A stretch of DNA of 64,000 bases from Anaerolineales bacterium. GTDB lineage: Bacteria > Chloroflexota > Anaerolineae > Anaerolineales > Villigracilaceae. The notes beneath the pieces were generated by a model, which was not told where the DNA came from, ran no database searches, and worked only from the letters and a program-made list of their open reading frames with translations. Position numbers and translations under genes: made by a program. The stretch covers positions 32,100 through 96,099 of the forward strand of contig CAKKRM010000001.1 of NCBI GenBank assembly GCA_919902735.1, given 5' to 3'. This document shows, piece by piece, positions 1 through 64,000 of the stretch; positions within the stretch are counted from its first letter, which is position 1, and each line of letters opens with the position of its first letter.

Positions 1-339
1 TTTAATGCCATTTTTTAAAGCCCAGGCAAAAGATGTCTCCATCAACTTATATCCAATCTTTTGATTTCTATAGTTTGGCAACAACCCAATTCCTAATTCT
101 CCAAAGTTCCTATCGATGTTACATTTTTCTGGAAATATACGGCACCATCCAATAACTACATCGTTTTCTTCTGCGACAAAAAGAGCATGCATTTGGCAAT
201 TCGAATTTGAAAAAGCATGAAGCCATTGATAAGTAGGAATAAAACTTTTTGCATCCATCCATTTGCTCTCGGCACACACCAAACCAATAACCATTTCAAT
301 TCTTGTTCTATCTTTTGGCGAATACAAACGACTTACCAT
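1..339 (-). CDS. GNAT-family N-acetyltransferase (C-terminal part lies beyond the window start)
   Basis: Not in the ORF track because it is open at the window edge. Hand translation of the minus strand from ATG 339..337 gives MVSRLYSPKDRTRIEMVIGLVCAESKWMDAKSF...ALFVAEENDVVIGWCRIFPEK...GELGIGLLPNYRNQKIGYKLMETSFAWALKNGIK with no stop through position 1. RNQKIGYKLM fits GNAT motif A (Q/R-x-x-G-x-G/A). The ATG overlaps the stop (335..333) of the upstream gene by 7 nt. Confidence 0.55.
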   Translation of the reverse strand, partial: MVSRLYSPKDRTRIEMVIGLVCAESKWMDAKSFIPTYQWLHAFSNSNCQMHALFVAEENDVVIGWCRIFPEKCNIDRNFGELGIGLLPNYRNQKIGYKLMETSFAWALKNGIK

Positions 340-3300
340 AAGAAATTTTCAGCAATAAGCTTCTCGAACGATCTTAGCCCCGCAGCATCAAAATAGTTAT
401 TATGGACCTCATGTGTCCCATCCAAAACCCATCCCATTTCATCAGGATTAAGTGGTCCCAAATATTTATAGATCATTTTTCGTCCTCCCAAAATATCTCT
501 AAAGTCTTTTCCATATTTCTCATTATACGCGACTGATAGTGTCCAGTTATACCCGACCACGTTCAATTGCTTCCTAACTTCATCAACATTGTCTTGCTGA
601 TTCGCCTGTTCATATTTACTAAAAGCCATTTTTCCCAGCAAAAGATATGTCTTGCCAAGCTGGACCCAAAACCAGGGTATAAGCCCTTCGGTACCTAACG
701 GAGGACGCTCTTTAGTGTACAGATATCGATCATCAATCATATCAAAAACAGTATCCACTACTTTTTGAGCTTCGTCAAAATCATTAATATAGTAGTACAT
801 CCATGCCAGGTTCACAAGCGCATCCACACCGCGATATGCAAATTCAACACCAGCACTCGTTACGGCCGACTCAAACGCATCCCTCCCTTTCGTAACAAGA
901 TCCGCCATTCGTGCCTTATCTGATTTCATTCGTCGAGCTGTCTCACGGTATACACAACCTAACTCAATATACGCCTCAGCCAATCTCATCGGTTCCTTCA
1001 CCCTGTCAGTGAAAATACCAACCGCCTCTTTCGCATACTGCTCTGCTAATTCCAGATTCTTAAGCGATTGCTCATCTGTCAGCAGATCTGCAACGTTGGT
1101 CATCCTCCGCAAGGCTTCCGCCAGCGCGTTACACGCCAGACCTATCCCGCGAGGCTGCTCCAAGTCTCGAAAAATGCCCAATGCCTGCTCACAACGAAAA
1201 CGAGCTCGCTCTGGCTGTCCATTTCGAGTTTCAATTAATCCAAATGTAGTAAGGCTCAATGCAATTGCATAACGATGTCCCAACTTGCGGCGCAAATCAA
1301 GTCCATCATCACAGTGAGACATTGCGGCTTGAAAATCACCGATTTCCGCCAATGACCAGGATAGATTGTTCAATGTGTTGGCATGCTCGGATTCAACACG
1401 AAGTTCCCGCCAAAGACGAATGTTCTTTCGATAATACTCAACAGCTTTTGCGAAATCCCCGCGGGAACGATACAAATATCCGGTTATATCCTGAGCATAA
1501 GCCATCAACAGCTTCAGCCGCCACTTATCGAACTCGGGTTCAAACTGATCGGAAAGATGATCCAGAGAGGACAGAACATCCTGCAAAATACTTTCTGCGC
1601 GTTCAAATTCCATACCGCTATAGATCAATGACCAGCTTTCCCAAACCTTCAAGCTAAGGGCAGCAAAGCTCCCCTCTTCCAACAGATCACTACACAGGTT
1701 TCGAAATTGTCCGATCTGTAACAAAGCCCTCTCATACTGTCCATTGGCAATGCTGTTCTTGATCCAGCGAACTCCAATATCTCCATCAATGTACTTTAGA
1801 GCCCCGAGTTCATTTACATCTTTTCTACGGGGTTTCGCAAATTTCAACAACTCATCCCGTAATAATAGCCAGAGATTTATGTCATTGCTTTGAAATGCTT
1901 CTTCTGCCGCCCTGGAATACTCCTGAATCCCTTTTATATAGTTTACCTGAAGGCAGTAGTATACATACTCCACTTGATAACTTTGCAACCGTGCCCGCGC
2001 TACTCGCAACTTTTGTTGTTCAGTTACCAACTGCGCCTTCTGAGCCTCGGCAATCTCCTTCAAAGAGCCTGAAGAGACAAGTCGATTTGTTGCTTTTTGT
2101 AAATCCCCGACAATACGGATCTGTTCCTTGATTTTCTCTTCGTAAAAGCGAACGATCAATTCGTAAGTCTGCTTCACGTTGTGTCTTTGCCTGCCGCTGC
2201 GATGAAGGGTTTGCATGAGACTGTACATCTCATCCTGCAGAAACACCAGGTGATCGATATCACGGATCTTGACGAAAGAAAGACGAAATTCCAGATCCCG
2301 CAGGGTATTAATATATCCTCTTGCCTGCTCAATTTCATCCTCTGTCGGTCGATCTCTCTTGAGGATCCAGGCCAGCAAATCCGCCCCCATTCCCTTCGGT
2401 GTCCATGCCAATGCTTGAATGACATCATCCAGAGGACGACGAATACCCTGAAAGCCATGAATAATAGCTTCCTTGAACTGTGTCTGTTCTCGCCGCAGCC
2501 CTATCTCAGAGTCGGCTTGTTGTTTAATAGTATCAAGCGGGGTACGGATTATTGGAAGTAGTTCCTCGGTCACAGCCAAATAATCTACAAACAAGGAAAG
2601 TAGGAATGGCTGTCCCTCGGATAGATAGTACACAACTTGCCTGATTGCTCGCGGAATTTTCTCCAACCGCTCAGCCACTTGAGGATTCTCAGTCTGTGAA
2701 ATTTCAACCACTGCATTGAAATAATCCAGTGTTTCTGGCTCTGAGAATGTCGGTAATTTTATGAGGGTGAACTTTATTTCTTTGGCTTCTTCCAGCTTGC
2801 GCAGTTCATCTTCAAGCTGGGGTGACTCTGGACGACCTGCGATCAAGACAACCGCATTAGAAATTTTGGGAAGAAAGCTCTTCACCATCCATCCTGCCAC
2901 CCCGATCGGTTCATCCGCAAGCCCTAATGCATCCTGCACTCGATCAATTTCGTACACCAAATTCTCAACAGTATCAAAGGCCAGCACAATTTTGTCATAA
3001 CTTTTCCCAATATCATTAAAGTCACTTATGAAGGCTTCAATCATTCTTGCACGCTGCTGGGTAACCGCCCGTAGGATTTGTGAAAGATCATATTTAACAT
3101 GATCCAACTCAGTATATTGTCTAACATAATTGCTGAAGTTGTCGTCGTGATGATCCAGCACTTCGACAATATCTGCAATTACTCCCTCTTCATTATGGGT
3201 ATATGTATGATACAGATCCACAAGCCGGGATGCGGAAAGGATTTTTGATGAGGACCATGCCCCTTTCTCATCAACCTTCAATTTCTTCAACACATCATCC

Positions 3301-3458
3301 AGCAGGCGAGTCTTTCCCCAGCCACCAGGAGCAGTGATATAGAACACATGCGGTTTATCCGATTTACTATTTATGGCGTCATGGATATCTTTGAGTATAT
3401 CCTCACGCCCAATCAATTCAGGAGTGGCACGAACACTGGTGTATTGTTCTATTATCAT
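333..3458 (-). CDS. STAND-type P-loop NTPase with C-terminal TPR-like repeat array, copy 1 (1041 aa)
   Basis: Walker A ITAPGGWGKTRLL near residue 45, Walker B-like KIVLAFDTVENL, then VVLIAGRP. The C-terminal ~450 aa consist of TPR-like helical repeats (AKAVEYYRKNIRLWRELR; NTLNNLSWSLAEIGDFQAAMSHCDDGLDLRRKLG; GLACNALAEALRRM). No effector domain precedes the P-loop. TGAaatATG junction with the upstream gene, and an AAGGA SD lies inside that gene. Confidence 0.85.
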   Translation of the reverse strand: MIIEQYTSVRATPELIGREDILKDIHDAINSKSDKPHVFYITAPGGWGKTRLLDDVLKKLKVDEKGAWSSSKILSASRLVDLYHTYTHNEEGVIADIVEVLDHHDDNFSNYVRQYTELDHVKYDLSQILRAVTQQRARMIEAFISDFNDIGKSYDKIVLAFDTVENLVYEIDRVQDALGLADEPIGVAGWMVKSFLPKISNAVVLIAGRPESPQLEDELRKLEEAKEIKFTLIKLPTFSEPETLDYFNAVVEISQTENPQVAERLEKIPRAIRQVVYYLSEGQPFLLSLFVDYLAVTEELLPIIRTPLDTIKQQADSEIGLRREQTQFKEAIIHGFQGIRRPLDDVIQALAWTPKGMGADLLAWILKRDRPTEDEIEQARGYINTLRDLEFRLSFVKIRDIDHLVFLQDEMYSLMQTLHRSGRQRHNVKQTYELIVRFYEEKIKEQIRIVGDLQKATNRLVSSGSLKEIAEAQKAQLVTEQQKLRVARARLQSYQVEYVYYCLQVNYIKGIQEYSRAAEEAFQSNDINLWLLLRDELLKFAKPRRKDVNELGALKYIDGDIGVRWIKNSIANGQYERALLQIGQFRNLCSDLLEEGSFAALSLKVWESWSLIYSGMEFERAESILQDVLSSLDHLSDQFEPEFDKWRLKLLMAYAQDITGYLYRSRGDFAKAVEYYRKNIRLWRELRVESEHANTLNNLSWSLAEIGDFQAAMSHCDDGLDLRRKLGHRYAIALSLTTFGLIETRNGQPERARFRCEQALGIFRDLEQPRGIGLACNALAEALRRMTNVADLLTDEQSLKNLELAEQYAKEAVGIFTDRVKEPMRLAEAYIELGCVYRETARRMKSDKARMADLVTKGRDAFESAVTSAGVEFAYRGVDALVNLAWMYYYINDFDEAQKVVDTVFDMIDDRYLYTKERPPLGTEGLIPWFWVQLGKTYLLLGKMAFSKYEQANQQDNVDEVRKQLNVVGYNWTLSVAYNEKYGKDFRDILGGRKMIYKYLGPLNPDEMGWVLDGTHEVHNNYFDAAGLRSFEKLIAENFLW

Positions 3459-4033
3459 ATTTCAGTCCTTCGCTTCACAGTCCGCAGGGTCAAATCCGGC
3501 CTGTTCCAATTTGGCTCTGTGATACGCTGCTTTATTCCGAAAGATATCCGAGTCGTATTCATCTGCCCAGCCTGTATACATTTTCATTGCAGTGCAGTGC
3601 AAGGTATGCCGCAATTCATTATCTCGAATCTGTATTTCTTGTTCAAGGGTAGTTCTGGTTTGTTCTTCAATTGCATAAGCATTCTTGCTCATGTCCCAAG
3701 CTATCAATTTTCCCGGACCGATTTGGATGTTGGTCAAAATCGAAAAGAGGGAAATACTTCGCTTCACATCCCAATTTCCACTTAAATTCTTGTGAGCTGC
3801 AAGTAAAAAAGGTACTTCATATTCCTTATCAAAATCCGGCAAGACACAAAGTGCTTCCAAAGCAGGCAACAACTCGGCAGCGAGGTTTGCTGGCAAGCCT
3901 GTGCCTGCCTTACCTATAGCTTCATAAAATTCACGGTTACAGGCCCGGATCGCATCAAGTTCAACAATTTCAGGCGGATTACCTCTGGCTTGATCTAGGA
4001 TATTCTTATTTATCCCTGGTGAGCCACCACTTA
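418..4033. repeat. 3,616-bp perfect direct repeat, copy 1
   Basis: Identical to 8058..11673 (offset 7,640). Supporting observations are identical main-frame proteins, identical shadow ORFs in other frames (e.g. 1009..1272 = 8649..8912; 3348..3785 = 10988..11425) and line-by-line spot checks. Identity begins at 418/8058; the first mismatch is at 4034/11674; similarity decays after 4065/11705. Confidence 0.9.
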
Positions 4034-4709
4034 TTTCAAAAATCTGATCTGTAAGATGTTTAGCAGCGGGGTTTTCATTTAAAACCTGAAGTTCAGTATG
4101 TTCATGATTAAATGCGCCAAGGTTTCTTATATTATCGGCTGTTGGTCGCAAATCAAAGTTTTTCCAACCAGTAACTATCGAACGACCCGTTAAGAAAAAA
4201 ATAGATTTTGGAAAATTCAACCAAAGTGCCAACATATAATCTTCCAATGCCTCCACCATATCCCTCTTAAGTATATCAACTTCATCAATCAAAAAAACAA
4301 CAGCCTTATCTCTCTGCAATGTTTCAATATTCCCTTGCAATCTACTTGCGTATTGTGCAACAGCTTCAATAGTTATATCGTCATTATCCAAAGGCTGGAC
4401 TCCTAGATGCGTATCAATCTGTAATTCGAACGCTCTAAAAACTCTTTCTACAAACATCTCAACTGGTAATGTTGCATAATCAAGAAATGAAATATTAAAT
4501 GAACAGGATGTCGGCAATTCATGGGTTAGGCAATATTCATATCTCCGCAAGAGACTAGTCTTCCCGATTGAAGCCATTCCAACAAGGTGAAATACTCGCT
4601 TACTAGCATCAATTTTTTCTGATTTTAAAACAGATAATACGAGGCTTTTTAAAAACTCAACATCTTCTTCCCGATCAATAAAACGAGGAAGTTCAAAGGG
4701 CAACATCAT
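3462..4709 (-). CDS. P-loop ATPase, 415 aa, copy 1 (mosaic paralog of 11102..12349)
   Basis: Walker A LVGMASIGKTSLL, Walker B VVFLIDEVD, FFLTGRS. The C-terminal helical half (SGGSPGINKNILDQARGNPPE...) is identical to the paralog. GGGAGG SD before ATGATG. Confidence 0.8.
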   Translation of the reverse strand: MMLPFELPRFIDREEDVEFLKSLVLSVLKSEKIDASKRVFHLVGMASIGKTSLLRRYEYCLTHELPTSCSFNISFLDYATLPVEMFVERVFRAFELQIDTHLGVQPLDNDDITIEAVAQYASRLQGNIETLQRDKAVVFLIDEVDILKRDMVEALEDYMLALWLNFPKSIFFLTGRSIVTGWKNFDLRPTADNIRNLGAFNHEHTELQVLNENPAAKHLTDQIFEISGGSPGINKNILDQARGNPPEIVELDAIRACNREFYEAIGKAGTGLPANLAAELLPALEALCVLPDFDKEYEVPFLLAAHKNLSGNWDVKRSISLFSILTNIQIGPGKLIAWDMSKNAYAIEEQTRTTLEQEIQIRDNELRHTLHCTAMKMYTGWADEYDSDIFRNKAAYHRAKLEQAGFDPADCEAKD

Positions 4710-4802
4710 CTAATACCTCCCAAAGAATAGCATTGAATTCAGTATCATTGTCATCACCTTTGATACAAGAATTTTTGGCGCCCCCTAGATTTCAATGCTA
4801 GG

Positions 4803-6128
4803 TCAGGCGTGACGCGGTTTTAGGGATCGCTCCTTGCGAATCCAATCAACTGCCGCCGCCATATCCTTGGGAGTAAGCTTCTCTTGCACTTCATTTTGAA
4901 CGTGATATACGAATAGTCTATCGACCGTCTTGATCAAATCCCTGGGGTTGGGATTACCAAGCTTTACGATCTCTTGTGCCAACACTTCCTCTGGTGACTG
5001 TTTTGCGCCACGTAAGGGAAGAGAACTGATGGCACGCAGGCTACTGTATTTACCGCCGCTTGCTTCCTGTAGACGTTGCTGAACGACTTCGCCGAGCGCA
5101 TCTGCATCCCATGTAATTGTAGTAACTTCGCTCTTAGAAGTCAATAGAAATTGGAGTTCATCTTGCATTTCAATAGGGAGAAAATATTTCGTAAATATTT
5201 TATTTTCCCGCCATTCATTGTTCTTTTCAAGCAGCCATGATATCGCTTCGACCCCTTTTTTCGCATCTTCTCCGGTCTCCACGTAGCCATCAACACCGTC
5301 AATTAGAATATAAATGGCTTCGTACCCAAGTTTTTCAAGAATAAGTCCTACAATTTTCTCAAATCGTTGCCTAGGCTCAAGCTTTGCAACGGCCGGGTTT
5401 CTGAACTTATTGAGCTGCTCTACCAATAAAATAATATCTTTTTTACTAGGCGGGTTAGGTAATAGGCCAGCGGTTTTGTCAAAAGAATCAAGCAAAGGTT
5501 TTACACTACCTTTATCAACCATTTGCTGAAGATAATCCACAGGAGAGTTGAAATCAAAAATTTGGCAAATTTCCATCAACAAATTCTTATCTTTTATTAT
5601 TGAGGTAGCATGATAAACGAGATATAGCAATAATTCCCGATCAGCAGATTTAGCGAGTCGTTTATAGTGTAAATTAAGACCCAAATTACTATTTTTAACG
5701 GATTCGGGATTAGGCAAATTATAAATAATGGGAAATATTTTCCTCCCATTCTTCCCTACTCGGCAATCCCGTGCTAGTCTTACTCGAAACGCGCTTTTTC
5801 CACTTCCAGGAGGGGCAAACACAAATGATGTAACATCTCCACTTATAGATTTATACTGGTCGTGGTCAACCAAATAGAAGGGAATAAAAGGGTCCTCGCT
5901 AGCATCCAAAGTAGCAAACGGATTTATTTTAAGTCCCACACTATTTAACCATTCTAAGGTGTTTTTATTCATATTCTTATTTGGGGTTATGACAATTGGA
6001 TTTGTGTCAGGAGCCACAACATGGGAATGTGGCGAAGACCTATAATCCGCATCCACAGCTACCTTTGCGGCTTTTATAGCATTCCATAACATGGATGTTG
6101 TTCCAGTTACAACTTCTTCAAATGACAT
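4803..6128 (-). CDS. NACHT/STAND-like P-loop NTPase, 441 aa
   Basis: Walker A FAPPGSGKSAF. Walker B of the NACHT style hhhhDGhD: IYILIDGVDGYVE. An NPF..ASEDP segment lies ~25 aa before the P-loop, shared with the proteins at 6510..7901 and 12346..14841. Confidence 0.8.
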   Translation of the reverse strand: MSFEEVVTGTTSMLWNAIKAAKVAVDADYRSSPHSHVVAPDTNPIVITPNKNMNKNTLEWLNSVGLKINPFATLDASEDPFIPFYLVDHDQYKSISGDVTSFVFAPPGSGKSAFRVRLARDCRVGKNGRKIFPIIYNLPNPESVKNSNLGLNLHYKRLAKSADRELLLYLVYHATSIIKDKNLLMEICQIFDFNSPVDYLQQMVDKGSVKPLLDSFDKTAGLLPNPPSKKDIILLVEQLNKFRNPAVAKLEPRQRFEKIVGLILEKLGYEAIYILIDGVDGYVETGEDAKKGVEAISWLLEKNNEWRENKIFTKYFLPIEMQDELQFLLTSKSEVTTITWDADALGEVVQQRLQEASGGKYSSLRAISSLPLRGAKQSPEEVLAQEIVKLGNPNPRDLIKTVDRLFVYHVQNEVQEKLTPKDMAAAVDWIRKERSLKPRHA

Positions 6129-6509
6129 AACCTCAACCTTTTATCCTTTATTACAAAACATATTTTCAAAAGGGTCACTCTTCCTGCGATGTATGCGCCA
6201 CTTGCAAAAATAAATACGAAGGAAGGGGACACCTTGATACGCAACAAGTACCCAATAAAACAGCAAAGTAATTTAAAGTAACTTCTACTTACCCAAATTG
6301 TCGTTTATTGAGACGAAAAGTTACGCAAAATATTTACTGATCATAAATACAGAATAAGAGATTCAAAAGTAAAAATAGACAACTAATTAAATCCCAACTG
6401 TCTATTGACATCTAGGAAGTCTGTCTATACTACCTATATTATTGGATAAAAAAGCAACAGTAACATGGTAAATTTCTTGTTTGAATCTAACAAAAAACTG
6501 ACAAGACCA

Positions 6510-7901
6510 TTATTGAAAAGCCTGAGTTGACAATCGTATCCCCATGTCCCTCTTGCTTGTAACAAAAACGGGCTCTTTATCTTTCGGATTTGGCTCAACT
6601 ATCTGTCGAATACGATAAATTACTGTATTGATCAGATCATCATATTCCTTGGAAAGAGTGAATTGTTCGCCAAAATCTTTAATTTTATCTTCAGGTACAG
6701 CGAATGGTACATAGGCTTTATAGTAAAGTTCTTTTTTAGTACAGTATCTACCTTGATTTTTATAAAGATAGGAAAATATTGCCCCAACTTCTGCCGAGAG
6801 CATCTTAACCGCTCCCATTCCAACCCTAATCTGGTTCGTCTCAGGATCAAATTTCAGGTTCAAAGATGAACGGCTTCTTGCGTTCTTCCATTCTGCTTTC
6901 GACAGTCTACGTGATTTCCCGCTTGATACTATATCCCAATACGTGGAGACAAGTGGGCGGAAATATTCAAGCCAGCCGCGCGGATTCGACCCTCCGCAAA
7001 CCATAAGCCAAGAGTTGACCTCTTCTGTATTATATATATCACCAATAGACACCACGTCGCCAACAGTGACTGCCAAACGACGTTCAATGATGGAAGACAA
7101 GTACTTTTCATCCCATGACAAGCGAAAAACCATTGCTCTGTCGCGAGTTATGGCAATTGCATCCGCCAATTCCGCTTCAAACTCCATAGGGAGCGCCATT
7201 TTGAATGACAGGTAGGGAATATTAAACATCTTTAGAGTCGAAAGAAGCGAACGAAGAGAATTGACTGCGCTCTTTCTCTGATTTTCAGTAACCCACTCCA
7301 CTCCATCTACCATGATCCAAACACTTGCAAAACCAATCATCTCCATAGCCTTTGTAAACTCGGTGGCAACTACCATCGGATCGAAATCATCCTCAAACAG
7401 ATCATGAGGGAAGCGCTCATTTAATTCATTAAATTGATCTTTTTCTTTTTTGGATAATGCTGATGGCAAAGTCTCAAGAAAATCCTTTTTATCTGCAAAG
7501 CGTTTTACAAACCAAACAAGATACTCCTGAGTAGCAGGAGCGGCTTTGAAGAGTAGGGATGGCTCTTTCGATAGTTTTTCGCCGAATATCCTGACGCATG
7601 AACACAATATATCCAACAGCTGATCCATTGCTAAAGAAGTACTTGGCGCCTTCACCTTTTCTGATGTTACTGGGTGCCAACGTACGATCAATCGCTTTGT
7701 ATTAGTAATGCCATATTGTTCCAGTGCAAGGCAGCTGGCGGTTTTTCCTGATCCAGGTTCGCCAAAAATAACCGTGGAATGATCTCCCTTGAGAAACTCA
7801 AAATCAGGGGGAGGTACAAACGCACGTTGGATCAACCAAGGTTCGGTCTCGGCCTTTTTTGTACTAAAAGCTGACAAACCTAGTTTTTCGATACTTGGCA
7901 T
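6510..7901 (-). CDS. NACHT/STAND-like P-loop NTPase fused to a C-terminal OmpR/PhoB-type winged-helix domain, 463 aa
   Basis: Walker A IFGEPGSGKTAS, Walker B VWIMVDGVEWV. The C-terminus (...YLYKNQGRYCTKKELYYKAY...LINTVIYRIRQIVEPNPKDKEPVFVTSKRDMGIRLS) matches the Trans_reg_C pattern (recognition helix I..LR.K.. then TVRG.GY.L-like wing). Confidence 0.8.
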   Translation of the reverse strand: MPSIEKLGLSAFSTKKAETEPWLIQRAFVPPPDFEFLKGDHSTVIFGEPGSGKTASCLALEQYGITNTKRLIVRWHPVTSEKVKAPSTSLAMDQLLDILCSCVRIFGEKLSKEPSLLFKAAPATQEYLVWFVKRFADKKDFLETLPSALSKKEKDQFNELNERFPHDLFEDDFDPMVVATEFTKAMEMIGFASVWIMVDGVEWVTENQRKSAVNSLRSLLSTLKMFNIPYLSFKMALPMEFEAELADAIAITRDRAMVFRLSWDEKYLSSIIERRLAVTVGDVVSIGDIYNTEEVNSWLMVCGGSNPRGWLEYFRPLVSTYWDIVSSGKSRRLSKAEWKNARSRSSLNLKFDPETNQIRVGMGAVKMLSAEVGAIFSYLYKNQGRYCTKKELYYKAYVPFAVPEDKIKDFGEQFTLSKEYDDLINTVIYRIRQIVEPNPKDKEPVFVTSKRDMGIRLSTQAFQ

Positions 7902-7969
7902 TGTTCCTTCACTTTTATTGATTCTAAAAGAGGCAAATCTTAGTTGAAGTCGCGTTGATTAAAAAATAA

Positions 7970-10900
7970 TTAAAACAATCCAAAGTGTTCATTTACAGAT
8001 GTCTCAAAAGTCTTTAAAGCCACTTCATTATAATAACTATTATAAGCGGAATACACACCATCCAAAACCCATCCCATTTCATCAGGATTAAGTGGTCCCA
8101 AATATTTATAGATCATTTTTCGTCCTCCCAAAATATCTCTAAAGTCTTTTCCATATTTCTCATTATACGCGACTGATAGTGTCCAGTTATACCCGACCAC
8201 GTTCAATTGCTTCCTAACTTCATCAACATTGTCTTGCTGATTCGCCTGTTCATATTTACTAAAAGCCATTTTTCCCAGCAAAAGATATGTCTTGCCAAGC
8301 TGGACCCAAAACCAGGGTATAAGCCCTTCGGTACCTAACGGAGGACGCTCTTTAGTGTACAGATATCGATCATCAATCATATCAAAAACAGTATCCACTA
8401 CTTTTTGAGCTTCGTCAAAATCATTAATATAGTAGTACATCCATGCCAGGTTCACAAGCGCATCCACACCGCGATATGCAAATTCAACACCAGCACTCGT
8501 TACGGCCGACTCAAACGCATCCCTCCCTTTCGTAACAAGATCCGCCATTCGTGCCTTATCTGATTTCATTCGTCGAGCTGTCTCACGGTATACACAACCT
8601 AACTCAATATACGCCTCAGCCAATCTCATCGGTTCCTTCACCCTGTCAGTGAAAATACCAACCGCCTCTTTCGCATACTGCTCTGCTAATTCCAGATTCT
8701 TAAGCGATTGCTCATCTGTCAGCAGATCTGCAACGTTGGTCATCCTCCGCAAGGCTTCCGCCAGCGCGTTACACGCCAGACCTATCCCGCGAGGCTGCTC
8801 CAAGTCTCGAAAAATGCCCAATGCCTGCTCACAACGAAAACGAGCTCGCTCTGGCTGTCCATTTCGAGTTTCAATTAATCCAAATGTAGTAAGGCTCAAT
8901 GCAATTGCATAACGATGTCCCAACTTGCGGCGCAAATCAAGTCCATCATCACAGTGAGACATTGCGGCTTGAAAATCACCGATTTCCGCCAATGACCAGG
9001 ATAGATTGTTCAATGTGTTGGCATGCTCGGATTCAACACGAAGTTCCCGCCAAAGACGAATGTTCTTTCGATAATACTCAACAGCTTTTGCGAAATCCCC
9101 GCGGGAACGATACAAATATCCGGTTATATCCTGAGCATAAGCCATCAACAGCTTCAGCCGCCACTTATCGAACTCGGGTTCAAACTGATCGGAAAGATGA
9201 TCCAGAGAGGACAGAACATCCTGCAAAATACTTTCTGCGCGTTCAAATTCCATACCGCTATAGATCAATGACCAGCTTTCCCAAACCTTCAAGCTAAGGG
9301 CAGCAAAGCTCCCCTCTTCCAACAGATCACTACACAGGTTTCGAAATTGTCCGATCTGTAACAAAGCCCTCTCATACTGTCCATTGGCAATGCTGTTCTT
9401 GATCCAGCGAACTCCAATATCTCCATCAATGTACTTTAGAGCCCCGAGTTCATTTACATCTTTTCTACGGGGTTTCGCAAATTTCAACAACTCATCCCGT
9501 AATAATAGCCAGAGATTTATGTCATTGCTTTGAAATGCTTCTTCTGCCGCCCTGGAATACTCCTGAATCCCTTTTATATAGTTTACCTGAAGGCAGTAGT
9601 ATACATACTCCACTTGATAACTTTGCAACCGTGCCCGCGCTACTCGCAACTTTTGTTGTTCAGTTACCAACTGCGCCTTCTGAGCCTCGGCAATCTCCTT
9701 CAAAGAGCCTGAAGAGACAAGTCGATTTGTTGCTTTTTGTAAATCCCCGACAATACGGATCTGTTCCTTGATTTTCTCTTCGTAAAAGCGAACGATCAAT
9801 TCGTAAGTCTGCTTCACGTTGTGTCTTTGCCTGCCGCTGCGATGAAGGGTTTGCATGAGACTGTACATCTCATCCTGCAGAAACACCAGGTGATCGATAT
9901 CACGGATCTTGACGAAAGAAAGACGAAATTCCAGATCCCGCAGGGTATTAATATATCCTCTTGCCTGCTCAATTTCATCCTCTGTCGGTCGATCTCTCTT
10001 GAGGATCCAGGCCAGCAAATCCGCCCCCATTCCCTTCGGTGTCCATGCCAATGCTTGAATGACATCATCCAGAGGACGACGAATACCCTGAAAGCCATGA
10101 ATAATAGCTTCCTTGAACTGTGTCTGTTCTCGCCGCAGCCCTATCTCAGAGTCGGCTTGTTGTTTAATAGTATCAAGCGGGGTACGGATTATTGGAAGTA
10201 GTTCCTCGGTCACAGCCAAATAATCTACAAACAAGGAAAGTAGGAATGGCTGTCCCTCGGATAGATAGTACACAACTTGCCTGATTGCTCGCGGAATTTT
10301 CTCCAACCGCTCAGCCACTTGAGGATTCTCAGTCTGTGAAATTTCAACCACTGCATTGAAATAATCCAGTGTTTCTGGCTCTGAGAATGTCGGTAATTTT
10401 ATGAGGGTGAACTTTATTTCTTTGGCTTCTTCCAGCTTGCGCAGTTCATCTTCAAGCTGGGGTGACTCTGGACGACCTGCGATCAAGACAACCGCATTAG
10501 AAATTTTGGGAAGAAAGCTCTTCACCATCCATCCTGCCACCCCGATCGGTTCATCCGCAAGCCCTAATGCATCCTGCACTCGATCAATTTCGTACACCAA
10601 ATTCTCAACAGTATCAAAGGCCAGCACAATTTTGTCATAACTTTTCCCAATATCATTAAAGTCACTTATGAAGGCTTCAATCATTCTTGCACGCTGCTGG
10701 GTAACCGCCCGTAGGATTTGTGAAAGATCATATTTAACATGATCCAACTCAGTATATTGTCTAACATAATTGCTGAAGTTGTCGTCGTGATGATCCAGCA
10801 CTTCGACAATATCTGCAATTACTCCCTCTTCATTATGGGTATATGTATGATACAGATCCACAAGCCGGGATGCGGAAAGGATTTTTGATGAGGACCATGC

Positions 10901-11098
10901 CCCTTTCTCATCAACCTTCAATTTCTTCAACACATCATCCAGCAGGCGAGTCTTTCCCCAGCCACCAGGAGCAGTGATATAGAACACATGCGGTTTATCC
11001 GATTTACTATTTATGGCGTCATGGATATCTTTGAGTATATCCTCACGCCCAATCAATTCAGGAGTGGCACGAACACTGGTGTATTGTTCTATTATCAT
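7970..11098 (-). CDS. STAND-type P-loop NTPase with C-terminal TPR-like repeat array, copy 2 (1042 aa)
   Basis: Identical to the 333..3458 product except for the last ~30-35 residues (…GWVLDGVYSAYNSYYNEVALKTFETSVNEHFGLF versus …GWVLDGTHEVHNNYFDAAGLRSFEKLIAENFLW). Confidence 0.85.
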   Translation of the reverse strand: MIIEQYTSVRATPELIGREDILKDIHDAINSKSDKPHVFYITAPGGWGKTRLLDDVLKKLKVDEKGAWSSSKILSASRLVDLYHTYTHNEEGVIADIVEVLDHHDDNFSNYVRQYTELDHVKYDLSQILRAVTQQRARMIEAFISDFNDIGKSYDKIVLAFDTVENLVYEIDRVQDALGLADEPIGVAGWMVKSFLPKISNAVVLIAGRPESPQLEDELRKLEEAKEIKFTLIKLPTFSEPETLDYFNAVVEISQTENPQVAERLEKIPRAIRQVVYYLSEGQPFLLSLFVDYLAVTEELLPIIRTPLDTIKQQADSEIGLRREQTQFKEAIIHGFQGIRRPLDDVIQALAWTPKGMGADLLAWILKRDRPTEDEIEQARGYINTLRDLEFRLSFVKIRDIDHLVFLQDEMYSLMQTLHRSGRQRHNVKQTYELIVRFYEEKIKEQIRIVGDLQKATNRLVSSGSLKEIAEAQKAQLVTEQQKLRVARARLQSYQVEYVYYCLQVNYIKGIQEYSRAAEEAFQSNDINLWLLLRDELLKFAKPRRKDVNELGALKYIDGDIGVRWIKNSIANGQYERALLQIGQFRNLCSDLLEEGSFAALSLKVWESWSLIYSGMEFERAESILQDVLSSLDHLSDQFEPEFDKWRLKLLMAYAQDITGYLYRSRGDFAKAVEYYRKNIRLWRELRVESEHANTLNNLSWSLAEIGDFQAAMSHCDDGLDLRRKLGHRYAIALSLTTFGLIETRNGQPERARFRCEQALGIFRDLEQPRGIGLACNALAEALRRMTNVADLLTDEQSLKNLELAEQYAKEAVGIFTDRVKEPMRLAEAYIELGCVYRETARRMKSDKARMADLVTKGRDAFESAVTSAGVEFAYRGVDALVNLAWMYYYINDFDEAQKVVDTVFDMIDDRYLYTKERPPLGTEGLIPWFWVQLGKTYLLLGKMAFSKYEQANQQDNVDEVRKQLNVVGYNWTLSVAYNEKYGKDFRDILGGRKMIYKYLGPLNPDEMGWVLDGVYSAYNSYYNEVALKTFETSVNEHFGLF

Positions 11099-11673
11099 AT
11101 TTCAGTCCTTCGCTTCACAGTCCGCAGGGTCAAATCCGGCCTGTTCCAATTTGGCTCTGTGATACGCTGCTTTATTCCGAAAGATATCCGAGTCGTATTC
11201 ATCTGCCCAGCCTGTATACATTTTCATTGCAGTGCAGTGCAAGGTATGCCGCAATTCATTATCTCGAATCTGTATTTCTTGTTCAAGGGTAGTTCTGGTT
11301 TGTTCTTCAATTGCATAAGCATTCTTGCTCATGTCCCAAGCTATCAATTTTCCCGGACCGATTTGGATGTTGGTCAAAATCGAAAAGAGGGAAATACTTC
11401 GCTTCACATCCCAATTTCCACTTAAATTCTTGTGAGCTGCAAGTAAAAAAGGTACTTCATATTCCTTATCAAAATCCGGCAAGACACAAAGTGCTTCCAA
11501 AGCAGGCAACAACTCGGCAGCGAGGTTTGCTGGCAAGCCTGTGCCTGCCTTACCTATAGCTTCATAAAATTCACGGTTACAGGCCCGGATCGCATCAAGT
11601 TCAACAATTTCAGGCGGATTACCTCTGGCTTGATCTAGGATATTCTTATTTATCCCTGGTGAGCCACCACTTA
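8058..11673. repeat. 3,616-bp perfect direct repeat, copy 2
   Basis: See 418..4033. Confidence 0.9.
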
Positions 11674-12349
11674 ATTCAAAAATCTGATCTGTAAGATGTT
11701 TAGCATTAGGTTTTTCTCTTACTACTTGAAGTTCTGTATTCTCATAATTAAATTTACTGAGATTCCTGATATTAATACCCGCCATAGGTCGCAAATCAAA
11801 GCTTCTCCAACCCGTAACAACAGAACGCCCCGTTAGTACTAAAACAATATTTGGCTGATTTATTATCGCTTCTAACAAATTGTTTTCAAGCGCATTTATC
11901 TGATCGCTTGAAAGCATATTAACTTCATCCAACAACAAAACAAGGGTTTTTTCTCTTTGAATTTGCTCAAGACCTCTCAAAACCCAACTTGAATAAATAA
12001 ATAGAGTTTGAGGTGCATTTAGGAACGGCGAACTTACAATTAACTCATTTGAAATTTTCTCGTCAATAAACCTCAGCAGTTCGGACAAAAACTTATCAAC
12101 CTCCAAATCTGCATAGCTGCTAAGGTCAATATAAACTGGGAAAAATGATTTTGATTCATCATGCGAGAGCCTATCACAGTACTTTTGCAAGAACCAACTC
12201 TTTCCAATCTGCGATCGTCCAACCATATGTATAATTCTTTGACCGCTACTTAATGCTACGCCTTTAGACACAGCGGATGCAATGCTATGTAAGGACTCAA
12301 TCTCTTCTTCGCGATCAATAAATTCTCCAGGGTTATATAACAGTCTCAT
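11102..12349 (-). CDS. P-loop ATPase, 415 aa, copy 2 (mosaic paralog of 3462..4709)
   Basis: Walker A MVGRSQIGKSWFL, Walker B LVLLLDEVN, LVLTGRS. The N-terminal ~190 aa are only about 40% identical by eye to copy 1, and the C-terminal ~225 aa are identical. ATGA start/stop overlap with 12346..14841. Confidence 0.8.
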   Translation of the reverse strand: MRLLYNPGEFIDREEEIESLHSIASAVSKGVALSSGQRIIHMVGRSQIGKSWFLQKYCDRLSHDESKSFFPVYIDLSSYADLEVDKFLSELLRFIDEKISNELIVSSPFLNAPQTLFIYSSWVLRGLEQIQREKTLVLLLDEVNMLSSDQINALENNLLEAIINQPNIVLVLTGRSVVTGWRSFDLRPMAGINIRNLSKFNYENTELQVVREKPNAKHLTDQIFELSGGSPGINKNILDQARGNPPEIVELDAIRACNREFYEAIGKAGTGLPANLAAELLPALEALCVLPDFDKEYEVPFLLAAHKNLSGNWDVKRSISLFSILTNIQIGPGKLIAWDMSKNAYAIEEQTRTTLEQEIQIRDNELRHTLHCTAMKMYTGWADEYDSDIFRNKAAYHRAKLEQAGFDPADCEAKD

Positions 12350-14841
12350 GATTTTGCTCCTGAAGTTGAAAGGGCACCCCTGGCAATTAAAGCAGCGCGG
12401 ACAATAGAAAATGCTTTCGCATCTAATTTATCAGATTCCTTCAAGCGCTCTTCTGCATAACGAATCAATGCATTTCCATATCGTATTACCTCACGTGGGG
12501 ATCCATTTGTAGCCTCTATTATTAATCCAAATGGATCATTCACTGTTCGCTTATCACACACTGCCGCAAGTTTTTCAAATCTGATTTTAATTACATCGCA
12601 AAGGCGAATATCATTCCATTCAATTTCTTCATAGTTATCTACAAGAACACTGTTTAACTCAAGCTTAAGTCCATCTGGGAGAAACACCTTTAGAAAAAAA
12701 TCAACCCTTGTTAAAGAAAAGGCAAGCTCCACTAATTCTTTTATTGCTTCAACATTATCGGGCAATAGGTATTTACTCCCTATGTCCAGGATACAATATG
12801 TACGATCAAACCCATCTGGTCTGGCCATATAAAGAAGATCCATGATTTCAGCATTATTCAAATTCCTGCTAAATGAATTAATAATTAACCCATTTAACTG
12901 GGCAAGAATTTGTTCCCAATCATCATTGGAAACATGGCCGGATCTCTTAAACGTAACGTTCAAATTCTCCACTGTCCGCGCCTGCTTTATCATAAGCCTA
13001 CCCATAGCTATTTTTTGACTGGTGTCAGCATCTAAAAATCGGCGCGGATTATCCGATACAAAATCAATCAATGAACGCGAAACCGCATCTATGATGCCAT
13101 CCCTAACATTTGGTATATGCTGGAAATTGGAATAAATCGGAAAAGCTCCATTTTCATCAAGACTGGTATTCAGGTAAGCATCCCGGCATTTTTTCACAAG
13201 ATGGTAGGCAGCAGCAGTTTTGCCCATCCCACCCTTACCAAAAACAAACACAGGTCTTGCAAACCCTATACGATTTAGAATGGGGTGATCTACAGTAACA
13301 TTTTCAAATTTCACATCCACCTCTGCAGATTCAGAACCAAATGAAGCACGCTGTGGATCACAGTTGTGAGATTTAAGCCAACTGTAAGCCTGGCGAGAGG
13401 CTTGGTTGTCTTTGCTTTGCCACAAAGATCGCCAAATTATAGGTATTGAACTTATGCGGTTCAGCCCCCTCGCGGCAGTTAGTTCATCATCTTTTATAAT
13501 GCCCCGATATTCCCAATACCTATTAATCATAACTTGTATCTTTAGTAATTTTGCATCTTTCAATAATAAATGACCATGCACACTATCATCACCCAAAACT
13601 TCCAAAATTATCGGAAAGTTTCGGGGAAGAGCAATGTATCTCTGTATGATAGGTAGCAACAGCGGTTTTACCGTTTCTCTCCAACGCACATAAGACTTTA
13701 GAACACAAGCTACTTCTTGAATGGTTATTTCCAAATTTTTTTGAGGGGGGACCATTTTTTGTAACTGGTCTAATAATTGGACATCCTCAGAAAATGAATT
13801 GCTATGGAATTTCCCGGTCAGAAAAAAAATATCTTCAATGATTAGCTTTGCTTCGACGAAGTTTTTATTCTGCCAAAGTTCAAAGATTTCTTTTGTAAGT
13901 AGCCTATGGCAACCCGCAATCTCTAACTGGGAATAAATATCAGAAAAATCGGCAAAACTTTCTTTTTGGCACCGCCCCACAAAATTACGTACAACGAGAA
14001 CCGGGTTATCTGGAAATCCTTTTAATAATTCTTCTTTATATTTCTCCCTGGCTTCATTTCTTTTTTGCTCGATATCTTTTTGTCGCTGCGATAAATAGGT
14101 CACTACACCAGAAATAACACCGGAAACCAATAAAATCATTGAGCTTTTCTGCTCTACGGCGTTATTCATGAAATCTCTTAAAGTCGCCCATAATACAGTT
14201 TCAACATTTACAATGATAATTACTGGCTTTAAAAAAAGCTCTTGAGATTTAAGTGTTATCTCTTTTTCTTCATAATAACCCAACCCTTTAATAATTCTTG
14301 AATTTACAACAATCAATTTAATAGTTTGTGGTGAGTTTGGGCTTTTTACATAAACCTTTAAAGGAATTATTCTTTGAGATGCAATTTCTGGTTCGTCATA
14401 AACTCTTAATTCATTAGGCAAAGTCAATTTTATTGATTCGGGTGGACTCACTTTACATCTAGTGGTAAACGTTATTTCCGCAGGTTTATCGTTTGCCAAA
14501 ATCAATCGAGGATATTCGATTCGCAAACATCGGCCATCCTTGGTTTCTACAACACGAGAATAATTATAATTTTCATAAGGGCTATAAAAAAAAACAATAA
14601 GCCAAATAACAGCCAATACAAACGCCGCTGCAGCAGTAGCAACCGCAATAAATCTAAAAAACCTCTCAACTCCACCAAGCCATAAATCCCCAACTGCGAC
14701 AAAAAATCTAAACGATTTCACAATAGCATTAAGCAATAACTTCCAAACATCTTTAAACCAGAAAAACCAATTAAATTTAAGTCTTCTTGGCGGCATATAA
14801 AAATGTATTTGTTTTCGTAAGCGGCTTAACATAGGAATCAA
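12346..14841 (-). CDS. Membrane-anchored P-loop NTPase, 831 aa
   Basis: Hydrophobic helices FIAVATAAAAFVLAVIWLIVFFY and SSMILLVSGVISGVVTYL bracket a ~140-aa beta-rich segment. A helical region follows, then an ASF..SAE segment, Walker A VFVFGKGGMGKTAAA and a Walker B-like TYCILDIGS. The first in-frame ATG was used as the start, so the start is uncertain. Confidence 0.75.
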   Translation of the reverse strand: MIPMLSRLRKQIHFYMPPRRLKFNWFFWFKDVWKLLLNAIVKSFRFFVAVGDLWLGGVERFFRFIAVATAAAAFVLAVIWLIVFFYSPYENYNYSRVVETKDGRCLRIEYPRLILANDKPAEITFTTRCKVSPPESIKLTLPNELRVYDEPEIASQRIIPLKVYVKSPNSPQTIKLIVVNSRIIKGLGYYEEKEITLKSQELFLKPVIIIVNVETVLWATLRDFMNNAVEQKSSMILLVSGVISGVVTYLSQRQKDIEQKRNEAREKYKEELLKGFPDNPVLVVRNFVGRCQKESFADFSDIYSQLEIAGCHRLLTKEIFELWQNKNFVEAKLIIEDIFFLTGKFHSNSFSEDVQLLDQLQKMVPPQKNLEITIQEVACVLKSYVRWRETVKPLLLPIIQRYIALPRNFPIILEVLGDDSVHGHLLLKDAKLLKIQVMINRYWEYRGIIKDDELTAARGLNRISSIPIIWRSLWQSKDNQASRQAYSWLKSHNCDPQRASFGSESAEVDVKFENVTVDHPILNRIGFARPVFVFGKGGMGKTAAAYHLVKKCRDAYLNTSLDENGAFPIYSNFQHIPNVRDGIIDAVSRSLIDFVSDNPRRFLDADTSQKIAMGRLMIKQARTVENLNVTFKRSGHVSNDDWEQILAQLNGLIINSFSRNLNNAEIMDLLYMARPDGFDRTYCILDIGSKYLLPDNVEAIKELVELAFSLTRVDFFLKVFLPDGLKLELNSVLVDNYEEIEWNDIRLCDVIKIRFEKLAAVCDKRTVNDPFGLIIEATNGSPREVIRYGNALIRYAEERLKESDKLDAKAFSIVRAALIARGALSTSGAKS

Positions 14842-15094
14842 AGCCCTCCAAAAGTAACCATGAAGTTTAATGACGGCCCAAGCTATATTCTTCCAATTAT
14901 ACCGCTCGTCTGGACTTTCATACGGTGAGGTAGCAGTACATCAGCAAACCAGCCAACTTATACTAAAGCAATTTTAGGTTTAATTTTGGTGTCAGATTCG
15001 GGACAGATTCGTTATAGTCAACAGCAAGCAAGGTGTAGGATAGCTCGCCCAGGAAACAAGTATAGTTGGGGCAGATCAAAATCACACACTACAG

Positions 15095-15480
15095 AAAAGA
15101 AAGGATATGTTGCTTATAAACAATTATAACCAAGAATAGTATCAACATCCACTCTCCCACAAAATTCGACCTAAAAGGAGCATAAGGATTGACATCAACT
15201 ACGTGTTTCTGAAAATTTGATGAGCAAGCCACCAAAAAAATCGAACAACCCATCTTCAACTTCCGTAAGGAACAAGCGTAATCGAAGCAAATCAAATTTA
15301 CGTATCAAAGAAAGGAGGTGCTGTTTATAGAATAATCAAAACCAAGAATAGTATCTGCATCCACCATTTTTAAAAATCAAATTTGGAAAGGAGAACAGGA
15401 TTGACGTCAGTTTTAGCCAACAGAATTCGATGAGCAATCCAACAATACTAAAAAATCTATTCTCAACTTTTGTGCGGACA
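15095..15480. repeat. Two imperfect tandem units of ~212 bp in the divergent intergenic region
   Basis: ACCAAGAATAGTATC at 15129 and 15341. Conserved blocks recur in the same order: CATCCAC, AAAGGAG..A..AGGATTGAC(A/G)TCA, GATGAGCAA(G/T)CCA, AAAAAATC, TCTCAACTT. Roughly 65-70% identity by eye, with small indels. Confidence 0.7.
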
Positions 15481-15499
15481 GTCATCACCTGTCCGCACA
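15471..15499. other. Perfect 11-bp-stem hairpin closing the second tandem unit
   Basis: tgtgcggacag / tcatcac / ctgtccgcaca. No clear U-run on either strand, so terminator function is not established. Confidence 0.5.
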
Positions 15500-15726
15500 A
15501 CGTTTAAATTAGAAAAGATATGATTAAAAGTCGACCAGGAAATTGCCGATCAGGAATAAAAGATTGCTGTTAGATTTTGTCAATTTACTTTTTATTATCA
15601 AGTTATGCTTACATCATATATCAACAAGACTTTTGCGGACTAAATAACAGTTTTATTAGGTTGGATTGATGCAAAATATAGATAGAAAGAAATAAATCAA
15701 ATCCAATCAAACAAAAGGAGATAAAC

Positions 15727-16386
15727 ATGTCCGTATTCAACTCAGTAGGTTCCCCCCTCGTCGTGCTAATGGTTATTCTGCTTGTTGCAGGATCAATTTT
15801 CGGCATAGCGGTCAGCGGAGCAGATTTTTTCAACCCCGCTACCAGCAATGCAGAAGCAGATCGAATAGCTGCTGAGACCAGTCATCAGCAAGCTATTTTC
15901 GAACAAACCGAGCGACTCACAAATGTACAAACAGATGCTCAAATTGAGGCGCTTCAACGCGAACAAGAAATTGCCAAACAAGAAGCACAGCTGTCTCTGA
16001 GTTATGAGCAGCAACTTAACGAAAAGAAGCTGACCGCTTACGAGAGCTTCATGCAGATTCTTAATACCCTTTTATGGGGGTTGGGAATTGCCATCAGTAC
16101 TGCAATCGTTCTTGCAACGGGGCTTATCTTAGGCCCGAAGGCACTCGTTGCGTTGCGGGTAAATAACACCCATCCACAAGCACCAGCAAAAACAAATATT
16201 CAGACTTCTCCTTTCCCAGTAGATCTTTGGAAATCTGAAGAGTTTCGAAAACGGATGGTTAAGAATGCGCGCGAGAATGAGTCTGTCATGCGCCAAGCAA
16301 TGTTCAAAAACCAAAATATACAGCCATTTTACAACCCTGCAAATATCAGTCGAGACCAGTTGAACAAGTTACCTTGGGCAGAATAA
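15727..16386 (+). CDS. Membrane protein with two TM helices flanking a Q/E-rich coiled coil, 219 aa
   Basis: AAGGAGATAAAC SD immediately before the ATG. Hydrophobic LVVLMVILLVAGSIFGIAV and LLWGLGIAISTAIVLATGLILG. Coiled-coil-like EALQREQEIAKQEAQLSLSYEQQLNEKKL. Confidence 0.7.
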   Translation: MSVFNSVGSPLVVLMVILLVAGSIFGIAVSGADFFNPATSNAEADRIAAETSHQQAIFEQTERLTNVQTDAQIEALQREQEIAKQEAQLSLSYEQQLNEKKLTAYESFMQILNTLLWGLGIAISTAIVLATGLILGPKALVALRVNNTHPQAPAKTNIQTSPFPVDLWKSEEFRKRMVKNARENESVMRQAMFKNQNIQPFYNPANISRDQLNKLPWAE

Positions 16387-16618
16387 TATGAAATTGAATT
16401 ACTTTGGTGGAGGATAGCCTGTAAAATCAGGCTATCCTCCACCAAATTTCAATTTTGGACATTGCTTTTGGTCATTCTTCGGAAAATGGTATATAATTTT
16501 CTTCGCTAAGAAATTATGATAATTTAAGGCGGATTTTCCACCTAACGCAATCAATATTTCATCTTCTGACATTATTAAAATATAAAATCTTGACTCCAGA
16601 TTTTCAAGGAGACTTAAA

Positions 16619-16846
16619 ATGTACGAGCAAATGACCACCTGTAAAAAATGTCAAAGCGCAAGGTCAACTGATCTCAAATCTCCTTGCAAGACGTGCGGCG
16701 CACACGCCACATTATTTGGTTATCTTTTTGATGATGAATTCAAAACAGCTATGTGGGCAACAATAATTGTGTCTGGTTTCATTATTTTTGCTTGCCTATC
16801 AGGTATGATTTTTCTTGCAGCACAAAGTTTTCTACTAACAAAATAA
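16619..16846 (+). CDS. Zinc-ribbon membrane protein, 75 aa
   Basis: CKKC...x12...CKTC (CxxC-CxxC) followed by the TM segment WATIIVSGFIIFACLSGMIFLAA. AAGGAGA SD. Confidence 0.6.
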   Translation: MYEQMTTCKKCQSARSTDLKSPCKTCGAHATLFGYLFDDEFKTAMWATIIVSGFIIFACLSGMIFLAAQSFLLTK

Positions 16847-16896
16847 GCCATAAAACCACAAACAGATTCCTTCACGCTAGTAATTGGAGATGAAAT

Positions 16897-17982
16897 ATGA
16901 ACAGACGTGTCCTCATATTAACGATTCTGATTTGCCTAGGAATTATTATTGCATGTGTAATTGCTGGATCAACATATTATACGCGTATAACAGTACCTAT
17001 AGGATTAACTCAAGACCTTATTCAAACTCAAGGCGCTGCCACTACTTCATCGTTTAGTCTTTTGGCCACAGATTCAGCAATTAAAACTCAAGCAGCAATG
17101 CCAACCCCAACCCCATTGCCGACTTTGACCCTTATACCAACATCAACTTTAGTACCTACAATACCTCCTCAACAAGAAATTTGTGATGCGGTAGTACAAG
17201 GTACATCCCGAGCTGTATATCCGTTCCCTGGACTAGGGCATTCATTGTTTATTAAGCTTTTAGAAGTTGGAACTAAGTTAAAGATTTTAGGGAGGATAGG
17301 GGATAATGATTGGTATAAAGTGGAAATTAATGGCGAACAAGGGTGGATGAAAAGCGATTCTTTGCGAGTGTTAAATTCCTGCAAGCCGACATTATTTGAT
17401 TTGCATTATTTGGCTAATTGGCTAAATCAAGATGAAAACCTAATATTAGAAGATACTTTTTCTGCAAATGCGAATATATGGATTGACACAGAATCGCAAG
17501 AAAGTATATTGGTGAATACTACGCCGGGGGGTGAATCTGCATTATCTATCCAAGCCGAAAATGAGAGAGTTATTACAACAACAAACCCTCGCGTTTCTGA
17601 TGTTCCCGAATTCAAACTCTATACATCCTTTACAGTTGAAAAGGCAAGCGACCAAAGTTCTTTCGGTATTCGATTTAGGGACTCAGGCTCGGAGTACTAC
17701 CAAATTTCCTTATCACCAGCAAGTTGCAAAATTGATGTATATGCTACAGGTAAATTGGTGTACTCAAACAATATGAATCTTAAGACATGTATTGATCGCT
17801 ATTACGATATATATATGGTTATGTCGTCAGACTATAAATTATCGATGCAGATTAATGGATTTGATCCCATTTCAATAAACCTACAGGATTCTGATGGGCG
17901 ATATGGCCATGGAAAAATTGATCTGGTTGCCGATAAAATTGATGTAAAGATGGATTACATTGTTGTTACTGCCCCGAAGTAG
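16897..17982 (+). CDS. Membrane-anchored SH3b plus ConA/LamG-like jelly-roll protein, 361 aa
   Basis: N-terminal TM VLILTILICLGIIIACVIAG, a T/P-rich linker, an SH3b-like KLKILGRIGDNDWYKVEINGEQGWMKSDSL, and a C-terminal FGIRFRDSGSEYYQISLSP-type beta-sandwich pattern. Confidence 0.65.
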   Translation: MNRRVLILTILICLGIIIACVIAGSTYYTRITVPIGLTQDLIQTQGAATTSSFSLLATDSAIKTQAAMPTPTPLPTLTLIPTSTLVPTIPPQQEICDAVVQGTSRAVYPFPGLGHSLFIKLLEVGTKLKILGRIGDNDWYKVEINGEQGWMKSDSLRVLNSCKPTLFDLHYLANWLNQDENLILEDTFSANANIWIDTESQESILVNTTPGGESALSIQAENERVITTTNPRVSDVPEFKLYTSFTVEKASDQSSFGIRFRDSGSEYYQISLSPASCKIDVYATGKLVYSNNMNLKTCIDRYYDIYMVMSSDYKLSMQINGFDPISINLQDSDGRYGHGKIDLVADKIDVKMDYIVVTAPK

Positions 17983-18042
17983 TCAATAACCTTTACTCTC
18001 AATATTTCTCAAAAGATTATTCTTAGGAATGGAGAAAATGAA

Positions 18043-19026
18043 ATGACACCAATCGACATATATCCAGAAGAAACTAACATTGCCGTGTGGGGACCAACGC
18101 AATCAGGAAAAGATTGGTTATACAAAGGTTTTGCCAAGGAACTGGAAGATTACTATTCCCCACGTGCTGTAGATTTTGATTTTATATTACAGGAAAAACA
18201 CGGAACAGATCCCTATGTGCCAGTAATTGCTGAACCTCCAAAAGACATTGCTCCTACTACTTTTGGTGAGGATTACATTCATTCTTTTATTAGAAGACCA
18301 AAACCCGGTGTTATGAACAGCAATTATAGTGCAAGCATCTTAACCCACTACATAAATTTTCACAACAATCGAGGTGCTGACTTAGTGGCGGCAGTTCTGG
18401 ACCGAGACCGCTTTGAAGAAGCATATTTTTCTATAACAAAATCTCAATACCTATTAATCCTCCTTGATCCATTATTTGACAAATCATCAAAAGAAAAACT
18501 CGATTCTAATGAAATTATTCCGGTTCCTTCTGACGATGATGATTCTAATGAGTATCCCGATGTTGCCCTACAACCCGGTATTGGTAAAGATGAATACTTT
18601 AAAATATTGACCAAACTTCTGCAAACTCTTGCTGAAACCCAATCAGCGAGCAGGTATTTGGCTATTTGCATAACCAAAACTGATGCCATAAAAATAAAAA
18701 ACAATAATCCTTGGGCGCTGCTTGAAAGAGTTTTTGGAAATAAAATATCCCGGTTATTTAATAACTATCGCACTGTTTTCAATATGGAAATGTTTGCTAC
18801 ATCAGCTGCTGGATATACTAAAGTAAGAGGGATTCATCAACCTAACTTTGCTCATGGCAGACTTGTTGACGAAAATCATTGGGATCCATTCAACTGTGCT
18901 GCTCCCTTTTTTTGGATGTTTCAAAATAGGGAAATTGAACACATAAAGAGAACTTCAAACTTTTTGAATAAAGAGCATAATTTACGCAAATATATAAGGT
19001 ATCCACTCCCACGTCAAAACATCTAA
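18043..19026 (+). CDS. Small TRAFAC-type GTPase-like protein with atypical motifs, 327 aa
   Basis: G1 VWGPTQSGKD (Asp where Ser/Thr is expected), candidate G3 FHNNRG, beta4 YLLILLDP, G4 ICITKTD ([NT]KxD), G5 ATSAAG. GGAGAA SD. Confidence 0.6.
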   Translation: MTPIDIYPEETNIAVWGPTQSGKDWLYKGFAKELEDYYSPRAVDFDFILQEKHGTDPYVPVIAEPPKDIAPTTFGEDYIHSFIRRPKPGVMNSNYSASILTHYINFHNNRGADLVAAVLDRDRFEEAYFSITKSQYLLILLDPLFDKSSKEKLDSNEIIPVPSDDDDSNEYPDVALQPGIGKDEYFKILTKLLQTLAETQSASRYLAICITKTDAIKIKNNNPWALLERVFGNKISRLFNNYRTVFNMEMFATSAAGYTKVRGIHQPNFAHGRLVDENHWDPFNCAAPFFWMFQNREIEHIKRTSNFLNKEHNLRKYIRYPLPRQNI

Positions 19027-19097
19027 GGGTGGTATAGTGCAACAAATTATCTCATTTTCATCTTCGCTCTATAAAACGGATTAATAAACAAATACTC

Positions 19098-22000
19098 ATG
19101 CAAATTCGATATATAGAATACGGCAAAGTTTTCCTAACCACATCCAGAGGGGCAATGGAGTATACAGCACTGGATCGTTCAGATAACGAATTAGTTAAGA
19201 ATACTAAAAGCTTTTATCTACATGAAATTGCTACCTTCAACAAAAAATTCGATTCGCAATCTATTGAAAGCCCAGTAAATAAAAAGATTAGTATCGCGTT
19301 AATACCTTGGGATGATTCCAACTATCTTTTTATGCAACTACAACAAAGGGGAGAAGATGAATTTGTGGGTATTAGTGACACACGAGAAACTCAAAGATTA
19401 TTTAATCAAGCCCGTTTTGTTTTTATTAGTCAAAAAGAGATAACAAGCCGTCTTCCTAATAAAGTTGGGCTTGTGTCAAGCTTGATATATGAAAATCCAA
19501 AATATCCTGGCCAGAAAAAACTGCAAGATTATATTTATCCTCAACGCGGAATTACCCTCCAAAAGAATATTGAAGAAGGGAAAATATTACCAATTCCAGA
19601 TGACTACAACACAGAATTCCTAGCAGGAGTAGTAAATACTTTATTTGAAGGTTCACGACCTCGTAAAGAAATAAAAGGAATATTATTGCCACGTTTGCCA
19701 AAATCGCTCTTTATTACCGCGCCAATTGATCTCGACAAAAAAATACATCTTTTTGACATCATTCAATACTGGGTTTATCCTGCTTTAGGTATTATTTCAT
19801 TTGCATCAGATTATGTAATGAACCGCCAAGTTTCACTTTTTGTATGTCATGAATTTTCTTCTACAGATCAAGTAGACAACGATCGTGTTTTCGATGAAAA
19901 CACATTAAGAAATATGCAATTTGAAGGATATTTCAATGCGGTTTCTTCATTATCCAAAAACGAGCTGTATCACGAGACCCTCATTTACTATTTAAGAATT
20001 GATCTAACGCCAAAAAATGCCGTAACAATATTTAGATTAATCGAAACCGACTTCCCTTTTTCTATTGAAGAAATTATTAAAATAATTGTCGCCTACCTGC
20101 CTTACATAAAGGATAAACATCTTGAAAAGATTATCCAACGGCGCTTTAACACACAAGATCAACTACTGAAACTACGAGACATATTAACCAGAATACCTGT
20201 TAAAAAGCGAGTAATTATACTCGGACAAATTCTTAACAAAACTAATAATAATCTTGTAAGCTATTACCCTTTTCATTTATCCGCCATGACGGGAATTGAT
20301 ACCAGTAGCCAAGATGCAACTGCCATTCGACAGTTTTTAAGGGATTCGGTTATTCATAGTGATTCAGAGGATTTAGACCTAATTCAAGAAGACGATAAAA
20401 AGAGCCTTTATCTGGAGTTGATTTGGTCAGATTGCCAGCTGTCATCTGATGGAAAATTTATTACCTCTAATACTTACCTACAATTCGCGACCAAAACTAA
20501 TAATGAAATCAATGGGCAGCTGTTGCTTAAAGTTCTCATGGAAAGGAAAGAAGATAGTTTCTTCGAGTCAATTCGCATCCTCTTTTCCACTGAGGTCAGC
20601 ACTCAATTAATAAAACGAATCACCGAAGGACTGCAAAACAGTTGGAGTAGCTGGGAACTAGGAACAGTTTATAAATTTTGGCAGGTCGTGCCGGTAAAAA
20701 CTGCAGATATTTTCAATCTCTTATTAAGTTACTTATTACAAAACCAAGAATCCTCCTCAGATTTAATTGAAAACCCATTGATCTTTCGAGCCATGCTTAT
20801 TAATGGCCGAGATATTCTCAATAAATCGTCAAAGCAAAACCAAGCAACTTATCATAACGCTGAATTAACAAGATCTGATCAAACACAGCTTCCAATAAGG
20901 CTTTTGTCTTTATTAGAAAATAATATCATGCTGAACCTTCGAAGAGCGTGCTTGATTATTTCTCGCAATCTCACTAATAATAATGTTCTTTTTGCACACT
21001 GGTGGCTTATTGAAGAACTTGCTTATGCAAAAGAAGATATCCTAGTTCAGGATTATTCGGAATTAATTAAGTACTACAAATCAAATCTATTTCCCGACAA
21101 CGCTGAAGTTCCAAAGAAAGCTCTTTTTCTTCTAAGCGGCGGAGCATCGAAAGAGGAACTATCAATACAAAACTGCATACAAATAGACGACAGCCAAAAA
21201 TTGCAGGCATATCTAGACTCAATCTTTTATATAACGCTGGCAAATGTGTGGTTAGACTTAGAGCTTAAGATTCCGAGTGCTGATGTTGCCAGTCTAATTA
21301 TTAGACTGCCAGATGCCACATCACATGGTATTCTAAGAAAAATAATCCTTAATAAAAATAAAGCTCAAGCAGACGAAATCAAGGATTTAGATCCGCAAGT
21401 TGCTCTAGATTGGCTGAAGAACACCAAGCAATCTAGAATCTTGAACTCAAAAGGAGAAGATATACTTTACAAAACCTTATTAGATCTAAAAAAACCGACG
21501 GTTGAATTTATTCGTCACATGTTAATATTTGAATCAAGTATCGTCGATTCGGTTAGCACTTGGAAGGAGTATTCCAATAAGATTAAGAATATTTACCACA
21601 AAAAATGGAAATCTTCCACGCCTGATCCATTCATGAATAATTATATACAATTGACGTCTTTAATGAATGGCTCATTAAATATTAATAAATATCAAGAATT
21701 ATTAATGAGCATGGCTAACATCAATATTTCTAGTCCAGACAAAGATATTAATGTAGAGAAACGTAAGATTTTAGTTTCAACTATTTTTGAATTTATATAT
21801 GAAAATAAAGATGCTGACCATCCCTTTGACCAAAGAATATGTGCATTTCTAAATGCGAAGTCTTCCGACCTAGAACTTAACTATACAATTAAAGATTTGG
21901 ATGAAAAAAGAATTCAATTCTTTTCCGATTATGTGATTGATCATGGCGATTTTTTGGAAAACAAGATTAAGGTATTAATTGAAACTGAATATAGAAAACG

Positions 22001-22286
22001 ACATCATTACAATGAAATTATTCCTAACAGTAATTTACCATCAAAGCTGTCAAACACACAACGTCTTGAATCGCCAAGCCGGAAAGGAGAGAAGTCAACA
22101 AACGGTATTAATAACCCTGCCCAATCAGGTAGAAAACCTGCCAACACAACAGCTGTTTCCTGGCTTGAATTAATCTTATGGGGTGTACTGATACTTGTTA
22201 TATTTGCCATTATTGTTCAGATTTTCATTGCGTTTAATGATGGATTATCCAATGAGATTTTGAAGTGGTTTTATGGTCGCAGGTAA
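19098..22286 (+). CDS. Large mostly helical protein of unknown function with a C-terminal TM anchor, 1062 aa
   Basis: Long uninterrupted ORF. C-terminal WLELILWGVLILVIFAIIVQIFIAF preceded by a basic/polar low-complexity tract. No catalytic motif recognised. No SD at 19098; an alternative start at the MEYTALD codon is possible. Confidence 0.7.
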   Translation: MQIRYIEYGKVFLTTSRGAMEYTALDRSDNELVKNTKSFYLHEIATFNKKFDSQSIESPVNKKISIALIPWDDSNYLFMQLQQRGEDEFVGISDTRETQRLFNQARFVFISQKEITSRLPNKVGLVSSLIYENPKYPGQKKLQDYIYPQRGITLQKNIEEGKILPIPDDYNTEFLAGVVNTLFEGSRPRKEIKGILLPRLPKSLFITAPIDLDKKIHLFDIIQYWVYPALGIISFASDYVMNRQVSLFVCHEFSSTDQVDNDRVFDENTLRNMQFEGYFNAVSSLSKNELYHETLIYYLRIDLTPKNAVTIFRLIETDFPFSIEEIIKIIVAYLPYIKDKHLEKIIQRRFNTQDQLLKLRDILTRIPVKKRVIILGQILNKTNNNLVSYYPFHLSAMTGIDTSSQDATAIRQFLRDSVIHSDSEDLDLIQEDDKKSLYLELIWSDCQLSSDGKFITSNTYLQFATKTNNEINGQLLLKVLMERKEDSFFESIRILFSTEVSTQLIKRITEGLQNSWSSWELGTVYKFWQVVPVKTADIFNLLLSYLLQNQESSSDLIENPLIFRAMLINGRDILNKSSKQNQATYHNAELTRSDQTQLPIRLLSLLENNIMLNLRRACLIISRNLTNNNVLFAHWWLIEELAYAKEDILVQDYSELIKYYKSNLFPDNAEVPKKALFLLSGGASKEELSIQNCIQIDDSQKLQAYLDSIFYITLANVWLDLELKIPSADVASLIIRLPDATSHGILRKIILNKNKAQADEIKDLDPQVALDWLKNTKQSRILNSKGEDILYKTLLDLKKPTVEFIRHMLIFESSIVDSVSTWKEYSNKIKNIYHKKWKSSTPDPFMNNYIQLTSLMNGSLNINKYQELLMSMANINISSPDKDINVEKRKILVSTIFEFIYENKDADHPFDQRICAFLNAKSSDLELNYTIKDLDEKRIQFFSDYVIDHGDFLENKIKVLIETEYRKRHHYNEIIPNSNLPSKLSNTQRLESPSRKGEKSTNGINNPAQSGRKPANTTAVSWLELILWGVLILVIFAIIVQIFIAFNDGLSNEILKWFYGRR

Positions 22287-22775
22287 GCTAGGTAGTGCGT
22301 GCAGTTTACTTCATATATTAATGAGATTATGAGATTGACAAGTAAGGTTTCTCCAAACAAGAGAAAGTTTCGAATTAAATAAATATCAGAGTTTAAAACC
22401 TTAAATTCGTAAATCCTAAGCTTTCAAGACAGAGTTTTTAATAAATTTCAAAATAAAACCTAGAAAGACTGATAATTAAACTATGATTCAGATCACGCAT
22501 TTTGTTTTTCAAGATGTCCAAATGGGTTGTTTTATTTATTCGAAAATTATTTTCCAGAATAAAGACACAAACCCGGGAAAACTATCAAGTTCCACATAAA
22601 TTCTCATTGGCTGACAATTGATTTTTTGTATAACAATTTTAGCTTCATAATCCCGATAATCTAATTCAATTTCCTGAGTTTTCAGGATACTTCCGAAATG
22701 CTTTTAGCAGTAAAAACACTAGATGTTGTAGTTCTTTTCAGATAGGTAACCATAGAAATAAAGGAGACGAACGGT

Positions 22776-23444
22776 ATGGGATGCTTCCTTTGCATGACGG
22801 AAAGAGATTTTGCTCAACTTACATCCTCTATGCTCGCAGGTAGTAGCGTTGTGGGTTTAGGGTCTGGTTGGGTTGGCATCCAAGTACACGGGACAGTTGC
22901 ACAAACCATTGGGCAACTTGCTGCAAACATTCGTAATTCATACCCTACTACAAGAATTTCAAATCCAACGGAAATTACATATCTGACATTGGCTGAGGTG
23001 TCTCCAAATCTTGCTAATTCATGGCTTAAATCCGAAGTCCGTCAGACTGCAATAGAATTTGGCAAGACAGAAGCACAGCAAATTGCTGCAGAAATTTATC
23101 AAAAAGGTGGATTCACGATAGACAACATTACGAATAGCACAGGGGTCGATATCAGTGCCCGCCATAGTGGCCACAATTTTAGTATAGAAGTGAAATCCAC
23201 CTCTACAGATAAATCTATTGGACAACTATTAGGGGAAGGCTATGGTTTTAGACAGTGTAGTGATCCCTGGTTAGAAAAAGTGGGAGTGAATCCAGGTGAA
23301 ACAACTGTTAATGGAATTATCATCAACACTGTGACCGAAACAGTTTCTTTTTGGCAACGCGTAGATAGCGGCGCAAAAGATTGGCGATGCATTTGTCGGG
23401 ATATTCCTTTACAAGATGCCTTACAAAATCAAAAGCAAAAATGA
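22776..23444 (+). CDS. PD-(D/E)xK (restriction-endonuclease fold) protein, 222 aa
   Basis: AGGAG SD 8 nt upstream. Motif order E (FGKTEAQQIAAE) ... GVDISARHSGHNFSIEVKST gives the D...E-x-K core. A Gly-rich N-terminal ~100 aa of unknown function. Confidence 0.6.
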   Translation: MGCFLCMTERDFAQLTSSMLAGSSVVGLGSGWVGIQVHGTVAQTIGQLAANIRNSYPTTRISNPTEITYLTLAEVSPNLANSWLKSEVRQTAIEFGKTEAQQIAAEIYQKGGFTIDNITNSTGVDISARHSGHNFSIEVKSTSTDKSIGQLLGEGYGFRQCSDPWLEKVGVNPGETTVNGIIINTVTETVSFWQRVDSGAKDWRCICRDIPLQDALQNQKQK

Positions 23445-25108
23445 GTACTTCAACTAAGAAATCAATATCCAAGCATACAAACCAAAATGTTGACGTATTA
23501 ATTCAATCTCTTAGTGAATATGTCCAAGTAACTTCAGGTTGCCCACAAGAGCGTATACAGACTTTTGAGGAAATGTTTGATGTCCATCTGCCAAAAGATT
23601 ATCGGGAGTTCCTTTCTAGTTATGGAGCAGTTGCTGGAAATCAGTTTTCAATTTTTGGATTAGGTAATAATCAAACAGGTATACAGTTATCTGATCTCTT
23701 GCTCTTGCTTCGATTGCAATATTTGACATTTCCACTAAATTTGGTACCCGTAGAAGATTTGGGTAATGGAGAAATGGCTTGTTTGGATTGTTCCTCAGGC
23801 GGATCATCTTCGAGTTTGGTACTTAGAATTTCTCTAGCAAACGAGAAATCACTAGCAGATGTTCCAATCCTTGCAACCTCTTTCGAAGTATATTTATATA
23901 ATCGGTTAAGTGATTTCAAGCAAGGAATCAACCAATTTAAAGAAGGTTTGACTGTTTTAGAACAACGAGTTAAGGAATTCCAAAGGACAACTGATTATGA
24001 TCATGCCGCTGGAGGAAAACTTCCTCGTAATCATATTTGGCGGCCTTACCGCTTCTGCGTTCAGGATGTTTTACTTGGTGCTACCGTTGTCCAACATGTT
24101 AGGGGTGACAATTATTTGAACGTGGATGTTTTTCTCACAGAAGAAGTTCCCCCCTATGAACCTGGTAGCGGAGTACGCGGCTTGCTTCTATTCTTATTGT
24201 GTGAAGCGTATAAGTGTGGTGGAACTATGGAGATTCGCTTCACAACAAATGTGGAAGGTGGAAAAGTTCCCAAAAAGATTCAAGATCTTGCTCTGCGATT
24301 GAGCGTATCTATCCCTGAAGAAAACCTTTCTAGCGGAGTATTGACTCCACGTGATTCACGGTCATTGTTTCTTGCATTAACCCCACTCTCTTCTCAATCA
24401 CTGACCAGGATAGCCGGCTTGAAATTATCCATTGAACGGTGCTGTTATGTGGTTCAAAAAGGAATTTGGAGCATCTCTGAGGCTGAATTAATCCTAATGT
24501 GTGCAACCAATCCGGATCGACTTTTCATGGGCGGAGCTGCAGCTGAACAACGACTTTTATATGCTCAAGACGTCTATTTTGGGAGGCTAGCCTTACTCGG
24601 CGGAAATCTAGATCGCGCGCTAGCTCGCCCAAAATGGGAACCATCAGAATCAAACCTGGAAGTTGAAGACGATGAACGTCAAATTGAAATTGAATGGGAT
24701 ACTTCGATGATTGCAAAGCAGTACCGATGTTCTCCATCGCCTAGTGAGGTGGCAAAGAATCTAGTTATTCCTTGGATAACCAAAGATTCGAGTGTCTCGT
24801 CCGAAATCCCTTTTGAGCAATCATTTGCAGTTCTTGTTCGTGCTCGGGATTTCAGTGAAATGCGCCTATTCTTGAATCAAGATATTCAACTTGCCCAAGA
24901 TTATGGCAAACAGCTAAATATCCCAGTGTTTATTCTTCTGCCATATGATTTTTATGATTTAGATTTTCTAACGGAACAAGAACAATTAGAAGTTTGCCTT
25001 CTTGCTTCTCAATCCAATGTTGGTTTATTGATATGTCCAGAAACGACTCTTTCTATGGATACGCAAGTTCAGCAACGACTGAGCTCGAGTAGGATTATAC
25101 GAGAATGA
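23441..25108 (+). CDS. SUKH (SMI1/KNR4) domain protein with a ~400-aa C-terminal extension of unknown function
   Basis: Start reassigned from 23381 to ATG 23441, which forms an ATGA overlap with the upstream stop. The SUKH pattern is ERIQTFEEMFDVHLPKDYREFLSSYGAVAGNQFSIFGLG ... LVPVEDLGNGEMACLDCS. Confidence 0.65.
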   Translation: MSTSTKKSISKHTNQNVDVLIQSLSEYVQVTSGCPQERIQTFEEMFDVHLPKDYREFLSSYGAVAGNQFSIFGLGNNQTGIQLSDLLLLLRLQYLTFPLNLVPVEDLGNGEMACLDCSSGGSSSSLVLRISLANEKSLADVPILATSFEVYLYNRLSDFKQGINQFKEGLTVLEQRVKEFQRTTDYDHAAGGKLPRNHIWRPYRFCVQDVLLGATVVQHVRGDNYLNVDVFLTEEVPPYEPGSGVRGLLLFLLCEAYKCGGTMEIRFTTNVEGGKVPKKIQDLALRLSVSIPEENLSSGVLTPRDSRSLFLALTPLSSQSLTRIAGLKLSIERCCYVVQKGIWSISEAELILMCATNPDRLFMGGAAAEQRLLYAQDVYFGRLALLGGNLDRALARPKWEPSESNLEVEDDERQIEIEWDTSMIAKQYRCSPSPSEVAKNLVIPWITKDSSVSSEIPFEQSFAVLVRARDFSEMRLFLNQDIQLAQDYGKQLNIPVFILLPYDFYDLDFLTEQEQLEVCLLASQSNVGLLICPETTLSMDTQVQQRLSSSRIIRE

Positions 25109-26379
25109 ACCAATTTCCAATTATGATTTGTATCGTTCCAGAGAGTTGGTGGGGATCAGGTTCTCCGCAGCCAGAATTTGTACAAATGATATTTGAAGCA
25201 TTGGCTATTGAACGTAGGCTACCAAAAGGTGTTGACGTTGAAAAGGAGCGAGCAAGATATACAATATGTTCTCGGCAGATAGAACAGATTGTTCGTAAGA
25301 CGAGTCGAGTCCCTCGCGAGGCTGGTCAGTATTCGCAAATCATTCGATCTGGAAAAGCAGCCATTGGAAAATTGGATAAGGGCTATCTAGTTTTGCTGGA
25401 TAAGTTTGTTAATGCTGTAGCTGAAGATCCAGCTTGGATAGAATACCGGATTGGCGCGAGTTTTTTTCCTCCCACTAATCAGAATGCAACCTATTCCTTA
25501 GCCAAACATATTAAAGGATTCGAGTGGCTAGCCCAGAAGTTGAAACTTGATAAGGATCCTCAAATCAGTCGCCGGTTAAGCATTCTTCGGTGGGCAAACG
25601 AACAAAAATGCGGAATAGTGGAAATACTTGATTTCTACCCAATCGAGTCTTCTCAAATATCAAACAAGATTAGATCGTCGCCTCACCCTATCAAACGTTT
25701 AGATGAGTTAGTTGCATATAAATCCTCATCCAAAGAAAATTTGTTCTCTGTTGACGAAAATCAACGCGTAAGTAGCCAACAAAGGCGATCGCAGCGCGTA
25801 GCAATGAAAACAGAAATAGAGCGTGCAATTCGCTATGATCAGGCTGTTAATATCAATAATTACAGCAATCAGGTTATAACCGATGTTTTACATGATTTTG
25901 TTTTCACTCAGGAGGCTAGAAAACCCCACCTTCTGAAAATTGTTTATGAAGATGGTTCACAAGGACGTCCATTTCCAATCTTTAGTTTACCTCAGCCAAA
26001 ACCAGAGGTAACCAAGCAGTTCGATTCGATCCCGCCCTTACGAGTAGCAATGCTGAGTATTCGGCATTTGGAGATGGATCGAGAAGTTGATATGGCTTGG
26101 TTTCGTAATACAGAGGCATCATTACGTCGCACATGTTTTGCTGATACCGATTTCTTTTGTTACAAGGAAACCTTGCGCCAAATCGACACACTTGGAGAGA
26201 AGGAAATGGTATTAATTCATTTATATCAGACAGGCCTTGAACCAGCAGTTGTGGGGTTTTACCGCGCCCTCGTTGAATTTCTTTCCAGAAAGGATCCTAA
26301 GAAAGCCCGCGTGGCAGTAATTCCCCTTTATTTCCTTGGATCGGGTTTGGACTATCGCAATGGATCCCTTTGGGTATAG
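25105..26379 (+). CDS. Hypothetical protein, 424 aa
   Basis: ATGA overlap with the upstream gene. No motif recognised. Confidence 0.7.
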   Translation: MNQFPIMICIVPESWWGSGSPQPEFVQMIFEALAIERRLPKGVDVEKERARYTICSRQIEQIVRKTSRVPREAGQYSQIIRSGKAAIGKLDKGYLVLLDKFVNAVAEDPAWIEYRIGASFFPPTNQNATYSLAKHIKGFEWLAQKLKLDKDPQISRRLSILRWANEQKCGIVEILDFYPIESSQISNKIRSSPHPIKRLDELVAYKSSSKENLFSVDENQRVSSQQRRSQRVAMKTEIERAIRYDQAVNINNYSNQVITDVLHDFVFTQEARKPHLLKIVYEDGSQGRPFPIFSLPQPKPEVTKQFDSIPPLRVAMLSIRHLEMDREVDMAWFRNTEASLRRTCFADTDFFCYKETLRQIDTLGEKEMVLIHLYQTGLEPAVVGFYRALVEFLSRKDPKKARVAVIPLYFLGSGLDYRNGSLWV

Positions 26380-26401
26380 CTATTAGGAGAAGCTCAAGAT
26401 T

Positions 26402-29400
26402 ATGGCTAAAGAATGGGTAGCGGTTTGTAAAGATTGTAATAAGCCTTTTGGTTATTCCAATGCATCATTTCAAGCAGACATAACGAGAGGTTTCTCGGCA
26501 CCTGAGCGTTGCCCGGTTTGTCGCGGTCGGCATAGTAAAGAAGTTCGTTCAGTTGGTCTATCTCATTTTCAATTAAAACCCATTGGAAATTTGCCACCAG
26601 GATTGATTCTTCCTCCAGGACGCTTGGGAAAAATCTATCATGACTTGCCGCCTCATCGGCTAACAACACTTATTTCGAGCTTTGAAAAATACCGTTTTGG
26701 AATTACAGAATTGGATATTCTCCGTGTATTTGCTAGCTTAGGAGCGAGGTTCGAGATTACACCTAGAATCCAGACCCTGCTTATAGAAGAATCAACCCAA
26801 ATGTCTGAAACCGAAGTCAGAAAGAATAGTGATATTGAATTCAGAAATAATCAGGTTGTTGTTGTTGAGGGGCCGACAGGATCGGGAAAATCTACATTGC
26901 TTCCATATAGATTGATGGCTCCACCCCAGGAAATTACCGATCCTCTCTTCTTTACTCGAAGGGGGCAAATTGTTATTACTCAACCGCGTGTTCAAGCTAC
27001 CAGAGGTATTCCAAAGTTTGTCGCTGAACAACTGCATGGTTCTAGTCTGGGACCAGGTTTCGATGTCGGCTTTAAGCATCACAATGCCGCTGAAACCGAT
27101 AGGCGTAATCTATTAGTATTTGTCACCGATGGAACATTAATTAACTGGATTATTAACGAACAACTCGGTAACCTAAGCCTGATTATGATAGATGAGGCTC
27201 ATGAGCGCAGTCTGAATATTGATTTAATACTCGGCTTACTCAAGGCGCGGTTGCCACGCTATCCAAACTTGAAACTAATTATCGCTAGCGCAACCATTGC
27301 TGCCCAAGAGTTTATTACCTATTTTGGTGGTTCCGAAAGAGTGGGCCATTTAGTGTTTCGAGGGATATCCAAACCTGTCGAGGAGCATTTCTCTCCAAAA
27401 CCAATTCTTGACTATGAAGGCCTACATAAAAAATCAGCTCAGGCCATCGACATTGTAGCTTCCAAAGCAGTGTCAGACCGAGTACTCGAGTTACTTGAGG
27501 AAATCATTAAAGAGGGTCCGACTCGTGAAGGGGATATTCTTGCCTTCCTTCATAGTGAGAATAGTATTGACCTCGCTCATGACCAAATTAAGGAAAGTAT
27601 TCAAAAAAACAGAAAATTTATATCCACTGAGGTTTTTCGGCTTTACAGATCATTGCACCAGACAGAGCAAGATAAAGTATTGATGAATAAAGCCAAAGTT
27701 ATAGGAAACAAAATAATTGACCTCATGCGTCGTAATGTTAAGGGAAAAGGTAAAGCGGCAAGGTCAATGCTCGCATTAGTGCTCGATGAAAGAACTGCTA
27801 GAGATATCGCCGATCTACTTCGTGATACAGGAAAGAATGATAACAAATATGGTCTAGAGGAATTAACAATAGAAATTGCCCACGAGGAGATGAGCAAAAC
27901 TGACCTTGGTAAGCTGAAAAAGCATTTGATAATGAATAATCAAGCCTACCTTTTGATTGCCACTTATAAAGCCCATGCCAAAATTAATTTTACTGTTCCG
28001 CAAGTTCAGATAATTGAAGATCGGCGTGTGATCATTTCTACTAACGTGGCAGAAACATCCCTAACTGTGGATGGAGTTGTATATGTAATTGATAGTGGAA
28101 TCATAAAGCAAACCACTTGGGACCCTAAAACTCTTACACAGAGGCTTGTGTCAAAAGCGCACAGCAAAGCAGGATGCAGACAGCGAAGAGGTCGAGCCGG
28201 CAGAATTCGAGCTGGCCATGCATATTATCTTTATACAGAAGATCAGTTTGCTAAATTTGAAGAGCATACACAGCCAGAGATTAAGCGTGCACCTTTGGAA
28301 GCGGTAGTCCTTTCTGCAAAGGCGGCTGGTGTCGATGATATTGCAAAGTTTGATTGGTTTCAGCGCACTCCAGAAATGGACGCTGAACTCCAACGCTCGA
28401 GGTCAGCTTTGGTGGTACGTCATATACTGGATCCTGATGGGGATATCACTGAGCAAGGTTTGGAATTGCGTTCTTTGGCGCTGGATATCCAAACGGCGAA
28501 TTTTCTCAAGAATGCTGACCGCTTCTCTTGCGCTTTGGAAGCCGCTACTCTCATACCCATACTTTTGATGAAACAATCACTCTTAGGCGGATTGTTCCTT
28601 TGGGATCCTAATTGGGATGCTAGCACTCGATGGGAAGTAAAGAAACGTCAATACGGGTTAAGAGGTGAATGCGAAGATGACCTAGCACTTTGTATGAAAG
28701 TGTTTGCTGGCTGGGAATCCGCTGGTAAAGATGATCATAGTCAAGAAGTCTGGGCGCGCAATTTCATGGTTAACCATCAGATGCTATCAAATTACATCCT
28801 GCCAGAGCGATCAGCACTACTAGATCGTCTAGCTATTGCCACAAAAGGAGAGGCTCTCAGACCAATCGATTTTGACCTGCTTGATCGGTTGAGGATAGTT
28901 TTTGCTTATAGTTATCCAGATCAATTGGGATCGTCGGAGCAATATACAATTGATTCCGAATCGATTTGCTTTGGTCAACAGTTGCCTGCAGTAGTTTTCG
29001 GACGCCGTATCCCTTTTCGTACTGCAATAGAAGGCCAACCAGATTTTCGCGTGTCATTAATACTAAGGCTTGATCCAAACTGGGGAAACTTGGGTCAGCT
29101 TGCTCCTCTTCAATTGGGTCGGTTGATATCGAGAGTCACGCGCAGTAATAAAGGTGAAGAATTATATAGGTCTCCCATTTGGGATCAGTTGTCTTTGTTA
29201 AAAGCACCGATAGGAGCAAAATTTAACTGTAAGATTACTGCAGAAAAATCGAATCATGTCAATTTAACAAAAATGATCAAAACACCAAATGATGTCTACC
29301 GCAGACCCAAAGGAATCTACATTTTGGAGGAAGAGGCAGAGGAAGAACTCGAAGTTGATGGTGCCGTCCGTTCGCAAGGAAAGTGGTCTCGATATATAAA

Positions 29401-31873
29401 TTACGAAAGTCCTGAAGAAGAGTTGGAACAAGAATTACGGATTGAAGACAATTCAAAAATACGAGTAATTTGTCTTCCTACACCTGACACCTTGAATAAT
29501 GTTGACATCTATCTCGATGATGAGTTGGGGTTAACCGAATTGTCACTTTCAAAGCAAACTACTGCCTATTTCGAGGTCGCACCAGGAAATCATAAATTAG
29601 CAATTGTTCCGTTCGGCCAAACAGTTAATGTTAGTCCAATAGCAACGCTAAGTTTAGAAGAGCTAAGAAGTGAAGCGGAGTATTCCATAATACTAGAACC
29701 TTGGAATTCCAAGAAATTGATGCACGGGCGCGTCTTCGAAGACCATCATCAAGTTCTTACTCGTAATGGAGCTGAATTACGATGGATACCTGCCGGGCGA
29801 ATCGAAAAAGTGAATGTATATTTGAACGGACATTTTTCCCCGATCGGTAAGTACCGTTTGATAGATAACCGCCGTCCTGTTTTGCTGGAAATCTACAAGC
29901 ATGAAGGAAAAGAAAAAGGTGAAGAACCATTACTGAAGGATAAATTAGCTATAATGAATGGCGAGAGTAATTCTCTTCTTTTATTTTCGGAAAACGGTAG
30001 TAAAAAAATCCAGTATTCAATTATTTCTGAAATAGATGTTAAACGTCCCGGGGTGATGCGCTCGGAGGATTCCTCACTACCCCTTGTTGCCCAACTACCT
30101 GATTGGTTTTCATCTCCTAGCAAACTGAATTCTTTAGATGCAATTATTGATAGTTATGATTTCGGCGGTGATCACTCTTCCATCATTCGTATTTTACCGA
30201 ATTCCCTTTTTGATAAATTTAGTAAGATGTATAAAAAAGATCAGACAATTGAGATATGTCCTTATATAACCGAGTCGTATCCGGAGCGTAGCCGAGCTTC
30301 TTTGATTGTTACAGAATTAACCACACATCTTGAGATTGCTGTTGATGGTGATGAGGTGCTGTTCTCAGATTATCAATCTGAAAATGCGTTGGAGGAATTG
30401 AGAAAATTCCAACGGATCTCATTTATGATTGATAATATTGATAATGCACACGAAAGAATCTACCTTACAAGGTTGCCTCTCTTGGATGCAGAACTATCCA
30501 AATGGGTCGATAATGAAAAGAAAATATCAGGGGTAGGTGTAGTAGTAGATGTGATTCTCCAGGGTCCTCGGTTGGGATTAATAATTGTGTTTGATTTAGG
30601 TGGAATCCCCGGCTTGAGTGTTTTGGTCCGGGCAGATCGAGTGGTACAAAGTTCACTGAAACCATTGGGAGAATATCATATTGGGGAACAAGTCAAGGCC
30701 CAGCTTAATTTCACAGGGGGAAAAGTGAGAGGGGCCGGTTGGTCGGAAGAAATGCAAGAGAATGTTTCAAACAGGATGCCAAAGGAAATGACGATACAAA
30801 ACGATGGAGGAGAATTCGTTCTTCGTATTGAGCGCCCTATGAGATATTTCGAGCTTGAAAAGCTAATAAATCTTCATTCCAGTCGAATTTACAAAGAAGC
30901 AATGCGCGCTTTATATCGAAGTAGCAATCTTCCTCAAATCGATCTGATAGATCCTCAGCGCATAGCAATGATTGATAAACGTTATCCTTTAGGTGTAATT
31001 GTAGAAAGCTGCATAATCAAAAGAATTATAAAAGACAATGTTGAATTAATAATAGAAGAGCCGAATATTTTGGGAAGTATACATATCAGTGAATGGTCCA
31101 ATACATTTATAGATGATTTGGATAAAGTAGCGAAGACGGGAGATGTAGTTGCCGCAAAGGTTCTTCGGCGAGAAGACAATGGGTTCTTGCGTTTAAGTAG
31201 AAAACATGCTGCGCTCATAGCATACCAGGTAAATGCGAGATATCGAAGTGTAGTGCAAACAGTTGATGATAATGGAGCAGAAATTTTATTGATAAAAACG
31301 GAAAATGGTCAAGTTATTCAACAACCGTTAAGTGGATATGCTCAGAAGTTCCAGTTAAAGTTTGTCCCGAAAGACTCGCCGGATGAATTTCATCCAGAAC
31401 AATTTCTAAAACCAGGACAAGAAGTTATTTGTCGAATACTAAGTATTGATCAAGAAAATGGTCGCATTTTACTTACATTATGGCGTTTCTATGAAGTTAC
31501 GCTCGATGTACTTGCACAAACTAAAGTTGGCTGGTATTTTCAAGAACATCAAAAAAATCGAATAGAACTTGAACGCACAACTGAGACTCAAATTGTTATT
31601 GATAAGGAATTGAATCAAACAGGTAAAATAACTTTATATTCAGCTACTCTCTCAAACATTCAGCGAGCTGTTTCATCTCTGAAGCAAAACTTGAGTGGTT
31701 TACAGGAACGTCGCCAAATAATCATACCTGCTCCGCAACCGCCGAAGGTACGTCCCAAACTTGTATCAGCGCCTGTAATAAGGAGAGTCCGCCTACCCCA
31801 AGTTGCAAGAGAAGAGCCCAAGGGTTGTTTGACAGCTTTATGGGACTGGATTAAGGGTAAATTGAGGCTATAA
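26402..31873 (+). CDS. DEAH/RHA-family (HrpA-like) helicase with N-terminal zinc ribbon and C-terminal S1-like OB folds, 1823 aa
   Basis: CKDC...CPVC ribbon. Motif I EGPTGSGKSTLLP, II IMIDEAHERS, III IASAT, V STNVAETSLTVDGV, VI QRRGRAGR. HA2-like ...LVVRHILDPDGDITEQGLELRSLALDIQTANFL... S1-like GDVVAAKVLRREDNGFLRLSRK and GQEVICRILSIDQENGRILLTL. Confidence 0.9.
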   Translation: MAKEWVAVCKDCNKPFGYSNASFQADITRGFSAPERCPVCRGRHSKEVRSVGLSHFQLKPIGNLPPGLILPPGRLGKIYHDLPPHRLTTLISSFEKYRFGITELDILRVFASLGARFEITPRIQTLLIEESTQMSETEVRKNSDIEFRNNQVVVVEGPTGSGKSTLLPYRLMAPPQEITDPLFFTRRGQIVITQPRVQATRGIPKFVAEQLHGSSLGPGFDVGFKHHNAAETDRRNLLVFVTDGTLINWIINEQLGNLSLIMIDEAHERSLNIDLILGLLKARLPRYPNLKLIIASATIAAQEFITYFGGSERVGHLVFRGISKPVEEHFSPKPILDYEGLHKKSAQAIDIVASKAVSDRVLELLEEIIKEGPTREGDILAFLHSENSIDLAHDQIKESIQKNRKFISTEVFRLYRSLHQTEQDKVLMNKAKVIGNKIIDLMRRNVKGKGKAARSMLALVLDERTARDIADLLRDTGKNDNKYGLEELTIEIAHEEMSKTDLGKLKKHLIMNNQAYLLIATYKAHAKINFTVPQVQIIEDRRVIISTNVAETSLTVDGVVYVIDSGIIKQTTWDPKTLTQRLVSKAHSKAGCRQRRGRAGRIRAGHAYYLYTEDQFAKFEEHTQPEIKRAPLEAVVLSAKAAGVDDIAKFDWFQRTPEMDAELQRSRSALVVRHILDPDGDITEQGLELRSLALDIQTANFLKNADRFSCALEAATLIPILLMKQSLLGGLFLWDPNWDASTRWEVKKRQYGLRGECEDDLALCMKVFAGWESAGKDDHSQEVWARNFMVNHQMLSNYILPERSALLDRLAIATKGEALRPIDFDLLDRLRIVFAYSYPDQLGSSEQYTIDSESICFGQQLPAVVFGRRIPFRTAIEGQPDFRVSLILRLDPNWGNLGQLAPLQLGRLISRVTRSNKGEELYRSPIWDQLSLLKAPIGAKFNCKITAEKSNHVNLTKMIKTPNDVYRRPKGIYILEEEAEEELEVDGAVRSQGKWSRYINYESPEEELEQELRIEDNSKIRVICLPTPDTLNNVDIYLDDELGLTELSLSKQTTAYFEVAPGNHKLAIVPFGQTVNVSPIATLSLEELRSEAEYSIILEPWNSKKLMHGRVFEDHHQVLTRNGAELRWIPAGRIEKVNVYLNGHFSPIGKYRLIDNRRPVLLEIYKHEGKEKGEEPLLKDKLAIMNGESNSLLLFSENGSKKIQYSIISEIDVKRPGVMRSEDSSLPLVAQLPDWFSSPSKLNSLDAIIDSYDFGGDHSSIIRILPNSLFDKFSKMYKKDQTIEICPYITESYPERSRASLIVTELTTHLEIAVDGDEVLFSDYQSENALEELRKFQRISFMIDNIDNAHERIYLTRLPLLDAELSKWVDNEKKISGVGVVVDVILQGPRLGLIIVFDLGGIPGLSVLVRADRVVQSSLKPLGEYHIGEQVKAQLNFTGGKVRGAGWSEEMQENVSNRMPKEMTIQNDGGEFVLRIERPMRYFELEKLINLHSSRIYKEAMRALYRSSNLPQIDLIDPQRIAMIDKRYPLGVIVESCIIKRIIKDNVELIIEEPNILGSIHISEWSNTFIDDLDKVAKTGDVVAAKVLRREDNGFLRLSRKHAALIAYQVNARYRSVVQTVDDNGAEILLIKTENGQVIQQPLSGYAQKFQLKFVPKDSPDEFHPEQFLKPGQEVICRILSIDQENGRILLTLWRFYEVTLDVLAQTKVGWYFQEHQKNRIELERTTETQIVIDKELNQTGKITLYSATLSNIQRAVSSLKQNLSGLQERRQIIIPAPQPPKVRPKLVSAPVIRRVRLPQVAREEPKGCLTALWDWIKGKLRL

Positions 31874-32044
31874 AAACTTGCTTACAAAATCAACTAAGAA
31901 CACATTAATATTTTTGACAGACCCAGGTTATTATCCAAACTTAAATCTTGTAGCAACTTCCATCTTCAATACTCATATTGATCACATCGTTGCCTCTTTA
32001 GAATTGCTTGCTGAGATTGGCTTGCTTCATCCATGCGGCTAAAA

Positions 32045-32593
32045 TCACTCAAATATATATATCCAAAGATAATCCATTTGATATGTATCAATTCCTGTCA
32101 GGCTTTTCCAAGCAAGGGGAAGCTCCAAATCAAAAAGAATACCATTATTCAAAATAGAGAGTTTAAAAGCTTTCACGTTCCTAGACAACGACAAAAGGGG
32201 ATTTTGTTCCGTATACTGCGACAACCGGCTCTGCTTCTGGCGCTTCATCCTTCGGATTTCATTCGGCGAAAGAGATGTGAATACGAATTTACTCGTACGA
32301 TCCCCAGATGCACAAACCAAGGCCTCCGGATTTCTAAATGTTTCAAAACTATGAAGACATGGATCGTAACCTATCGTTTTGGTTGTGATTCCGTTAAGCC
32401 AGCCCAATGGATCAGCAACTTTCACCTCATTTGCAAGTCTTTCACGTTTGATACGTAAATCCTGCACAGCCCAAAGTGTAATTTGCTCTTGCAGGTTATC
32501 AATTGCTTTACGTTGTCTCTCATTTCCCATGCTGATCAACGCGCCGAAGAAGATCACGGCAGATGCCACCACAATAGCAAGAATTATTTCCAT
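32045..32593 (-). CDS. Hypothetical membrane-anchored protein, 182 aa
   Basis: AAGGAG SD. N-terminal TM IILAIVVASAVIFFGALI. Preferred over the antisense ORF 32033..32458. Confidence 0.6.
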   Translation of the reverse strand: MEIILAIVVASAVIFFGALISMGNERQRKAIDNLQEQITLWAVQDLRIKRERLANEVKVADPLGWLNGITTKTIGYDPCLHSFETFRNPEALVCASGDRTSKFVFTSLSPNEIRRMKRQKQSRLSQYTEQNPLLSLSRNVKAFKLSILNNGILFDLELPLAWKSLTGIDTYQMDYLWIYIFE

Positions 32594-32617
32594 TTTCTAA
32601 CTCCTTTTATTTTAGAT

Positions 32618-34816
32618 TTATTCATCATCTTTTGATGAGTCATTGTTGTTCTGATCCAAAATCAGACCGATACTTTCTCTTACCCGATCCAACGCCGCAG
32701 GGCGAGAATCAACCACACTAGCCGATGCAATCACGAGAAACAGACCCAACAAACCAAGCAGTTGCCAGAAAGGTATTGATCTTGTTGGTTGAATAGGCTC
32801 TGGTGAAATTTCCTGAGATGGGACAACTAATACAAGTGTTGGGGTTGCTAACATTTGCGTAGCAGTAAATGTAGCCCGCAGAGTCATCGTTATTGTCGCT
32901 GTCGGCGATGGAGTCATCGTAACTGTCGAAGTCGCCACAAACGGGACAGCTATTATTCCTGTGTCGCTAGCACAAAGATCGTGAATATCGCAGGCAACCG
33001 CCACCACACGATATTCTCCAGAAGGAGCCAAGGTTCCATCCGCAAAATGCCGATTCCAGGATATGGAGCTAGGGACTCTATCTGGATTAAAATCCATCAC
33101 TACTGCCGGCCAGCGACTCTGTGGATCAATAATGGTCACTTTCACGCTGGCAATCGGGAAGTGATTGGGAGAAACTTTCAATTTTCCAGATTCCCAAATC
33201 CACCAGCGCTCTGTAATGGAAACACTAGGTGGGCCGTTATCAACAACCAACGTAAGTGAAACCACATCACCAACATTGCCGGCCTGGTCGATTCCGCGCA
33301 TTTGCAATGTATATTGCCCATTTGGAACTTCGTTTGATTGCCAGGTAAAAGACCAGGTATCACCAGCGTCCATTGTCACAGGCTGCCAGGTCGTTCCGCC
33401 ATCCGTGGATAGTTCACCACCAGCTGCGCCTGATGTTAAATCATCCAATATTCCAGCCAACAAGACATTTCCCTGCACAAGCTCCCCATCCGAATGAGAG
33501 GTGAATTGCGAAACAGGTGGGGCCGTATCTACTTTAATCACATCCGTTTCCATCGCTTCATTTCCAGCGACATCGCGGGCGCGGGCGGCAACAGGATGAA
33601 CACCATCAGTGAAGTGAATTGGGAATGAAATCCAGGTCGCGCCTTCATCCATGCTCCCTGCAACCGAATAAAGACCGGAGATCGTGTCTGATGCGTTTGC
33701 CGACACATCCACTTCCGAGACATACCATCCATTCCTTCCATCCAACGTTGGAAGTACTAAATCGAGAACTGGTGGCGTGCCATCTCGTTGCCATTCGGAT
33801 GATCCACTTGCTGTCCTTCCACTGGTTGAAATCACAGTGTAATTCGCAGTCCCAATACCTTCAGGCAATGGAAGGCTACAGGAACTTCCGCATGTGATGG
33901 GATTCCCATTCAGGTCACCATTGATCGTCACATCAAATCCCTGTGGGTCACTGGCCGTCAACTCCAAAGTTTCTTCTCCTCTGCACCAACCAGCATCTCC
34001 CCAAAGATTGCAGACCACCTGCCCAGCAATCACTGGTGGTAACGGTGTTGGAGTCGGGGAGGGTGTGTTTGTTGGAGTAAATGTAGGTGTAAAGGTTGGC
34101 GTCGAAGTGTTGGTGGGGGTGAATGTTTGCGTAGGCGTTGGCGTCAGAGTATTTGTTGGCGTGAATGTAGGTGTAGCTGTCTGAGTCGGTGTATAGGTTG
34201 AGGTAGGGACCAATGTCGGTGTCGATGTTGCAGACGGAGTAAAGGTTGGCAATGGAGTGGACGTAAAGGTGGGTGTGGATGGCGGTCCAATATAATTCAC
34301 ATCGACAGATCGAAAATCCACATAACCACCAGAAGCCGAAATCGACCACGACCGACAGCCTGCTGGCACGGTTAAGACCATGCTGACGTATCCAGGTAAA
34401 CTGCCTCCTCCGTTATATAGATTCCATGTGTCAACAGCCGAGCAGGCTCGAAGAGTAGCGTTTCCAACATTCGTATCACGAGTAAATTCCACCATGACCT
34501 CAAAGTAGGAGACATTGCGGTCAAACACACCGCTGGCGGTTCCGCCATTACCGAGCCGCGTGACCCACTCCGTACAACTTGAACCACAAGATGCTCCGCC
34601 TTCCTGTGGAGGTAAAGAGGATCCATCCCTGTGGGTGACAACCACATATTGCGCAGAACCGCTCCAATCGATGTAGCCAGTATCATGCGCCTGATCGTAG
34701 GTGCGACCCTCATTCATCGCAATTGCAGATAATGGAGCGGCATTCGTAAAGGCCGCCGTCAGCAGGATGATGACGGAAAGTAAAGATGAAATAAAACCAA
34801 TTCTCACGCGTTGCAT
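32618..34816 (-). CDS. Cell-surface protein: signal peptide, Thr/Pro-rich linker, Ig-like repeats, C-terminal TM anchor, 732 aa
   Basis: N-terminal [21 protein letters not shown], an 84-aa TPTFTPTNT-type linker, repeated beta-rich segments (DTISGLYS...ARDVAGN; [19 protein letters not shown]...GIDQAGN), and a C-terminal [19 protein letters not shown]. Confidence 0.8.
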
Positions 34817-34830
34817 ACCAAACTCCTGCG

Positions 34831-35001
34831 CGACTAATATTCCTGAAAATCGCGTAATCCGAGATGAAGGACGAAGAAAAATATGACTGCCAGCACGACA
34901 AGAATGATGCAGGCGATATAGAAAAACTCAATGGGAAGCACAAGTCCCAGTAGAAAGCCGACGAGCAAACCGGCGATAAATCCGATCAGGAGTTTGAGCA
35001 T
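34831..35001 (-). CDS. Small two-TM membrane protein, 56 aa (below the ORF-track cutoff)
   Basis: Hand translation: [55 protein letters not shown]. The ATG lies 1 nt after the stop of the upstream ORF. Confidence 0.45.
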
Positions 35002-35002
35002 G

Positions 35003-35488
35003 TCACTCGTTACCTTCAGATCGCAGAATTCGAGCCAGCGTGCGCGGATCGAGATCGCGCCACCAGGAAATCTCGTTCAGGAGCAGGTGATATTCCCAGA
35101 GCAAGCCTTGCATGGGTAAAGACTCAAACCATCTCTTCAAGCCATTTTTGAGACGATCATCGATACTTCCTTCGCCATGAATAGCAACTTCCACGCAATC
35201 TTGGTCTACAGTCTTCACCCTGCTGCTATGTGATTTCAGCCATTCTAAAAATTTTTGCAGGCGCATCTCATCCAACCGCACAGCTTGACTGGATATATCC
35301 GAAACCATTTGTTCGATCAGAATTTGCATATCATTCATCGTTCCCATCCATTGTCGCGCCGGGACATGACCCAGGCAAAATATAAGACTCCCAATGCAGC
35401 AAGCACACAGGCCAGCGTGCCACCGCAGAACAAGAACAAAAAACGTAGGATGGTCCCGATCATCAAAACCCCAGCCTTCGGTCGTCAT
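35003..35488 (-). CDS. Hypothetical protein (start uncertain)
   Basis: The ORF 35003..35620 overlaps the upstream gene. The most plausible start is MTTEGWGF (35488) or MGTMNDMQ further in. The C-terminal part looks like a soluble helical protein. Confidence 0.4.
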   Translation of the reverse strand: MTTEGWGFDDRDHPTFFVLVLRWHAGLCACCIGSLIFCLGHVPARQWMGTMNDMQILIEQMVSDISSQAVRLDEMRLQKFLEWLKSHSSRVKTVDQDCVEVAIHGEGSIDDRLKNGLKRWFESLPMQGLLWEYHLLLNEISWWRDLDPRTLARILRSEGNE

Positions 35489-37916
35489 CCTGGGGCGCAG
35501 GTTGCGAAACCCTTGCTTCCTGGTTTTCCAAACGTACCGCAAGGAATTCATCCAACAGTTTGGATAGTGCCGGCGGAAGCATTTCCTCCAAAGCTTTAGA
35601 TGCTTTTTCCTGCCAGCCATCGGCGGGCAGATAATCTTCAGGATGAGAAGCGATCACTTCCTCGATCAATGCCTTCACCCGATTACCATCTGCACGTGGC
35701 AAGGGCTTGATCTGAGTCAAGGTCGGCGGCTGCCAACGACCGTCAATACGCGCACGTAACCAACACTGCAAGGAAGGTAGGTCGAGAGTCATGTTTCCAT
35801 AGCGCACAGTGGAACTCAACGTGGCGCGGATCAAGTCGGCATCTTCCGGGTCCGGTGAGAAGAACATCTGCGTGGATGTATTGGCGAGCATGGCCTGTAC
35901 GACCGGCTCCATGCCTTCGACCTTACGCATCATAGACAGCGATTGCGCCAGCACAAACATGCGCGCGCCGAATTTGGCGCCCTCAGCCAACATGGACTCA
36001 AGCCGCATCCCCGAACCGATCTCCTGGGCTTCATCTACGATGAAATAAAAAGGAACGGGTTTCTCCAATGTTGCCTTTCGATAAGCTGCATCGAAGACAT
36101 TGTATAAAACGGAAGCAGTCAGTCTTGCTCCTTCGCGTCCCATCTCACCCGATGGCAAACGTAATACGATCCAGGCTTTCTCTTCGATCCATTGGTTCAT
36201 ATCCACGAATCGCTCTTGGTGCATGGCTGAGAATAACCAGGGAGAGAGTTCCAACGCCATCACTTTGGAGAGCACTGGGCTGATCACTTCTGTGACCCAG
36301 CCTTGACTCCACTTATCTCCTTCGCCGGTTTGTCCAAGCAAGGCATCCAGGGCAAGCGCACCCATGCGTTCCCCAGGAGGAAGCAATGCCATTGCCTTAT
36401 GTCGCCATGATTTATTGAACGCCATGAAGACGACATGTAGCAGTCCCAACCCAGCATCCGGATGGTTTTGATTCCAGACATGCGCGATGCGAAATAATCC
36501 AAGCAAGGCGGCCTGCATACGCGGACCCCAGTAGTCCTCCCAGATACGCCGGCCAATTTGAATAATGGCATTGCCTGCCCAAGTGAATTCGGGCACGGCC
36601 AGTAAATTCAATGGAATGACCTGTGGTTGGTCTGGCGTGATGATCCGTAATCTTTTGATCGCCTTCTGACGTTGTTCTTCCGGCAATTGTGCAATCGCGT
36701 CGAGGAAGGCGTCCGCCAGTGAGACATGCGGGTCGGTCAGGAAGATACCGGGTGCATCATCACCGCGAGCAAGTAGTTGCTCCAACATGGCAAAGACAAA
36801 GGACGATTTACCACTACGGCTGCCGCCTGTTGCCATTCCATGTCCATCGGGATCCACACCAACCAGCTCTCCAGTAGCCACACTATTTCCAATTTTGAAT
36901 CCAGCTTCCAGTAAGGGTTGCGACGGTGGTGGCGCCGGCACTTCCTGCCAGACTGCGCGATCCAACAGCCCACTGCCTTCGCCCATTTGAAGCGGAGCGA
37001 TCAGGCCGGCGAGTTCACCTGCTGGCAATGGAAAACCATGTTCCCGAATTTCAGGCCACAGATTTGCAAGCGTCCTCCATGATTGTTCACCTGCAAATAA
37101 TGGGAGATCAATTGGAGAAGATAAAGTCAGCGCAACTTTTAGCAATGGCTCTTGAATTCGCTTTTCAAGAATTTCTTTTGGGATCGAACGCCATTCCAAC
37201 CAATTGCGAATTCCAAAGGCAGAAGCAATACAAAGTGCGCCGCCTGCAACCACAATCAGGATTTCAGGAAGAGGATTGAACCAGCCTGCACTCCAGATGC
37301 CTGCACTGATGCCGGCCATGATGATCCCGAGGAACAATATGGCGCGCAGGAAATCCAACTGCATCCCCCACGGATTCGGAGTATTGTTCTCCACGCCGCC
37401 TTCGGTTCCATATGAATAGGATGAGAGTGCCCGCAGCTTTTCCTGTAACTGCCCATCATTGCCAAGCAGCCAGAGCCTGAGACCTGCTTCTTTTCCATCA
37501 CGAGCCGCACTGATCAGCCGACTGCCAATGGCCAACATTGGATCACTGTCTTTTGCGGAGGCAATCAGGGATGGCAAACGATTGGAAGAATGGAAGGCAT
37601 ACCCAGAGCCACGCAGGTCCACCGTCCCCAACTTTCGCCACCGCGAGTGTTGACCTGTCATCGCTGCCCAGGCTTGCACGACTCCATCAGCGATATTCGG
37701 TGGGAGATATAAACGAACCCGCAATCCTTTTGGCGATGCAATCCATTCGATCACTGCTGGAAAAGGAAGCTGCCCGATCCAACTCATGACTTGAGCACGC
37801 AGATCGTCCAATGCGTGTGGGGCAAAGAGCAATTCCCAACCCTGCCATTGTCCATTACAAAGAGGGCAGTCAGTAGGACTGGATGCAAATTCAAAACCAC
37901 ATTTCATACAAATCAT
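35463..37916 (-). CDS. VirD4/TraD-like coupling-protein-type ATPase with N-terminal zinc ribbon and TM helices
   Basis: Start moved to MICMKCGF (ATG 37916..37914), which forms an ATGA overlap with the upstream stop. CMKC...CPLC ribbon; TM helices LRAILFLGIIMAGISAGIW and ILIVVAGGALCIASAF; Walker A ATGGSRSGKSSF; Walker B FYFIVDEAQEI. Confidence 0.55.
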   Translation of the reverse strand: MICMKCGFEFASSPTDCPLCNGQWQGWELLFAPHALDDLRAQVMSWIGQLPFPAVIEWIASPKGLRVRLYLPPNIADGVVQAWAAMTGQHSRWRKLGTVDLRGSGYAFHSSNRLPSLIASAKDSDPMLAIGSRLISAARDGKEAGLRLWLLGNDGQLQEKLRALSSYSYGTEGGVENNTPNPWGMQLDFLRAILFLGIIMAGISAGIWSAGWFNPLPEILIVVAGGALCIASAFGIRNWLEWRSIPKEILEKRIQEPLLKVALTLSSPIDLPLFAGEQSWRTLANLWPEIREHGFPLPAGELAGLIAPLQMGEGSGLLDRAVWQEVPAPPPSQPLLEAGFKIGNSVATGELVGVDPDGHGMATGGSRSGKSSFVFAMLEQLLARGDDAPGIFLTDPHVSLADAFLDAIAQLPEEQRQKAIKRLRIITPDQPQVIPLNLLAVPEFTWAGNAIIQIGRRIWEDYWGPRMQAALLGLFRIAHVWNQNHPDAGLGLLHVVFMAFNKSWRHKAMALLPPGERMGALALDALLGQTGEGDKWSQGWVTEVISPVLSKVMALELSPWLFSAMHQERFVDMNQWIEEKAWIVLRLPSGEMGREGARLTASVLYNVFDAAYRKATLEKPVPFYFIVDEAQEIGSGMRLESMLAEGAKFGARMFVLAQSLSMMRKVEGMEPVVQAMLANTSTQMFFSPDPEDADLIRATLSSTVRYGNMTLDLPSLQCWLRARIDGRWQPPTLTQIKPLPRADGNRVKALIEEVIASHPEDYLPADGWQEKASKALEEMLPPALSKLLDEFLAVRLENQEARVSQPAPQDDDRRLGF

Positions 37917-39667
37917 CGCGGTACTCCAGTTGCGCCTAATTGCTTCCAGAATTGAATCCACGCGGAAGGGATCGAGACCAGCACAGGGAATAACGCACCG
38001 CGTCCACCAGAGGGCGCGGCAAGAAATACGCGCGGAGGTAATCGTGAGGTGATCTCTGCATTCTTCCTGGCTTCACTTTCTGGAACGCCGAGGGAACGAT
38101 AGAAGGCAAAGGCTTCATCGGGTCCAAGCCGTCCAATGAATGAGGTCGATGCAAGGCTCAGCGAAGTTGGATTCTTCATCAGGTCGGCAGGCAGGTGCGT
38201 GATGAGCGTCACACCCACACCACGTTTGCGTGCGCGTCGTCCGAGTTCATCCAATAGATCAGTGAACGGACCGCTGCGCAATAATCGCCAGCCTTCATCA
38301 ATAAAGATGTCCATCGGCTGTTTCCCGATCGTGACCGCGTGATACAAAAACCATGCAAGCACTGCATGAACTATCGCGCGGTTTTCTTCACGCAGAGAAG
38401 ATAGATCGAAGTTCCACCATTGGCCAGCAGGGAAATGCGGAGATAACAAAGCTTTGGGTCTATCGAAGAATCCTTCGAACAATCCACCGCGCATGAATGG
38501 TCGTAGTAATGCCAATGGCATGGCTGCTTCGGGCGCATTGATCGTTCCCAATGTTTCAACGAATTCCGCAATGGACATCGGGCCGGGCCGTCTTTCCCAT
38601 CTACGCTTCACAGCTTCATGCAAAGCAGCCTGTACGCCGGGAGATAAAACAGATTCACCTGCGAGTGCTGCAATGAGGAAACGTGTTGCTAATAAAAGTT
38701 CAGCAGGGTTCTCTCCCTGTAAGGGATGAATCAGACAGGTTTCCTTATCATCGGGAATCCCAGCTGGCACGACTCTTCCACCAACCGCTTCACATAGTTT
38801 GTTGTTCTCCCCTTCTGGATCAATGGAGATCACTGTGCGTCCCTGCAATAACCGTTGTAGCATGATCCAGCGTAATAGGCTGGTCTTGCCAGCGCCGGGC
38901 TCACCAAGGATCAAAGTGGTTGCATGGGGTGGAGGCGGGACGGCAGGATCAAGCCCTTTGGTGAATGAAAAATGTACATCCCGTCCATCACGCGCGTGGG
39001 TGCCGATCCAGACAGAATCTTCTGCGGGCAATACCTGACGCGAGGGTATTGGTAACAGCGGAAGTGTTTCTTCCAGAAAGAGGGTGGGTTCATCCAAACC
39101 GGGAAACAATTTTCCACCGGGTTGGAAATGATGGATGGCGCGCTCGGCAATATAAAAGAGTCTCTGTGCGGTTAGCCCACGTGCTCGTAAATTTGATTCG
39201 ATGACTCTGCGCGCGGCTTCGGCTTCTTCAAAGCGATTACGTTCCACGAATAAACCAGTCATCAATGCGATTTGAAAAGCCGGCTTGCCAAAGGTCAGTT
39301 CGGACTCTGCCGCGTCCATCGCATGGTCGGCGGAACGTTCTGCCATCGAGGGACGGCGGCCTGTCTTTTCTGCCAGTGCCATCATGAAACCTTCGAAGAG
39401 TGTGCGGCGCGCGCGCAAGGAACCACGCAGGACATCCGGCGGTTCACGGCGCAAGGCTAATGAATACAGCACCGGCAAATTTGGATAGAATACATCAGAG
39501 GTAAGGCGTGACCAGGGACGATCTGCCATCCCCGGCACACCGCTGCCACGTGCGGAAAGGGGCAGTAGATAACCGCCTGGAAAAAGCAGATGATCTTCCA
39601 GAACTTCAACGGCTTCCGATGCAATGGATGCGGCAAATTGATCTTGTGGTTCAGGCATGGGGCACAT
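37913..39667 (-). CDS. VirB4/TraC-like (AAA_10-type) conjugation ATPase
   Basis: Walker A LILGEPGAGKTSLL, VISIDPEGE, Walker B MDIFIDEGWRLL. The ORF-track start at 39682 is a GTG lying inside a hairpin/T-run; the first ATG is at 39667. Confidence 0.6.
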   Translation of the reverse strand: MCPMPEPQDQFAASIASEAVEVLEDHLLFPGGYLLPLSARGSGVPGMADRPWSRLTSDVFYPNLPVLYSLALRREPPDVLRGSLRARRTLFEGFMMALAEKTGRRPSMAERSADHAMDAAESELTFGKPAFQIALMTGLFVERNRFEEAEAARRVIESNLRARGLTAQRLFYIAERAIHHFQPGGKLFPGLDEPTLFLEETLPLLPIPSRQVLPAEDSVWIGTHARDGRDVHFSFTKGLDPAVPPPPHATTLILGEPGAGKTSLLRWIMLQRLLQGRTVISIDPEGENNKLCEAVGGRVVPAGIPDDKETCLIHPLQGENPAELLLATRFLIAALAGESVLSPGVQAALHEAVKRRWERRPGPMSIAEFVETLGTINAPEAAMPLALLRPFMRGGLFEGFFDRPKALLSPHFPAGQWWNFDLSSLREENRAIVHAVLAWFLYHAVTIGKQPMDIFIDEGWRLLRSGPFTDLLDELGRRARKRGVGVTLITHLPADLMKNPTSLSLASTSFIGRLGPDEAFAFYRSLGVPESEARKNAEITSRLPPRVFLAAPSGGRGALFPVLVSIPSAWIQFWKQLGATGVPR

Positions 39668-39678
39668 GATATAAAAAA

Positions 39679-39703
39679 ACACGGACGGGTGGTCCGTCCG
39701 TGT
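39679..39703 (-). terminator. Intrinsic-terminator-like hairpin plus T7 run (minus-strand sense)
   Basis: acacggacgg / gtggt / ccgtccgtgt. On the minus strand the hairpin is followed by TTTTTTT (39673..39679). Confidence 0.5.
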
Positions 39704-39854
39704 CGCTAATTAATGCTCTTGTTTTCCAAGGAAAATTCTCTACAAGGGTGAAGCATCCTTCAATGTTATTCTGTTAATCCCTCACGCTAAACCTAATCTC
39801 CTTCCGCTCCATATAACTTATGGATTCGACTATAATCACCTATCTGTGATTCTA

Positions 39855-39917
39855 ACCTGCGCTATAAGCATTATCTTTTCCTCGTCAAAGAATTGATTTC
39901 AAAGTGATAGCGCAGGT
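39855..39917. promoter_or_regulatory. 11-bp perfect inverted repeat upstream of the KAP NTPase gene
   Basis: acctgcgctat (39855..39865) and atagcgcaggt (39907..39917), with a 41-nt spacer, ~95 nt upstream of ATG 40012. Confidence 0.35.
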
Positions 39918-40011
39918 ATTGTAAGCTACAAAGAAATCAGCTTTTTCGCTTCGTTGAGAATAGTTGCTAAATAACTATTTGTTCATGGTGATATTTGGAA
40001 GGAGTAATAAC

Positions 40012-43000
40012 ATGGCGGGTAATGACCATTCTCTTTATATTCAAGATGATGAGCTGAAACATCTTGAACAAGATACTTTTGGCCATAAACACATCGCAAA
40101 CGCAATAGTCCAATCGATAATAAATACTAAACCGCCTTATATAATTGGGATATTTGGTGGTTGGGGAACAGGCAAAAGTTCTCTTTTAACTATGATCAAA
40201 TCTAATTTACCGAAGAAAAAAATCGCTACTGTAACAATTGATGCATGGCGATATTCCTCAACCGGAAACCTACGGAGGGCGTTTTTGGTACATGTAGCAA
40301 ACGAACTTTCTAAGAGCATGTTAGGCGAGTTGAGAAGGAGACTTTATACAACCGAACAAGAAACCTCTCAGAAAGAAAAGTCTAAATTTGAAAAATCGAA
40401 CGCAATTAACTGGAGTAATTTATCAAACATACTCACAACCTTTATGTGGGTAACGCTTTTATTTTCTGGGTTTTTGTTCATTGCATTTTCATTAAAGACT
40501 GTTATTCAGTTCGGCCTGACAAGAGAGTTTTTCATAAAGTTTCAATGGATAGCTTTTGTCAATAAATTTATCGACTTGGCATTTGTCCCTTTTTTATTGA
40601 CTTTAGTAAATTACCTAAGTTTTTATATAGTTCAACGGCCGGTCACAATTACCCAGGAACGAATAGATGCTGACGAGCTTTTTTCCTATTACTTCCAAAA
40701 AATAATCGAACAGGTTACCAAGAAGAAAAAGCAATTAGTTATATTTATCGACAATTTGGATAGGCTGAATGACGATAAAATGGTTGAAGCTCTAGAAAGT
40801 ATTAAGGCATACATAAACAATGAAAATTGTGTTTTTGTTGTAGCTTGTGATGACAATGTAGTGCGCTCAGTTGTTAATGCATCTCCGATAATTCCAAGAA
40901 TAGATGACTCAAGTGGGCGTAAGGCTGGTGAGCATTACCTTGATAAATTCTTTCAGCAGACCTTTCGACTTCCCGAGTATATGGGAATAAATTTGCATGA
41001 TTTTGCTATGCAGAATTTTGCGACAACACGACTTTATTGGGAACTTAAAGATAAGGGTATTGATATTAGAGATGTGCTATCGATAATCTTGCCCACGGAC
41101 GTTAGTAGCCCAAGAAAAGTGAAAAGGTTGATTAATGAGTTTATTGCCCTTTATGAAATCGTCAGGAGAAGGGAAAATGAAGAAGAGGGCCAATTACGTC
41201 CTGGCCAATTAACTAATGCCGTTCATTTCTTGGGGAAATTTTCAACTTTGCGTGCAGAATATCCAGAGTTCTATCAAATACTAACAACAGATTCAGGGTT
41301 ATTAGAAAGGATTACCCAGACTTTTTTGAATAATGAAGATACCGCTGTTAGTTTGATTCAAGACAAGAAGCTGTCAAACCAGAAATCCCTATTAGCTTAT
41401 CTTAGAAAAACTCGAACCATTAATCCTGATGATCTAAATGCTTTTATTTGGCTAAGTCAAGATTTTCTTACACTCGGCCTACCTGGTAGCGAGGTGAATC
41501 TGTTGAGAACATCATTAGCAGATGGAAATATAGAGCAAGTGAAAGCCATGTTCGATAAAGCAGAGGACGATGCCAAAAGGACTTTGTTAGCAAGAGTTGC
41601 GTCCAGAATGGTGGAGCAGCGATTGGTCGGCATCGACCAGCAAAACGGTATTAGGATATTGGCGTATCTTTTACCAAAATTTGATGATTCTATTAGCTCA
41701 GAAATTGCCCATATTACAGTCACGCTGATGACTCAAATGGATGCCTTCACTGCTAGGGAAATCTTAAATGTATTACGTTTTGCTCAGCGAGGTGCCATTG
41801 ATACCCAAAGGCAGAGCCTGATAGATCAAATTTTGCGAAAACTAGATGAAAAAGAATCTAGAATTAAAACTTTTGAAGCGATTTTCGGCAATGCCGATGT
41901 GGTCGAAGAAAAACGATTTACTACTCGAGTTCAGCAGAAGCTTGCTGAAATATTAAAACCAGAAAGCCAGACTATACCAAGTGCAAGTGTTGACGTAGAA
42001 ATAAATGCTCAAATCGCGGTTAACCAAGAGTTCGCAAATTGGTTGATCTCTCAGGCAACCACATATTCAGATAACGATTTTGTCATAGATAAGTATTTCT
42101 CAAACGATTTAGTTGATTATATGGTTTCTAGATTATCTGGGAAAGATTTTAATTTGGAGCCATTATATATAGATGATCAACCTCTGGGTGAGAACATTGG
42201 AAAGGCATTGAATGTTGTGGCTGCAAGAATACTGAAAGGAGTTACAAATAGCAATTATTGGTTTGGTTTGTTGCGTTTATTAGAATCGATTGATATTTTG
42301 GATACAACGTATGTATTTGATAAATCTAGCGAATTGGCATTATTTGTTCCAGAAGATTTGGTAGAAGAATTTATTTCAGGCGCATTTCTTTCGATAAAAA
42401 GTCTGGGGCAACTTACAGATGATAACAAGATTGAAAACGCCGAGTTGGCACAACTTTTGGAAAAAGTGATAGGTCTTACCTTTCAGCTCAGGAGAAATAA
42501 GGCTGAGAAACTTGATAATCAAAAACTTGAGGCTCTGTCTTCTAGTATGTCAATATTGCTCACACAAGATTTTTTGCGTGAGAGGTTACTGACTTTCGTT
42601 GAAACATTTGCCAAAGAATTTGGCGCGAATGATGCGGATATATTCATTACCAGTACATTAAATGCTATTGCCGATCCTGTTGACAATTCAGAATTGGAAA
42701 GCACACTAATCTCTAAATGTTTTGAGCTTGAAGACTACCTTGGTCAACATCATCGAGATCAAATTGTTCACAAAGTAAATGGTTATATTAAATCAAATGA
42801 TCAATCCAAAATTGAATTGGCACTACCTTTGATTGAGAAATTAGGACAAATTTCTGTTTATAAAGAGCCAGTTAGAAATTATCAGCCAGAATGGTTGGCA
42901 ATGCTTGGCGTTGATGCTGTAACACTGCTACAAGCAAAAATTCAATTATTTGAGATGTTAATCGAATATGATTTGCTCCATGCCGATCAGTTCGTTGAAA

Positions 43001-43890
43001 AGATAATAAGTTTATTGCCTTTTGGGGGAGATCAAGAACGTCTTCAGATTGTATTTAATTCTGTTGCTAAGGAAGAAGAACATCTTTCAGTCGATGTCGG
43101 AAAATCGCTTTTTAGCGCGCTACTAGCGCACATTGAATCCCTTAGCACTCAAATATCAAGAGCGTTAGGCATTGCTTCAACCTGGAAAGAGAGTATAGAT
43201 GATGAGGTTGAACGCACCTCTTTTGATTCGGTTGTACTAAAATATTACAAAAGTACTCCTGACGAGCATTTACCAATCTTGTCGATTTCTTGGAAAGGCT
43301 TAACTGTTGAGCAAATTCAAGATCATCTAATTCAAATTTACCAAATTGAAATGGGTGAAAAATTAACCAATGCACGAGATTTGATGTTAATTAATGCACT
43401 TGAAGCTGTAGATATAGAAGATAGACAGAAGGTTGTTACATTCATTTGGGAGAAATTAATAAATGATCGGGATGCTGCAGAATCTTTTATGAGTGTTGCA
43501 AAGGAGTTCCTCGCTTTAGAGGATATTAATACTATGAGACAAATTTCAATTGATTTTATTAAGGAAAATACTAACCCCCAACAAAACGAGATAAATCTAC
43601 GTTTTTTGGCTGCGACAATCCGAAATGATACGAGAAATATAATGCCAGTTGTAGATATGTTCGTGGATATGTTTGGAAGGGCTCCAGAGGAAGTTCAGTT
43701 AGCACTTAAGTATATTGTAGAATGTCTTAAGCCTTTTGGGCTTCGAGATGACCATAAGGGTAAATTGGCGCAAGCAATGAGAAAGATACCAGTGCAAAAT
43801 GACGAAGAACTTTCTATTATCAAAGAGAAGGCAATTCAAATAGACTTAAGATGGTTCAAACATGACAGTGAGAAAAATTGGTGGCAATAG
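40012..43890 (+). CDS. KAP-family P-loop NTPase with a long helical C-terminal region
   Basis: Start moved to MAGNDHS (GGAAGGAG SD). Walker A IFGGWGTGKSSLL. Two TM helices (ILTTFMWVTLLFSGFLFIAFSL; LAFVPFLLTLVNYLSFYIV) are inserted before Walker B QLVIFIDNLDRL, which is the KAP hallmark. Confidence 0.75.
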   Translation: MAGNDHSLYIQDDELKHLEQDTFGHKHIANAIVQSIINTKPPYIIGIFGGWGTGKSSLLTMIKSNLPKKKIATVTIDAWRYSSTGNLRRAFLVHVANELSKSMLGELRRRLYTTEQETSQKEKSKFEKSNAINWSNLSNILTTFMWVTLLFSGFLFIAFSLKTVIQFGLTREFFIKFQWIAFVNKFIDLAFVPFLLTLVNYLSFYIVQRPVTITQERIDADELFSYYFQKIIEQVTKKKKQLVIFIDNLDRLNDDKMVEALESIKAYINNENCVFVVACDDNVVRSVVNASPIIPRIDDSSGRKAGEHYLDKFFQQTFRLPEYMGINLHDFAMQNFATTRLYWELKDKGIDIRDVLSIILPTDVSSPRKVKRLINEFIALYEIVRRRENEEEGQLRPGQLTNAVHFLGKFSTLRAEYPEFYQILTTDSGLLERITQTFLNNEDTAVSLIQDKKLSNQKSLLAYLRKTRTINPDDLNAFIWLSQDFLTLGLPGSEVNLLRTSLADGNIEQVKAMFDKAEDDAKRTLLARVASRMVEQRLVGIDQQNGIRILAYLLPKFDDSISSEIAHITVTLMTQMDAFTAREILNVLRFAQRGAIDTQRQSLIDQILRKLDEKESRIKTFEAIFGNADVVEEKRFTTRVQQKLAEILKPESQTIPSASVDVEINAQIAVNQEFANWLISQATTYSDNDFVIDKYFSNDLVDYMVSRLSGKDFNLEPLYIDDQPLGENIGKALNVVAARILKGVTNSNYWFGLLRLLESIDILDTTYVFDKSSELALFVPEDLVEEFISGAFLSIKSLGQLTDDNKIENAELAQLLEKVIGLTFQLRRNKAEKLDNQKLEALSSSMSILLTQDFLRERLLTFVETFAKEFGANDADIFITSTLNAIADPVDNSELESTLISKCFELEDYLGQHHRDQIVHKVNGYIKSNDQSKIELALPLIEKLGQISVYKEPVRNYQPEWLAMLGVDAVTLLQAKIQLFEMLIEYDLLHADQFVEKIISLLPFGGDQERLQIVFNSVAKEEEHLSVDVGKSLFSALLAHIESLSTQISRALGIASTWKESIDDEVERTSFDSVVLKYYKSTPDEHLPILSISWKGLTVEQIQDHLIQIYQIEMGEKLTNARDLMLINALEAVDIEDRQKVVTFIWEKLINDRDAAESFMSVAKEFLALEDINTMRQISIDFIKENTNPQQNEINLRFLAATIRNDTRNIMPVVDMFVDMFGRAPEEVQLALKYIVECLKPFGLRDDHKGKLAQAMRKIPVQNDEELSIIKEKAIQIDLRWFKHDSEKNWWQ

Positions 43891-43985
43891 CTATATAGCA
43901 ATTAAGAAGTCATCTTCCATCAGCGAATAGGTGACATGTTTTTCCATTGTTTATTACGGTTTGAAACGTTTACAATCAAGCCTCG

Positions 43986-46900
43986 ATGTATATTCATCTC
44001 ACCGCTCACTCCGCCTTCTCCTTGCAGGAAGGTTTAATGACTCCTGCCGACCTAGTGCAGGCAGCTCAGGCTCATGGGATGCCGGCCATCGGCCTTACTG
44101 ATCACAATTTGTTGACTGGGGCGATTGAGTTTTTCATTGCCTGCAAACAGAATGGAATTCAAGCGGTCATCGGTTTGGAGGTTGATCTTGGCCACGCTCC
44201 CCTAAATCTTCTGGCGACCGGCCTCGAGGGTTGGTCCAATCTTTGCCGGTTGAGCAGCGCTCTTGCCCTGCGTGATGACCCGGAAGCTCCATGTACATTG
44301 GATATGCTTTCAACATATTCCAAAGACCTGATCGCACTGAGCAGCGAACCGAATCCACTCAAAGAAATTTTTTCAGATCGTCTGTATGTTGCCCTGCAAG
44401 ACCCATCCAGCGCTGCTTCACATTCAGAGCTTGCGCGTACACTCGCATTGCCCACCGTAGTTACCCATCCAATCTATTTCCTCAGCCCCGAACAAGCTGC
44501 TCTACAACGAACTCTCACCGCGATCCGCTTAAACAAAACAATCAGTACCATTCCTGATGGTACAGTCGCGCCATCCAATGCCTGGTTCATGAGCTCGCAT
44601 GAAATGGAAACACGTTTCAAAGAATATCCTGAAGCACTGGCCGCGACAATGGAAATCGCAGAACGCTGTAAATTCGATTTGCCGATTGGTAAATCTCAAA
44701 TGCCCACTGTTCCTTTGCCCGTTGGAGTCACTGCGGCGCAACACCTGCGAAATAAAGCCACAGAAGGCGCAAAGAATTTATACGGTGAGATTACCCCTGT
44801 GATCCAAGCCCGCCTGGATCACGAGTTGGAAGTCATTGCAAGGATGGGCTTCGAACCGATTTTCCTGATCGTGGAAGACATCATGGATTTTGCCAGACAA
44901 ACTGGCGTTCCATTCTCTTCGCGCGGTTCGGCGGCTTCCTCACTCGTGGCGCACTCTTTGGGGATCACCAGCCCGGACCCACTACGGCTGAATTTATATT
45001 TCGAACGCTTCCTGAATCCAGCCCGCACCACGCCGCCCGATATTGATACGGATCTTTGTTCGCGCCGCAGAGACTCTGTCATCCAGCATGTATTTGATAC
45101 ATACGGATCAGACCGTGTGGCAATGGTAGGGACGATCAACCGATACCGTCCGCGCTCTGCATTGGGTGATGTAGCCAAGGCACATGGATTGGAACCTTTG
45201 AAGGTACGTGAGCTTGCCAGCCAGCTCCCGCATTCATGGTGGGCGCGCTTCGAAGAATCCGAAGAAGGAAAAGATCCTCCCTCTCCATTCGCAGAATTAC
45301 GCGCCATCCATTCAGCACAGCCTTATCAAACCATCTTCGATGATGCCGAAGCAATCCTGACGCGCCGCGTGCCGCGCCATCTCTCGATGCATCCAGGCGG
45401 TGTGATCGTAGCTCCGGGCACGTTGACCGATCTTGTGCCTGTCATGCGTTCGGGTGGGAAAGGCGTCATCATTACTCAACTGGATTTGGAATCGGTCGAG
45501 GCCTTAGGGTTGGTCAAGATCGATTTGCTGGGTATTCGCGGACTGACTGTCTTGGGCGATGTGGCGGAATTCATTCAGGAGAGTCAACCAGATCAATATC
45601 CGACTCCGCTGGCTGTTTTGGATTCAACTCCAGCGGATGATCCCGCAACAGCTCAACGTATTGAAAAGGGTGAGACGATTGGTTGTTTCCAGATCGAAAG
45701 CCCGGGCATGCGTGCCACCTTGCGCGAGATCCATGCGCGCAGTGAAGATGACATCATGGCCGCGCTGGCTTTGTATCGACCAGGACCGCTTAGCGGTGGA
45801 CTCAAGGATGCCTTCGTGCGGCGCTTCAAAGGGGAAGAGAAAGTCAAACACCTGCATGCCAGCCTCGCGCCGTTGCTCGATGAGACCTTCGGAGTCATTT
45901 TGTATCAGGAGCAGGTTCTGCGAATCGCAAATGAACTGGCAGGTTTTAGTCTGGCAGAAGCAGACCTGTTGCGCCGTGCGATGAGTCATTTCGATCCTGG
46001 TAAAAAGATGCAGGAGTTGGAACGGAAGTTTGTCGGTCAGGCACAGGAAAAAAGCGGCGTACCAACTGAGATTGGCGAACGAATTTGGGAAATGATGGCG
46101 GCCTTTGCCGGCTATGGTTTTCCCAAGGCACATGCCGCTTCATATGCAAGAGTAGCCTGGCGTTCAGCTTGGTGTAAATCATATTTTCCATCTGAGTTCA
46201 TGGCGGCAGTGCTGGCCAATTGGGGCGGGTATTACAGCCAGCGCGTTTATCTCAGTGAAGCGCGAAGAATTGGATTGATCGTTCGCCCGCCACACGTGAA
46301 TTATTCCGGGCATAATTTTTCAGTGAGAAAACTTATAGACTTCGATCAACGTGCGCTTTTCATGGGGCTGGATCAAGTCAAGGAATTAACCCAGCGGACC
46401 ATCAAGCGTATCATGCAATTCTCACCCTTCGTTTCTCTCGAAGATTTTTTGACGCGAGTTGATCCACGGGCTCAGGAGGCAGAAAATCTCGCGCGGGTTG
46501 GTGCATTGGATGGGTTGGGGAAAATCCCTTCGATACTCAAGCGATTGCAAAATGGGGGCTGGCAACAAAACCAGATGAGTCTCTTTGAGTGGACAGATAC
46601 CAGCGAAGAAGACTGGATATTGGAGCAAAAGGTAAATGCGCAGTTGGAGATCCTTGGAGCCAGCCTGGATGCTCATCCTCTTGAATTGGTCTCAGAAAAA
46701 ATCATCGCGACAGGAGCGATCTCGACTCTTGAGGCTGCTGAAAGAATTGGAAAAAGGGTTACGGTTGCTGGTGTGCGGCAGACTTCCCATCGCAGTCGAA
46801 CGGCAAAAGGCGATTCGATGCTATTCATGACTCTGGAAGACCTTGATGGAACATTGGATGCCATTCTATTTCCAGAGGTCTATCGCGTTGCAAAATCCCT

Positions 46901-47003
46901 TTTCGATTCAAGCAAGCCTTTTTTGATTAGCGGTGTGATGGAGATGGATACGGAACGTGGGGAACCTTTTTTAAGGGCTGAGAAGATCGTATTGGTGGGA
47001 TGA
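43986..47003 (+). CDS. dnaE: DNA polymerase III alpha subunit family (DnaE-type), short 1005-aa form
   Basis: PHP HLTAHSAFSLQEG, GLTDHNLLTG; PDIDTDL catalytic aspartates; KIDLLGIRGLTV; IGCFQIESPGMR; LYRPGP; ILYQEQVLRIA; GYGFPKAHAASYA. The C-terminal OB fold is VTVAGVRQTSHRSRTAKGDSMLFMTLEDLDGTLDAILFPEVY. Confidence 0.9.
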   Translation: MYIHLTAHSAFSLQEGLMTPADLVQAAQAHGMPAIGLTDHNLLTGAIEFFIACKQNGIQAVIGLEVDLGHAPLNLLATGLEGWSNLCRLSSALALRDDPEAPCTLDMLSTYSKDLIALSSEPNPLKEIFSDRLYVALQDPSSAASHSELARTLALPTVVTHPIYFLSPEQAALQRTLTAIRLNKTISTIPDGTVAPSNAWFMSSHEMETRFKEYPEALAATMEIAERCKFDLPIGKSQMPTVPLPVGVTAAQHLRNKATEGAKNLYGEITPVIQARLDHELEVIARMGFEPIFLIVEDIMDFARQTGVPFSSRGSAASSLVAHSLGITSPDPLRLNLYFERFLNPARTTPPDIDTDLCSRRRDSVIQHVFDTYGSDRVAMVGTINRYRPRSALGDVAKAHGLEPLKVRELASQLPHSWWARFEESEEGKDPPSPFAELRAIHSAQPYQTIFDDAEAILTRRVPRHLSMHPGGVIVAPGTLTDLVPVMRSGGKGVIITQLDLESVEALGLVKIDLLGIRGLTVLGDVAEFIQESQPDQYPTPLAVLDSTPADDPATAQRIEKGETIGCFQIESPGMRATLREIHARSEDDIMAALALYRPGPLSGGLKDAFVRRFKGEEKVKHLHASLAPLLDETFGVILYQEQVLRIANELAGFSLAEADLLRRAMSHFDPGKKMQELERKFVGQAQEKSGVPTEIGERIWEMMAAFAGYGFPKAHAASYARVAWRSAWCKSYFPSEFMAAVLANWGGYYSQRVYLSEARRIGLIVRPPHVNYSGHNFSVRKLIDFDQRALFMGLDQVKELTQRTIKRIMQFSPFVSLEDFLTRVDPRAQEAENLARVGALDGLGKIPSILKRLQNGGWQQNQMSLFEWTDTSEEDWILEQKVNAQLEILGASLDAHPLELVSEKIIATGAISTLEAAERIGKRVTVAGVRQTSHRSRTAKGDSMLFMTLEDLDGTLDAILFPEVYRVAKSLFDSSKPFLISGVMEMDTERGEPFLRAEKIVLVG

Positions 47004-47032
47004 ATAATAAAAATTTTTTGGATTATTGAGCC

Positions 47033-47560
47033 TCAAGCATGATGATATTCCAAATTAGGATTGAGCACCCAACGGGTCAACCCTTCAACGGCAGACCGGT
47101 CAAGATAACGAACACGCAATCCAAAGCCGGCGCACAAACCCGTGAGTGCATCCCACCATGCCACACCCTCATCACCCGACATGACAAACTCAAGAACCGT
47201 CCGACGTACAAAAGGTAGTGGGTATTCCTGTATGGAGAGTAACAACCCTTGATGCAGAATGTCCAATCCTTCCGTATTTGAAACCTTCCAACTCTGAACT
47301 TGTTTTTGAAACTCCAACCTTGGCTCGGGATCCGGCCAAAACAACTGCAAGAGTCGCAGAGTCCAACCTGGCTGCATCGAAGATAGAATGGATTGATATG
47401 CCTCCTGTGGCCTCACATCGGGGCGGTCAGGATCAGCATAGAGTTCAGCAAACAATCTTCGCGTGTCATCTTCACCAATCAAAGCCGCATGCGCGCCGGC
47501 TTGCGTAAATCCTTTTGCAAGCACAAAGGTGCGAGTTGAACCAATCGTTTGCTCGGCCAT
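47033..47560 (-). CDS. Hypothetical protein, 175 aa
   Basis: TAATG start/stop overlap with the upstream ATPase gene. No motif recognised. Confidence 0.6.
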   Translation of the reverse strand: MAEQTIGSTRTFVLAKGFTQAGAHAALIGEDDTRRLFAELYADPDRPDVRPQEAYQSILSSMQPGWTLRLLQLFWPDPEPRLEFQKQVQSWKVSNTEGLDILHQGLLLSIQEYPLPFVRRTVLEFVMSGDEGVAWWDALTGLCAGFGLRVRYLDRSAVEGLTRWVLNPNLEYHHA

Positions 47561-49008
47561 TACAACATCCCCTTGAAAATAGATTCAGGGATATTCAAAT
47601 CTGTTGCTCGAAAGCCCGGACGCATGGGACGATTACCCGTGGGCAATAATCCCTTGCCTTGTTCATATCGAAACAAGGGAGAGAACGAAGGACGCGCTGC
47701 AGTGCGTTCCACGATGGGTGAGACTTCCACAATCTCACGCACGACTTGTCCATGTCCCGGATTACGCTCGATATACACCACAGCCGTCACAGCTTCCGCA
47801 AAGGATTGGGCGATCTGGATTTCAGACATGCGCGCCGCATCCGGGTGAGACTGCACCACTTGCAGAAAACGAGGCCAGACATGTTCGGCGCTGGTGGCAT
47901 GAATTGTGAAGGCAGAGTGTCCATGCCCGGTGGCTGCGGCACGAATGAGCTCCCAGGCTTCCGCTCCACGCGCTTCGCCGATCACCACGCCATGTGGACG
48001 TGAACGTAAGGCGGAGCGGATCAAGTCATACATGGTCACTGATGGAGGGCCACCGCGAATTTCAGGACGGGTCACGGTGTAGATGATATTCCCAGTGTCG
48101 CTCTTTCCATCTCCATTCCAACCATTCAAGATGATCTCATTGCTGTCTTCCACGATAAACAAGCGGATCGCGCCGCGCGGATAATAGTCCAGCATCTCTT
48201 GAAGAATTCGCTGACCGACAAAGGTCTTGCCCGAGCCTGTCGTGCCGGCAATCACCAAAGTTCCGCCATGCACCATGACACTCAAAAGATAATTCGCAAC
48301 CTCTGGTGTCAGGATGCCATCCCCACGCGGGAAGTCCTTTGCTTCAAACTTTGGGCGCGGTACTGGGGGAAGTCTTTTCTGACATAGCATGGCCAGGCTG
48401 CCCTGCGTGAGATCAGCGGCTGTACGATAGTTCGAGATACGCAAAGTAATTGTGTCGCCATATGGGGAAGCAGGCGGCATCACATAATTAATACGCACCC
48501 CTTTACGACGAACTGTTCCATCCACGAGCGGAACCATGACCTGTAACATCGCATCCGCAATCGGGTAATCTGGCGTCGGCGCCCGTTGGCCGGCGCGATC
48601 GATCATGACGCGCAAGGCATCTCCAATTCCATCGGGCGCTGGACCGGCATACTCCCATCCATTAGTGGTGGTGTATACATAGATGTGTCCAAGATTGATG
48701 GCGATGTCTTCAATGTCGGAACGGGCAATGAGTTCAAGCAAGGGTCCCATGCCGGAGAGTTCACCGATCAGCCGTAGGATATATTCCTGCGGCAGGGTAA
48801 CACCTGCATCGACTGCACGTGAGCTCACTTCCTCGAAAACATTTCGCGCCAAGGCTTCGATCTCAGTGGATGTCATGCTTTTCTGCAGCGACTCAATCGC
48901 TTTCTTTGCGCGGCCTTCCTCTGTCAGGATATTCCACCAGCGTTCCATCTCATCGGCTGAGCGCGCATCGCTAACGGGCTTTAATGTTTTGCCTGTGATA
49001 TCAAACAT
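47560..49008 (-). CDS. CpaF/TadA/VirB11-family secretion ATPase, 482 aa
   Basis: Walker A IAGTTGSGKTF, Walker B RLFIVEDSNE, His-box-like ATGHGHSAFTIHA, arginine-rich VIGEARGAEAWEL. Confidence 0.8.
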   Translation of the reverse strand: MFDITGKTLKPVSDARSADEMERWWNILTEEGRAKKAIESLQKSMTSTEIEALARNVFEEVSSRAVDAGVTLPQEYILRLIGELSGMGPLLELIARSDIEDIAINLGHIYVYTTTNGWEYAGPAPDGIGDALRVMIDRAGQRAPTPDYPIADAMLQVMVPLVDGTVRRKGVRINYVMPPASPYGDTITLRISNYRTAADLTQGSLAMLCQKRLPPVPRPKFEAKDFPRGDGILTPEVANYLLSVMVHGGTLVIAGTTGSGKTFVGQRILQEMLDYYPRGAIRLFIVEDSNEIILNGWNGDGKSDTGNIIYTVTRPEIRGGPPSVTMYDLIRSALRSRPHGVVIGEARGAEAWELIRAAATGHGHSAFTIHATSAEHVWPRFLQVVQSHPDAARMSEIQIAQSFAEAVTAVVYIERNPGHGQVVREIVEVSPIVERTAARPSFSPLFRYEQGKGLLPTGNRPMRPGFRATDLNIPESIFKGML

Positions 49009-49010
49009 GG

Positions 49011-50369
49011 TTATTTCCCAAACCAGCCGCGCTTTTTGGTTGAGTTCGGTAGTAACCCAACGCGCGAAGCGCCTTCACGCACGGCTGGAACAAAGTGCGC
49101 GGCAAATCCCAATAGAGAATCCACGAACGGCCCGAGTTCTTCCAATTTCTCTTTCTTGTATCTCCAGATCAAAATATCATCACGACGATCCGAGTTAACC
49201 GCCTGTGCTGCCAGGCGCGGATCTACAATCGGAAGAATGCCATTCGGAATAAGGGCGAGTTCGATCTTGTCTTCGCTCAAGGCTTGCTGCAACATTTTGT
49301 GCGCCGACTTGAACCCATCGCCAACCACCTGGTTGTAACAAAGCTTGACGCGGCTGCCGACGAACTCATGCGCGCTATTTTTACCCACGACACTCGCCAG
49401 TGAATTGATCATGCGCGCGATCCAGCGGCGGGTTTCTGCGAGATCGGGAATTTCAGGTTTGATCACAATTGCAATTCCCTCGGCGGCTTTCAATGCGGCG
49501 CGATGAACGACATGCGCAGGATTGATGCCGACATCCATGATGACCACGCCGCCTGCCGCGACGCCGGCTTCATACAGACCTTGGATAACTTCCGCAACCT
49601 TGCCTTCCTGTTGCAGGACTTCATCACCCAAATCATCGGTGATCAAACCGGGCAGGACACGCAGGGTCGGTAGATCATCCAACGGTGTGAATGCATTCAG
49701 ATACGCCGCACCGGATGCGATATCACTCATCGCACTCTTCCCAGCTTTTGCGATCTCACGCCGCAGTAACCCGATCATGGTCGTGTTTACGCGTTCCAGG
49801 CGCATGTGATATTGCAGTGCGCCGGCGTTGCCATCTGCATCCACTAAATATGTTGTGATGCCTGATAAGGCAAGCGCAACCGCAAGATTAACTGCGACAG
49901 TTGTTTTGCCCGTGCCACCTTTCGGTGAAGTGATGGCAATTTTACGAACTGCCATACCCGATTGAATGCGAGCCGACATGTCGCTGCCAAGCACTGCTCT
50001 GCGATATTGATCATCTGCCGCAAGATTGCCGGCATCGCCTCTACGCATTTCATCATACAAACGATTGATGTCCACATCCGAAGGTGGGTATGCAAAGGCC
50101 GGCACGCCGACACCGTTTGCCCAGGAAGACATACCATCGCCGACACCAGCGATGACGAAGATTAACTTCCCATGTTCAGCGGCTTTTACCAGACTCTCCG
50201 GGGAGACAGACGATTCAGGCGAAACCACGATCAAGGCACGGAAATCAAACAGGTCAATGTGTTGCGGAGTGAAGGCCGCAATCTGTGCAATCACGGAATG
50301 TCCCTGTTCTGCCAGTTGCATATTCAAGCGGGAAGTAACGGTCCCCGCGCCAAGCAAGAGAACCTGCAT
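49011..50369 (-). CDS. CpaE/TadZ-like ParA/MinD-family ATPase with an N-terminal receiver-like domain
   Basis: Start moved to MQVLLLGAG (TAATG overlap with the upstream stop). Deviant Walker A ITSPKGGTGKTTVAVNLAVALA. Confidence 0.7.
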   Translation of the reverse strand: MQVLLLGAGTVTSRLNMQLAEQGHSVIAQIAAFTPQHIDLFDFRALIVVSPESSVSPESLVKAAEHGKLIFVIAGVGDGMSSWANGVGVPAFAYPPSDVDINRLYDEMRRGDAGNLAADDQYRRAVLGSDMSARIQSGMAVRKIAITSPKGGTGKTTVAVNLAVALALSGITTYLVDADGNAGALQYHMRLERVNTTMIGLLRREIAKAGKSAMSDIASGAAYLNAFTPLDDLPTLRVLPGLITDDLGDEVLQQEGKVAEVIQGLYEAGVAAGGVVIMDVGINPAHVVHRAALKAAEGIAIVIKPEIPDLAETRRWIARMINSLASVVGKNSAHEFVGSRVKLCYNQVVGDGFKSAHKMLQQALSEDKIELALIPNGILPIVDPRLAAQAVNSDRRDDILIWRYKKEKLEELGPFVDSLLGFAAHFVPAVREGASRVGLLPNSTKKRGWFGK

Positions 50370-51286
50370 TACTGTCCTCCTCCCAAAACATCTTCGCGAT
50401 CCTTCTTGAACAGATCTTCGAAGTCCCAATAAGTAAAGCCGGCAGTGGGTGTTTCATCGCCGCGCGCCATGAGTGATACCACCAAACGATCACCCTGCTG
50501 CAGCGCAAGCGAAAGAACTTCACGACTGGCATTCGGCACGAGCAGGATCAACATTTGCGGTTGGTCGAACGAAGTAAAGGATGAGTCCGAGTTGCTTGTA
50601 TCGGTTGAGTCTGTTTGTGGAGGCAGGCCTTGCACGGAGATCACACGCACACCCATCGGGAATAAATCCTTGGCAAGCGGTGGTAATGCGCGACTTAGTG
50701 CATCGGCTTGTTCTATTTCCTGTGGGGCAGCGGTCGCTGTGGGTTCGATGCCATAACCAGGTTGAAGTATTAATTCTGGCATAGCCGTTGGTGTGGTCAT
50801 CTGTTGTGGCCGGCTGGTGATCACCACTGTCACTCCCACCAAGTCTCCAGGAAGAAATGCACCTGCATCCGGCGAGACCAGATTCATCGCATCCAGCGGC
50901 AATGGGAACAAACTAAATCCGGGATATTTTGCAAGCACTGCAGAGAGACGTGTGCCTTCCGCAGCTTGAGCAACGATTGCGGAGCGAAAGATGGGCTGGC
51001 CGTTGAAGATCGGTTGTGCCACCACACCGCCAACAACCCCTGTAACTTCTTCACCCGGAATGAATAAGCTGGCATTGTCATCCTGAAAGACTGTCTTGAC
51101 GGCCAGATCATTTGGAGTGATGGCATCCCCGATATTGAGATCATGGGTCGCAGACAAGACTTCGAGGGTGGGTGGTTTTTGCGCCGCGCCCAAAGCGTTC
51201 AGGGCAATAAAGGCGACAAGAAAAATTCCAACCGACACACCCAGTACCACAAGGTTCACGCCGGTCGAGGCAAGACGTTTAAGCAT
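50369..51286 (-). CDS. CpaB/RcpC-like (SAF-domain) pilus-assembly-type protein
   Basis: Start moved to MLKRLASTG (GGAGAA SD). N-terminal TM VNLVVLGVSVGIFLVAFIAL followed by SATHDLNIGDAITPNDLAVKTV, typical of the CpaB N-terminal beta-clip. Confidence 0.5.
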   Translation of the reverse strand: MLKRLASTGVNLVVLGVSVGIFLVAFIALNALGAAQKPPTLEVLSATHDLNIGDAITPNDLAVKTVFQDDNASLFIPGEEVTGVVGGVVAQPIFNGQPIFRSAIVAQAAEGTRLSAVLAKYPGFSLFPLPLDAMNLVSPDAGAFLPGDLVGVTVVITSRPQQMTTPTAMPELILQPGYGIEPTATAAPQEIEQADALSRALPPLAKDLFPMGVRVISVQGLPPQTDSTDTSNSDSSFTSFDQPQMLILLVPNASREVLSLALQQGDRLVVSLMARGDETPTAGFTYWDFEDLFKKDREDVLGGGQ

Positions 51287-51869
51287 TTTGTTTTCTCCAA
51301 TCGTTGAGTTTCCAGGGCAGACTGCTCTGGTTGAATGCCTGCCGCAAAGCAGGTGTTTGTTCAATCACTTCTTCGAGACTTTCCAAGGAATGACGCATCA
51401 GTCCATATAGAACCATCACTACAAAGTCCGTTCGCAAATGATTCGATTTGAATAACAGGTGATGCGCCTGCGCAGTAGTACGAGCGACATCCATCGCATC
51501 TGCATTGGCCAGGGCTTCTGCCGACATACGCGGCATGTCAGGAAAACATAACTGGATCAAGTCCGCCAATTCATTTTGGATGTGTTGTGGGAAATCCGGC
51601 TCTGTCGAGGATGACTCTGCAACCGGTAGTGTAGGTGGATTAAGCAGATCTGCAACGGAAGTATTTGGATTGACCCTCAATTGCTCCACCGCGCGCGGTA
51701 AACGCTTGAGACCGGCTTGAATGGCTTCCGCCAATCTTTCCTGTGCCTGTGGAGGGAGGGCTGCAACTGCTTCCACATTGCGCAGGGATACTTGCTCGCG
51801 CAAGCCGGCTGGTAGGGTTTCCAATAGTCGCTGCCATCGTTCCCGCTTGGACTGATATGTCTCACTCAT
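51279..51869 (-). CDS. Hypothetical helical protein, 196 aa
   Basis: First gene of the minus-strand CpaB/E/F-like operon. No motif recognised. Confidence 0.55.
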   Translation of the reverse strand: MSETYQSKRERWQRLLETLPAGLREQVSLRNVEAVAALPPQAQERLAEAIQAGLKRLPRAVEQLRVNPNTSVADLLNPPTLPVAESSSTEPDFPQHIQNELADLIQLCFPDMPRMSAEALANADAMDVARTTAQAHHLLFKSNHLRTDFVVMVLYGLMRHSLESLEEVIEQTPALRQAFNQSSLPWKLNDWRKQNA

Positions 51870-51935
51870 AGGTGTGCATCATACGATTGATGGTGGAAGG
51901 GAGGAGAAGGTGTGTCGTCAGGTGTATCGGTTGTT

Positions 51936-52847
51936 TTATCTGACTTCTTCAAAGATCTGGATATTCTCAAGATGGAATTGTTTGTTCCCGCCATCCTGGA
52001 ATTTCAAATCCATCGCTGGTGCGATCTCCCACCAACGGCGGGGCTTATTGACTACCAGGTAATTGTCGCTCCATACCTGCACCTCCACCGGTCCGAAGGC
52101 GGGCATGGACATCTGGCAAATAACCATATCGTCCACTTTCACGATGCCCAGCCATTCCGTTTTACTGATCCATTGCAATCGTATTTCGTATGGGTGCAAT
52201 GTCTGGGCATCCCCGTCTAACGATTCCACCTGAACAGGTACCCAGTTGAGTGCAAGATAACAAAGCGAGCCGCTGATTCCCTGGATGGACGACTCCTCCC
52301 CTGTGACTGCAAAACCAAACATGTCAAAAGGCTTGGAGAAAGATCCATCTTTCTGGAGGGTGTCTACCGGCTGAAAGATCACGCCGGCGGTGCCATAAAA
52401 TCCTTCATCAACTTTCGTGGAAAATTTCAAGACCACGTCGCTGGATGGGGTTGGGCGAAAACCGCGACCGCCGATGAGCGTGACATTGTTATATTGGCCC
52501 GCTGCGGGTCTTTGCATGAGATTAGAACTTTCGCTCTGAAAATACGGATCATCAAAATGTTGGATCGTCAAACCATGATCGATTGTCATCGCGGACGAAC
52601 GCCAGGCATGTTCATTTGAAACTTTCCCGCCGCCGTTGATAATGGTAAATTTCCAAAAACGTGAAGATAATTCTCCCTCGAAATTATCCTCAACAGGCTC
52701 GGGATTCTGGAATTCATCCGGGGTATCCGCAGCCAGATGAACCAGGCGATTTGTTTCGCTCCAGATTGTCACGGCGGAATACAATTGTTGATAATTCAAC
52801 CCAAGAAACAGAAGCACAGGCGCAAGCAGTAGAACAAAAATTTTCAT
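51936..52847 (-). CDS. Secreted beta-sandwich (ConA-like?) protein
   Basis: Start moved to MKIFVLLLAPVLLFLG (signal-peptide-like, AAGGA SD). Beta-rich sequence. Confidence 0.6.
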   Translation of the reverse strand: MKIFVLLLAPVLLFLGLNYQQLYSAVTIWSETNRLVHLAADTPDEFQNPEPVEDNFEGELSSRFWKFTIINGGGKVSNEHAWRSSAMTIDHGLTIQHFDDPYFQSESSNLMQRPAAGQYNNVTLIGGRGFRPTPSSDVVLKFSTKVDEGFYGTAGVIFQPVDTLQKDGSFSKPFDMFGFAVTGEESSIQGISGSLCYLALNWVPVQVESLDGDAQTLHPYEIRLQWISKTEWLGIVKVDDMVICQMSMPAFGPVEVQVWSDNYLVVNKPRRWWEIAPAMDLKFQDGGNKQFHLENIQIFEEVR

Positions 52848-53058
52848 ATCGCAATCCTTTAGATTTTTTTGATGGTGAGCTCCCTTGTTCAAAGGCAACA
52901 TCACATTTATGCGGATATGATAAGGAATTGTTTCGGTATGTATGAGAATTGTGTCGCTAACTGTATCGGTAGGCTTTTTATTTGAAGATGGATTTCTGCC
53001 CTGTTTTGCCCAAAAACCATATTAACATTTACGCCCCTAACTGGTGTTATGGTAAACT

Positions 53059-54246
53059 ATGTTAACACCACTCAAAACCTGTGAGAAACTGATGAAACCC
53101 AATGAATTTCGTAACCCTAAAGTTGGAAAAGCAATCCGAACCCAGACTGGCTATTGGGCTTTTATTCCCGCTCCACTCCCGCCGGAAATCGAGTGGACGA
53201 CATCATTGATTTCTGCGCTATCCGATGCCGACCGAGAGTTGAGCAAACTAACCACCCTGGCTGGTAACTTTCCATTTCCACGCCTGCTGACTCAACCTTT
53301 CATGCGGCGTGAAGCGGTTCTGTCCTCACGCATCGAAGGCACACGCGCTTCGCTGGCGGACCTATACAACTACGAGTCAGCTCAACTCTCTTTTCTTGAG
53401 CCCACGGACGATGTGCGCGAGGTTCATAACTATGTCCTTGCATTGGATTACGGGTTGGAGCGGTTGGAAACTTTGCCGGTCAGTCTGCGTTTGATCCGCG
53501 AAATTCATGCCGAGTTGATGGAAGGGGTACGTGGCGGAAATCTCACGCCGGGTAAATTTCGCAAAACCCAAAACTGGATCGGTCCGGCAGGCAGTACCAT
53601 TGAGACGGCCACCTATGTTCCACCACCCGTCGATGAAATGCAGAACGCATTAAGTGATCTGGAAAAATTTATCCATGCCGATACAGAGATACCGACACTG
53701 GCGCGCGCCGGCATGATCCACTATCAATTCGAAGCGATCCATCCGTTCCTGGACGGTAACGGAAGAGTGGGCCGGCTGATTATCATGTTGTTGTTTCATG
53801 AGTGGAACGTTCTGTCCCAACCCCTGCTAAATCTGAGCGCGTACTTTGAACACTATCGTCAGGAATATTATGATTATCTGCTGGCGGTTTCCCAACACGG
53901 CAAATGGGAGGAATGGCTGAGGTTCTTCCTGCGCGGGATCAGCATCCAGGCCCAGGACAGCGTCTTCCGTATGATACGCCTTCAAGATATACACACGAAG
54001 TATGAAGTGCTGGTGCAGGCAGATCGTAACTCTGCGCGCATGGCGGCTGTAATTGATTTCATTTTCTCCCGACCCATCCTTAGTATCAAACAACTGGAAA
54101 CCGCGCTTGACATGCCCTACATGGCAGCCAAACGATATGTTGAAAAATTGGTGGATGCGAATGTTCTGCAGGAGACAACCGGCTATGCACGTAATCGAGT
54201 CTTCCAGGCGAATGAGATCTTCGAAGCCTTGGGAAACTCTGAATAG
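53059..54246 (+). CDS. Fic/DOC-family protein (AMPylase-type)
   Basis: Fic motif HPFLDGNGRVGR. Fic_N-like GYWAFIPAPLPPEI. C-terminal winged-helix-like tail. The true start may be MKPNEF at 53092. Confidence 0.9.
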   Translation: MLTPLKTCEKLMKPNEFRNPKVGKAIRTQTGYWAFIPAPLPPEIEWTTSLISALSDADRELSKLTTLAGNFPFPRLLTQPFMRREAVLSSRIEGTRASLADLYNYESAQLSFLEPTDDVREVHNYVLALDYGLERLETLPVSLRLIREIHAELMEGVRGGNLTPGKFRKTQNWIGPAGSTIETATYVPPPVDEMQNALSDLEKFIHADTEIPTLARAGMIHYQFEAIHPFLDGNGRVGRLIIMLLFHEWNVLSQPLLNLSAYFEHYRQEYYDYLLAVSQHGKWEEWLRFFLRGISIQAQDSVFRMIRLQDIHTKYEVLVQADRNSARMAAVIDFIFSRPILSIKQLETALDMPYMAAKRYVEKLVDANVLQETTGYARNRVFQANEIFEALGNSE

Positions 54247-54320
54247 TTTGAAATTCCTGCATAATATCCCCAAAAATTTGCATGTATCACAGTAAGTGCA
54301 AGGTTAGGCTTTGCAGTCAC

Positions 54321-55538
54321 TCACTTCACCCACCGCCATAATAGTAGAGTGGCAAATAAAGCCAGTACCGCGCCGAAAAGAAATGGAGCCGACGGGCCGA
54401 ATCCAGCCCAAGTTCCTGCACCCTGCCAAAGCAATCCCGCAAGAAGCGAGGCGGGTAGAGCGGTAATGCCAATCGCGGCATTGAAGAGTCCATAGGCAGT
54501 GCCACGTTGTGCTTCGGGCACGAGGTCAGCTACCAGCGCTTTTGCAACGCCCTCTGTCGCAGCATAATAAATCCCATAAAGACCGAACAACATCCAAATT
54601 TGCCAGCCGGCTTGCGCCAAAGCAACACCGAGATACACCAACCCATACATTAACCAGCCACCGATGATCAACTTCCTTCTTCCAACTTTATCCGAGAGCG
54701 CCCCAAGCGGACCGGAAAGAATCGTATAGATTGCGGTGAAGGTCATCAACATGAACATGGTTTGCAGTACTGAGAGTCCGCGTTCCTGCGCCCGCAAAAT
54801 AATAAAAGAGTCTGATGAATTGCCAAGCGTGAAAAGCACAACAATAAACAGGAATGACTTGAAACGGGCATCCATCCCTTTAAGTGACAAACGCATCACG
54901 CCCGACCCTTTGCCTGACCTGAGCGAAGTTGAAGGGCTCACCTCGGTCACACCAGCCGCTAAAACGATGACCGCCAAAACTGCAGGGATGATACTCGCCA
55001 GCACCGCGATTCGAAACGTGTTGACACTTAAAAACGCCTGATTGGTTTGTGTCAACCAGATGATTAAGGCGGCAATACCAATGCCGATGAAAGCCCCAGC
55101 CGTATCGCCGGCACGATGCAAACCAAACGCGAATCCACGATTGCTCTCATCTGTACTGGAGGCAACCAGTGCGTCTCGCGGTGCGGTGCGAATCCCCTTG
55201 CCGACACGGTCTGCAAAACGAACGCCAAGTACCCACCCCCAGGTATTCGCAAAATATAAAAATGGCTTGGCGACTGTGGAAATTGCATAGCCCAGCACCG
55301 TCAGCCATTTGCGTTTGCCGATCTTATCTGAAAGAGCGCCCGAATAAATTTTTACAAGACTTGCAGTTGTCTCTGCAACCCCGTCAATCAACCCGATGAA
55401 CGCCATTCGCACGCCCAACACATTGGATAGAAACAAGGGGATGAGATACACAATCATTTCTGATGAAATATCTGTGAGAAAGGATGTGGCGGTGACGATC
55501 CAAATGTTTGGGTGTAACTTGCGAAGTTTATTTTTCAT
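54321..55538 (-). CDS. MFS transporter, 405 aa
   Basis: About 12 hydrophobic helices. The MFS loop signature appears in both halves (GALSDKIGKRK and GALSDKVGRRK). Confidence 0.85.
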   Translation of the reverse strand: MKNKLRKLHPNIWIVTATSFLTDISSEMIVYLIPLFLSNVLGVRMAFIGLIDGVAETTASLVKIYSGALSDKIGKRKWLTVLGYAISTVAKPFLYFANTWGWVLGVRFADRVGKGIRTAPRDALVASSTDESNRGFAFGLHRAGDTAGAFIGIGIAALIIWLTQTNQAFLSVNTFRIAVLASIIPAVLAVIVLAAGVTEVSPSTSLRSGKGSGVMRLSLKGMDARFKSFLFIVVLFTLGNSSDSFIILRAQERGLSVLQTMFMLMTFTAIYTILSGPLGALSDKVGRRKLIIGGWLMYGLVYLGVALAQAGWQIWMLFGLYGIYYAATEGVAKALVADLVPEAQRGTAYGLFNAAIGITALPASLLAGLLWQGAGTWAGFGPSAPFLFGAVLALFATLLLWRWVK

Positions 55539-55837
55539 ATTTACTCATTGACCACCATTCTTTCTCAAAACAGTTGACCGCGAAAACGGAATTAATAAGA
55601 GTTTTTTCAAGCTGCATCGGTCAGTTGTCGGATTTGTATTTTACTCTCCTCCGGTTACTTCAGTCATAATACCCGTCGTTGATATCAAAAGTAAACATGG
55701 ATGAGTTATGTTTACAGTTAAAAAACAAGTGCTTTAGGTGGAATCTCTATCCTCAATCGTAAGTCCACCCATAGGTAATAGGGGCGTAAAATACGTCGCA
55801 TAAGGGTGAATTGAATTGTTTCTGCCGCCTACGTGCT

Positions 55838-55866
55838 TTGACAATTTTCATCATCATCCCTATAAT
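55838..55866 (+). promoter_or_regulatory. Perfect consensus sigma70-type promoter
   Basis: TTGACA (55838..55843), a 17-nt spacer, then TATAAT (55861..55866). Confidence 0.6.
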
Positions 55867-56281
55867 CCCGACCGTTCCTACTTTCCACAATCTATTCCCT
55901 CTCTTTAGAAGCCCAGCCATTCGCCGGGCTTCTTCCGTTGTATCCATTCCCCATATCCCCATAACTGAAAGGAAACCATATTCACAAACTCAAAATAAAA
56001 ACGTTCACTCTCTTCAATCCAGTTCGTTACTACTCATGCATGTTGGAAAGATCAGTCTCATTCTCAATAATAAATTGCAACAAATGGGAAGCAAGGACAC
56101 AAAATTGTGAAGTGAGACTGTAAGCAGGATCGTCAGCATGCTTCGTACAACTTCCGACACAGCCTGATTCATTGGGTTGTATCGGTAATTTGTACACGGC
56201 AATAAACCATTGAATCCCTACACAGGAGGTACTTTGAACCAATAACACAATTGAATACCTACCACGCATGCAAGCATGCGA

Positions 56282-56327
56282 AAACGGGCGTTGTCTCTGG
56301 GATTTTCCCAGGGCAGCGCCCGTTTTG
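56282..56327 (+). terminator. Intrinsic-terminator-like compound hairpin
   Basis: aaaacgggcg ... ctggga ttt tcccag ... cgcccgtttt followed by gatt. It is immediately preceded by the palindrome cgcatgcaagcatgcg (56265..56280). Confidence 0.55.
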
Positions 56328-56416
56328 ATTCCGCTTCACAGCGAGGACTCACCGGGGTGAGAGGCCCGGTAAAAACGAAGACCGCCCAGCTGTAACTGGA
56401 CGGTCTGAGGTGAAAC

Positions 56417-56647
56417 ATGTTCAAGCCAGATGATACCACAACCATAAAGACTGTCAAGATTTACGCCCCATTTCCACTCAAGGCATACCAACGCATGGTG
56501 ATCGTGGACGGCAAAGCGCTCAACGTCGCCGCATCCGCCGGACGACAGCAGGGAGACTACCTGTATTCTGCAACCATTACACTGCTGCGCGAGGATGCAG
56601 CCGTGTATACCAGCGCCCCATGCTGGGCAAGTGTGGATGTGGAATGA
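56417..56647 (+). CDS. Hypothetical protein, 76 aa
   Basis: GAGGTG SD 5 nt upstream of the ATG. Confidence 0.5.
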   Translation: MFKPDDTTTIKTVKIYAPFPLKAYQRMVIVDGKALNVAASAGRQQGDYLYSATITLLREDAAVYTSAPCWASVDVE

Positions 56648-56734
56648 AAAGATACCGACACACCGGACTACACGGATGCGTGATCATGCTCTCCCCCTGG
56701 AAATATTTAACCATTCCAAAAAAGGAGACTGATC

Positions 56735-56842
56735 ATGAGAACCCTCGCAATGCTTCTCATCCTGGTCGCCATTGCCGCCAGCCAGCCCAATCACTGGTTA
56801 TCGGTAGTTATGGCTTCCATCGCCCATTTCCTGGGCAGATAA
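56735..56842 (+). CDS. Small hydrophobic protein, 35 aa (below the ORF-track cutoff)
   Basis: AAGGAGA SD. Hand translation: MRTLAMLLILVAIAASQPNHWLSVVMASIAHFLGR. Confidence 0.4.
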   Translation: MRTLAMLLILVAIAASQPNHWLSVVMASIAHFLGR

Positions 56843-56887
56843 CACAAAAACTTTCACTCCGTTCAAAAGGAGGTCGCAAAAAAGCTC

Positions 56888-57880
56888 ATGGAAGATATTC
56901 TTTCCACCGCCGAAGAGATCCTCGGTCAGGCGGTTCGAGTGGAACGCCACAGGGATTGGGCCATCTTCTGGTGTCCCTTCCATAACGATGCCAGCCGTGA
57001 AGGAGAAGGTGGTCATCCAAACTTCGGCGTCAATCTGGTCAATGGATACTGGAAGTGCCTGCGTTGTGGTGCAACCGGTGGTTCGCTGAATGCCTTGCGA
57101 ATCAAACTTGGCCAAGATTGGAAACCGCCTGTATCGATAATGACACCGACACGCCCGCCCAAGCCACCGTCACAGGTCAAGATGCTGGATGAAGCCATGT
57201 CGGAAGCGCGCTCCATTGTGCAACGATCACCAGCCTGGTCATATCTTGCACAACGCGGTGTGGTTCCATACACAGCTCTTGTGTATGGGCTGGGATATGG
57301 CATTCCCATTCCAAGAGTCCATCGCGAGATCATCGAGGCCGCAACACAGTCGATGATGGTGCGCCGTGACGGAACCTGGTTGTGGGCAGGCGGCGTGGTG
57401 TATGCCGATCCGCCGACACAGCCCACGGTGATGAATGTGCGTTATATCCCGGAGGAGCAATTACCCCAAGGCACGCGCAAGTTCAAGCCTGAAAAGAATC
57501 ACAAGACCTGGGGCAATCGCATTCAACCTCTTGGAAGCTGGCGCATCACACAAGCCACACGCACATTGATCGTGCTGGAAGGATTGTTCGACATGCTCAT
57601 CACTGCGCAGAAGATCCATCAGCTTGGACGCGAAGCCGATACAGTGGCCGTCTACACCAACGGTGCCAGCCCAGCTGCAAAAATGCATCGGTGGTTCAGC
57701 GAACACAACGCATACGACTATGTCTTACTGCGCGATCCTGATAAAGCCGGTACGGAGTGGGCACAAGCTGTATCGGCGTCCATCCGACACGGCGGCGCAA
57801 AAGTACGCACACTCAAACCGCCCGACCAACTTGACCCGGACGAAGCCATCCTAAGCGGATGGTGGCCATCCGCAATCTAA
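56888..57880 (+). CDS. DnaG-like primase (CHC2 zinc finger plus Toprim), 330 aa, no helicase-binding domain
   Basis: CPFH...x23...CLRC zinc finger. Toprim LIVLEGLFDML and VLLRDPDKAG. Confidence 0.75.
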   Translation: MEDILSTAEEILGQAVRVERHRDWAIFWCPFHNDASREGEGGHPNFGVNLVNGYWKCLRCGATGGSLNALRIKLGQDWKPPVSIMTPTRPPKPPSQVKMLDEAMSEARSIVQRSPAWSYLAQRGVVPYTALVYGLGYGIPIPRVHREIIEAATQSMMVRRDGTWLWAGGVVYADPPTQPTVMNVRYIPEEQLPQGTRKFKPEKNHKTWGNRIQPLGSWRITQATRTLIVLEGLFDMLITAQKIHQLGREADTVAVYTNGASPAAKMHRWFSEHNAYDYVLLRDPDKAGTEWAQAVSASIRHGGAKVRTLKPPDQLDPDEAILSGWWPSAI

Positions 57881-57896
57881 TCCATCCAATTCCCGT

Positions 57897-57928
57897 ATCG
57901 GGGAGCGATTCATCAATCGCTCCCCGAT
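57897..57928 (+). terminator. Intrinsic-terminator-like hairpin after the primase gene
   Basis: atcggggagcgatt / catc / aatcgctccccgat, followed by ttcatttctc. Confidence 0.6.
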
Positions 57929-57951
57929 TTCATTTCTCAAGGAGATAAACC

Positions 57952-58092
57952 ATGTCAGCACTAACTCTTATAGCCATTCTGATCGCCCTCGCAATATTTG
58001 GCTGGGCGATCTGGTTCGTGATCGAATTGATCCGCTATGTTTCCAGCGGCGAATATGAAATTGACGAACGCCTGCGCGAGATCAGCCAATAA
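57952..58092 (+). CDS. Small TM protein, 46 aa (below the ORF-track cutoff)
   Basis: AAGGAGATAAAC SD. Hand translation: MSALTLIAILIALAIFGWAIWFVIELIRYVSSGEYEIDERLREISQ. Confidence 0.5.
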   Translation: MSALTLIAILIALAIFGWAIWFVIELIRYVSSGEYEIDERLREISQ

Positions 58093-58111
58093 AAAATAAA
58101 GGAGATAAACA

Positions 58112-59275
58112 ATGATCACCATTCAACAAGATGCTTTACATGTCGCGCTTAATGCGGTCACGCGCGCCAGTCTGAAAAGTTCACTGGCCGCTTTTTCCCT
58201 CGTGCGTTTGGATATCAAAACAGATGGAATCCTGCGCCTGTCCTGCTTCAATGGCGAGACCGCCGCGCGCGCCATCACGAATGTGGTTTGTGATGAAGAC
58301 ATCTCAGTCAGTGTGGATGCCCTGACTCTGAAAGCCGTGGTGGAAACGCTTGCGAACGAAATCCGTTTGATGATCGAACATAATTCACTCATCATTCAAA
58401 GCAGCACCAATCGCACCACCCTGCGCATCGTGGACGAATCCATCCCAGTCCTCGGCGATGAAGCCATGCAGTCCATCGCAACCCTTCATGGAACTATATT
58501 TCGCAGTCTGTCACGCGCATTGCCCTTTGCCTCTGTAGACAGTTCGCGCTTTGTCCTGCAAGTACTGCATTTGACTTTTGATAAAGATACGGTCATTGCC
58601 CAGTCCGCCGATGGTTATTCGGCAGGCTATGTGCGCGAGAGTATAGAGGGACCTGCAGAACAAACCTGCGTATCCCTGCCATTGAGTTTTGCCCGCTTGT
58701 TATCCACCCTGGTGGAAGACCGTGACACGGTACGTCTATGTACGTCGGGAGACAACCGCTATATCTTTCAGATCAAAAATTTGGATGACTCAAAAGACCT
58801 GACTCTTGCCACAGTGACAAACGCGGAGAACTTCCCATCCGAACAGATCATGAATCTGATCAATGAGGCGCGAAATAGCACAACTGCTCATTTGAATGTA
58901 CAGCAGACCAGTCTGATGCAATCGATCCGCATGGTAAATGCGATGGGTACGCAGAGCACATTTGTCAAAGTGGTGAATGGCGTGGTGAAGATCGCTTCCT
59001 CCGAGACCGAGACGGGTCAGGCACGCAATATCCTGGAAGGCACAGCCAGCGGAGAGAATGCCAGTGTGTGGATGTCTGCCGCTTTTCTGAAACGGGCTGT
59101 CGAGGCGTGCAAGGGCGAACTCGCGATCAGGATCACAGACGGCAAGAAACCGATCCTGATCGAAGCGGGCAACTTCACGGCGGTGATCATGCCGATGATG
59201 GTGGAAGGCACCAAGGATCCATTTCCCGAAGATGAGGCGATTGCAATCACCCTGCCCGAAATGGCAATGGCATAA
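58112..59275 (+). CDS. dnaN: DNA polymerase III beta sliding-clamp-like protein, 387 aa
   Basis: AAGGAGATAAAC SD. Clamp-like pattern throughout: LRLSCFNGETAARA (ltatDle-type), SRFVLQVLHLTFDKDTVIAQSADGYSAGYV (vATDghRLa-type), and a C-terminal KPILIEAGNFTAVIMPMMV (P.li....y.imPmr-type). Confidence 0.7.
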   Translation: MITIQQDALHVALNAVTRASLKSSLAAFSLVRLDIKTDGILRLSCFNGETAARAITNVVCDEDISVSVDALTLKAVVETLANEIRLMIEHNSLIIQSSTNRTTLRIVDESIPVLGDEAMQSIATLHGTIFRSLSRALPFASVDSSRFVLQVLHLTFDKDTVIAQSADGYSAGYVRESIEGPAEQTCVSLPLSFARLLSTLVEDRDTVRLCTSGDNRYIFQIKNLDDSKDLTLATVTNAENFPSEQIMNLINEARNSTTAHLNVQQTSLMQSIRMVNAMGTQSTFVKVVNGVVKIASSETETGQARNILEGTASGENASVWMSAAFLKRAVEACKGELAIRITDGKKPILIEAGNFTAVIMPMMVEGTKDPFPEDEAIAITLPEMAMA

Positions 59276-59297
59276 CGAAAACAAAATATTTCAATAC

Positions 59298-59328
59298 AAA
59301 GACGGCGCACATCATGTGCGCCGTCTTT
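59298..59328 (+). terminator. Intrinsic-terminator-like hairpin after the clamp gene
   Basis: aaagacggcgcacat / c / atgtgcgccgtcttt, followed by catttctc. Confidence 0.6.
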
Positions 59329-59346
59329 CATTTCTCAAGGAGACTT

Positions 59347-60066
59347 ATGGACACCACGAATTCGTTACTTCTCCAAACCATATCCACATACGAGCAACCC
59401 AAACTCAAGAGTATGCCTTTGCGTGAACAGCCTGCATACCGCGTCGCCCAAAACGCAACCGCCTGCAACCTCACGGAACTCATGGCGGCTGTGATCGGTG
59501 GACAGAAACAGATCGAGATCGCACAGACCCTGCTGGCGCGTTTCGATGGCGACATCCGTCGTTTGTATCAGGCGCACCCCGCAGAACTGGCGAAGGTGAA
59601 GGGCATCAATCAGACAACTGCCATTCGTATCAAGGCCGCGCTCAATCTTGGTTTGCGGTTGAACCTTCCCAACGAAGAACGTCCGGTCATTAATTCGCCC
59701 GCAGACGCTGCCGCGCTCGTGCAATACGAAATGGGTTTGTTGGAAAAGGAACACCTGCGCACATTGCTGCTTGACAGGCGTAACCGCGTTCTTGAAATTG
59801 TCGAGATATATCAAGGCTCGGTGAGTTCCTCCCAGGTGCGCGTTGGTGAAGTATTTCAGGCAGCAGTGGGGCGCATGGCATCCGCCATTGTTGTCTGCCA
59901 TAACCATCCGTCCGGCGACCCCACGCCTTCCCCCGATGATGTCGCTGTGACGCGCGCAATGGTGCAGGCAGGCAAGTTATTGGATATCGACCTGCTGGAT
60001 CATCTCGTGATCGGACAAGCGGGCAAGTGGGTGAGTCTGAAGGAACGTGGGCTCGGCTTCACGTAG
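59347..60066 (+). CDS. radC: RadC-like JAB/MPN-domain protein
   Basis: Start moved from 59314 (inside the hairpin) to ATG 59347 after AAGGAGA. HhH ELAKVKGINQTTAIRIKAAL. JAMM motif HNHPSGDPTPSPDD. Confidence 0.9.
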   Translation: MDTTNSLLLQTISTYEQPKLKSMPLREQPAYRVAQNATACNLTELMAAVIGGQKQIEIAQTLLARFDGDIRRLYQAHPAELAKVKGINQTTAIRIKAALNLGLRLNLPNEERPVINSPADAAALVQYEMGLLEKEHLRTLLLDRRNRVLEIVEIYQGSVSSSQVRVGEVFQAAVGRMASAIVVCHNHPSGDPTPSPDDVAVTRAMVQAGKLLDIDLLDHLVIGQAGKWVSLKERGLGFT

Positions 60067-60074
60067 GAGGAATC

Positions 60075-60458
60075 ATGCAGATGCAATTGACTCTCGACTT
60101 CACACCAAGACCTTCAAATCTAAAAGCGATCATCAAGAATACAACCTGGATGAATGTCAGTGATGTTGCCAGAGGAGTGGGTTTCATGATGCCTGTTGAA
60201 GTCAGCGTCACATTAAGCGATGCGCTTGAAGCGCTTCAATCGGAAGACGCGGACAGCTATGACCAGCGCCTGTATGACGCACTCTGGCTGGCGCACCATT
60301 ATCTCGCGCTGGACCTTCGGCAGCGCGAATCCGTCTCATTCACCTTCGACTTTCTGCGCGAAGACAAACATAACGGGAAGTTTATCGAAGCCAGTCTGCG
60401 ACTGAGAGTTGAAGCGCAGAAGCAAGCTGTACTTCTCGGCTTGATGCAGGATTTCTAG
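60075..60458 (+). CDS. Hypothetical protein, ~127 aa
   Basis: AGGAGG SD before ATG 60075. Confidence 0.6.
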   Translation: MQMQLTLDFTPRPSNLKAIIKNTTWMNVSDVARGVGFMMPVEVSVTLSDALEALQSEDADSYDQRLYDALWLAHHYLALDLRQRESVSFTFDFLREDKHNGKFIEASLRLRVEAQKQAVLLGLMQDF

Positions 60459-60468
60459 GAGGCGCTAC

Positions 60469-60876
60469 ATGGCAATCTATCTTGGCAAACAAAAACAGGG
60501 CGACCTCGTGCAATTTCGCTCTCCCACAATCCCCACCAAAGAATCACATGGTCATTTGTATACGGCGGTGATCGGTCCGTTCAAGAGCAAAGTTGGCGCG
60601 AGTTATTTTGCCCGCTACGGACGAAACAATCCACACATCCGCACGGCAGATGATGCCGAACGCCTGGCACGCGCAGACCCCATGATGGAGCAGTCCATCG
60701 TCGAAGAAAGCATGACCGACGAGGAACTGGACATCGCGTTGGAATGCGACGCGCAGGATCAACACGAATATTCACCCAAACCAACCATACACTTGCCGGT
60801 CAATCAGATTGCCTGGCAGGGAACTATCACAACACAAGGAGAAATCTCATGCCTAACTGGGCTGAAAACGAACTGA
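60469..60876 (+). CDS. Hypothetical protein, 135 aa
   Basis: AGGAGG SD. Confidence 0.6.
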   Translation: MAIYLGKQKQGDLVQFRSPTIPTKESHGHLYTAVIGPFKSKVGASYFARYGRNNPHIRTADDAERLARADPMMEQSIVEESMTDEELDIALECDAQDQHEYSPKPTIHLPVNQIAWQGTITTQGEISCLTGLKTN

Positions 60877-61544
60877 CCATCACAGGTCCTGATGTACAGA
60901 AAGTATTGAACACCATCTGCTCTGAATCCAATGCAGATGGCGAGTCGCGAACCCTGGACTTCGACAAGATCATTCCCTACCCGAAGATATACAAGGAATT
61001 GGATCAACGCTCGAACGAATACCAGGAAAAGTTTCTTGCCATTGGGAAGGATGACCCTGAACGACAGGACAAACTAAATACTCTGGCTGAGGAATATGGC
61101 GTTGAACCCGGAACACCCTGGTTGAAGGACGGCTTCAATTCCGGCGGTTATGACTGGTGCTGTGAAAATTGGGCGACGAAATGGAATGCCAGGGGCATCT
61201 CCCTGACAACGCGCAAGGACAGCTCAAAAGGGTCCACGCACAAAACAGCCCAATGTTCTTTCTGTCAGACGGTACACAACACCGAACACATGACAGTTTG
61301 GGTGTGCCAACAATGCGGCAGCCCGCTGCCTGACTCTCAACCGTTGCTGGCTTTCATGGAATTCGACACAGCCTGGAGTCCGCCCATACCCGTGATCGAA
61401 AAGCTGGCCAGTATGTTTTCGGACCATGCCTTCGAATTGAAATATTTCGAAGGCGGCATGGGCTTTAGCGGACATGCCCGCTGGTCTGAGGGTGCGGAGC
61501 AATTTCACCATCAGTATGACTACGACGGTCCGCGCGGTGGATGA
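60849..61544 (+). CDS. DUF1281/Api92-like protein with an internal zinc ribbon (tentative)
   Basis: Start moved to MPNWAENELTITG (AAGGAGA SD). MPNW..N.L is the characteristic N-terminus of the plasmid YubB/DUF1281 family as I recall it. CSFC...x17...CQQC. Confidence 0.5.
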   Translation: MPNWAENELTITGPDVQKVLNTICSESNADGESRTLDFDKIIPYPKIYKELDQRSNEYQEKFLAIGKDDPERQDKLNTLAEEYGVEPGTPWLKDGFNSGGYDWCCENWATKWNARGISLTTRKDSSKGSTHKTAQCSFCQTVHNTEHMTVWVCQQCGSPLPDSQPLLAFMEFDTAWSPPIPVIEKLASMFSDHAFELKYFEGGMGFSGHARWSEGAEQFHHQYDYDGPRGG

Positions 61545-61577
61545 TTTCAATACACAAATTCAATAAGGAGCAAACTC

Positions 61578-62342
61578 ATGTCCTATCAATCTGAACATCA
61601 ACGGTTGAAACCCGTGCTTGACCTGGCAAGTCAACTCGACATTGCCACCAATCCAAATCCGCAAGCCATCTTCGAAGCCGGGAACGGAGGCTTTCAAGTC
61701 TGGTGCATACCGCAGGAACGCCCGCAAGGATGGAGCGGGATCACGATGAATACAGGCGCTTTCTCCAAACCCTGCGAGTATGTCGGCAGTGTGGTTTGGA
61801 AGTGGGATGATGACAAAATCGTGGCGCTTGCCATCGAGACAACCGCGTATGCATTGGCGGATCAAAAGCCCGATGAGTATTGCAACCTGATGGACATCCC
61901 CCAAGGCTTCCACCGTCGCACGATCTTCAATCGTGATGCGGATATCGAATGGCTCAAGGAAAAAGTGACCTGGCTGTTTGCAGAAGCGGGAGTTCCGCTG
62001 CCGCCCTTCGAGTATGAGCAGGCGCTGCTTTCCGAAATTGGTCCGTACATTCTGACTCACTACGTTTCGGAGGAAGATGAATACGTGGTGATCGTTTCGC
62101 CTGAACTCGATCCGGAAGAATTCTGCAAGCCTGGCTATGAAGTCGCGCACACACTCGAAATCTGGAAGGCGGGTGACTTTCCTGCGGATGTGATCCTGCG
62201 TCCCGATCATGAATATCACGAGGCAGACACCGAACCCGATGAAGGACCGCTCGTGGAGCAATATGAAAACGCTTCACGTCTGGGTGACGATGATTGGCTG
62301 GAAGCTGGATTTGAAGATCAAATCAGCGGCTGGAGTGAATAA
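61578..62342 (+). CDS. Hypothetical acidic protein, 254 aa
   Basis: AAGGAG SD. Preferred over the antisense ORF 61560..62261. Confidence 0.65.
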   Translation: MSYQSEHQRLKPVLDLASQLDIATNPNPQAIFEAGNGGFQVWCIPQERPQGWSGITMNTGAFSKPCEYVGSVVWKWDDDKIVALAIETTAYALADQKPDEYCNLMDIPQGFHRRTIFNRDADIEWLKEKVTWLFAEAGVPLPPFEYEQALLSEIGPYILTHYVSEEDEYVVIVSPELDPEEFCKPGYEVAHTLEIWKAGDFPADVILRPDHEYHEADTEPDEGPLVEQYENASRLGDDDWLEAGFEDQISGWSE

Positions 62343-62384
62343 CTTTTCAACAGGAGGGCGACATGGTCGCCCTCCAATTATTTT

Positions 62385-62804
62385 ATGGAGAACCCAATGA
62401 CTACCTTGTTTCAAACCAACATTGAACAGCTTTTGAAAGCGCATAATCTGCTCGATCAATTCCACTCCCAGGATGAGTTTCATGTGCGCTTTGATATGCC
62501 TCACTATGACCGTCTCGTCATCGAACGGCACACTGACATGATCAGTGTCGCCCACTACTTCGAACAGAACGGCGACCTGATCGCGGACCCGGATGTCGAA
62601 CTTCACTATCCCACCTGGACGCCGACTGCCATCACCCAGGCCTACTTTGGATATCGTTCGAAGTTCATCGAACGGGACGGCAAGACTTTTGTGGATACCC
62701 GTTTCCACAAGGATGTCTCCTCGTTCCTGACCATGTGGGCGCGGAACATCCAGGCGCAGGGCTGGGCGGAGAAAGGGAAGGTGCATGATGACCCTCATGA
62801 CTAA
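62385..62804 (+). CDS. Hypothetical protein, 139 aa
   Basis: Co-directional ORF in a tight gene string. Confidence 0.55.
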   Translation: MENPMTTLFQTNIEQLLKAHNLLDQFHSQDEFHVRFDMPHYDRLVIERHTDMISVAHYFEQNGDLIADPDVELHYPTWTPTAITQAYFGYRSKFIERDGKTFVDTRFHKDVSSFLTMWARNIQAQGWAEKGKVHDDPHD

Positions 62805-63348
62805 CTCGTTTCGGAAAAGAGTTCCGTTTCCCATCAAACGCAAAAAGTTTCGTCTGAATTCAGTTGCTGAGAACCCGAATAATCCGTTTAGGACGCGCTT
62901 GGGATCCTGCAATGTGTCCTTCAAGTATCTATATCGCGATGCCAGCAATTACAAATTGCATGGCGAGGCGGTCTTCACCAATCACACATTTATGCCCATT
63001 GATGAAATTGAAAAACAAATCCGCTCCTGTCTGAAGGATGGTGAGTTCTTCATTGCCCGGCAGGTGAATATCGAGGAACGTTTCTTCGATGTTCTGCACG
63101 AGGACGACGATCATCCCTGGCATGAGTTCAACCTGGTGGAGATGACAACCGAGCCTGCCTTCGATCCTGAGAACTGGAATCAACACAAACACAAACGGGA
63201 CATTACGGAGTTCGTTGCGGAATTGGAAAAGGCAAAGCGTGGGGGCTGGGATGAGCTGAAAGTGCGCGCCGATGTTGCCGGCATGCAGGAAAAACAGAAG
63301 GACAAGTTGAAACAAACTCTCGAATCAGGCGAGGACATTCTGAAATGA
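62785..63348 (+). CDS. Hypothetical protein, 187 aa
   Basis: Overlaps its neighbours at both ends (ATGA overlap at the 3' end). Confidence 0.55.
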   Translation: MMTLMTNSFRKRVPFPIKRKKFRLNSVAENPNNPFRTRLGSCNVSFKYLYRDASNYKLHGEAVFTNHTFMPIDEIEKQIRSCLKDGEFFIARQVNIEERFFDVLHEDDDHPWHEFNLVEMTTEPAFDPENWNQHKHKRDITEFVAELEKAKRGGWDELKVRADVAGMQEKQKDKLKQTLESGEDILK

Positions 63349-63668
63349 AGCCATCCAAACCAGACCTGGTGGTTCTGCCATTCACGGCGGTGATCGCTGG
63401 AACTTCAATTCACCTCACCCTTGAACAGGCACTGTCCATGTTGAAAAGAGCAGAAGGAGCGCACGTCCGCATTGAGCGTAGTTATCCAGGCGCGCCCCAT
63501 GCCATCGGCTGGACGATCTTTCACCGCACACCCAGGAAATACGTGTACGAAAACGAACCACTCTTTCGCTTCGAACGCGGCGCACGTCGCTACATTCGCA
63601 AAGCCTATGCCATTCATTATTCGCTGACCAGTGATGATGGCATGACCTATTCCCATTTGCATCTATAA
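63345..63668 (+). CDS. Hypothetical protein, 107 aa
   Basis: ATGA overlap with the upstream gene. Confidence 0.55.
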   Translation: MKPSKPDLVVLPFTAVIAGTSIHLTLEQALSMLKRAEGAHVRIERSYPGAPHAIGWTIFHRTPRKYVYENEPLFRFERGARRYIRKAYAIHYSLTSDDGMTYSHLHL

Positions 63669-63680
63669 AAGGAGAAACTC

Positions 63681-64000
63681 ATGTACGACCATATTTTGGA
63701 AGAAATGGCGGATGCCATTGCATTTGAACTCAATATTACAAGCAACAATGTGCTCAGTGTTCTCAATCAATACTGGCAGGATAAGATCGCGCACGTCTGG
63801 CAGGTGGATGACATGCTGGAGTCTGCACGCCGCGCGGGTAAACCGATCACACGCACCGATGCCGCAGGGCTCCTGCACAACGTCTTCGATCATCTTGACT
63901 CCAGCATGGGGATTAGCTGGACCAATCTGGAGGTCGCGTTGGAGGACTATCACTTTGTTCTGAAAACCTGGCCCGAGGAAAAATACAACGAAGTCCACGG
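63681..64000 (+). CDS. Hypothetical protein, N-terminal part (runs off the window end)
   Basis: AAGGAGA SD. Hand translation MYDHILEEMADAIAFELNITSNNVLSVLNQYWQDKIAHVWQVDDMLESARRAGKPITRTDAAGLLHNVF... has no stop up to position 64000. Confidence 0.55.
   Translation, partial: MYDHILEEMADAIAFELNITSNNVLSVLNQYWQDKIAHVWQVDDMLESARRAGKPITRTDAAGLLHNVFDHLDSSMGISWTNLEVALEDYHFVLKTWPEEKYNEVH

What the first reader, a model, noticed from the sequence alone, without database searches (positions are those of the whole stretch)
1..14841. Array of seven co-directional P-loop NTPases built from two paralogous three-NTPase cassettes: candidate undescribed STAND-based conflict system
Reading the minus strand from 14841 gives seven consecutive NTPase genes and then a GNAT. 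In order they are A (831 aa, TM + NTPase), B2 (415 aa ATPase), C2 (1042 aa NTPase + TPR), D (463 aa NTPase + winged helix), E (441 aa NTPase), B1 (415), C1 (1041) and the GNAT. Every one of the seven has a clear Walker A and Walker B. The junctions indicate translational coupling: A/B2 share ATGA, B/C are TGAaatATG, and C1/GNAT overlap by 7 nt. The unit is therefore a triad X-B-C, with X = A or E. A, D and E look like one NACHT-like family. They share an [NS][PA]F..[AS]E segment ~25 aa before GxxGxGK[ST] and an hhhhDG/DI Walker B, but each carries a different accessory part: TM plus beta domain, wHTH, or a short N-terminus. No nuclease, protease, TIR, SIR2 or similar effector is visible. The only effector-like parts are the membrane region of A and the GNAT. 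STAND NTPases with TPR sensors are established in antiphage Avs/AVAST-type proteins and in the NTP-dependent conflict systems of multicellular bacteria catalogued by Kaur, Burroughs, Iyer and Aravind (eLife 2020). I do not recognise this three-NTPase arrangement as a named system.
Basis: partly seen in the sequence, partly recalled or inferred. Interest (0 to 1): 0.85.

Follow-up and report, generated by a model that had tools for sequence, protein, structure and literature searches.

The report
Conserved multi-ATPase, radical-SAM conflict-like system
The seven ATPase genes are real, but they are one end of a larger undescribed gene system, conserved mainly in Chloroflexota, that also carries a DNA-binding regulator, membrane proteins, an acetyltransferase and a peptide-crosslinking radical-SAM enzyme, and probably acts as an immune-like switch.

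Summary
In detail: seven co-directional P-loop ATPase genes plus a truncated GNAT, with the stated sizes, Walker motifs and junctions.

- The conserved unit is not a triad. It is A-D-E-B-C-GNAT-rSAM/SPASM plus a divergently transcribed 2-TM protein. D-E-B-C-(GNAT)-rSAM recurs in about 28 of 36 loci from GTDB representative genomes, nearly all Chloroflexota, and in about 10 metagenome contigs.
- The window is cut inside the GNAT. A 99.4% identical strain continues with GNAT and a CteB-like sactisynthase.
- The second B-C pair after A is a clade-specific addition. It has a 3.6-kb tract 100% identical to the first pair, which points to gene conversion.
- A, D and E are one family, ORC/Cdc6-like AAA+ rather than NACHT, and are remotely related to the validated E. 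coli defence gene DS-41.
- D carries an OmpR-type winged helix. Tandem TGYRAG repeats with 11-nt spacing lie at the system's promoter regions.
- B-family relatives elsewhere are fused to TIR, caspase, EAD7, C-like and A/E-like domains.
- No PADLOC or NCBIfam model reaches threshold, and no precursor peptide was found.

Best reading: an undescribed, self-regulating NTPase conflict system. The defence function is inferred only.

The parts
1..339 (-). GNAT acetyltransferase, N-terminal 113 codons; the gene continues beyond the window edge
   Evidence: Pfam Acetyltransf_1, 41 bits. It overlaps the C1 stop by 7 nt. The full 151-aa gene, followed by a 515-aa rSAM/SPASM gene, is present in the 99.4% identical strain L015.
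333..3458 (-). C1: STAND-type NTPase (AAA_16) with a long TPR array, 1041 aa
   Evidence: Pfam TPR_12 at 61 bits; AAA_16 at 27.7 bits, below its cut-off; weak nSTAND5. It always follows B in related loci. B-C fusion proteins exist.
3462..4709 (-). B1: ATPase_2/AAA_22-type P-loop ATPase with a conserved helical C-terminal half, 415 aa
   Evidence: Pfam AAA_22. Family alignment A1. The family profile finds 1180 representative proteins at E<=1e-3, some fused to TIR, caspase or EAD7.
4710..4802 (-). Conserved 93-nt E-B spacer with a GTATCA...TGATAC hairpin
   Evidence: Nearly identical length and sequence in 6 loci of the window clade. Covariation with Chloroflexota copies is weak. Its fold energy is no better than shuffled sequence (z -0.24). 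Function unknown.
4803..6128 (-). E: ORC/Cdc6-like AAA+ ATPase, 441 aa
   Evidence: AlphaFold2 pLDDT 86. Foldseek top hits are archaeal Orc1/Cdc6 and eukaryotic ORC subunits. NCBIfam DS41_1_antiphage 107 bits (cut-off 370) and Sll1717 family 61 bits (cut-off 75).
6487..6503 (-). Tandem D-box TGTCAGTTTTTTGTTAG (two TGTYAG half-sites, 11-nt spacing), starting 7 nt after the D stop codon
   Evidence: This is the only match in the 64-kb window. The same tandem motif sits at the same place in the window clade and in Chloroflexota. With at most 1 mismatch it occurs in 13 of 27 GTDB loci, against a background of 0.034 per kb, and most other loci show related 11-nt-period repeats.
6510..7901 (-). D: ORC/Cdc6-like AAA+ ATPase with a C-terminal OmpR/PhoB-type winged helix, 463 aa
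   Evidence: NCBIfam DS41_1 74.6 bits and Sll1717 family 57.7 bits. Orthologues pass the Pfam Trans_reg_C cut-off (35-37 bits vs 26.2). The window D C-terminus aligns with them and keeps the recognition-helix and wing residues.
7970..11098 (-). C2: second copy of C, 1042 aa; differs from C1 only in the last ~25 residues
11102..12349 (-). B2: second copy of B. The N-terminal half is diverged and of the 'after-A' type; the C-terminal half is identical to B1
   Evidence: 69% identity to B1 overall. In N-half trees the after-A and after-E copies form separate groups in the window, L001 and L007, whereas C-halves group by genome. Pfam ATPase_2 41 bits.
12346..14841 (-). A: membrane-anchored ORC/Cdc6-like ATPase. 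Order of parts: TM, ~120-aa beta-rich segment, TM, helical region, ATPase. Likely ATG start at 14832 (828 aa)
   Evidence: Hydrophobic segments at 60-90 and 202-251. ATPase part related to E. The AlphaFold2 model has low confidence (pLDDT 45), so only its secondary structure was used. A-type proteins with N-terminal TM segments and the NPFGPExAE motif precede D in most loci examined.
418..4033 (.). 3616-bp tract 100% identical to 8058-11673 (C-terminal half of B plus almost all of C)
   Evidence: The core differs by about 1% between the window and strain L015 but is identical within each, which indicates concerted evolution or collapse during assembly.
14990..14998 (+). D-box TGTCAGATT (followed by an imperfect second half-site) in the A-u219 intergenic region, oriented towards u219
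   Evidence: All three exact TGTYAGATT matches in the window lie in the system's intergenic DNA. The position is conserved in 8 of 9 loci.
15020..15510 (+). Candidate non-coding transcription unit ending in a terminator hairpin at 15470-15500; appears internally duplicated in the window
   Evidence: All 9 loci share an intergenic perfect 10-16-bp hairpin whose stem sequence differs between clades; it lies about 330 nt (about 480 nt in the window) downstream of the first D-box in the 8 loci that have one and, where a second D-box is present (8 of 9 loci), upstream of it, and is followed by a T-rich stretch in the 7 loci whose flanks were read. No conserved ORF. A 4-sequence consensus fold has 12 of 53 pairs with compensatory change. 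Low confidence.
15568..15576 (+). Second D-box TGTTAGATT, about 150 nt upstream of u219
15727..16386 (+). u219: 2-TM protein with a coiled-coil loop and a conserved C-terminal tail, transcribed divergently from A
   Evidence: Two hydrophobic segments in all six homologues examined. Homologues lie next to the system in the window clade, in four Chloroflexota genomes (L012/L021, L013/L020, L019, L037), in L014 and, weakly, in L032. A strong terminator follows at 16403-16446.
16619..22286 (+). Clade-specific neighbouring genes: a 75-aa zinc-ribbon+TM protein (16619-16846), u361 with SH3_3 (16897-17982), u327 (18043-19026) and u1062 (19098-22286)
   Evidence: Conserved beside the system at 55-67% identity in L002, L004 and L009, but not detected in the Chloroflexota loci searched. 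Whether they belong to the system is uncertain.

Best explanation
Positions 1-16386 are most of a conserved, self-contained system whose full form is [2-TM protein u219] <-> A-(B-(C))-D-E-B-C-GNAT-rSAM/SPASM. I read it as an NTP-dependent, self-regulating conflict (immune-like) system. Proposed roles, all inferred: C (STAND + TPR) senses a trigger. B is its NTPase partner or adaptor. A, D and E are three paralogous ORC/Cdc6-like AAA+ ATPases: A is anchored in the membrane with an outward-facing domain, E pairs with B, and D carries an OmpR-type winged helix. D binds tandem TGYRAG repeats (11-nt period) in front of the E-B-C-GNAT-rSAM operon and in the A/u219 intergenic region, which couples the ATPase state to transcription of the system. 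The output enzymes are a GNAT acetyltransferase and a CteB/PapB-like thioether-forming radical SAM/SPASM enzyme with an RRE-like N-terminal region. They would modify a peptide or protein that has not been identified. The seven-ATPase look of this window comes from an old extra B-C pair inserted after A, and recent gene conversion has homogenised it with the downstream B-C pair. Status of each step: gene content, synteny, family assignments, repeats and fusions are shown. DNA binding by D, complex formation, the enzyme substrate and any anti-phage effect are inferred.
For: Synteny. D-E-B-C-(GNAT)-rSAM is kept in about 28 of 36 loci from GTDB representative genomes, nearly all Chloroflexota, down to 22-35% E identity. 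It is also kept in about 10 metagenome contigs. An A-type TM+ATPase protein precedes D in most loci. Flanking genes are not conserved: 154 Pfam families among 124 flanking proteins.
Families. E folds like Orc1/Cdc6. A, D and E are one family and are remotely related to the validated single-gene defence system DS-41. D orthologues carry Trans_reg_C. D-boxes lie right after the D stop and in the A-u219 spacer.
Links between genes. There are B-C fusions (P0181, P0207, P0239, P0253) and an ORC-like-B fusion (P0247). A/B, B/C and C/GNAT junctions are coupled or overlapping.
Immune flavour. B relatives are fused to a caspase domain (P0174), TIR (P0187) and EAD7 (P0135, P0150, and the L014 orthologue). 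A and B are the fastest-evolving components: 37-42% identity where C and D keep 63-66%. Type I R-M, GmrSD, Cas8b and PDC genes flank some loci. In the window the system sits in a low-GC island of an element with VirB4-, VirB11- and ParA-like genes and a QatA-like ATPase.
Output enzyme. The rSAM's best solved relative is CteB, aligned from its RRE region through the SPASM domain. Its best NCBIfam hits are the PapB and QhpD maturases.
Against: There is no experimental evidence for defence. Known defence genes occur beside only a minority of loci, so enrichment is modest and was not tested statistically. No PADLOC model matched beyond generic TPR and rSAM-core hits. No conserved precursor peptide, protease or transporter was found, so the rSAM/GNAT substrate is unknown. 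The window's own D did not reach E<=0.01 against Pfam Trans_reg_C. The Foldseek matches of E to ORC are weak in E-value (2e-3) and TM-score (0.36-0.41). The TIR, caspase and EAD7 fusions are in B-family relatives whose genomic context was mostly not examined. The taxon of the window's host is unknown.
Confidence: 0.5

Rival explanations
1. It is a RiPP-type peptide-modification cluster, producing a thioether-crosslinked, acetylated peptide used as a signal or antibiotic. The ATPases would be an elaborate SARP/LAL/MalT-like regulatory apparatus, and A and u219 would act in sensing, export or immunity. It would not be an anti-phage system.
For: The rSAM is closest to the sacti/ranthipeptide maturases CteB, PapB and SkfB and has an RRE-like region. 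GNAT enzymes that acetylate peptide N-termini occur in RiPP pathways (own knowledge). STAND+TPR proteins with an OmpR-type winged helix regulate secondary-metabolite clusters, as in AfsR/SARP (own knowledge; weak AfsR TPR hit). D-boxes indicate transcriptional control. A has an outward-facing domain suited to sensing.
Against: No conserved small ORF was found anywhere in or near about 45 loci, and there is no leader peptidase or ABC exporter. Five ATPases is far more than any known cluster-situated regulator uses. B relatives carry TIR, caspase and EAD7 domains. A, D and E are related to a validated defence gene.
Confidence: 0.25
2. It is a signal-transduction and transcription module for an envelope or stress response. 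The ORC-like and STAND ATPases form a switch that only controls gene expression through D, and rSAM+GNAT post-translationally mature one of the system's own proteins.
For: D has a winged helix and cognate repeats at all three promoter regions. A and u219 are membrane proteins. C-GNAT-rSAM are translationally coupled, which suggests matched stoichiometry with C.
Against: The distribution is patchy and in variable contexts, as expected for an accessory or mobile module. The only candidate internal substrate motif examined, the DPxxC tail of B, is absent from about half of the loci that carry the rSAM.
Confidence: 0.12
3. One reading: the functional unit is a three-NTPase cassette X-B-C (X = A or E), present twice, with the membrane region of A or the GNAT as the only effectors.
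For: A-B-C and E-B-C both occur in the window, L001, L007/L008 and L010. An A/E-like-B fusion and B-C fusions exist. The N-half of B is position-specific.
Against: Many loci have A without B-C (L004, L009, L012 and most GTDB loci) or A-B without C (L002, L013, L019, L041). D and the rSAM are near-universal but play no part in this model.
Confidence: 0.08
4. The duplicated B-C pair is an assembly artefact: a repeat was resolved wrongly, or two strain variants were merged.
For: A 3.6-kb repeat that is 100% identical is unusual in a metagenome contig.
Against: The same order occurs on two further contigs from two other assemblies of a 99.4% identical strain. Diverged two-copy versions exist in L001, L007 and L010. 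The diverged N-half of B2 and the distinct C2 tail lie outside the identical tract and are conserved as the 'after-A' type.
Confidence: 0.03

Closest known systems
DS-41 ('AAA2', WP_033812887.1), a single-gene E. coli anti-phage system from DefensePredictor (PMC13092281); NCBIfam NF053860; also the NCBIfam 'Sll1717 family P-loop ATPase' NF047389
   Same: A, D and E share the family's layout: an NPF..AE motif about 35 residues before Walker A, an hhhhD[GIK] Walker B, and a helical C-terminal part. E aligns end to end with the DS-41 model (107 bits) and collinearly with the DS-41 protein.
   Different: All scores are below the curated cut-offs (370 and 75 bits). DS-41 works as one gene. Here three paralogues sit in an 8-10 gene system, one membrane-anchored and one fused to a winged helix.
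NTP-dependent conflict systems of Kaur, Burroughs, Iyer and Aravind (eLife 2020, PMC7159879), including their EAD-coupled STAND proteins and rSAM/SPASM peptide-processing modules
   Same: Several NTPases act as presumed threshold switches. B relatives are fused to EAD7, TIR and caspase domains. An rSAM/SPASM enzyme is present as a possible peptide modifier. The system is enriched in a filamentous phylum, Chloroflexota.
   Different: There is no MoxR-vWA pair, VMAP, GTPase or metallopeptidase. No peptide gene was found. The text of that paper never mentions a GNAT, and its rSAM modules sit in other contexts.
Avs/AVAST STAND anti-phage proteins
   Same: C has a STAND NTPase followed by a TPR-type repeat array, the layout used by Avs proteins to recognise phage proteins (own knowledge).
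   Different: C has no fused nuclease, protease or other effector domain and gave no Avs hit in PADLOC. The system is multi-gene.
STAND-class transcription factors (AfsR/SARP, MalT, LAL regulators) and OmpR/PhoB-family winged-helix proteins
   Same: An NTPase, an OmpR-type winged helix and TPR repeats are all present. The DNA sites are direct repeats one helical turn (11 nt) apart and close to promoters.
   Different: The functions are split over separate proteins (D and C). The winged helix is C-terminal to an ORC-like ATPase, not N-terminal to an NB-ARC. No binding has been tested.
Sactipeptide and ranthipeptide maturases (CteB, PapB, SkfB) and the anaerobic sulfatase maturase
   Same: The rSAM has the CX3CX2C core, a complete SPASM cysteine motif and an N-terminal region aligning with the CteB RRE.
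   Different: It scores below every equivalog cut-off (best is PapB, 152 vs 340 bits). It has an extra ~85-aa N-terminus. There is no adjacent precursor, and it is always coupled to a GNAT and to the ATPase operon.
ORC/Cdc6 replication initiators
   Same: The predicted fold of E is an AAA+ base, lid and C-terminal helical or winged-helix domain. Several paralogues are encoded together, as in Orc1-5/Cdc6 (the ORC comparison is own knowledge).
   Different: Nothing links the system to replication. Sequence similarity is negligible (~10% identity in the structural alignments).

Membership tests
DS-41 anti-phage protein (NCBIfam NF053860, equivalog) | Whole-protein score at or above the curated cut-off of 370 bits | tested here: not met
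   E 107.5, D 74.6 and A 28.4 bits. These are remote homologues only. BLASTP of E vs DS-41 gives 1e-7 at 22% identity.
Sll1717-family P-loop ATPase (NCBIfam NF047389, subfamily) | Score at or above 75 bits | tested here: not met
   E 61.3, D 57.7 and A 33.5 bits, with near full-length alignments. They fall just outside the family as curated.
NACHT-type STAND NTPase (for A, D, E) | Match to a NACHT, NB-ARC or nSTAND profile, or a STAND-type fold | tested here: not met
   A and E gave no Pfam family at E<=0.01. D gave only weak ORC-CDC6-like and AAA_22 hits. The E model's best structural matches are Orc1/Cdc6 and ORC subunits.
ORC/Cdc6-like AAA+ ATPase (for A, D, E) | AAA+ base plus lid plus C-terminal winged-helix-like domain, closest to the initiator clade | tested here: inconclusive
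   Foldseek ranks 1-4 and 6 are Orc1/Cdc6/ORC with probability 1.0, but E-values are 2e-3 to 1e-2 and TM-scores 0.35-0.41. Pfam ORC-CDC6-like hits are weak for D (17.7 bits vs 27) and above the cut-off only in the fusion protein P0247 (31.2 bits).
STAND NTPase with TPR sensor (for C) | N-terminal P-loop NTPase of the AAA_16/NACHT type followed by a TPR array | tested here: met
   AAA_16 at 27.7 bits (below the cut-off of 32.6) with canonical Walker A and B. TPR_12 at 61 bits, plus TPR_10, TPR_8 and weak MalT-type TPR hits. The L012 orthologue scores 25.2 bits against NACHT.
Avs/AVAST | One polypeptide combining an effector domain, a STAND NTPase and a sensor repeat region; hit to Avs models | tested here: not met
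   No effector domain in C and no Avs model hit in PADLOC.
Any system in PADLOC-DB v2.0.0 | System-specific HMM hits for the component genes | tested here: not met
   Only a generic TPR hit (24 bits), PDC-S27 at 15.6 bits for B2, and pVip models hitting the rSAM core at 61 bits. DefenseFinder and newer PADLOC releases were not available.
OmpR/PhoB-type winged-helix DNA-binding protein (for D) | Trans_reg_C domain; binding to direct repeats spaced about one helical turn apart | tested here: inconclusive
   Orthologues in L012 and L014 pass the Pfam cut-off (35.0 and 36.8 vs 26.2 bits). The window's D gave no hit at E<=0.01, but it aligns with them and keeps the key residues. Tandem repeats with an 11-nt period are present. 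Binding cannot be tested here.
RiPP biosynthetic gene cluster (sacti/ranthipeptide type) | rSAM/SPASM maturase with an RRE | tested here: met
   The gene lies outside the window but is present in strain L015 and in every full-length related locus. CteB alignment covers residues 98-477 at E 1.8e-21. SPASM cysteine motifs are present.
RiPP biosynthetic gene cluster (sacti/ranthipeptide type) | A precursor peptide gene in the cluster, usually with a protease or exporter | tested here: not met
   No conserved small ORF family outside the shadows of the large genes. Nothing consistent downstream of the rSAM. No peptidase or ABC transporter recurs among flanking genes. Very short or highly variable precursors could have been missed.
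EAD-coupled conflict systems (Kaur et al. 2020) | An effector-associated domain on a core NTPase, paired with the same EAD on an effector | tested here: not met
   The window's B has no EAD. The L014 orthologue and the relatives P0135 and P0150 carry EAD7. No EAD7 partner was found in the two L014 neighbours scanned.
Defence-island resident | Statistical enrichment of known defence genes in the neighbourhood | tested here: inconclusive
   Among 124 flanking ORFs from 26 loci, Type I R-M components occur in 2-3 loci, and Cas8b, PDC-S18 and PDC-S01 once each. The rest are housekeeping or unknown. No background model was run.

The most novel reading that the evidence does not exclude
This is a previously undescribed immune-like pathway. 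Five different AAA+/STAND ATPases would assemble into one switch: three ORC/Cdc6-like paralogues (one in the membrane, one a transcription factor), an adaptor and a TPR sensor. That switch would both turn on its own operon through 11-nt-spaced repeats and license a thioether-forming radical SAM enzyme plus an acetyltransferase to modify a peptide or protein effector or target. A D-box-driven non-coding RNA of about 330-480 nt would be a further component.
Probability: 0.3. Interest if true: 0.85.

Novelty: new variant of a known kind. Interest (0 to 1): 0.66.

Why it matters
If it is a defence or conflict system, it adds a new architecture with three features of interest. First, ORC/Cdc6-like ATPases would act together with STAND proteins. 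Second, one ATPase would directly rewire transcription. Third, the output would be radical-SAM/GNAT chemistry rather than a nuclease, TIR or protease. It would also place the single-gene E. coli system DS-41 in a broader family and give clues to how that gene works. Finally, it offers a tractable case of concerted evolution, because sensor-side genes are duplicated and then homogenised by gene conversion. If it is instead a regulated peptide-modification cluster, it would be an unusually complex regulatory design for a RiPP-like enzyme pair, in a phylum whose natural products are poorly known.

Tried and rejected
- The scan of GTDB genomes with the B alignment found nothing confirmable. The scan with the E alignment worked.
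- Megablast of 1-15000 and 44000-64000, and tblastn of E and B, against PLSDB plasmids found no match. DnaE tblastn gave only <35% hits and no taxonomic assignment. Cluster look-ups returned no names. There are no tRNA genes in the window.
- PDB sequence searches with E (none) and with the B profile (only P-loop-level hits) were uninformative.
- The AlphaFold2 model of A built from a 3-sequence alignment had pLDDT 45, so it was not used for a fold search.
- Precursor-peptide hunt. ORFs in the A-u219 spacer, clustering of all 18-130-aa ORFs from about 45 loci, and ORFs downstream of the rSAM produced only shadows of the large genes. A few non-universal small proteins also turned up (2-TM, SWIM-like). 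A Cys-rich mini-ORF upstream of E in L002 and L004 is not conserved in the window or L001.
- The idea that B's C-terminal DPxxC tail is the rSAM substrate was dropped, because the cysteine is absent from about half of the rSAM-bearing loci.
- The E-B spacer as a structured RNA: its fold is no better than shuffles and covariation is weak.
- Rfam found nothing relevant in 1-33000. The metagenome scan for the 44-nt RNA block found nothing.
- Sigma-70 consensus scans were not informative.
- Literature searches for Sll1717, and for SPASM together with STAND, returned nothing beyond Kaur et al. 2020.

Full report
**Observation**

- A 12346-14841. It is 831 aa from the TTG start. The public gene call starts at the ATG at 14832, giving 828 aa.
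- B2 11102-12349 (415 aa).
- C2 7970-11098 (1042 aa).
- D 6510-7901 (463 aa).
- E 4803-6128 (441 aa).
- B1 3462-4709 (415 aa).
- C1 333-3458 (1041 aa).

Positions 1-339 encode the first 113 residues of a GNAT, which the window edge cuts. Each ATPase has one canonical Walker A and an hhhhD Walker B. The junctions match the description: ATGA at A/B2, TGAaatATG at both B/C junctions, and a 7-nt overlap at C1/GNAT.

Positions 418-4192 match 8058-11835 at 99.05%. The core 418-4033 is 100% identical to 8058-11673, and all 37 differences lie in 4034-4192. The N-terminal halves of B1 and B2 are strongly diverged, giving 69% identity overall.

**Family assignments**

- **B.** It matches Pfam ATPase_2/AAA_22.
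- **C.** It has a sub-threshold AAA_16 match plus a TPR array (TPR_12, 61 bits).
- **A, D and E.** They have essentially no Pfam match. In NCBIfam they hit the 'Sll1717 family P-loop ATPase' model (E 61, D 58, A 34 bits; cut-off 75). They also hit 'DS41_1 anti-phage protein' (E 107, D 75, A 28 bits; cut-off 370).
- **DS-41.** It is the single 502-aa E. coli gene 'AAA2' (WP_033812887.1). DefensePredictor predicted it and the authors validated it against BASEL phages (PMC13092281).
- **One family.** E vs D gives BLASTP 2e-8. The E profile vs the A profile gives hhalign probability 98%. B does not belong to this family.
- **Fold of E.** A good AlphaFold2 model (pLDDT 86) finds archaeal Orc1/Cdc6 and eukaryotic ORC subunits as its best solved matches. 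Probability is 1.0, but E-values are only about 2e-3 and TM-scores 0.36-0.41. The family therefore looks ORC/Cdc6-like, not NACHT-like.
- **Layout of A.** It reads TM, a ~120-aa beta-rich segment, TM, a helical region, then the ATPase. The model confidence is low, so only the secondary structure was used.
- **PADLOC.** It gave nothing at system level.

**What the unit really is**

I read the DNA around homologues of B and E. The arrangements found were:
- L004/L005 and L009: A-D-E-B-C-(GNAT)-rSAM.
- L002: A-B-D-E-B-C-GNAT-rSAM.
- L001, L007/L008 and L010: the seven-gene form A-B-C-D-E-B-C.
- Two Chloroflexota genomes: L012 (Chloroflexi bacterium CFX2) has A-D-E-B-C-GNAT-rSAM. L013 has A-B-D-E-B-C-rSAM.
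- L014: D-E-B(EAD7)-C-GNAT-rSAM.

A scan of one genome per GTDB species with the E alignment returned 36 loci. Nearly all are Chloroflexota: Anaerolineae, Chloroflexia, Caldilineales, Thermoflexales and Ardenticatenaceae. tblastn found D-E-B-C-(GNAT)-rSAM in about 28 of them, even where E identity is only 22-35%. Most of the loci examined also carry an A-type protein upstream of D. It is 600-950 aa, with N-terminal TM segments and an NPFGPExAE motif, and several lack a canonical Walker A.

A 2-TM coiled-coil protein, u219 (window 15727-16386), is transcribed divergently from A. Homologues lie beside the system in the window clade, in four Chloroflexota genomes and in L014, with a weak match in L032.

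Two contigs from two other assemblies of the Hainich groundwater metagenome carry a 99.4% identical strain. On the longer of them (L015) the seven-gene array continues with a 151-aa GNAT, a 515-aa rSAM and a further STAND protein. The apparent lack of an effector is therefore an effect of the window edge.

Flanking genes are not conserved: 124 flanking ORFs fall into 154 Pfam families. The system behaves as a self-contained accessory module.

**The duplication**

Trees of the N-terminal half of B separate 'after-A' from 'after-E' copies in the window, L001 and L007. The C-terminal half of B and the whole of C instead group by genome. In L007 the two B-C pairs share only 73% DNA identity. In the window and in strain L015 the cores are identical within each strain, yet differ by about 1% between the strains. 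The extra B-C pair is therefore old, and gene conversion repeatedly homogenises it from the middle of B to near the end of C. Some collapse during assembly cannot be excluded.

A triad-like link does exist. B-C fusion proteins occur (P0181, P0207, P0239, P0253), as does an ORC-like-B fusion (P0247). The repeated triad is nonetheless not the conserved unit.

**Regulation**

D orthologues pass the Pfam Trans_reg_C threshold. The window's D aligns with them through the recognition helix and wing.

In the window, a tandem TGTCAGTTTTTTGTTAG starts 7 nt after the D stop codon. It is the only such match in the 64 kb. The same two half-sites, 11 nt apart, sit at the same place in the window clade and in Chloroflexota. 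In 27 GTDB loci the strict pattern (at most 1 mismatch) occurs 13 times in this short spacer, against 0.034 per kb in the surrounding DNA. Most of the other loci show two to five related TGYRAG-like repeats with the same period.

All three exact TGTYAGATT sites of the window lie in the system's intergenic DNA. OmpR/PhoB and SARP proteins are known to bind direct repeats one helical turn apart (established knowledge). D binding to these boxes is an inference from that.

**Output enzymes**

The rSAM has the CX3CX2C core and a full SPASM cysteine pattern. Its best NCBIfam hits are PapB, QhpD and Nif11-type maturases, all below their cut-offs. Its best solved relative is the sactisynthase CteB, aligned from the RRE region through SPASM (E 1.8e-21). 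The GNAT is generic. C/GNAT and GNAT/rSAM overlap or abut.

I found no conserved precursor peptide, protease or exporter. A conserved DPxxC tail on B was considered as a substrate and dropped.

**Immune flavour**

A profile of the B family finds 1180 representative proteins at E<=1e-3. Among the top hits are B fused to a caspase domain (P0174), to TIR (P0187) and to EAD7 (P0135, P0150).

A and B are the fastest-evolving components. Some loci lie beside Type I R-M, GmrSD, Cas8b or PADLOC candidate genes, but most do not.

In the window the system lies in a low-GC block (about 35-45% GC). The rest of the window is about 50% GC and carries VirB4-, VirB11/TadA- and ParA-like genes, DnaE, DnaN and Fic. 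A QatA-like ATPase sits in a second low-GC patch.

**Interpretation**

High confidence (about 0.9): this is a conserved multi-gene system with the composition given above.

Moderate confidence (about 0.5): it is an NTP-dependent conflict or immune-like system that regulates itself through D and acts through rSAM/GNAT chemistry.

The main rival (about 0.25) is a regulated RiPP-like peptide-modification cluster. It is weakened by the missing precursor and by the immune-type fusions.

The text of Kaur et al. 2020 describes MoxR-vWA, GTPase and peptidase-cascade systems. It mentions rSAM/SPASM only within those systems and never mentions a GNAT. No searched paper combines these parts. I therefore file it as a new variant of the known kind 'multi-NTPase conflict system', with function unproven.

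**A candidate RNA**

The A-u219 spacer keeps much the same layout in nine loci from both clades. The order is a D-box (tandem in the Chloroflexota loci; absent from L004), about 330 nt (about 480 nt in the window) without a conserved ORF, a perfect 10-16-bp hairpin whose stem sequence differs between clades, a second D-box in 8 of the 9 loci, then u219. A T-rich stretch follows the hairpin in the seven loci whose flanks were read. Four Chloroflexota copies share a 44-nt block and a consensus fold, with 12 of 53 pairs changed on both sides. With so few sequences this remains a lead only.

Noticed in passing
window 14990-15576 (+), with terminator-like hairpin at 15470-15500: Possible non-coding RNA of about 330-480 nt between a D-box and a terminator-like hairpin in the A-u219 spacer. 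A similar layout occurs in 9 loci of two clades, and the hairpin stems differ in sequence between clades. Chloroflexota copies share a 44-nt block that could encode a 6-aa mini-ORF (MPIPND). GAAAGGAG motifs recur without ORFs. In the window the unit looks tandemly duplicated.
   Followed up: partly
window 4710-4802 (-): The 93-nt E-B spacer is almost invariant in length and sequence across the window clade and holds a GTATCA...TGATAC hairpin. Its loop shares AGGTGATGAC with the hairpin of the A-u219 spacer. The fold is not better than shuffled sequence.
   Followed up: partly
window 39964-43890 (+): A 1308-aa protein whose N-terminus resembles the Qat anti-phage ATPase QatA (91.6 bits, cut-off 600), with a weak DS-41 hit. 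It lies in a second low-GC patch (40-44 kb) of the ~50% GC backbone.
   Followed up: no
window 22776-31873 (+): A gene row next to the system: a 575-aa protein with a SUKH/SMI1-KNR4 domain (an immunity-protein family), two unknown proteins, and a 1823-aa DEAD-type helicase with S1 and DUF4397 domains.
   Followed up: no
window 35463-64000: The ~50% GC remainder of the window looks like a conjugative element or plasmid: VirB4-like (37913-39682), VirB11/TadA-like (47560-49008), ParA/CpaE-like (49011-50429), DnaE-like (43986-47003), DnaN-like (58112-59275), a primase-like fragment (56888-57880) and a Fic protein (53059-54246). There are no tRNA genes in the window.
   Followed up: partly
window 16619-16846 (+) and 16403-16446: A 75-aa zinc-ribbon (CxxC...CxxC) plus TM protein is conserved in the window clade between u219 and the SH3_3 protein u361. 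A 19-bp-stem terminator right after u219 makes u219 monocistronic.
   Followed up: partly
proteins P0174, P0187, P0135/P0150, P0137/P0142, P0247, P0181: B-family relatives occur as fusions with a caspase domain, TIR, EAD7, a second B, an ORC-like ATPase, or C. Their genomic contexts were not examined.
   Followed up: partly
L041, L042, L043, L044, L046, L048, L050 (A-type genes upstream of D): Several A orthologues keep the NPFGPExAE motif and the TM segments but lack a canonical GxxxxGK[ST] Walker A. The membrane subunit may be catalytically inactive in part of the family.
   Followed up: no
L015 18278-20890; L014 18836-19111 and L046 downstream of the rSAM; L032, L033, L041 and L044 downstream of the rSAM: Variable extra genes follow the rSAM: another STAND+TPR protein (871 aa) in the window's own strain, small SWIM-zinc-finger-like proteins in two loci, and small 2-TM proteins in four loci.
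   Followed up: no
flanks of related loci (alignment A6): SPFH/Band_7 domain proteins occur in 5 of 124 flanking ORFs, the most frequent flanking family. I did not determine which loci carry them or whether they are linked to the system.
   Followed up: no

Follow-up and report, generated by a model that had tools for sequence, protein, structure and literature searches.

The 64-kb window (the whole stretch of DNA that was analysed) contains two copies of a two-gene NTPase cassette, A-B, which share a flawless direct repeat of 3.6 kb. The reading that we favour, at a probability of about three in four, is that of an old duplication of the cassette followed by recurrent gene conversion between its copies, the flawless identity itself being a short-read collapse written twice into the contig. 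Observed directly are the sequence identity, the conserved architecture of the locus, the conflict between the trees of the N-terminal and C-terminal halves of A, and the differences between replicate assemblies, which are mirrored in both copies.

Pairwise comparison within the window revealed that the 3,616 nt at positions 418..4033 recur without a single mismatch at positions 8058..11673 (offset 7,640), exactly as the first-pass annotation had claimed. At this offset, the identity outside the tract drops to ~25-30%, the random level, and no second long repeat was found elsewhere in the 64 kb, which excludes a match by chance. The two edges of the repeat differ. On the right side, a lone mismatch at 4034/11674 (T vs A) is followed by 31 identical bases up to 4065 (tract extension, 4034..4065); past this point, the copies are 68-77% identical over A codons 177-215 and ~50% identical further upstream. 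On the left side, the identity ends abruptly at 417/8057, within B codon 1014, and the B tails beyond it (the last 28-29 codons) are homologous, with ~55% of their nucleotides and 9/28 of their amino acids identical. Both the gradual decay and the abrupt stop with homologous tails had been described from the letters alone, and both were recovered. The tract comprises codons 1-1013 of B (1041/1042 in all) and codons 226-415 of A (415 in all), hence nearly the whole TPR-NTPase gene and the C-terminal half of the 415-aa ATPase, as previously proposed: copy 1 (418..4033) carries B1 codons 1-1013, A1 codons 226-415, and the 3-nt spacer between the two genes, and copy 2 (8058..11673) the same segments of B2 and A2 with their spacer. 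A composite transposon or an IS-mediated duplication was rejected, as the repeat encodes A and B alone and inverted repeats of at least 40 nt are absent from the window. To note, a DDE_Tnp_4 gene is found between B2 and E in a single related locus, L002.

The cluster lies on the reverse strand and begins with F (12346..14841), an 831-aa protein whose C-terminal half contains a Sll1717-like P-loop domain and which is kept at the cluster head in all related loci. The start of A2 (11102..12349; 415 aa, Orc1/Cdc6-like ATPase, class "A2") overlaps the F stop by 4 nt, and A2 is followed by B2 (7970..11098), a putative STAND/TPR NTPase of 1042 aa assigned by Pfam scan and by comparison with B1. The unique middle segment encodes two P-loop ATPases of one superfamily that are weakly related to each other, E (6510..7901, 463 aa) and D (4803..6128, 441 aa), the latter a predicted relative of the Sll1717 family and DS41_1. 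Then come A1 (3462..4709; 415 aa, an Orc1/Cdc6-like or NOD-like P-loop ATPase, class "A1"), B1 (333..3458; 1041 aa, a putative STAND-type NTPase with an AAA_16-like N-terminus and a TPR sensor region) and the 5' part of a GNAT acetyltransferase gene (1..339; identified from the L001 gene table and Pfam Acetyltransf_1), which has a 7-nt overlap with the B1 stop and runs off the window. B1 and B2 are 98% identical, their differences being confined to the tails, which lie outside the tract: 28 codons plus stop in B1 (333..417) and 29 codons plus stop in B2 (7970..8057). The B1 tail is nearest to those of L005_B1 (77%) and L009_B (54%). Also outside the tract are the N-terminal NTPase cores of A1 (codons 1-215, 4066..4709) and A2 (codons 1-215, 11706..12349), which are old and position-specific according to N-half comparison and trees, with ~34% amino-acid identity between them.

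Above the Pfam cut-offs, B matches TPR_12 (61 bits in B1, cut-off 30.1), TPR_10, TPR_8, TPR_2, and TPR_1; its matches to AAA_16 (27.7 vs 32.6 bits) and nSTAND_NTPase5 (17.5 vs 34 bits) remain below. A2 passes ATPase_2 (PF01637; 41.1 bits, cut-off 33.2), which A1 does not match, A1 passing AAA_22 alone (28.8 bits, cut-off 27). The AF2 model of A2 (pLDDT 87) predicts a nucleotide-binding domain, a helical lid, and a winged helix, the expected topology of an Orc1/Cdc6-like ATPase. The top fold matches of the A model are 2qby, 1fnn, and 2fna, followed by NB-ARC modules of NLRs and by Avs3, with TM-scores of 0.43-0.51; a search of PDB sequences with the A profile returned nothing beyond P-loop noise (E > 0.01).

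The gene order F-A2-B2-E-D-A1-B1-GNAT-rSAM recurs across unrelated metagenomes: the two-cassette arrangement is present in L001, L004, L002, L007, and L013-15. In the last five of these, the copies are clearly diverged and were assembled unambiguously. A comparison with relatives, suggested in the first-pass annotation as a check, thus finds diverged cassette copies, at 87% nucleotide identity in L002 (from A codon 180) and 71.6% in L013 (from A codon 177). Other loci are reduced: L003 is devoid of B2, L010 of the whole A2-B2 cassette, and L009 is a single-cassette relative with the order F-A-B-GNAT-rSAM. The placement of L009 gives a weak signal, the N-half of its A leaning slightly towards the A2 clade and the tail of its B slightly towards B1. 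The family is scarce, with 37 A homologues among 5.8 billion proteins, no relative of A among GTDB species representatives (searched with a single protein and with a 21-sequence profile) or in IMG/VR, and no record in exact sequence look-ups of A1 and A2. A scan of JGI metagenomes returned L007 and L008 only, the latter being a chimeric metaSPAdes contig that involves the repeat. Megablast of positions 1-16000 and 44000-64000 against E. coli genomes and PLSDB plasmids gave no match.

The history of the two cassettes is best read from the halves of A. Among genomes, the N-halves are 46-54% identical within the A1 class and 49-58% within the A2 class, as compared to 26-38% between A1 and A2. In the neighbor-joining (NJ) tree of this half, the two classes form separate clades, A1 of the window grouping with L002_A1 and L013_A1. 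The N-halves are therefore orthologous by position, and the duplication is older than speciation. The NJ tree of the C-half conflicts with that of the N-half: within a genome, the A C-half and the B body are 100/100% identical in the window and 84/92% in L002, while the values between genomes are 48-72%. The positional N-halves, together with the within-genome likeness of the A C-half and B body, indicate that the duplication is old and that gene conversion has recurred since, and the 87% identity of the L002 copies could not be created by any assembler. Conversion has not been continuous in every lineage, since the L013 paralogues (64/68%) are no closer than between-genome orthologues. The positional orthology signal of the B tails is weak. 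The events may be pictured as follows. A cassette made of A (415 aa) and B (~1040 aa) would have been duplicated in tandem long ago; the N-terminal core of A and, more weakly, the last ~28 residues of B would have stayed position-specific, while the stretch from A codon ~177-216 through B codon 1013 would have been repeatedly homogenised by conversion between the copies, the latest event being recent enough in the window lineage to leave them nearly identical. The left boundary at 417/418 is awkward for a simple RecA-mediated tract, the surrounding sequence being too dissimilar for homologous recombination to resolve at that point.

The perfection of the repeat has another origin, most likely the short-read assembler. 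Two contigs, L001 (replicate R3) and L004 (replicate R1), stem from the same well and are the products of separate metaSPAdes v3.13 assemblies of 2x150-nt NextSeq reads (PMC8672522). The window, L001, and L004 differ at 48 sites within the repeat, in five blocks, and all of these differences reappear at +7,640. Every one of the three assemblies displays two internally perfect copies, with its own mix of alleles. Between R1 and the window, 1/26,816 nt differ outside the repeat and 41/3,616 nt inside (Fisher p = 4e-37). Block a (2416..2466, mirror 10056-10106) has 7 sites in B residues 331-348 (~334-348) and separates the window and L004 from L001. Block b (2526..2601, mirror 10166-10241) has 25 sites in B residues 286-311 (~295-311), separates the window from L001 and L004, and shows 51% allele identity over 2526-2574. 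Site 3611 (mirror 11251) is G in the window and L001 and A in L004. The remaining 15 sites are site 3700 and block c (3798-3870), spanning 3700..3870 (mirror 11340-11510) in A residues 280-337 (~291-304, 337). Written block by block, the window reads X X G X X, L001 reads Y Y G Y Y, and L004 reads X Y A Y Y. Sites at most 31 identical bases apart never separate, and the sole switch between adjacent blocks crosses 59 identical bases. The variant codons comprise 13 synonymous and 21 non-synonymous changes. The alleles of the blocks are 51-74% identical to each other, a divergence on a par with unconverted paralogues (71.6% in L013) rather than with strain SNPs. Most likely, then, the true copies differ at a minimum of five blocks (48 sites) and are ~98.7% identical or less, and we infer that the two alleles of a block belong to the two copies of one genome. 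Some alleles carry hints of origin: block b of the window is like the B1 type ("IRT", as in L005_B1 and L013_B1), and the block-c allele of L001 looks like L002_A1 ("PVLF"), both likenesses being too weak for assignment to a copy.

The design of metaSPAdes includes an aggressive collapse of bulges into a consensus graph and the passage through repeats longer than the insert (PMC5411777). A 3.6-kb repeat, far beyond the reach of a 2x150-nt library, would be kept as a single consensus edge, between-copy differences being masked as bulges, and this edge would be walked twice along a path X-R-Y-R-Z. The default final k of metaSPAdes is 55. The Logan contig L018 (run ERR3858132), from an independent assembler without repeat resolution, is equal to window positions 4036-8087. 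It contains the unique middle segment and breaks off at 4036 and 8087, in each case exactly k-1 = 30 nt inside the repeat, as expected of graph branch points. The window contig is so nearly identical to the R1 and R3 contigs that it is presumably also a short-read assembly of that population. Since both copies apparently derive from one collapsed edge, their "perfect" identity carries no independent information on the genome. The likeness to known collapsed repeats of metaSPAdes extends to the repeat exceeding the insert, the bulge-masked variants, and the replicates picking and mirroring different alleles (PMC5411777). Whereas a usual collapse leads to a lost copy or a broken contig, the loop topology here would have let the assembler write both copies. 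The two explanations put forward in the first-pass annotation, an old duplication with a recent conversion and an assembly artefact, thus each hold in part: cross-lineage comparison supports the former, but the perfection of the identity is best explained by collapse, and the artefact concerns not the duplication, which also occurs in L002, L007, and L013-15, but this perfection, the replicates disagreeing at 48 sites that are confined to the repeat.

Among the alternatives, the least improbable, though still unlikely, is that every cell has two truly identical copies and that at least three strains differ only in the five blocks, both copies being homogenised for each mosaic. The internally perfect copies of all three assemblies agree with this, as do the natural mosaic of block-a alleles found in the related strain L005 and the small SNP patches that also distinguish the sister assemblies L013 and L015. 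However, at least three haplotypes, each converted into both copies, would have to coexist in replicate filters of one water sample with just 1 SNP per 26.8 kb of unique sequence, and a short-read assembler yields identical copies whatever the truth. The improbable suggestion that a recent segmental duplication placed the A1 C-half and B1 beside A2 (or the reverse), with no paralogue conversion, would account for the perfect or near-perfect tract, for an abrupt left boundary such as an illegitimate junction would leave, and for the incomplete loci L003 and L010. It is at odds with the old homologous B2 tail past the tract, by which a B gene was already there, with the two-cassette order and the positional N-half classes common to L002 and L013, and with the 87% and 72% identity of the copies in these two loci.

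Still less credible is a duplication that is wholly artefactual, the sample containing one A-B cassette or a mixture of an X-R-Z molecule and a circular Y-R molecule. Short reads cannot span the repeat, graph topology alone permits other walks, and one chimeric metaSPAdes contig, L008, involves this repeat, but both unique junction pairs are seen in three metaSPAdes assemblies and a Logan contig, and diverged copies follow each other in the same order in L002, L007, and L013-15. Finally, short patches of dense substitutions within otherwise identical sequence might evoke programmed hypervariable regions, such as those of a diversity-generating retroelement or of cassette switching. This has a negligible probability: all four bases vary in both alleles with many synonymous changes, unlike adenine-specific mutagenesis, the window holds no further patch copy or template repeat, and no reverse transcriptase was found among the scanned genes. 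On its substitution spectrum, the reading of the blocks as retroelement targets was rejected.

For short-read metagenomes, it follows from the preferred reading, old duplication with recurrent conversion and a collapse written twice, that a perfect long repeat in a contig is by itself no evidence of very recent recombination, and that a comparison of replicate assemblies can reveal a twice-written consensus copy without recourse to reads. The locus would also be a clean natural case of concerted evolution that keeps to domain boundaries, here among tandem NOD/STAND-type NTPases. Concerted evolution by gene conversion is familiar in bacteria from tufA/tufB of Salmonella and from rRNA operons. 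As in the tufA/tufB type, within-genome paralogues are closer than orthologues, flanks are positional, and the pattern recurs in separate lineages. Unlike in that type, the present tract crosses a gene junction, taking in half of A and nearly all of B, halts at the domain boundary that closes the NTPase core of A, and joins tandem copies spaced by 7.6 kb on either side of two other genes. In the small ATPase, the NTPase core would thus be fixed by position, while the lid and winged-helix half, together with the entire TPR sensor, would be exchangeable. The repeat is also a plausible substrate for deletion of the intervening D and E, as earlier proposed; the single-cassette L009 may be such a deletion product or else an ancestral form.

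Plant NLR (NB-ARC) resistance-gene clusters undergo sequence exchange. The likeness to the present locus lies in tandem STAND/NOD-type NTPase paralogues that exchange sequence while short patches would stay diverged, and in the fold of A, which matches the NB-ARC modules of ZAR1 and NRC2/4, and Avs3. The differences are that this locus is bacterial and that A is devoid of sensor repeats of its own. If the diverged blocks are copy-specific, they would indicate the residues that distinguish the two cassettes. It is a tentative and rather unlikely idea that these differences are real between copies and shielded by selection from conversion, as determinants of A-B pairing or specificity, which would make the locus a bacterial counterpart of the NLR clusters. 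If selection keeps the blocks apart, conversion would hold the remaining cassette sequence identical, in a rare multi-NTPase system.

This rare and uncharacterised locus is probably conflict- or defence-related. PADLOC matched no known defence system, returning a generic TPR match and a weak PDC-S27 match only, and Rfam and tRNA scans of the window gave no matches. Against NCBIfam, D scores 107.5 bits with NF053860 (cut-off 370) and 61.3 bits with NF047389 (cut-off 75); the corresponding scores are 74.6 and 57.7 bits for E and 28 and 33.5 bits for F, all below the same cut-offs. D, E, and the C-terminal half of F nonetheless align along nearly the full NF047389 and NF053860 profiles, and the three proteins are, as judged from sequence profiles, homologues rather than members of the Sll1717 family and of the DS41_1 anti-phage protein. 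The DS-41 anti-phage protein has been validated (PMC13092281). The present locus, for its part, brings together five to seven NTPases, a GNAT, and a radical SAM/SPASM enzyme.

The repeat is carried by two cassettes, A1-B1 and A2-B2, each encoding a 415-aa ATPase (A) and a ~1040-aa NTPase (B). Alignment within the window of 418..4033 with 8058..11673 gives base-for-base identity over 3,616 nt at an offset of 7,640, without a mismatch, so that the first-pass annotation had located and described it correctly; at the level of the assembled sequence, the perfect repeat is confirmed. The window sequence contains no Ns. Outside the repeat, identity at this offset is at the random level (20-35 %), and apart from its own diverged continuation, the 64 kb contain no further direct repeat. 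Codons 1-1013 of B and 226-415 of A fall within the repeat, whose right-hand boundary coincides with the point where the NTPase core of A ends. There, a single mismatch (4034/11674) is followed by 31 identical bases up to 4065, beyond which identity drops to 68-77 % in codons 177-215 of A and to ~50 % upstream of these. On the left, the identical stretch ends at 417/8057, in the third position of codon 1014 of B, and the remaining tails of B1 and B2 (28-29 codons) are homologous but only ~55 % identical. This abrupt boundary sits in sequence too diverged for homologous resolution; it may mark an old junction that serves again as the limit up to which homology can be aligned, or selection on the B tail may maintain it.

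The genes of the cluster all lie on the minus strand. F (12346-14841, 831 aa) has a C-terminal Sll1717-like P-loop domain; it is followed by A2 (11102-12349, 415 aa), an Orc1/Cdc6-like ATPase, B2 (7970-11098, 1042 aa), a putative STAND NTPase with TPR repeats, two Sll1717-like P-loop ATPases, E (6510-7901, 463 aa) and D (4803-6128, 441 aa), then A1 (3462-4709, 415 aa) and B1 (333-3458, 1041 aa), of the same types as A2 and B2, and a partial GNAT acetyltransferase gene (1-339) extending past the window edge. A matches the Pfam families ATPase_2 and AAA_22. In its AlphaFold model (pLDDT 87), the P-loop core takes up residues ~35-196 and a helical lid begins at residue 202, with a winged helix and helices towards the C-terminus. 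By structure, A comes nearest to archaeal Orc1/Cdc6 and SSO1545, with the NB-ARC modules of plant NLRs and Avs3 next in rank. The TPR repeats of B are clear, while its N-terminus is AAA_16-like below the cut-off. D and E, like the C-terminal half of F, are homologous to Sll1717-family ATPases and to the anti-phage protein DS41_1, all below curated cut-offs; DS-41 is a validated defence system (PMC13092281). Beyond B1, past the left edge of the window, the replicate contig L001 (14371-19474) encodes the GNAT, which has a 7-nt overlap with the stop of B1, then a radical SAM/SPASM enzyme similar to peptide/RiPP maturases (PapB-like, 148 bits, below cut-off) and, downstream, an 871-aa DUF4062-NB-ARC-TPR STAND protein. 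The GNAT-radical SAM pair is kept in the related loci L003, L005, L009 and L013. By homology, the cluster is a multi-NTPase system, with a role that is probably related to conflict or defence.

Well H51 was sampled on triplicate filters and sequenced as 2x150 nt, metaSPAdes v3.13 being run on each replicate separately (PMC8672522); the reads of the three 0.2-µm replicates are in ENA PRJEB36505, which includes run ERR3858132. Two other contigs carry the window locus: L001 (Hain_H51_02um_R3, 93.5 kb, coverage 8) and L004/L006 (Hain_H51_02um_R1, 36.8 kb, coverage 8). In the unique sequence compared, L001 is identical to the window throughout, and R1 differs outside the repeat at 1 of 26,816 nt. 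Inside the repeat, 48 sites in five groups (2416-2466, 2526-2601, 3611, 3700 and 3798-3870) vary among the window, L001 and L004. Differences are enriched ~300-fold inside the repeat (p = 4e-37). Within each of the three assemblies both copies are perfectly identical, so every difference is duplicated 7,640 nt away. Taking the groups in this order and naming the alternative alleles X and Y, the window reads X, X, G, X, X, L001 reads Y, Y, G, Y, Y and L004 reads X, Y, A, Y, Y. Where at most 31 identical bases lie between two sites, these always co-segregate among the assemblies, and the sole allele switch between neighbouring groups crosses 59 identical bases. The default final k of metaSPAdes is 55 (the paper describing the assemblies states no k), and the linkage pattern fits separate bubbles at this value. 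By design, metaSPAdes projects bulges aggressively into a consensus graph and passes repeats that exceed the insert in length (PMC5411777). Run ERR3858132 yields a Logan contig that corresponds to window 4036-8087; it consists of the unique middle flanked on either side by exactly 30 nt (k-1) of shared sequence, which confirms that the reads branch at both boundaries of the repeat.

The collapse of two differing copies is the simplest account of these mirrored differences, with an assignment of alleles to copies that we infer. The two real copies would differ in at least the five groups of sites; the assembler would have collapsed both into one edge, picking one branch per bubble more or less randomly at 8x coverage, and this edge, written twice, would yield perfect copies in each assembly. 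The real identity of the copies would then be ~98.7 % or lower, since bubbles resolved alike in all three assemblies are invisible. Within the blocks, X and Y differ by 26-49 %, with both synonymous and non-synonymous changes; such divergence is at the level of unconverted paralogues (71.6 % identity in L013) and not of strain SNPs. DGR-type hypermutation was ruled out by the substitution spectrum. In A, the window allele encodes Pro291 (position 3838) and Ala337 (position 3700), while in 21 aligned family members Gln291 is near-invariant (motif CVLQDFD) and the majority have Asp337 (motif KLIDWD); at both positions, the family residue is present in the allele of L001. Compared with positional orthologues, the window allele of block 2526-2601 is weakly B1-type and the L001 allele of block 3798-3870 weakly A1-type, assignments that are not relied on. 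The diverged blocks might also be determinants specific to each copy and shielded from conversion, a reading of low probability. As a side observation, L008 1-3924 (Hain H51 0.1 µm R1) joins a 71-nt piece of the repeat (window 3733-3663, one mismatch) to genes unrelated to it, including membrane-protein genes and an aminopeptidase-like ORF; it is a low-coverage chimeric metaSPAdes contig seeded in the repeat.

Identical copies would also be seen if they were truly identical and three strains coexisted, yet this would take three haplotypes in replicate filters, every one of them carried by conversion into both copies of the repeat, with almost no other divergence, and we hold it to be improbable. 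A wholly artefactual duplication conflicts with the two-cassette order, which is conserved where the copies are diverged and unambiguous. Of the two origins proposed at first, assembly artefact and recent conversion, the former most likely accounts for the perfect identity, as the mirrored replicate differences indicate, but not for the duplication itself, which is conserved in other lineages.

Over residues 1-175, the A proteins divide into two classes according to gene position: among the window, L002 and L013, A1 copies are 46-54 % and A2 copies 49-58 % identical, as against 26-38 % between A1 and A2, within a single genome too. Residues 216-415 of A and the B body show the opposite pattern, the two copies of a genome being 100/100 % (window), 84/92 % (L002) and 64/68 % (L013) identical, as against 48-72 % between genomes. 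The neighbour-joining trees of the two halves of A are incongruent, matching these positional and within-genome patterns. Compared as DNA, the copies in L002 share 87 % identity from codon 180 of A on, and are therefore not an assembler product; those of L013 share 71.6 % from codon 177 on. These comparisons point to an old duplication in which the stretch that begins where the NTPase core of A ends, and runs nearly to the end of B, is recurrently homogenised, with a last event whose age varies among lineages. A recent segmental duplication in place of conversion would equally produce near-identical cassettes, but conflicts with the old B2 tail and with the positional classes shared among loci. 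The comparisons support the conversion proposed in the first-pass annotation. Both of its readings are partly upheld: recurrent conversion between the old paralogous cassettes is real, and the perfection most likely stems from the assembly. The 3,616-nt repeat locus is a further example of already known phenomena.

The A family is rare (37 matches among 5.8 billion proteins), and relatives were found neither in GTDB species representatives nor in IMG/VR. The order F-A2-B2-E-D-A1-B1-GNAT-rSAM occurs in L013-L015 (ENA, MEGAHIT-style contig names) and in L002 (JGI), where a DDE_Tnp_4 transposase split into two ORFs (14467-15427) sits between B2 and E, indicating that this junction tolerates insertions. 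L007 reads F-A2-B2-E-D-A1 up to the contig end, L003 F-A2-E-D-A1-B1, and L010 and L011 F-E-D-A-B. L009 (F-A-B-GNAT-rSAM) has the order expected of a deletion product between the repeats; the N-half of its A lies only slightly nearer to the A2 clade, the tail of its B slightly nearer to B1. The sister assemblies L013 and L015, which belong to another lineage and are otherwise identical, differ by five SNPs in 64 nt of D (locus 9487-9550), the remaining SNP clusters lying at contig ends; small microdiversity patches thus also occur in unique genes of this family. Divergently transcribed genes on the plus strand (15727-22286), encoding proteins of 219, 361 (SH3_3), 327 and 1062 aa otherwise without family matches, also stand beside the F-A-B-E-D cluster of distant relatives (L002 377-6884, L003 242-6573, L010 1-3719), where the set has an additional 75-aa ORF; given these companions, the conserved unit may extend beyond the NTPase operon.

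The first 32 kb of the window have a GC content of 34-45 %, as against ~51 % for the remainder, a contrast that places the NTPase cluster on an island of foreign composition. A second low-GC insert (39964-43890, 36-37 %) encodes a 1308-aa KAP-family P-loop NTPase. The backbone genes (35463-39682, 43986-47003, 47560-51364, 56888-59275) include a type IV coupling protein, a VirB4-like ATPase, a short DnaE (1005 aa), TadA/CpaE/CpaB-like pilus genes, a primase-like protein and DnaN; tRNA and Rfam scans gave no matches anywhere in the window. From its gene content, the backbone looks like a large plasmid or an integrative conjugative element, the cluster sitting on a low-GC island of this plasmid- or ICE-like element. 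The same island also encodes a 575-aa protein with an N-terminal SUKH/SMI1-KNR4 domain of the immunity-protein type (23381-25108) and an 1823-aa HrpA-like DEAH helicase with S1 and DUF4397 domains (26402-31873).

Follow-up and report, generated by a model that had tools for sequence, protein, structure and literature searches.

Several bacterial defence systems combine a helicase with a nuclease, such as Hachiman (HamA/HamB), Zorya (with ZorD), Druantia, Gabija and Mokosh, the last of which uses an RNA-helicase-type protein. On the side of immunity proteins, TsiV is the family that counters VRR-NUC nucleases. In polymorphic toxin systems, SUKH (SMI1/KNR4) domains act as immunity proteins (Zhang, Iyer & Aravind 2011, PMC3113570; Zhang et al. 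2012, PMC3482391), and neither of these two papers mentions an association of SUKH with helicases. The operon analysed here lies in a 64,000-nucleotide stretch of an Anaerolineales genome (the window), and comparative analysis indicates that it belongs to a conserved four-gene cassette that moves horizontally. Compared with Hachiman, Zorya, Druantia, Gabija and Mokosh, it likewise unites a large SF2 helicase with a PD-(D/E)xK-type nuclease on mobile DNA. However, no PADLOC model of these systems matched the operon, the sole trace being a similarity of gene 1 to the Mrr-like part of ZorD (E 0.027). Its helicase is of the DEAH/RHA type, two further core proteins have no assigned family, and the presumed effector is a separate, tag-bearing protein.

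The four plus-strand ORFs were found exactly where the initial annotation had placed them, with the junctions it described: ATGA overlaps between genes 1 and 2 (23441-23444) and between genes 2 and 3 (25105-25108), and a 22-nt spacer before the helicase ATG, which contains an AGGAG Shine-Dalgarno sequence. The longest ORF of gene 2 begins at a TTG at 23381. The operon had also been assigned to an AT-rich island, in agreement with the base composition, since GC is 0.34-0.43 over 12-32 kb of the window vs about 0.50-0.53 across most of the region at 34-64 kb. The same island also encodes STAND-TPR ATPases, a T4 coupling protein (T4CP) and a KAP NTPase.

Table 1. Coordinates of the four genes and of their predicted domains and motifs in the window.
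Feature	Position	Strand	Description
Gene 1	22776-23444	+	222 aa; ORF call
N-terminal tag of gene 1	22776-22850	+	aa 1-25, MGCFLCMTERDFAQL...; Cys3 invariant
Putative PD-(D/E)xK nuclease domain	23058-23375	+	gene 1 aa ~95-200
Candidate catalytic D125	23148-23150	+	gene 1
Candidate catalytic E138	23187-23189	+	gene 1
Candidate catalytic K140	23193-23195	+	gene 1
Gene 2	23441-25108	+	555 aa, counted from the ATG at 23441
SUKH (SMI1/KNR4) head	23513-23905	+	gene 2 aa ~25-155; swappable accessory module
Gene 2 conserved core	23996-25105	+	aa 186-555, ~370 aa, C-terminal
Core domain I			gene 2 aa ~191-276; β-meander + helix; most conserved segment of the system
Core helical domain			gene 2 aa 277-400
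Core C-terminal α/β domain			gene 2 aa 405-555
Gene 3	25105-26379	+	424 aa; ORF call
Gene 3 N-domain	25105-25650	+	α/β, aa 1-182
Gene 3 C-domain	25768-26376	+	α/β, aa 222-424
Gene 4	26402-31873	+	1823 aa; giant DEAH/RHA helicase
Zinc-ribbon-like motif CKDC...CPVC	26426-26521	+	helicase aa 9-40, N-terminal
DEAH/RHA helicase core	26819-28951	+	aa ~140-850
DUF4397-like β-rich segment	29483-29797	+	helicase aa 1028-1132; below Pfam cut-off
S1/OB RNA-binding repeat array	30359-31531	+	helicase aa ~1320-1710, C-terminal

Homologue searches argue that the four genes form a real, widely scattered mobile cassette. Relatives of gene 3 were present in 44 of 185,579 species genomes from about 10 phyla, including Chloroflexota, Planctomycetota, Thermodesulfobacteriota, Bacteroidota, Patescibacteria, Actinomycetota, Acidobacteriota and Pseudomonadota, as well as in one Methanomicrobiales archaeon. 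In 39 of the 44 genome loci, the gene directly before gene 3 was a gene 2 homologue, and a helicase homologue lay directly after it in every locus with enough sequence. This 2-3-4 order recurs across 44 unrelated genomes while flanking genes are not shared between loci, and the adjacency is far beyond chance. Genes 2, 3 and 4 are co-conserved as a set, with gene 1 varying in sequence, and natural fusions join the gene 2 core to gene 3 (P0235, P0237, P0253, P0249, P0240, P0290 and P0320). The cassette was also found on two actinobacterial plasmids; no relatives appeared among the phages and viral contigs searched. It is apparently not yet described: the literature search retrieved no paper describing it, PADLOC-DB v2 contained no informative model (weak P-loop matches to the helicase only), and gene 1, the gene 2 core and gene 3 belong to no Pfam or NCBIfam family.

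Gene 4 had been described as an HrpA-like DEAH helicase carrying S1 folds, a description that proved accurate. Its core aligned with Prp43, DHX15 and HrpA sequences in the PDB (E about 1e-59 to 1e-51), and both RecA domains and the winged-helix/ratchet region match those of HrpA/HrpB, Prp43, DHX15 and DHX36. As in HrpA/HrpB and the eukaryotic DEAH/RHA helicases, motifs I (GPTGSGKS), II (MIDEAH) and VI (QRRGRAGR) are intact and the accessory domains are predicted to bind RNA. Motifs II and VI are conserved family-wide; for motif I the matches were confined to the main clade, the regular expression not fitting the other clades. Nevertheless, the protein scored only 243.6 bits vs the HrpA equivalog cut-off of 722.75, and 192.1 vs the 546.15 of HrpB. 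It further differs from both by the addition of a zinc ribbon (its motif kept at the same position in the main clade), an insertion of ~110 aa separating the two RecA domains, a DUF4397-like segment (25.6 bits vs a cut-off of 30.6) and the S1 array, and also by its patchy distribution and its constant association with genes 2 and 3. Within the array, aa 1539-1601 scored above the Pfam S1 cut-off, matches to NCBIfam bS1 models covered 1324-1384, 1523-1643 and 1663-1707, and bS1 chains in the PDB were matched as well. In helicase relatives the equivalent place is taken by five S1 repeats together with Jag_N, or by KH, so that modules of this RNA-binding kind accompany the helicase across clades.

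The AF2 model of gene 2 (mean pLDDT 90.9, pTM 0.84) displays a SUKH head, a long linker helix and a three-domain core. The SUKH start proposed in the initial annotation stood up well: SUKH_5, SUKH_6 and SMI1_KNR4 all exceeded the Pfam gathering cut-offs over aa 32-152, Foldseek matched the head to YobK (2prv, TM 0.83), and the family profile matched 2prv and 2icg. Where that annotation saw a SUKH protein with ~400 extra residues, however, the relation turned out to be the reverse, the extra residues being the conserved core and SUKH a dispensable accessory. Gene 2 has 112 homologues. In relatives the head can be TsiV, YbjN or an unassigned domain, or it can be doubled or absent, and its mean pairwise identity is 31% vs 66% for core domain I. 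Head type co-varies with the first-gene family, a relation confounded by phylogeny. A core-only profile recovered 435 clusters at 50% identity (E<=1e-3), and residues R201, R204, D209, G260, W343, E409 and W445 are invariant. Against Pfam, the core gave nothing even at E 10. The Foldseek matches were GNAT-like but weak (2fl4 at E 0.014; GCN5; range E 0.014-0.1), a model-based resemblance that may serve as a lead only.

Gene 3, which had been called unrecognisable, indeed gave zero Pfam, NCBIfam and PADLOC matches, and its 79 homologues are all unnamed and without Pfam domains. In its AF2 model (mean pLDDT 86.6) a disordered linker joins two α/β domains, between which no sequence repeat was detectable. 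The top PDB fold matches were weak (E 0.08-1, TM 0.15-0.25) and almost all SAVED/CARF proteins, namely Cap5 (8fm1, E 0.08), Csm6, Cam1 and Cap4; this resemblance, too, is offered only as a lead. Its two predicted Rossmann-like domains recall the SAVED/CARF sensors of CBASS and type III CRISPR, but, unlike in those systems, neither a cyclase nor any other enzyme that would make a signal could be recognised in the operon. Residues D283, S318, R320, H321, D325, C352, Y374, T376 and G377 are invariant, and distant relatives retain the C-domain.

The first gene is the variable member, its product here comprising the conserved N-terminal peptide, a linker and a putative PD-(D/E)xK-type nuclease domain. 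Only 5 sequence homologues from a small sub-clade were found, and the three that were looked up (3/3) sit directly upstream of SUKH-gene 3-helicase sets. The D/ExK core noted earlier was recovered in this six-member family, where D125, E138 and K140 are invariant, but the conservation does not extend to actinobacterial first-gene proteins, in which these residues are replaced. Among PDB entries the family profile matched the Hjc resolvase 1gef best (E 0.11), the alignment spanning the catalytic E/D/ExK; further weak matches were to Mrr_cat, UPF0102, NOV_C and Cas4. Profile comparison by hhalign (prob 89%, E 2e-6) indicates homology between gene 1 and the nuclease that CPR and Nocardia loci encode in first position. 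First-gene proteins often bear a PD-(D/E)xK domain; other families have hydrophobic tails or unfamiliar folds. What they share, as judged from their alignments, is only an N-terminal peptide of ~15-25 aa with a Met-Gly/Ala-Cys start, over which the families mainly match in pairwise hhalign comparisons. Of 45 non-redundant loci, 31 have an ORF starting M-[G/A]-C ahead of gene 2, vs 0.46% of background start sites, and other loci show the near-variants MxQCCG and MPxGC. The codons of the tag vary synonymously, which shows that selection acts on the protein; a Shine-Dalgarno sequence is present. The system-wide conserved part of gene 1 is this peptide and not the nuclease.

The tag is fused to the gene 2 core in L015, P0224 and P0271, which argues that the two are functionally tied. 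Such a link might be chemical, with the gene 2 core and/or gene 3 acting on the Gly/Ala-Cys N-terminus of the first-gene product (acylation, a thioester or a metal-bridged link) and the helicase providing RNA-coupled regulation. The fusion in cis, the invariance of Cys3 and the peptide while the remainder of the protein varies, a second Cys or His frequently found 3-4 residues past Cys3, the GNAT-like Foldseek matches and the many invariant polar residues of the gene 2 core and gene 3 would all fit. We nevertheless consider this unlikely: no GNAT signal was found in the core at sequence level, the usual acetyl-CoA loop motif is not conserved, we know of no bacterial precedent, and a docking role fits the same data without chemistry.

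A toxin-immunity or addiction module would make the gene 1 nuclease a toxin and the SUKH head its antitoxin, stabilising plasmids or ICEs by post-segregational killing, with the helicase-gene 3 part merely regulating. Its gene order, a nuclease followed by an immunity-type domain, is that of toxin-immunity pairs, and the cassette occurs on plasmids and adjoining conjugation genes. Like SUKH immunity proteins, gene 2 has a bona fide SUKH head downstream of a nuclease-type gene, replaced in relatives by the immunity-type TsiV; unlike them, it fuses this head to a conserved ~370-aa core inside a helicase operon. The strongest conservation, however, falls on the large core proteins and not on the toxin or immunity parts, many loci lack the head or the nuclease catalytic residues, and helicase, core and gene 3 (about 2,800 aa) far exceed the needs of a TA pair. 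Unlike the toxins of polymorphic systems, gene 1 has no recognisable trafficking or secretion domain, and the operon is not a polymorphic toxin-immunity pair of the classical type. We accordingly give an addiction role little credence.

The cassette might instead serve the life cycle of the mobile element itself, for instance by processing or shielding the nucleic acid in transfer, by aiding establishment in the recipient or by counter-defence, rather than defending the host. Genomic contexts point to mobile elements more than to defence islands. The Paenarthrobacter copy on a conjugative plasmid lies directly after mobC and relaxase genes, another is on a Streptomyces linear plasmid, VirB4/TraC (adjacent in L003) and PrimPol genes adjoin one cassette, and in the window the T4CP and an AAA_10 ATPase are 3.6-8 kb from the operon. 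T4 coupling proteins were the most recurrent specific neighbour family (3/137 neighbours), alongside integrases. Defence-related neighbours were near few loci only, giving a weak defence-island signal: single cassettes lie beside TIR-STAND and transposase genes, a type III CRISPR locus or a Prok-E2/JAB/ThiF set, and neighbours within 3.3 kb are heterogeneous, housekeeping genes among them. Yet conjugation genes are missing from the 3-6 kb around most loci and several loci are surrounded by ordinary chromosomal genes, a variable effector-like first gene with immunity-type heads typifies conflict systems, and the substrate of conjugation is ssDNA while the accessory domains here are of an RNA-binding type, so that we regard a role confined to the element as improbable. 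The HrpA/Prp43-like core and the bS1-like C-terminus might evoke an HrpA-type accessory machine for RNA metabolism or ribosome quality control that takes no part in conflict, but this is very improbable given the rare, patchy and cross-domain distribution with unconserved flanks, the plasmid-borne copies, the AT-rich island and the variable first gene and head.

Comparative evidence shows a core formed by a probable complex of the gene 2 core, gene 3 and a giant, predicted catalytically intact DEAH/RHA helicase. The explanation that we favour, tentatively and with somewhat less than even confidence, is a mobile conflict or defence module in which this RNA-binding helicase complex controls a tag-tethered effector masked by an immunity-type head. 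It would act inside the cell, in anti-phage or anti-plasmid defence or in competition among mobile elements. The helicase complex would patrol or sense RNA, and the N-terminal peptide would tether the first-gene product, the putative effector, to the gene 2 core; this effector would be a PD-(D/E)xK nuclease here and in several other clades, and elsewhere a protein whose C-terminal tail is hydrophobic or one of another type. The swappable head (SUKH, TsiV or YbjN) may keep it inactive until, on meeting a trigger RNA, ATP-driven remodelling releases or activates it, and the two-domain gene 3 protein could be a ligand-binding or regulatory subunit. This reading draws on the co-conservation and fusions of the genes, the tag, the effector-like variability of gene 1, the immunity-type heads, the RNA-binding modules and the mobile and conflict-type contexts; the weak defence-island signal and the lack of an informative PADLOC match count against it. 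The idea of a restrained effector, raised in the initial annotation, finds indirect support in the swappable immunity-type head and the variable, often PD-(D/E)xK-bearing gene 1. An effector role would not be universal, because actinobacterial first genes lost D/ExK and in some tag::core fusions the tag comes without an effector domain, and head masking cannot be the sole control because CPR loci pair an intact first-gene nuclease with a headless gene 2.

By functional analogy only, an SF2 RNA helicase equipped with additional modules for binding RNA resembles the RIG-I-like and DHX-type RNA sensors of eukaryotic innate immunity; there is no specific homology to these beyond SF2, and the helicase here would be a sensor by inference. 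As in those sensors, RNA recognition could be coupled to an immune output.

The operon is a copy of a four-part cassette, made up of a conserved three-protein core (genes 2, 3 and 4) and a variable first protein that shares only an N-terminal peptide with its counterparts. The layout given by the initial annotation was borne out by an ORF and junction check: four plus-strand ORFs, ATGA start/stop overlaps between genes 1 and 2 at 23441 and between genes 2 and 3 at 25105, and a 22-nt spacer before the helicase start, in which an AGGAG site was also seen. The longest ORF of gene 2 opens at a TTG that precedes the ATG at 23441 by 60 nt (window 23381-23440) and overlaps gene 1; public gene calls take the ATG, which gives a product of 555 aa. 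The AT-rich setting was also confirmed, GC being 0.34-0.43 across 12-32 kb of the window vs about 0.50-0.53 over the greater part of 34-64 kb. The window contains no Rfam family and no tRNA; in the operon region, scans for promoters and terminators remained at chance level.

Coordinates of the operon, of its neighbours in the window and of the fifth gene found at related loci (locus prefix L)
Feature	Position	Strand	Remark
Gene 1	22776-23444	+	ORF
Gene 2	23441-25108	+	ORF
Gene 3	25105-26379	+	ORF
Gene 4	26402-31873	+	ORF
AAA_16+TPR STAND-like proteins, 1041/1042 aa	333-3458; 7970-11098	-	first gene of each pair
AAA_22/AAA_16 ATPases, 415 aa	3462-4709; 11102-12349	-	second gene of each pair
Type IV coupling protein	35463-37961	-	overlaps AAA_10 ATPase gene
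AAA_10 ATPase	37913-39682	-	overlapped by T4 coupling protein gene
KAP-family NTPase, 1308 aa	39964-43890	+	in second AT-rich patch, GC 0.36-0.37
Flp/Tad pilus genes: CpaF-, CpaE-, CpaB-like	47560-51364		
Fic protein	53059-54246		
Fifth gene, ~740 aa	L019:6541-8769; L020:16105-18348; L021:12402-14624; L035:13008-15215		

A gene-3 profile, searched against one genome per species, recovered 44 loci from about ten phyla and one archaeon, to which metagenome and plasmid copies are additional; ORFs in the related loci were called mechanically. A gene-2 homologue lay directly upstream of gene 3 in 39 of the 44 loci, and a helicase homologue directly downstream of it wherever the contig continued, the exceptions to the gene 2-3-4 order being contig ends and a Ktedonobacterales variant. 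Co-conservation, on which the proposal of a four-gene system depended, was found for genes 2-3-4 but not for the sequence of gene 1, which is confined to its sub-clade. Flanking genes common to the loci were not found beyond close relatives, except for a fifth gene in one clade, and the window's own neighbour genes recurred at no other locus, indicating that the cassette moves as a unit.

Several loci depart from the common arrangement. The fifth gene, directly downstream of the helicase in a Thermodesulfobacteriota/Kuenenia clade, has a weak TPR match only. In the Ktedonobacterales loci (L030, L031 and L036) just the C-domain of gene 3 is present (207-209 aa), followed by a protein of ~1070-1100 aa in which helicase motifs were seen in none of the three and three S1 repeats in the one scanned (L030); no gene-2 core was recognisable at these loci. 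In Patescibacteria and Pseudomonadales (L025, L028, L029 and L033), about 1 kb separates gene 3 from a short helicase of 863-1202 aa, and in L025 this gap (11074-12110) contains two small minus-strand ORFs. The cassette of Candidatus Loosdrechtia (L002/L018:11432-14693), with its helicase gene truncated to 784 aa and then a Y1 (IS200-type) transposase, has probably been inactivated.

On a conjugative Paenarthrobacter plasmid the cassette lies directly after the mobC-relaxase, and a Streptomyces linear plasmid carries a further copy. Other copies adjoin VirB4/TraC and PrimPol genes, transposase and TIR-STAND genes, a type III CRISPR locus or a Prok-E2/JAB/ThiF set. Taken together, the 137 neighbour ORFs were heterogeneous. 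The families that recur most include T4 coupling proteins (3) and integrases (2); several neighbours are housekeeping genes and few are defence genes. The operon DNA itself had no close relatives on plasmids by megablast, and neither a gene-3 profile scan of IMG/VR nor tblastn against phage genomes revealed viral relatives.

Within the window the operon is accompanied by STAND-TPR and ATPase genes in two tandem pairs and by genes for a T4 coupling protein, an AAA_10 ATPase and a KAP NTPase. The minus-strand stretch at 333-14841, where the two paralogous pairs are accompanied by unknown proteins of 441, 463 and 831 aa, has the appearance of an NTPase conflict module that was duplicated. The AT-rich island of the operon also holds, immediately upstream of it, four unannotated plus-strand genes (15727-22286) encoding 219 aa, 361 aa (weak SH3_3 match), 327 aa and 1062 aa; they adjoin the cassette in no other locus. 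The genes at 35463-43890 resemble what is left of a conjugative or integrative element, and the stretch at 43986-54246 encodes, besides the pilus genes and the Fic protein, a 1005-aa polymerase of DnaE type, possibly DnaE2-like, in which PHP, pol III alpha and HHH domains are present. The contig comes from a groundwater metagenome (Hainich), and its host is probably an Anaerolineales bacterium; an Anaerolineales MAG is among the members of the 90%-identity cluster of the CpaF-like protein.

Gene 1 has only five sequence homologues, and tblastn and blastp returned no match outside its own sub-clade. The impression this gave at first, that gene 1 is not conserved elsewhere, was revised by analysis of the N-terminus. 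In 31 of 45 non-redundant loci the ORF directly upstream of gene 2 opens with Met-Gly/Ala-Cys, compared to 0.46% of background start sites. Among the other loci, several have the near-variants MxQCCG and MPxGC, and the tag is present in both plasmid copies. Synonymous variation is seen in its Gly/Ala and Cys codons, and the start is preceded by a ribosome-binding site, indicating that the constraint acts on the protein. The conserved stretch spans about 15-25 residues (M-[GA]-C-x-[LN]-x-x-[TS]-x-x-[DE]-[FYI]-x-x-[LI]) and accounts for the hhalign match of first-gene families that are otherwise unrelated. In three independent cases (locus L015 and the representative core proteins P0224 and P0271) the tag is fused directly onto the gene-2 core, replacing the head, which ties it functionally to that core. 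A Cys or His often stands 3-4 residues after Cys3 of the tag, a sequence pattern under which Cys3 could be modified or could belong to a shared metal site.

A nuclease core had been read in gene 1 by the initial annotation. The residues of this reading stood, as D125, E138 and K140 are invariant in the family, while assignment to a known nuclease family was less firm. Membership of the PD-(D/E)xK group was taken as an αβββαβ core in which neighbouring strands bear the catalytic D ... (D/E)xK, together with a significant profile match to one of the member families; the gene 1 family profile aligned on the catalytic E/D/ExK of Hjc resolvase only weakly (E 0.11), and the Pfam matches to Mrr_cat, UPF0102, NOV_C and Cas4, all of them PD-(D/E)xK families, were sub-threshold. 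A putative PD-(D/E)xK nuclease follows the tag in the window's clade, in CPR/Pseudomonadales loci and in Nocardia (hhalign probability 89%, E 2e-6), and the Streptomyces first gene, judged by eye, apparently encodes a nuclease too. Most actinobacteria carry a degenerate first-gene version devoid of the catalytic residues, and other first-gene products are 258-378-aa proteins of unknown fold or short proteins with hydrophobic tails. Cluster-B first genes were rejected as nucleases, since D...DxK was seen by eye but hhalign to the gene-1 nuclease domain was not significant. We also considered gene 1 as a polymorphic toxin, a class in which the toxin has a domain for trafficking or secretion at its N-terminus (RHS, LXG, PAAR, WXG, filamentous haemagglutinin or similar) and a variable toxin domain at its C-terminus, and is neutralised by a cognate immunity protein encoded next to it. 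This was discarded because gene 1 has no Pfam domain and its N-terminus is a 15-25-aa cytoplasmic-type peptide without a signal sequence; a variable C-terminus behind a conserved N-terminus is a formal likeness only.

Downstream of gene 1, gene 2 encodes the immunity-type head. A SUKH/SMI1-KNR4 domain was accepted on a Pfam score above the gathering cut-off together with the SUKH α/β fold, and the gene-2 head is genuinely of this kind: its scores exceeded the cut-offs of three models (SUKH_5, 42.9 vs 27; SUKH_6, 43.4 vs 27; SMI1_KNR4, 40.1 vs 25.4) and Foldseek matched it to YobK (2prv, E 1e-6, TM 0.83). As also anticipated, the extra residues behind it belong to no Pfam family; this remaining ~370 aa is confidently folded into three predicted domains (pLDDT 90.9). 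Fold matches of this core were weak and GNAT-like (Foldseek; 2fl4, E 0.014, TM 0.15/0.43). An acyltransferase of this type requires the GNAT fold and the conserved acyl-CoA pyrophosphate-binding loop (Q/RxxGxG/A), and the candidate was rejected: 18 core-only members gave no Pfam match, GNAT included, even at E 10, and by inspection the loop motif was not conserved in the alignment. The core family comprises 435 clusters at 50% identity (E<=1e-3). The head is an exchangeable module, mostly SUKH among the relatives and otherwise TsiV, YbjN, unrecognised domains, tandem SUKH or none; TsiV is an immunity family for VRR-NUC nuclease toxins. Mean pairwise identity in SUKH-bearing orthologues was 31% for the head vs 66% for core domain I, the most conserved segment of the system. 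The association of head type with first-gene family was confounded by phylogeny, and hhalign detected no homology between the gene-2 C-domain and first-gene families. Natural fusions of the gene-2 core to gene 3 in at least 7 representative proteins indicate that the two work together physically.

Gene 3 had been described as unrecognisable and indeed matched no family; its predicted model (pLDDT 86.6) consists of two α/β domains. The best PDB fold matches were weak (Foldseek E 0.08-1, low TM) and almost all to SAVED/CARF proteins (Cap5, Csm6, Cam1, Cap4), a class recognised by a (pseudo)dimeric Rossmann-like CARF fold, a nucleotide-binding pocket and a system that makes a nucleotide signal. 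By hhalign, no internal repeat was detected between the N- and C-domains of gene 3 and no homology between its domains and those of gene 2, and no cyclase was recognisable in the operon.

DEAH/RHA helicases, the family of the spliceosomal and innate-immune DHX proteins, are defined by two RecA domains, motifs I (GxGKS/T), II (DEAH) and VI (QRxGRxGR) and a family-specific C-terminal winged-helix/ratchet region. Gene 4 belongs to them, as proposed from the start, with GPTGSGKS, MIDEAH and QRRGRAGR and with aa 146-430 and 540-~820 matching Prp43, DHX15 and HrpA chains (E 1e-59 to 1e-51). Its scores of 243.6 and 192.1 bits, from a match confined to the helicase core, fell far below the NCBIfam equivalog cut-offs for HrpA/HrpB orthologues (TIGR01967, 722.75 bits; TIGR01970, 546.15 bits), which makes it a family member and not an HrpA or HrpB orthologue. 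At its N-terminus it also carries a CxxC...CxxC motif, its RecA domains are separated by an insertion of ~110 aa, and one segment matches DUF4397 below threshold. It has several S1 repeats like those of ribosomal protein bS1, in agreement with the S1 folds first noted; PDB sequence searches gave no match for aa 850-1330. Across the family, motifs II and VI are intact, motif I is intact where matched, and RNA-binding modules are always present on the cassette helicase.

Known defence systems were sought as significant component matches to the system HMMs of PADLOC-DB v2.0.0, and nothing beyond a weak level was found, in line with the novelty initially suggested: genes 2 and 3 had no match, gene 1 matched only ZorD (E 0.027), and the matches of gene 4 to mad8, mad3 and LmuB were at P-loop level only. 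The papers that define SUKH immunity proteins (Zhang, Iyer & Aravind 2011, PMC3113570; Zhang et al. 2012, PMC3482391) mention no helicase link, and in the literature searchable without subscription we found no description of a SUKH-helicase, DEAH or S1 defence system. In general design, a large SF2 helicase and a nuclease on mobile DNA, the cassette resembles Hachiman, Zorya, Druantia and Mokosh, but it differs from them in helicase family, two unannotated core proteins, immunity-type heads and the N-terminal tag.

Tentatively, the cassette may be read as a helicase-centred conflict system or, less probably, as a prokaryotic RNA-surveillance immune machine of a previously unrecognised kind. 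The helicase, with its S1 or KH modules, would form with the gene-2 core and gene 3 a complex that monitors RNA and, in the bolder reading, detects foreign or aberrant molecules. The first-gene product would be an interchangeable effector, docked onto the gene-2 core through the universal N-terminal Met-Gly/Ala-Cys peptide, possibly by a shared metal site or by covalent/acyl modification of Cys3. The immunity-type head, where present, would mask and restrain this effector with a domain borrowed from polymorphic toxin systems, and action of the helicase on a trigger RNA would free or activate it. An addiction module is an unlikely alternative account of the same parts, and we regard a function in conjugative transfer or establishment, or a protein-modification pathway, as similarly improbable. 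Plain RNA metabolism is very unlikely; of these rivals it fits the patchy, mobile distribution worst.

The cassette is directly testable, because it is present on a conjugative plasmid (Paenarthrobacter pB) and in actinomycetes that can be cultured, among them Rhodococcus sp. KRD162, Nocardia noduli, Sinomonas cellulolyticus and Streptomyces NBC_00637. Should it prove to serve defence or conflict, DEAH/RHA RNA helicases would join the prokaryotic immune repertoire, and two widespread, unannotated protein families would be defined, with 435 clusters at 50% identity in the gene-2 core alone. It would also represent a new plug-in of interchangeable effectors, in which a short N-terminal cysteine peptide is combined with immunity-type clamps from toxin systems.
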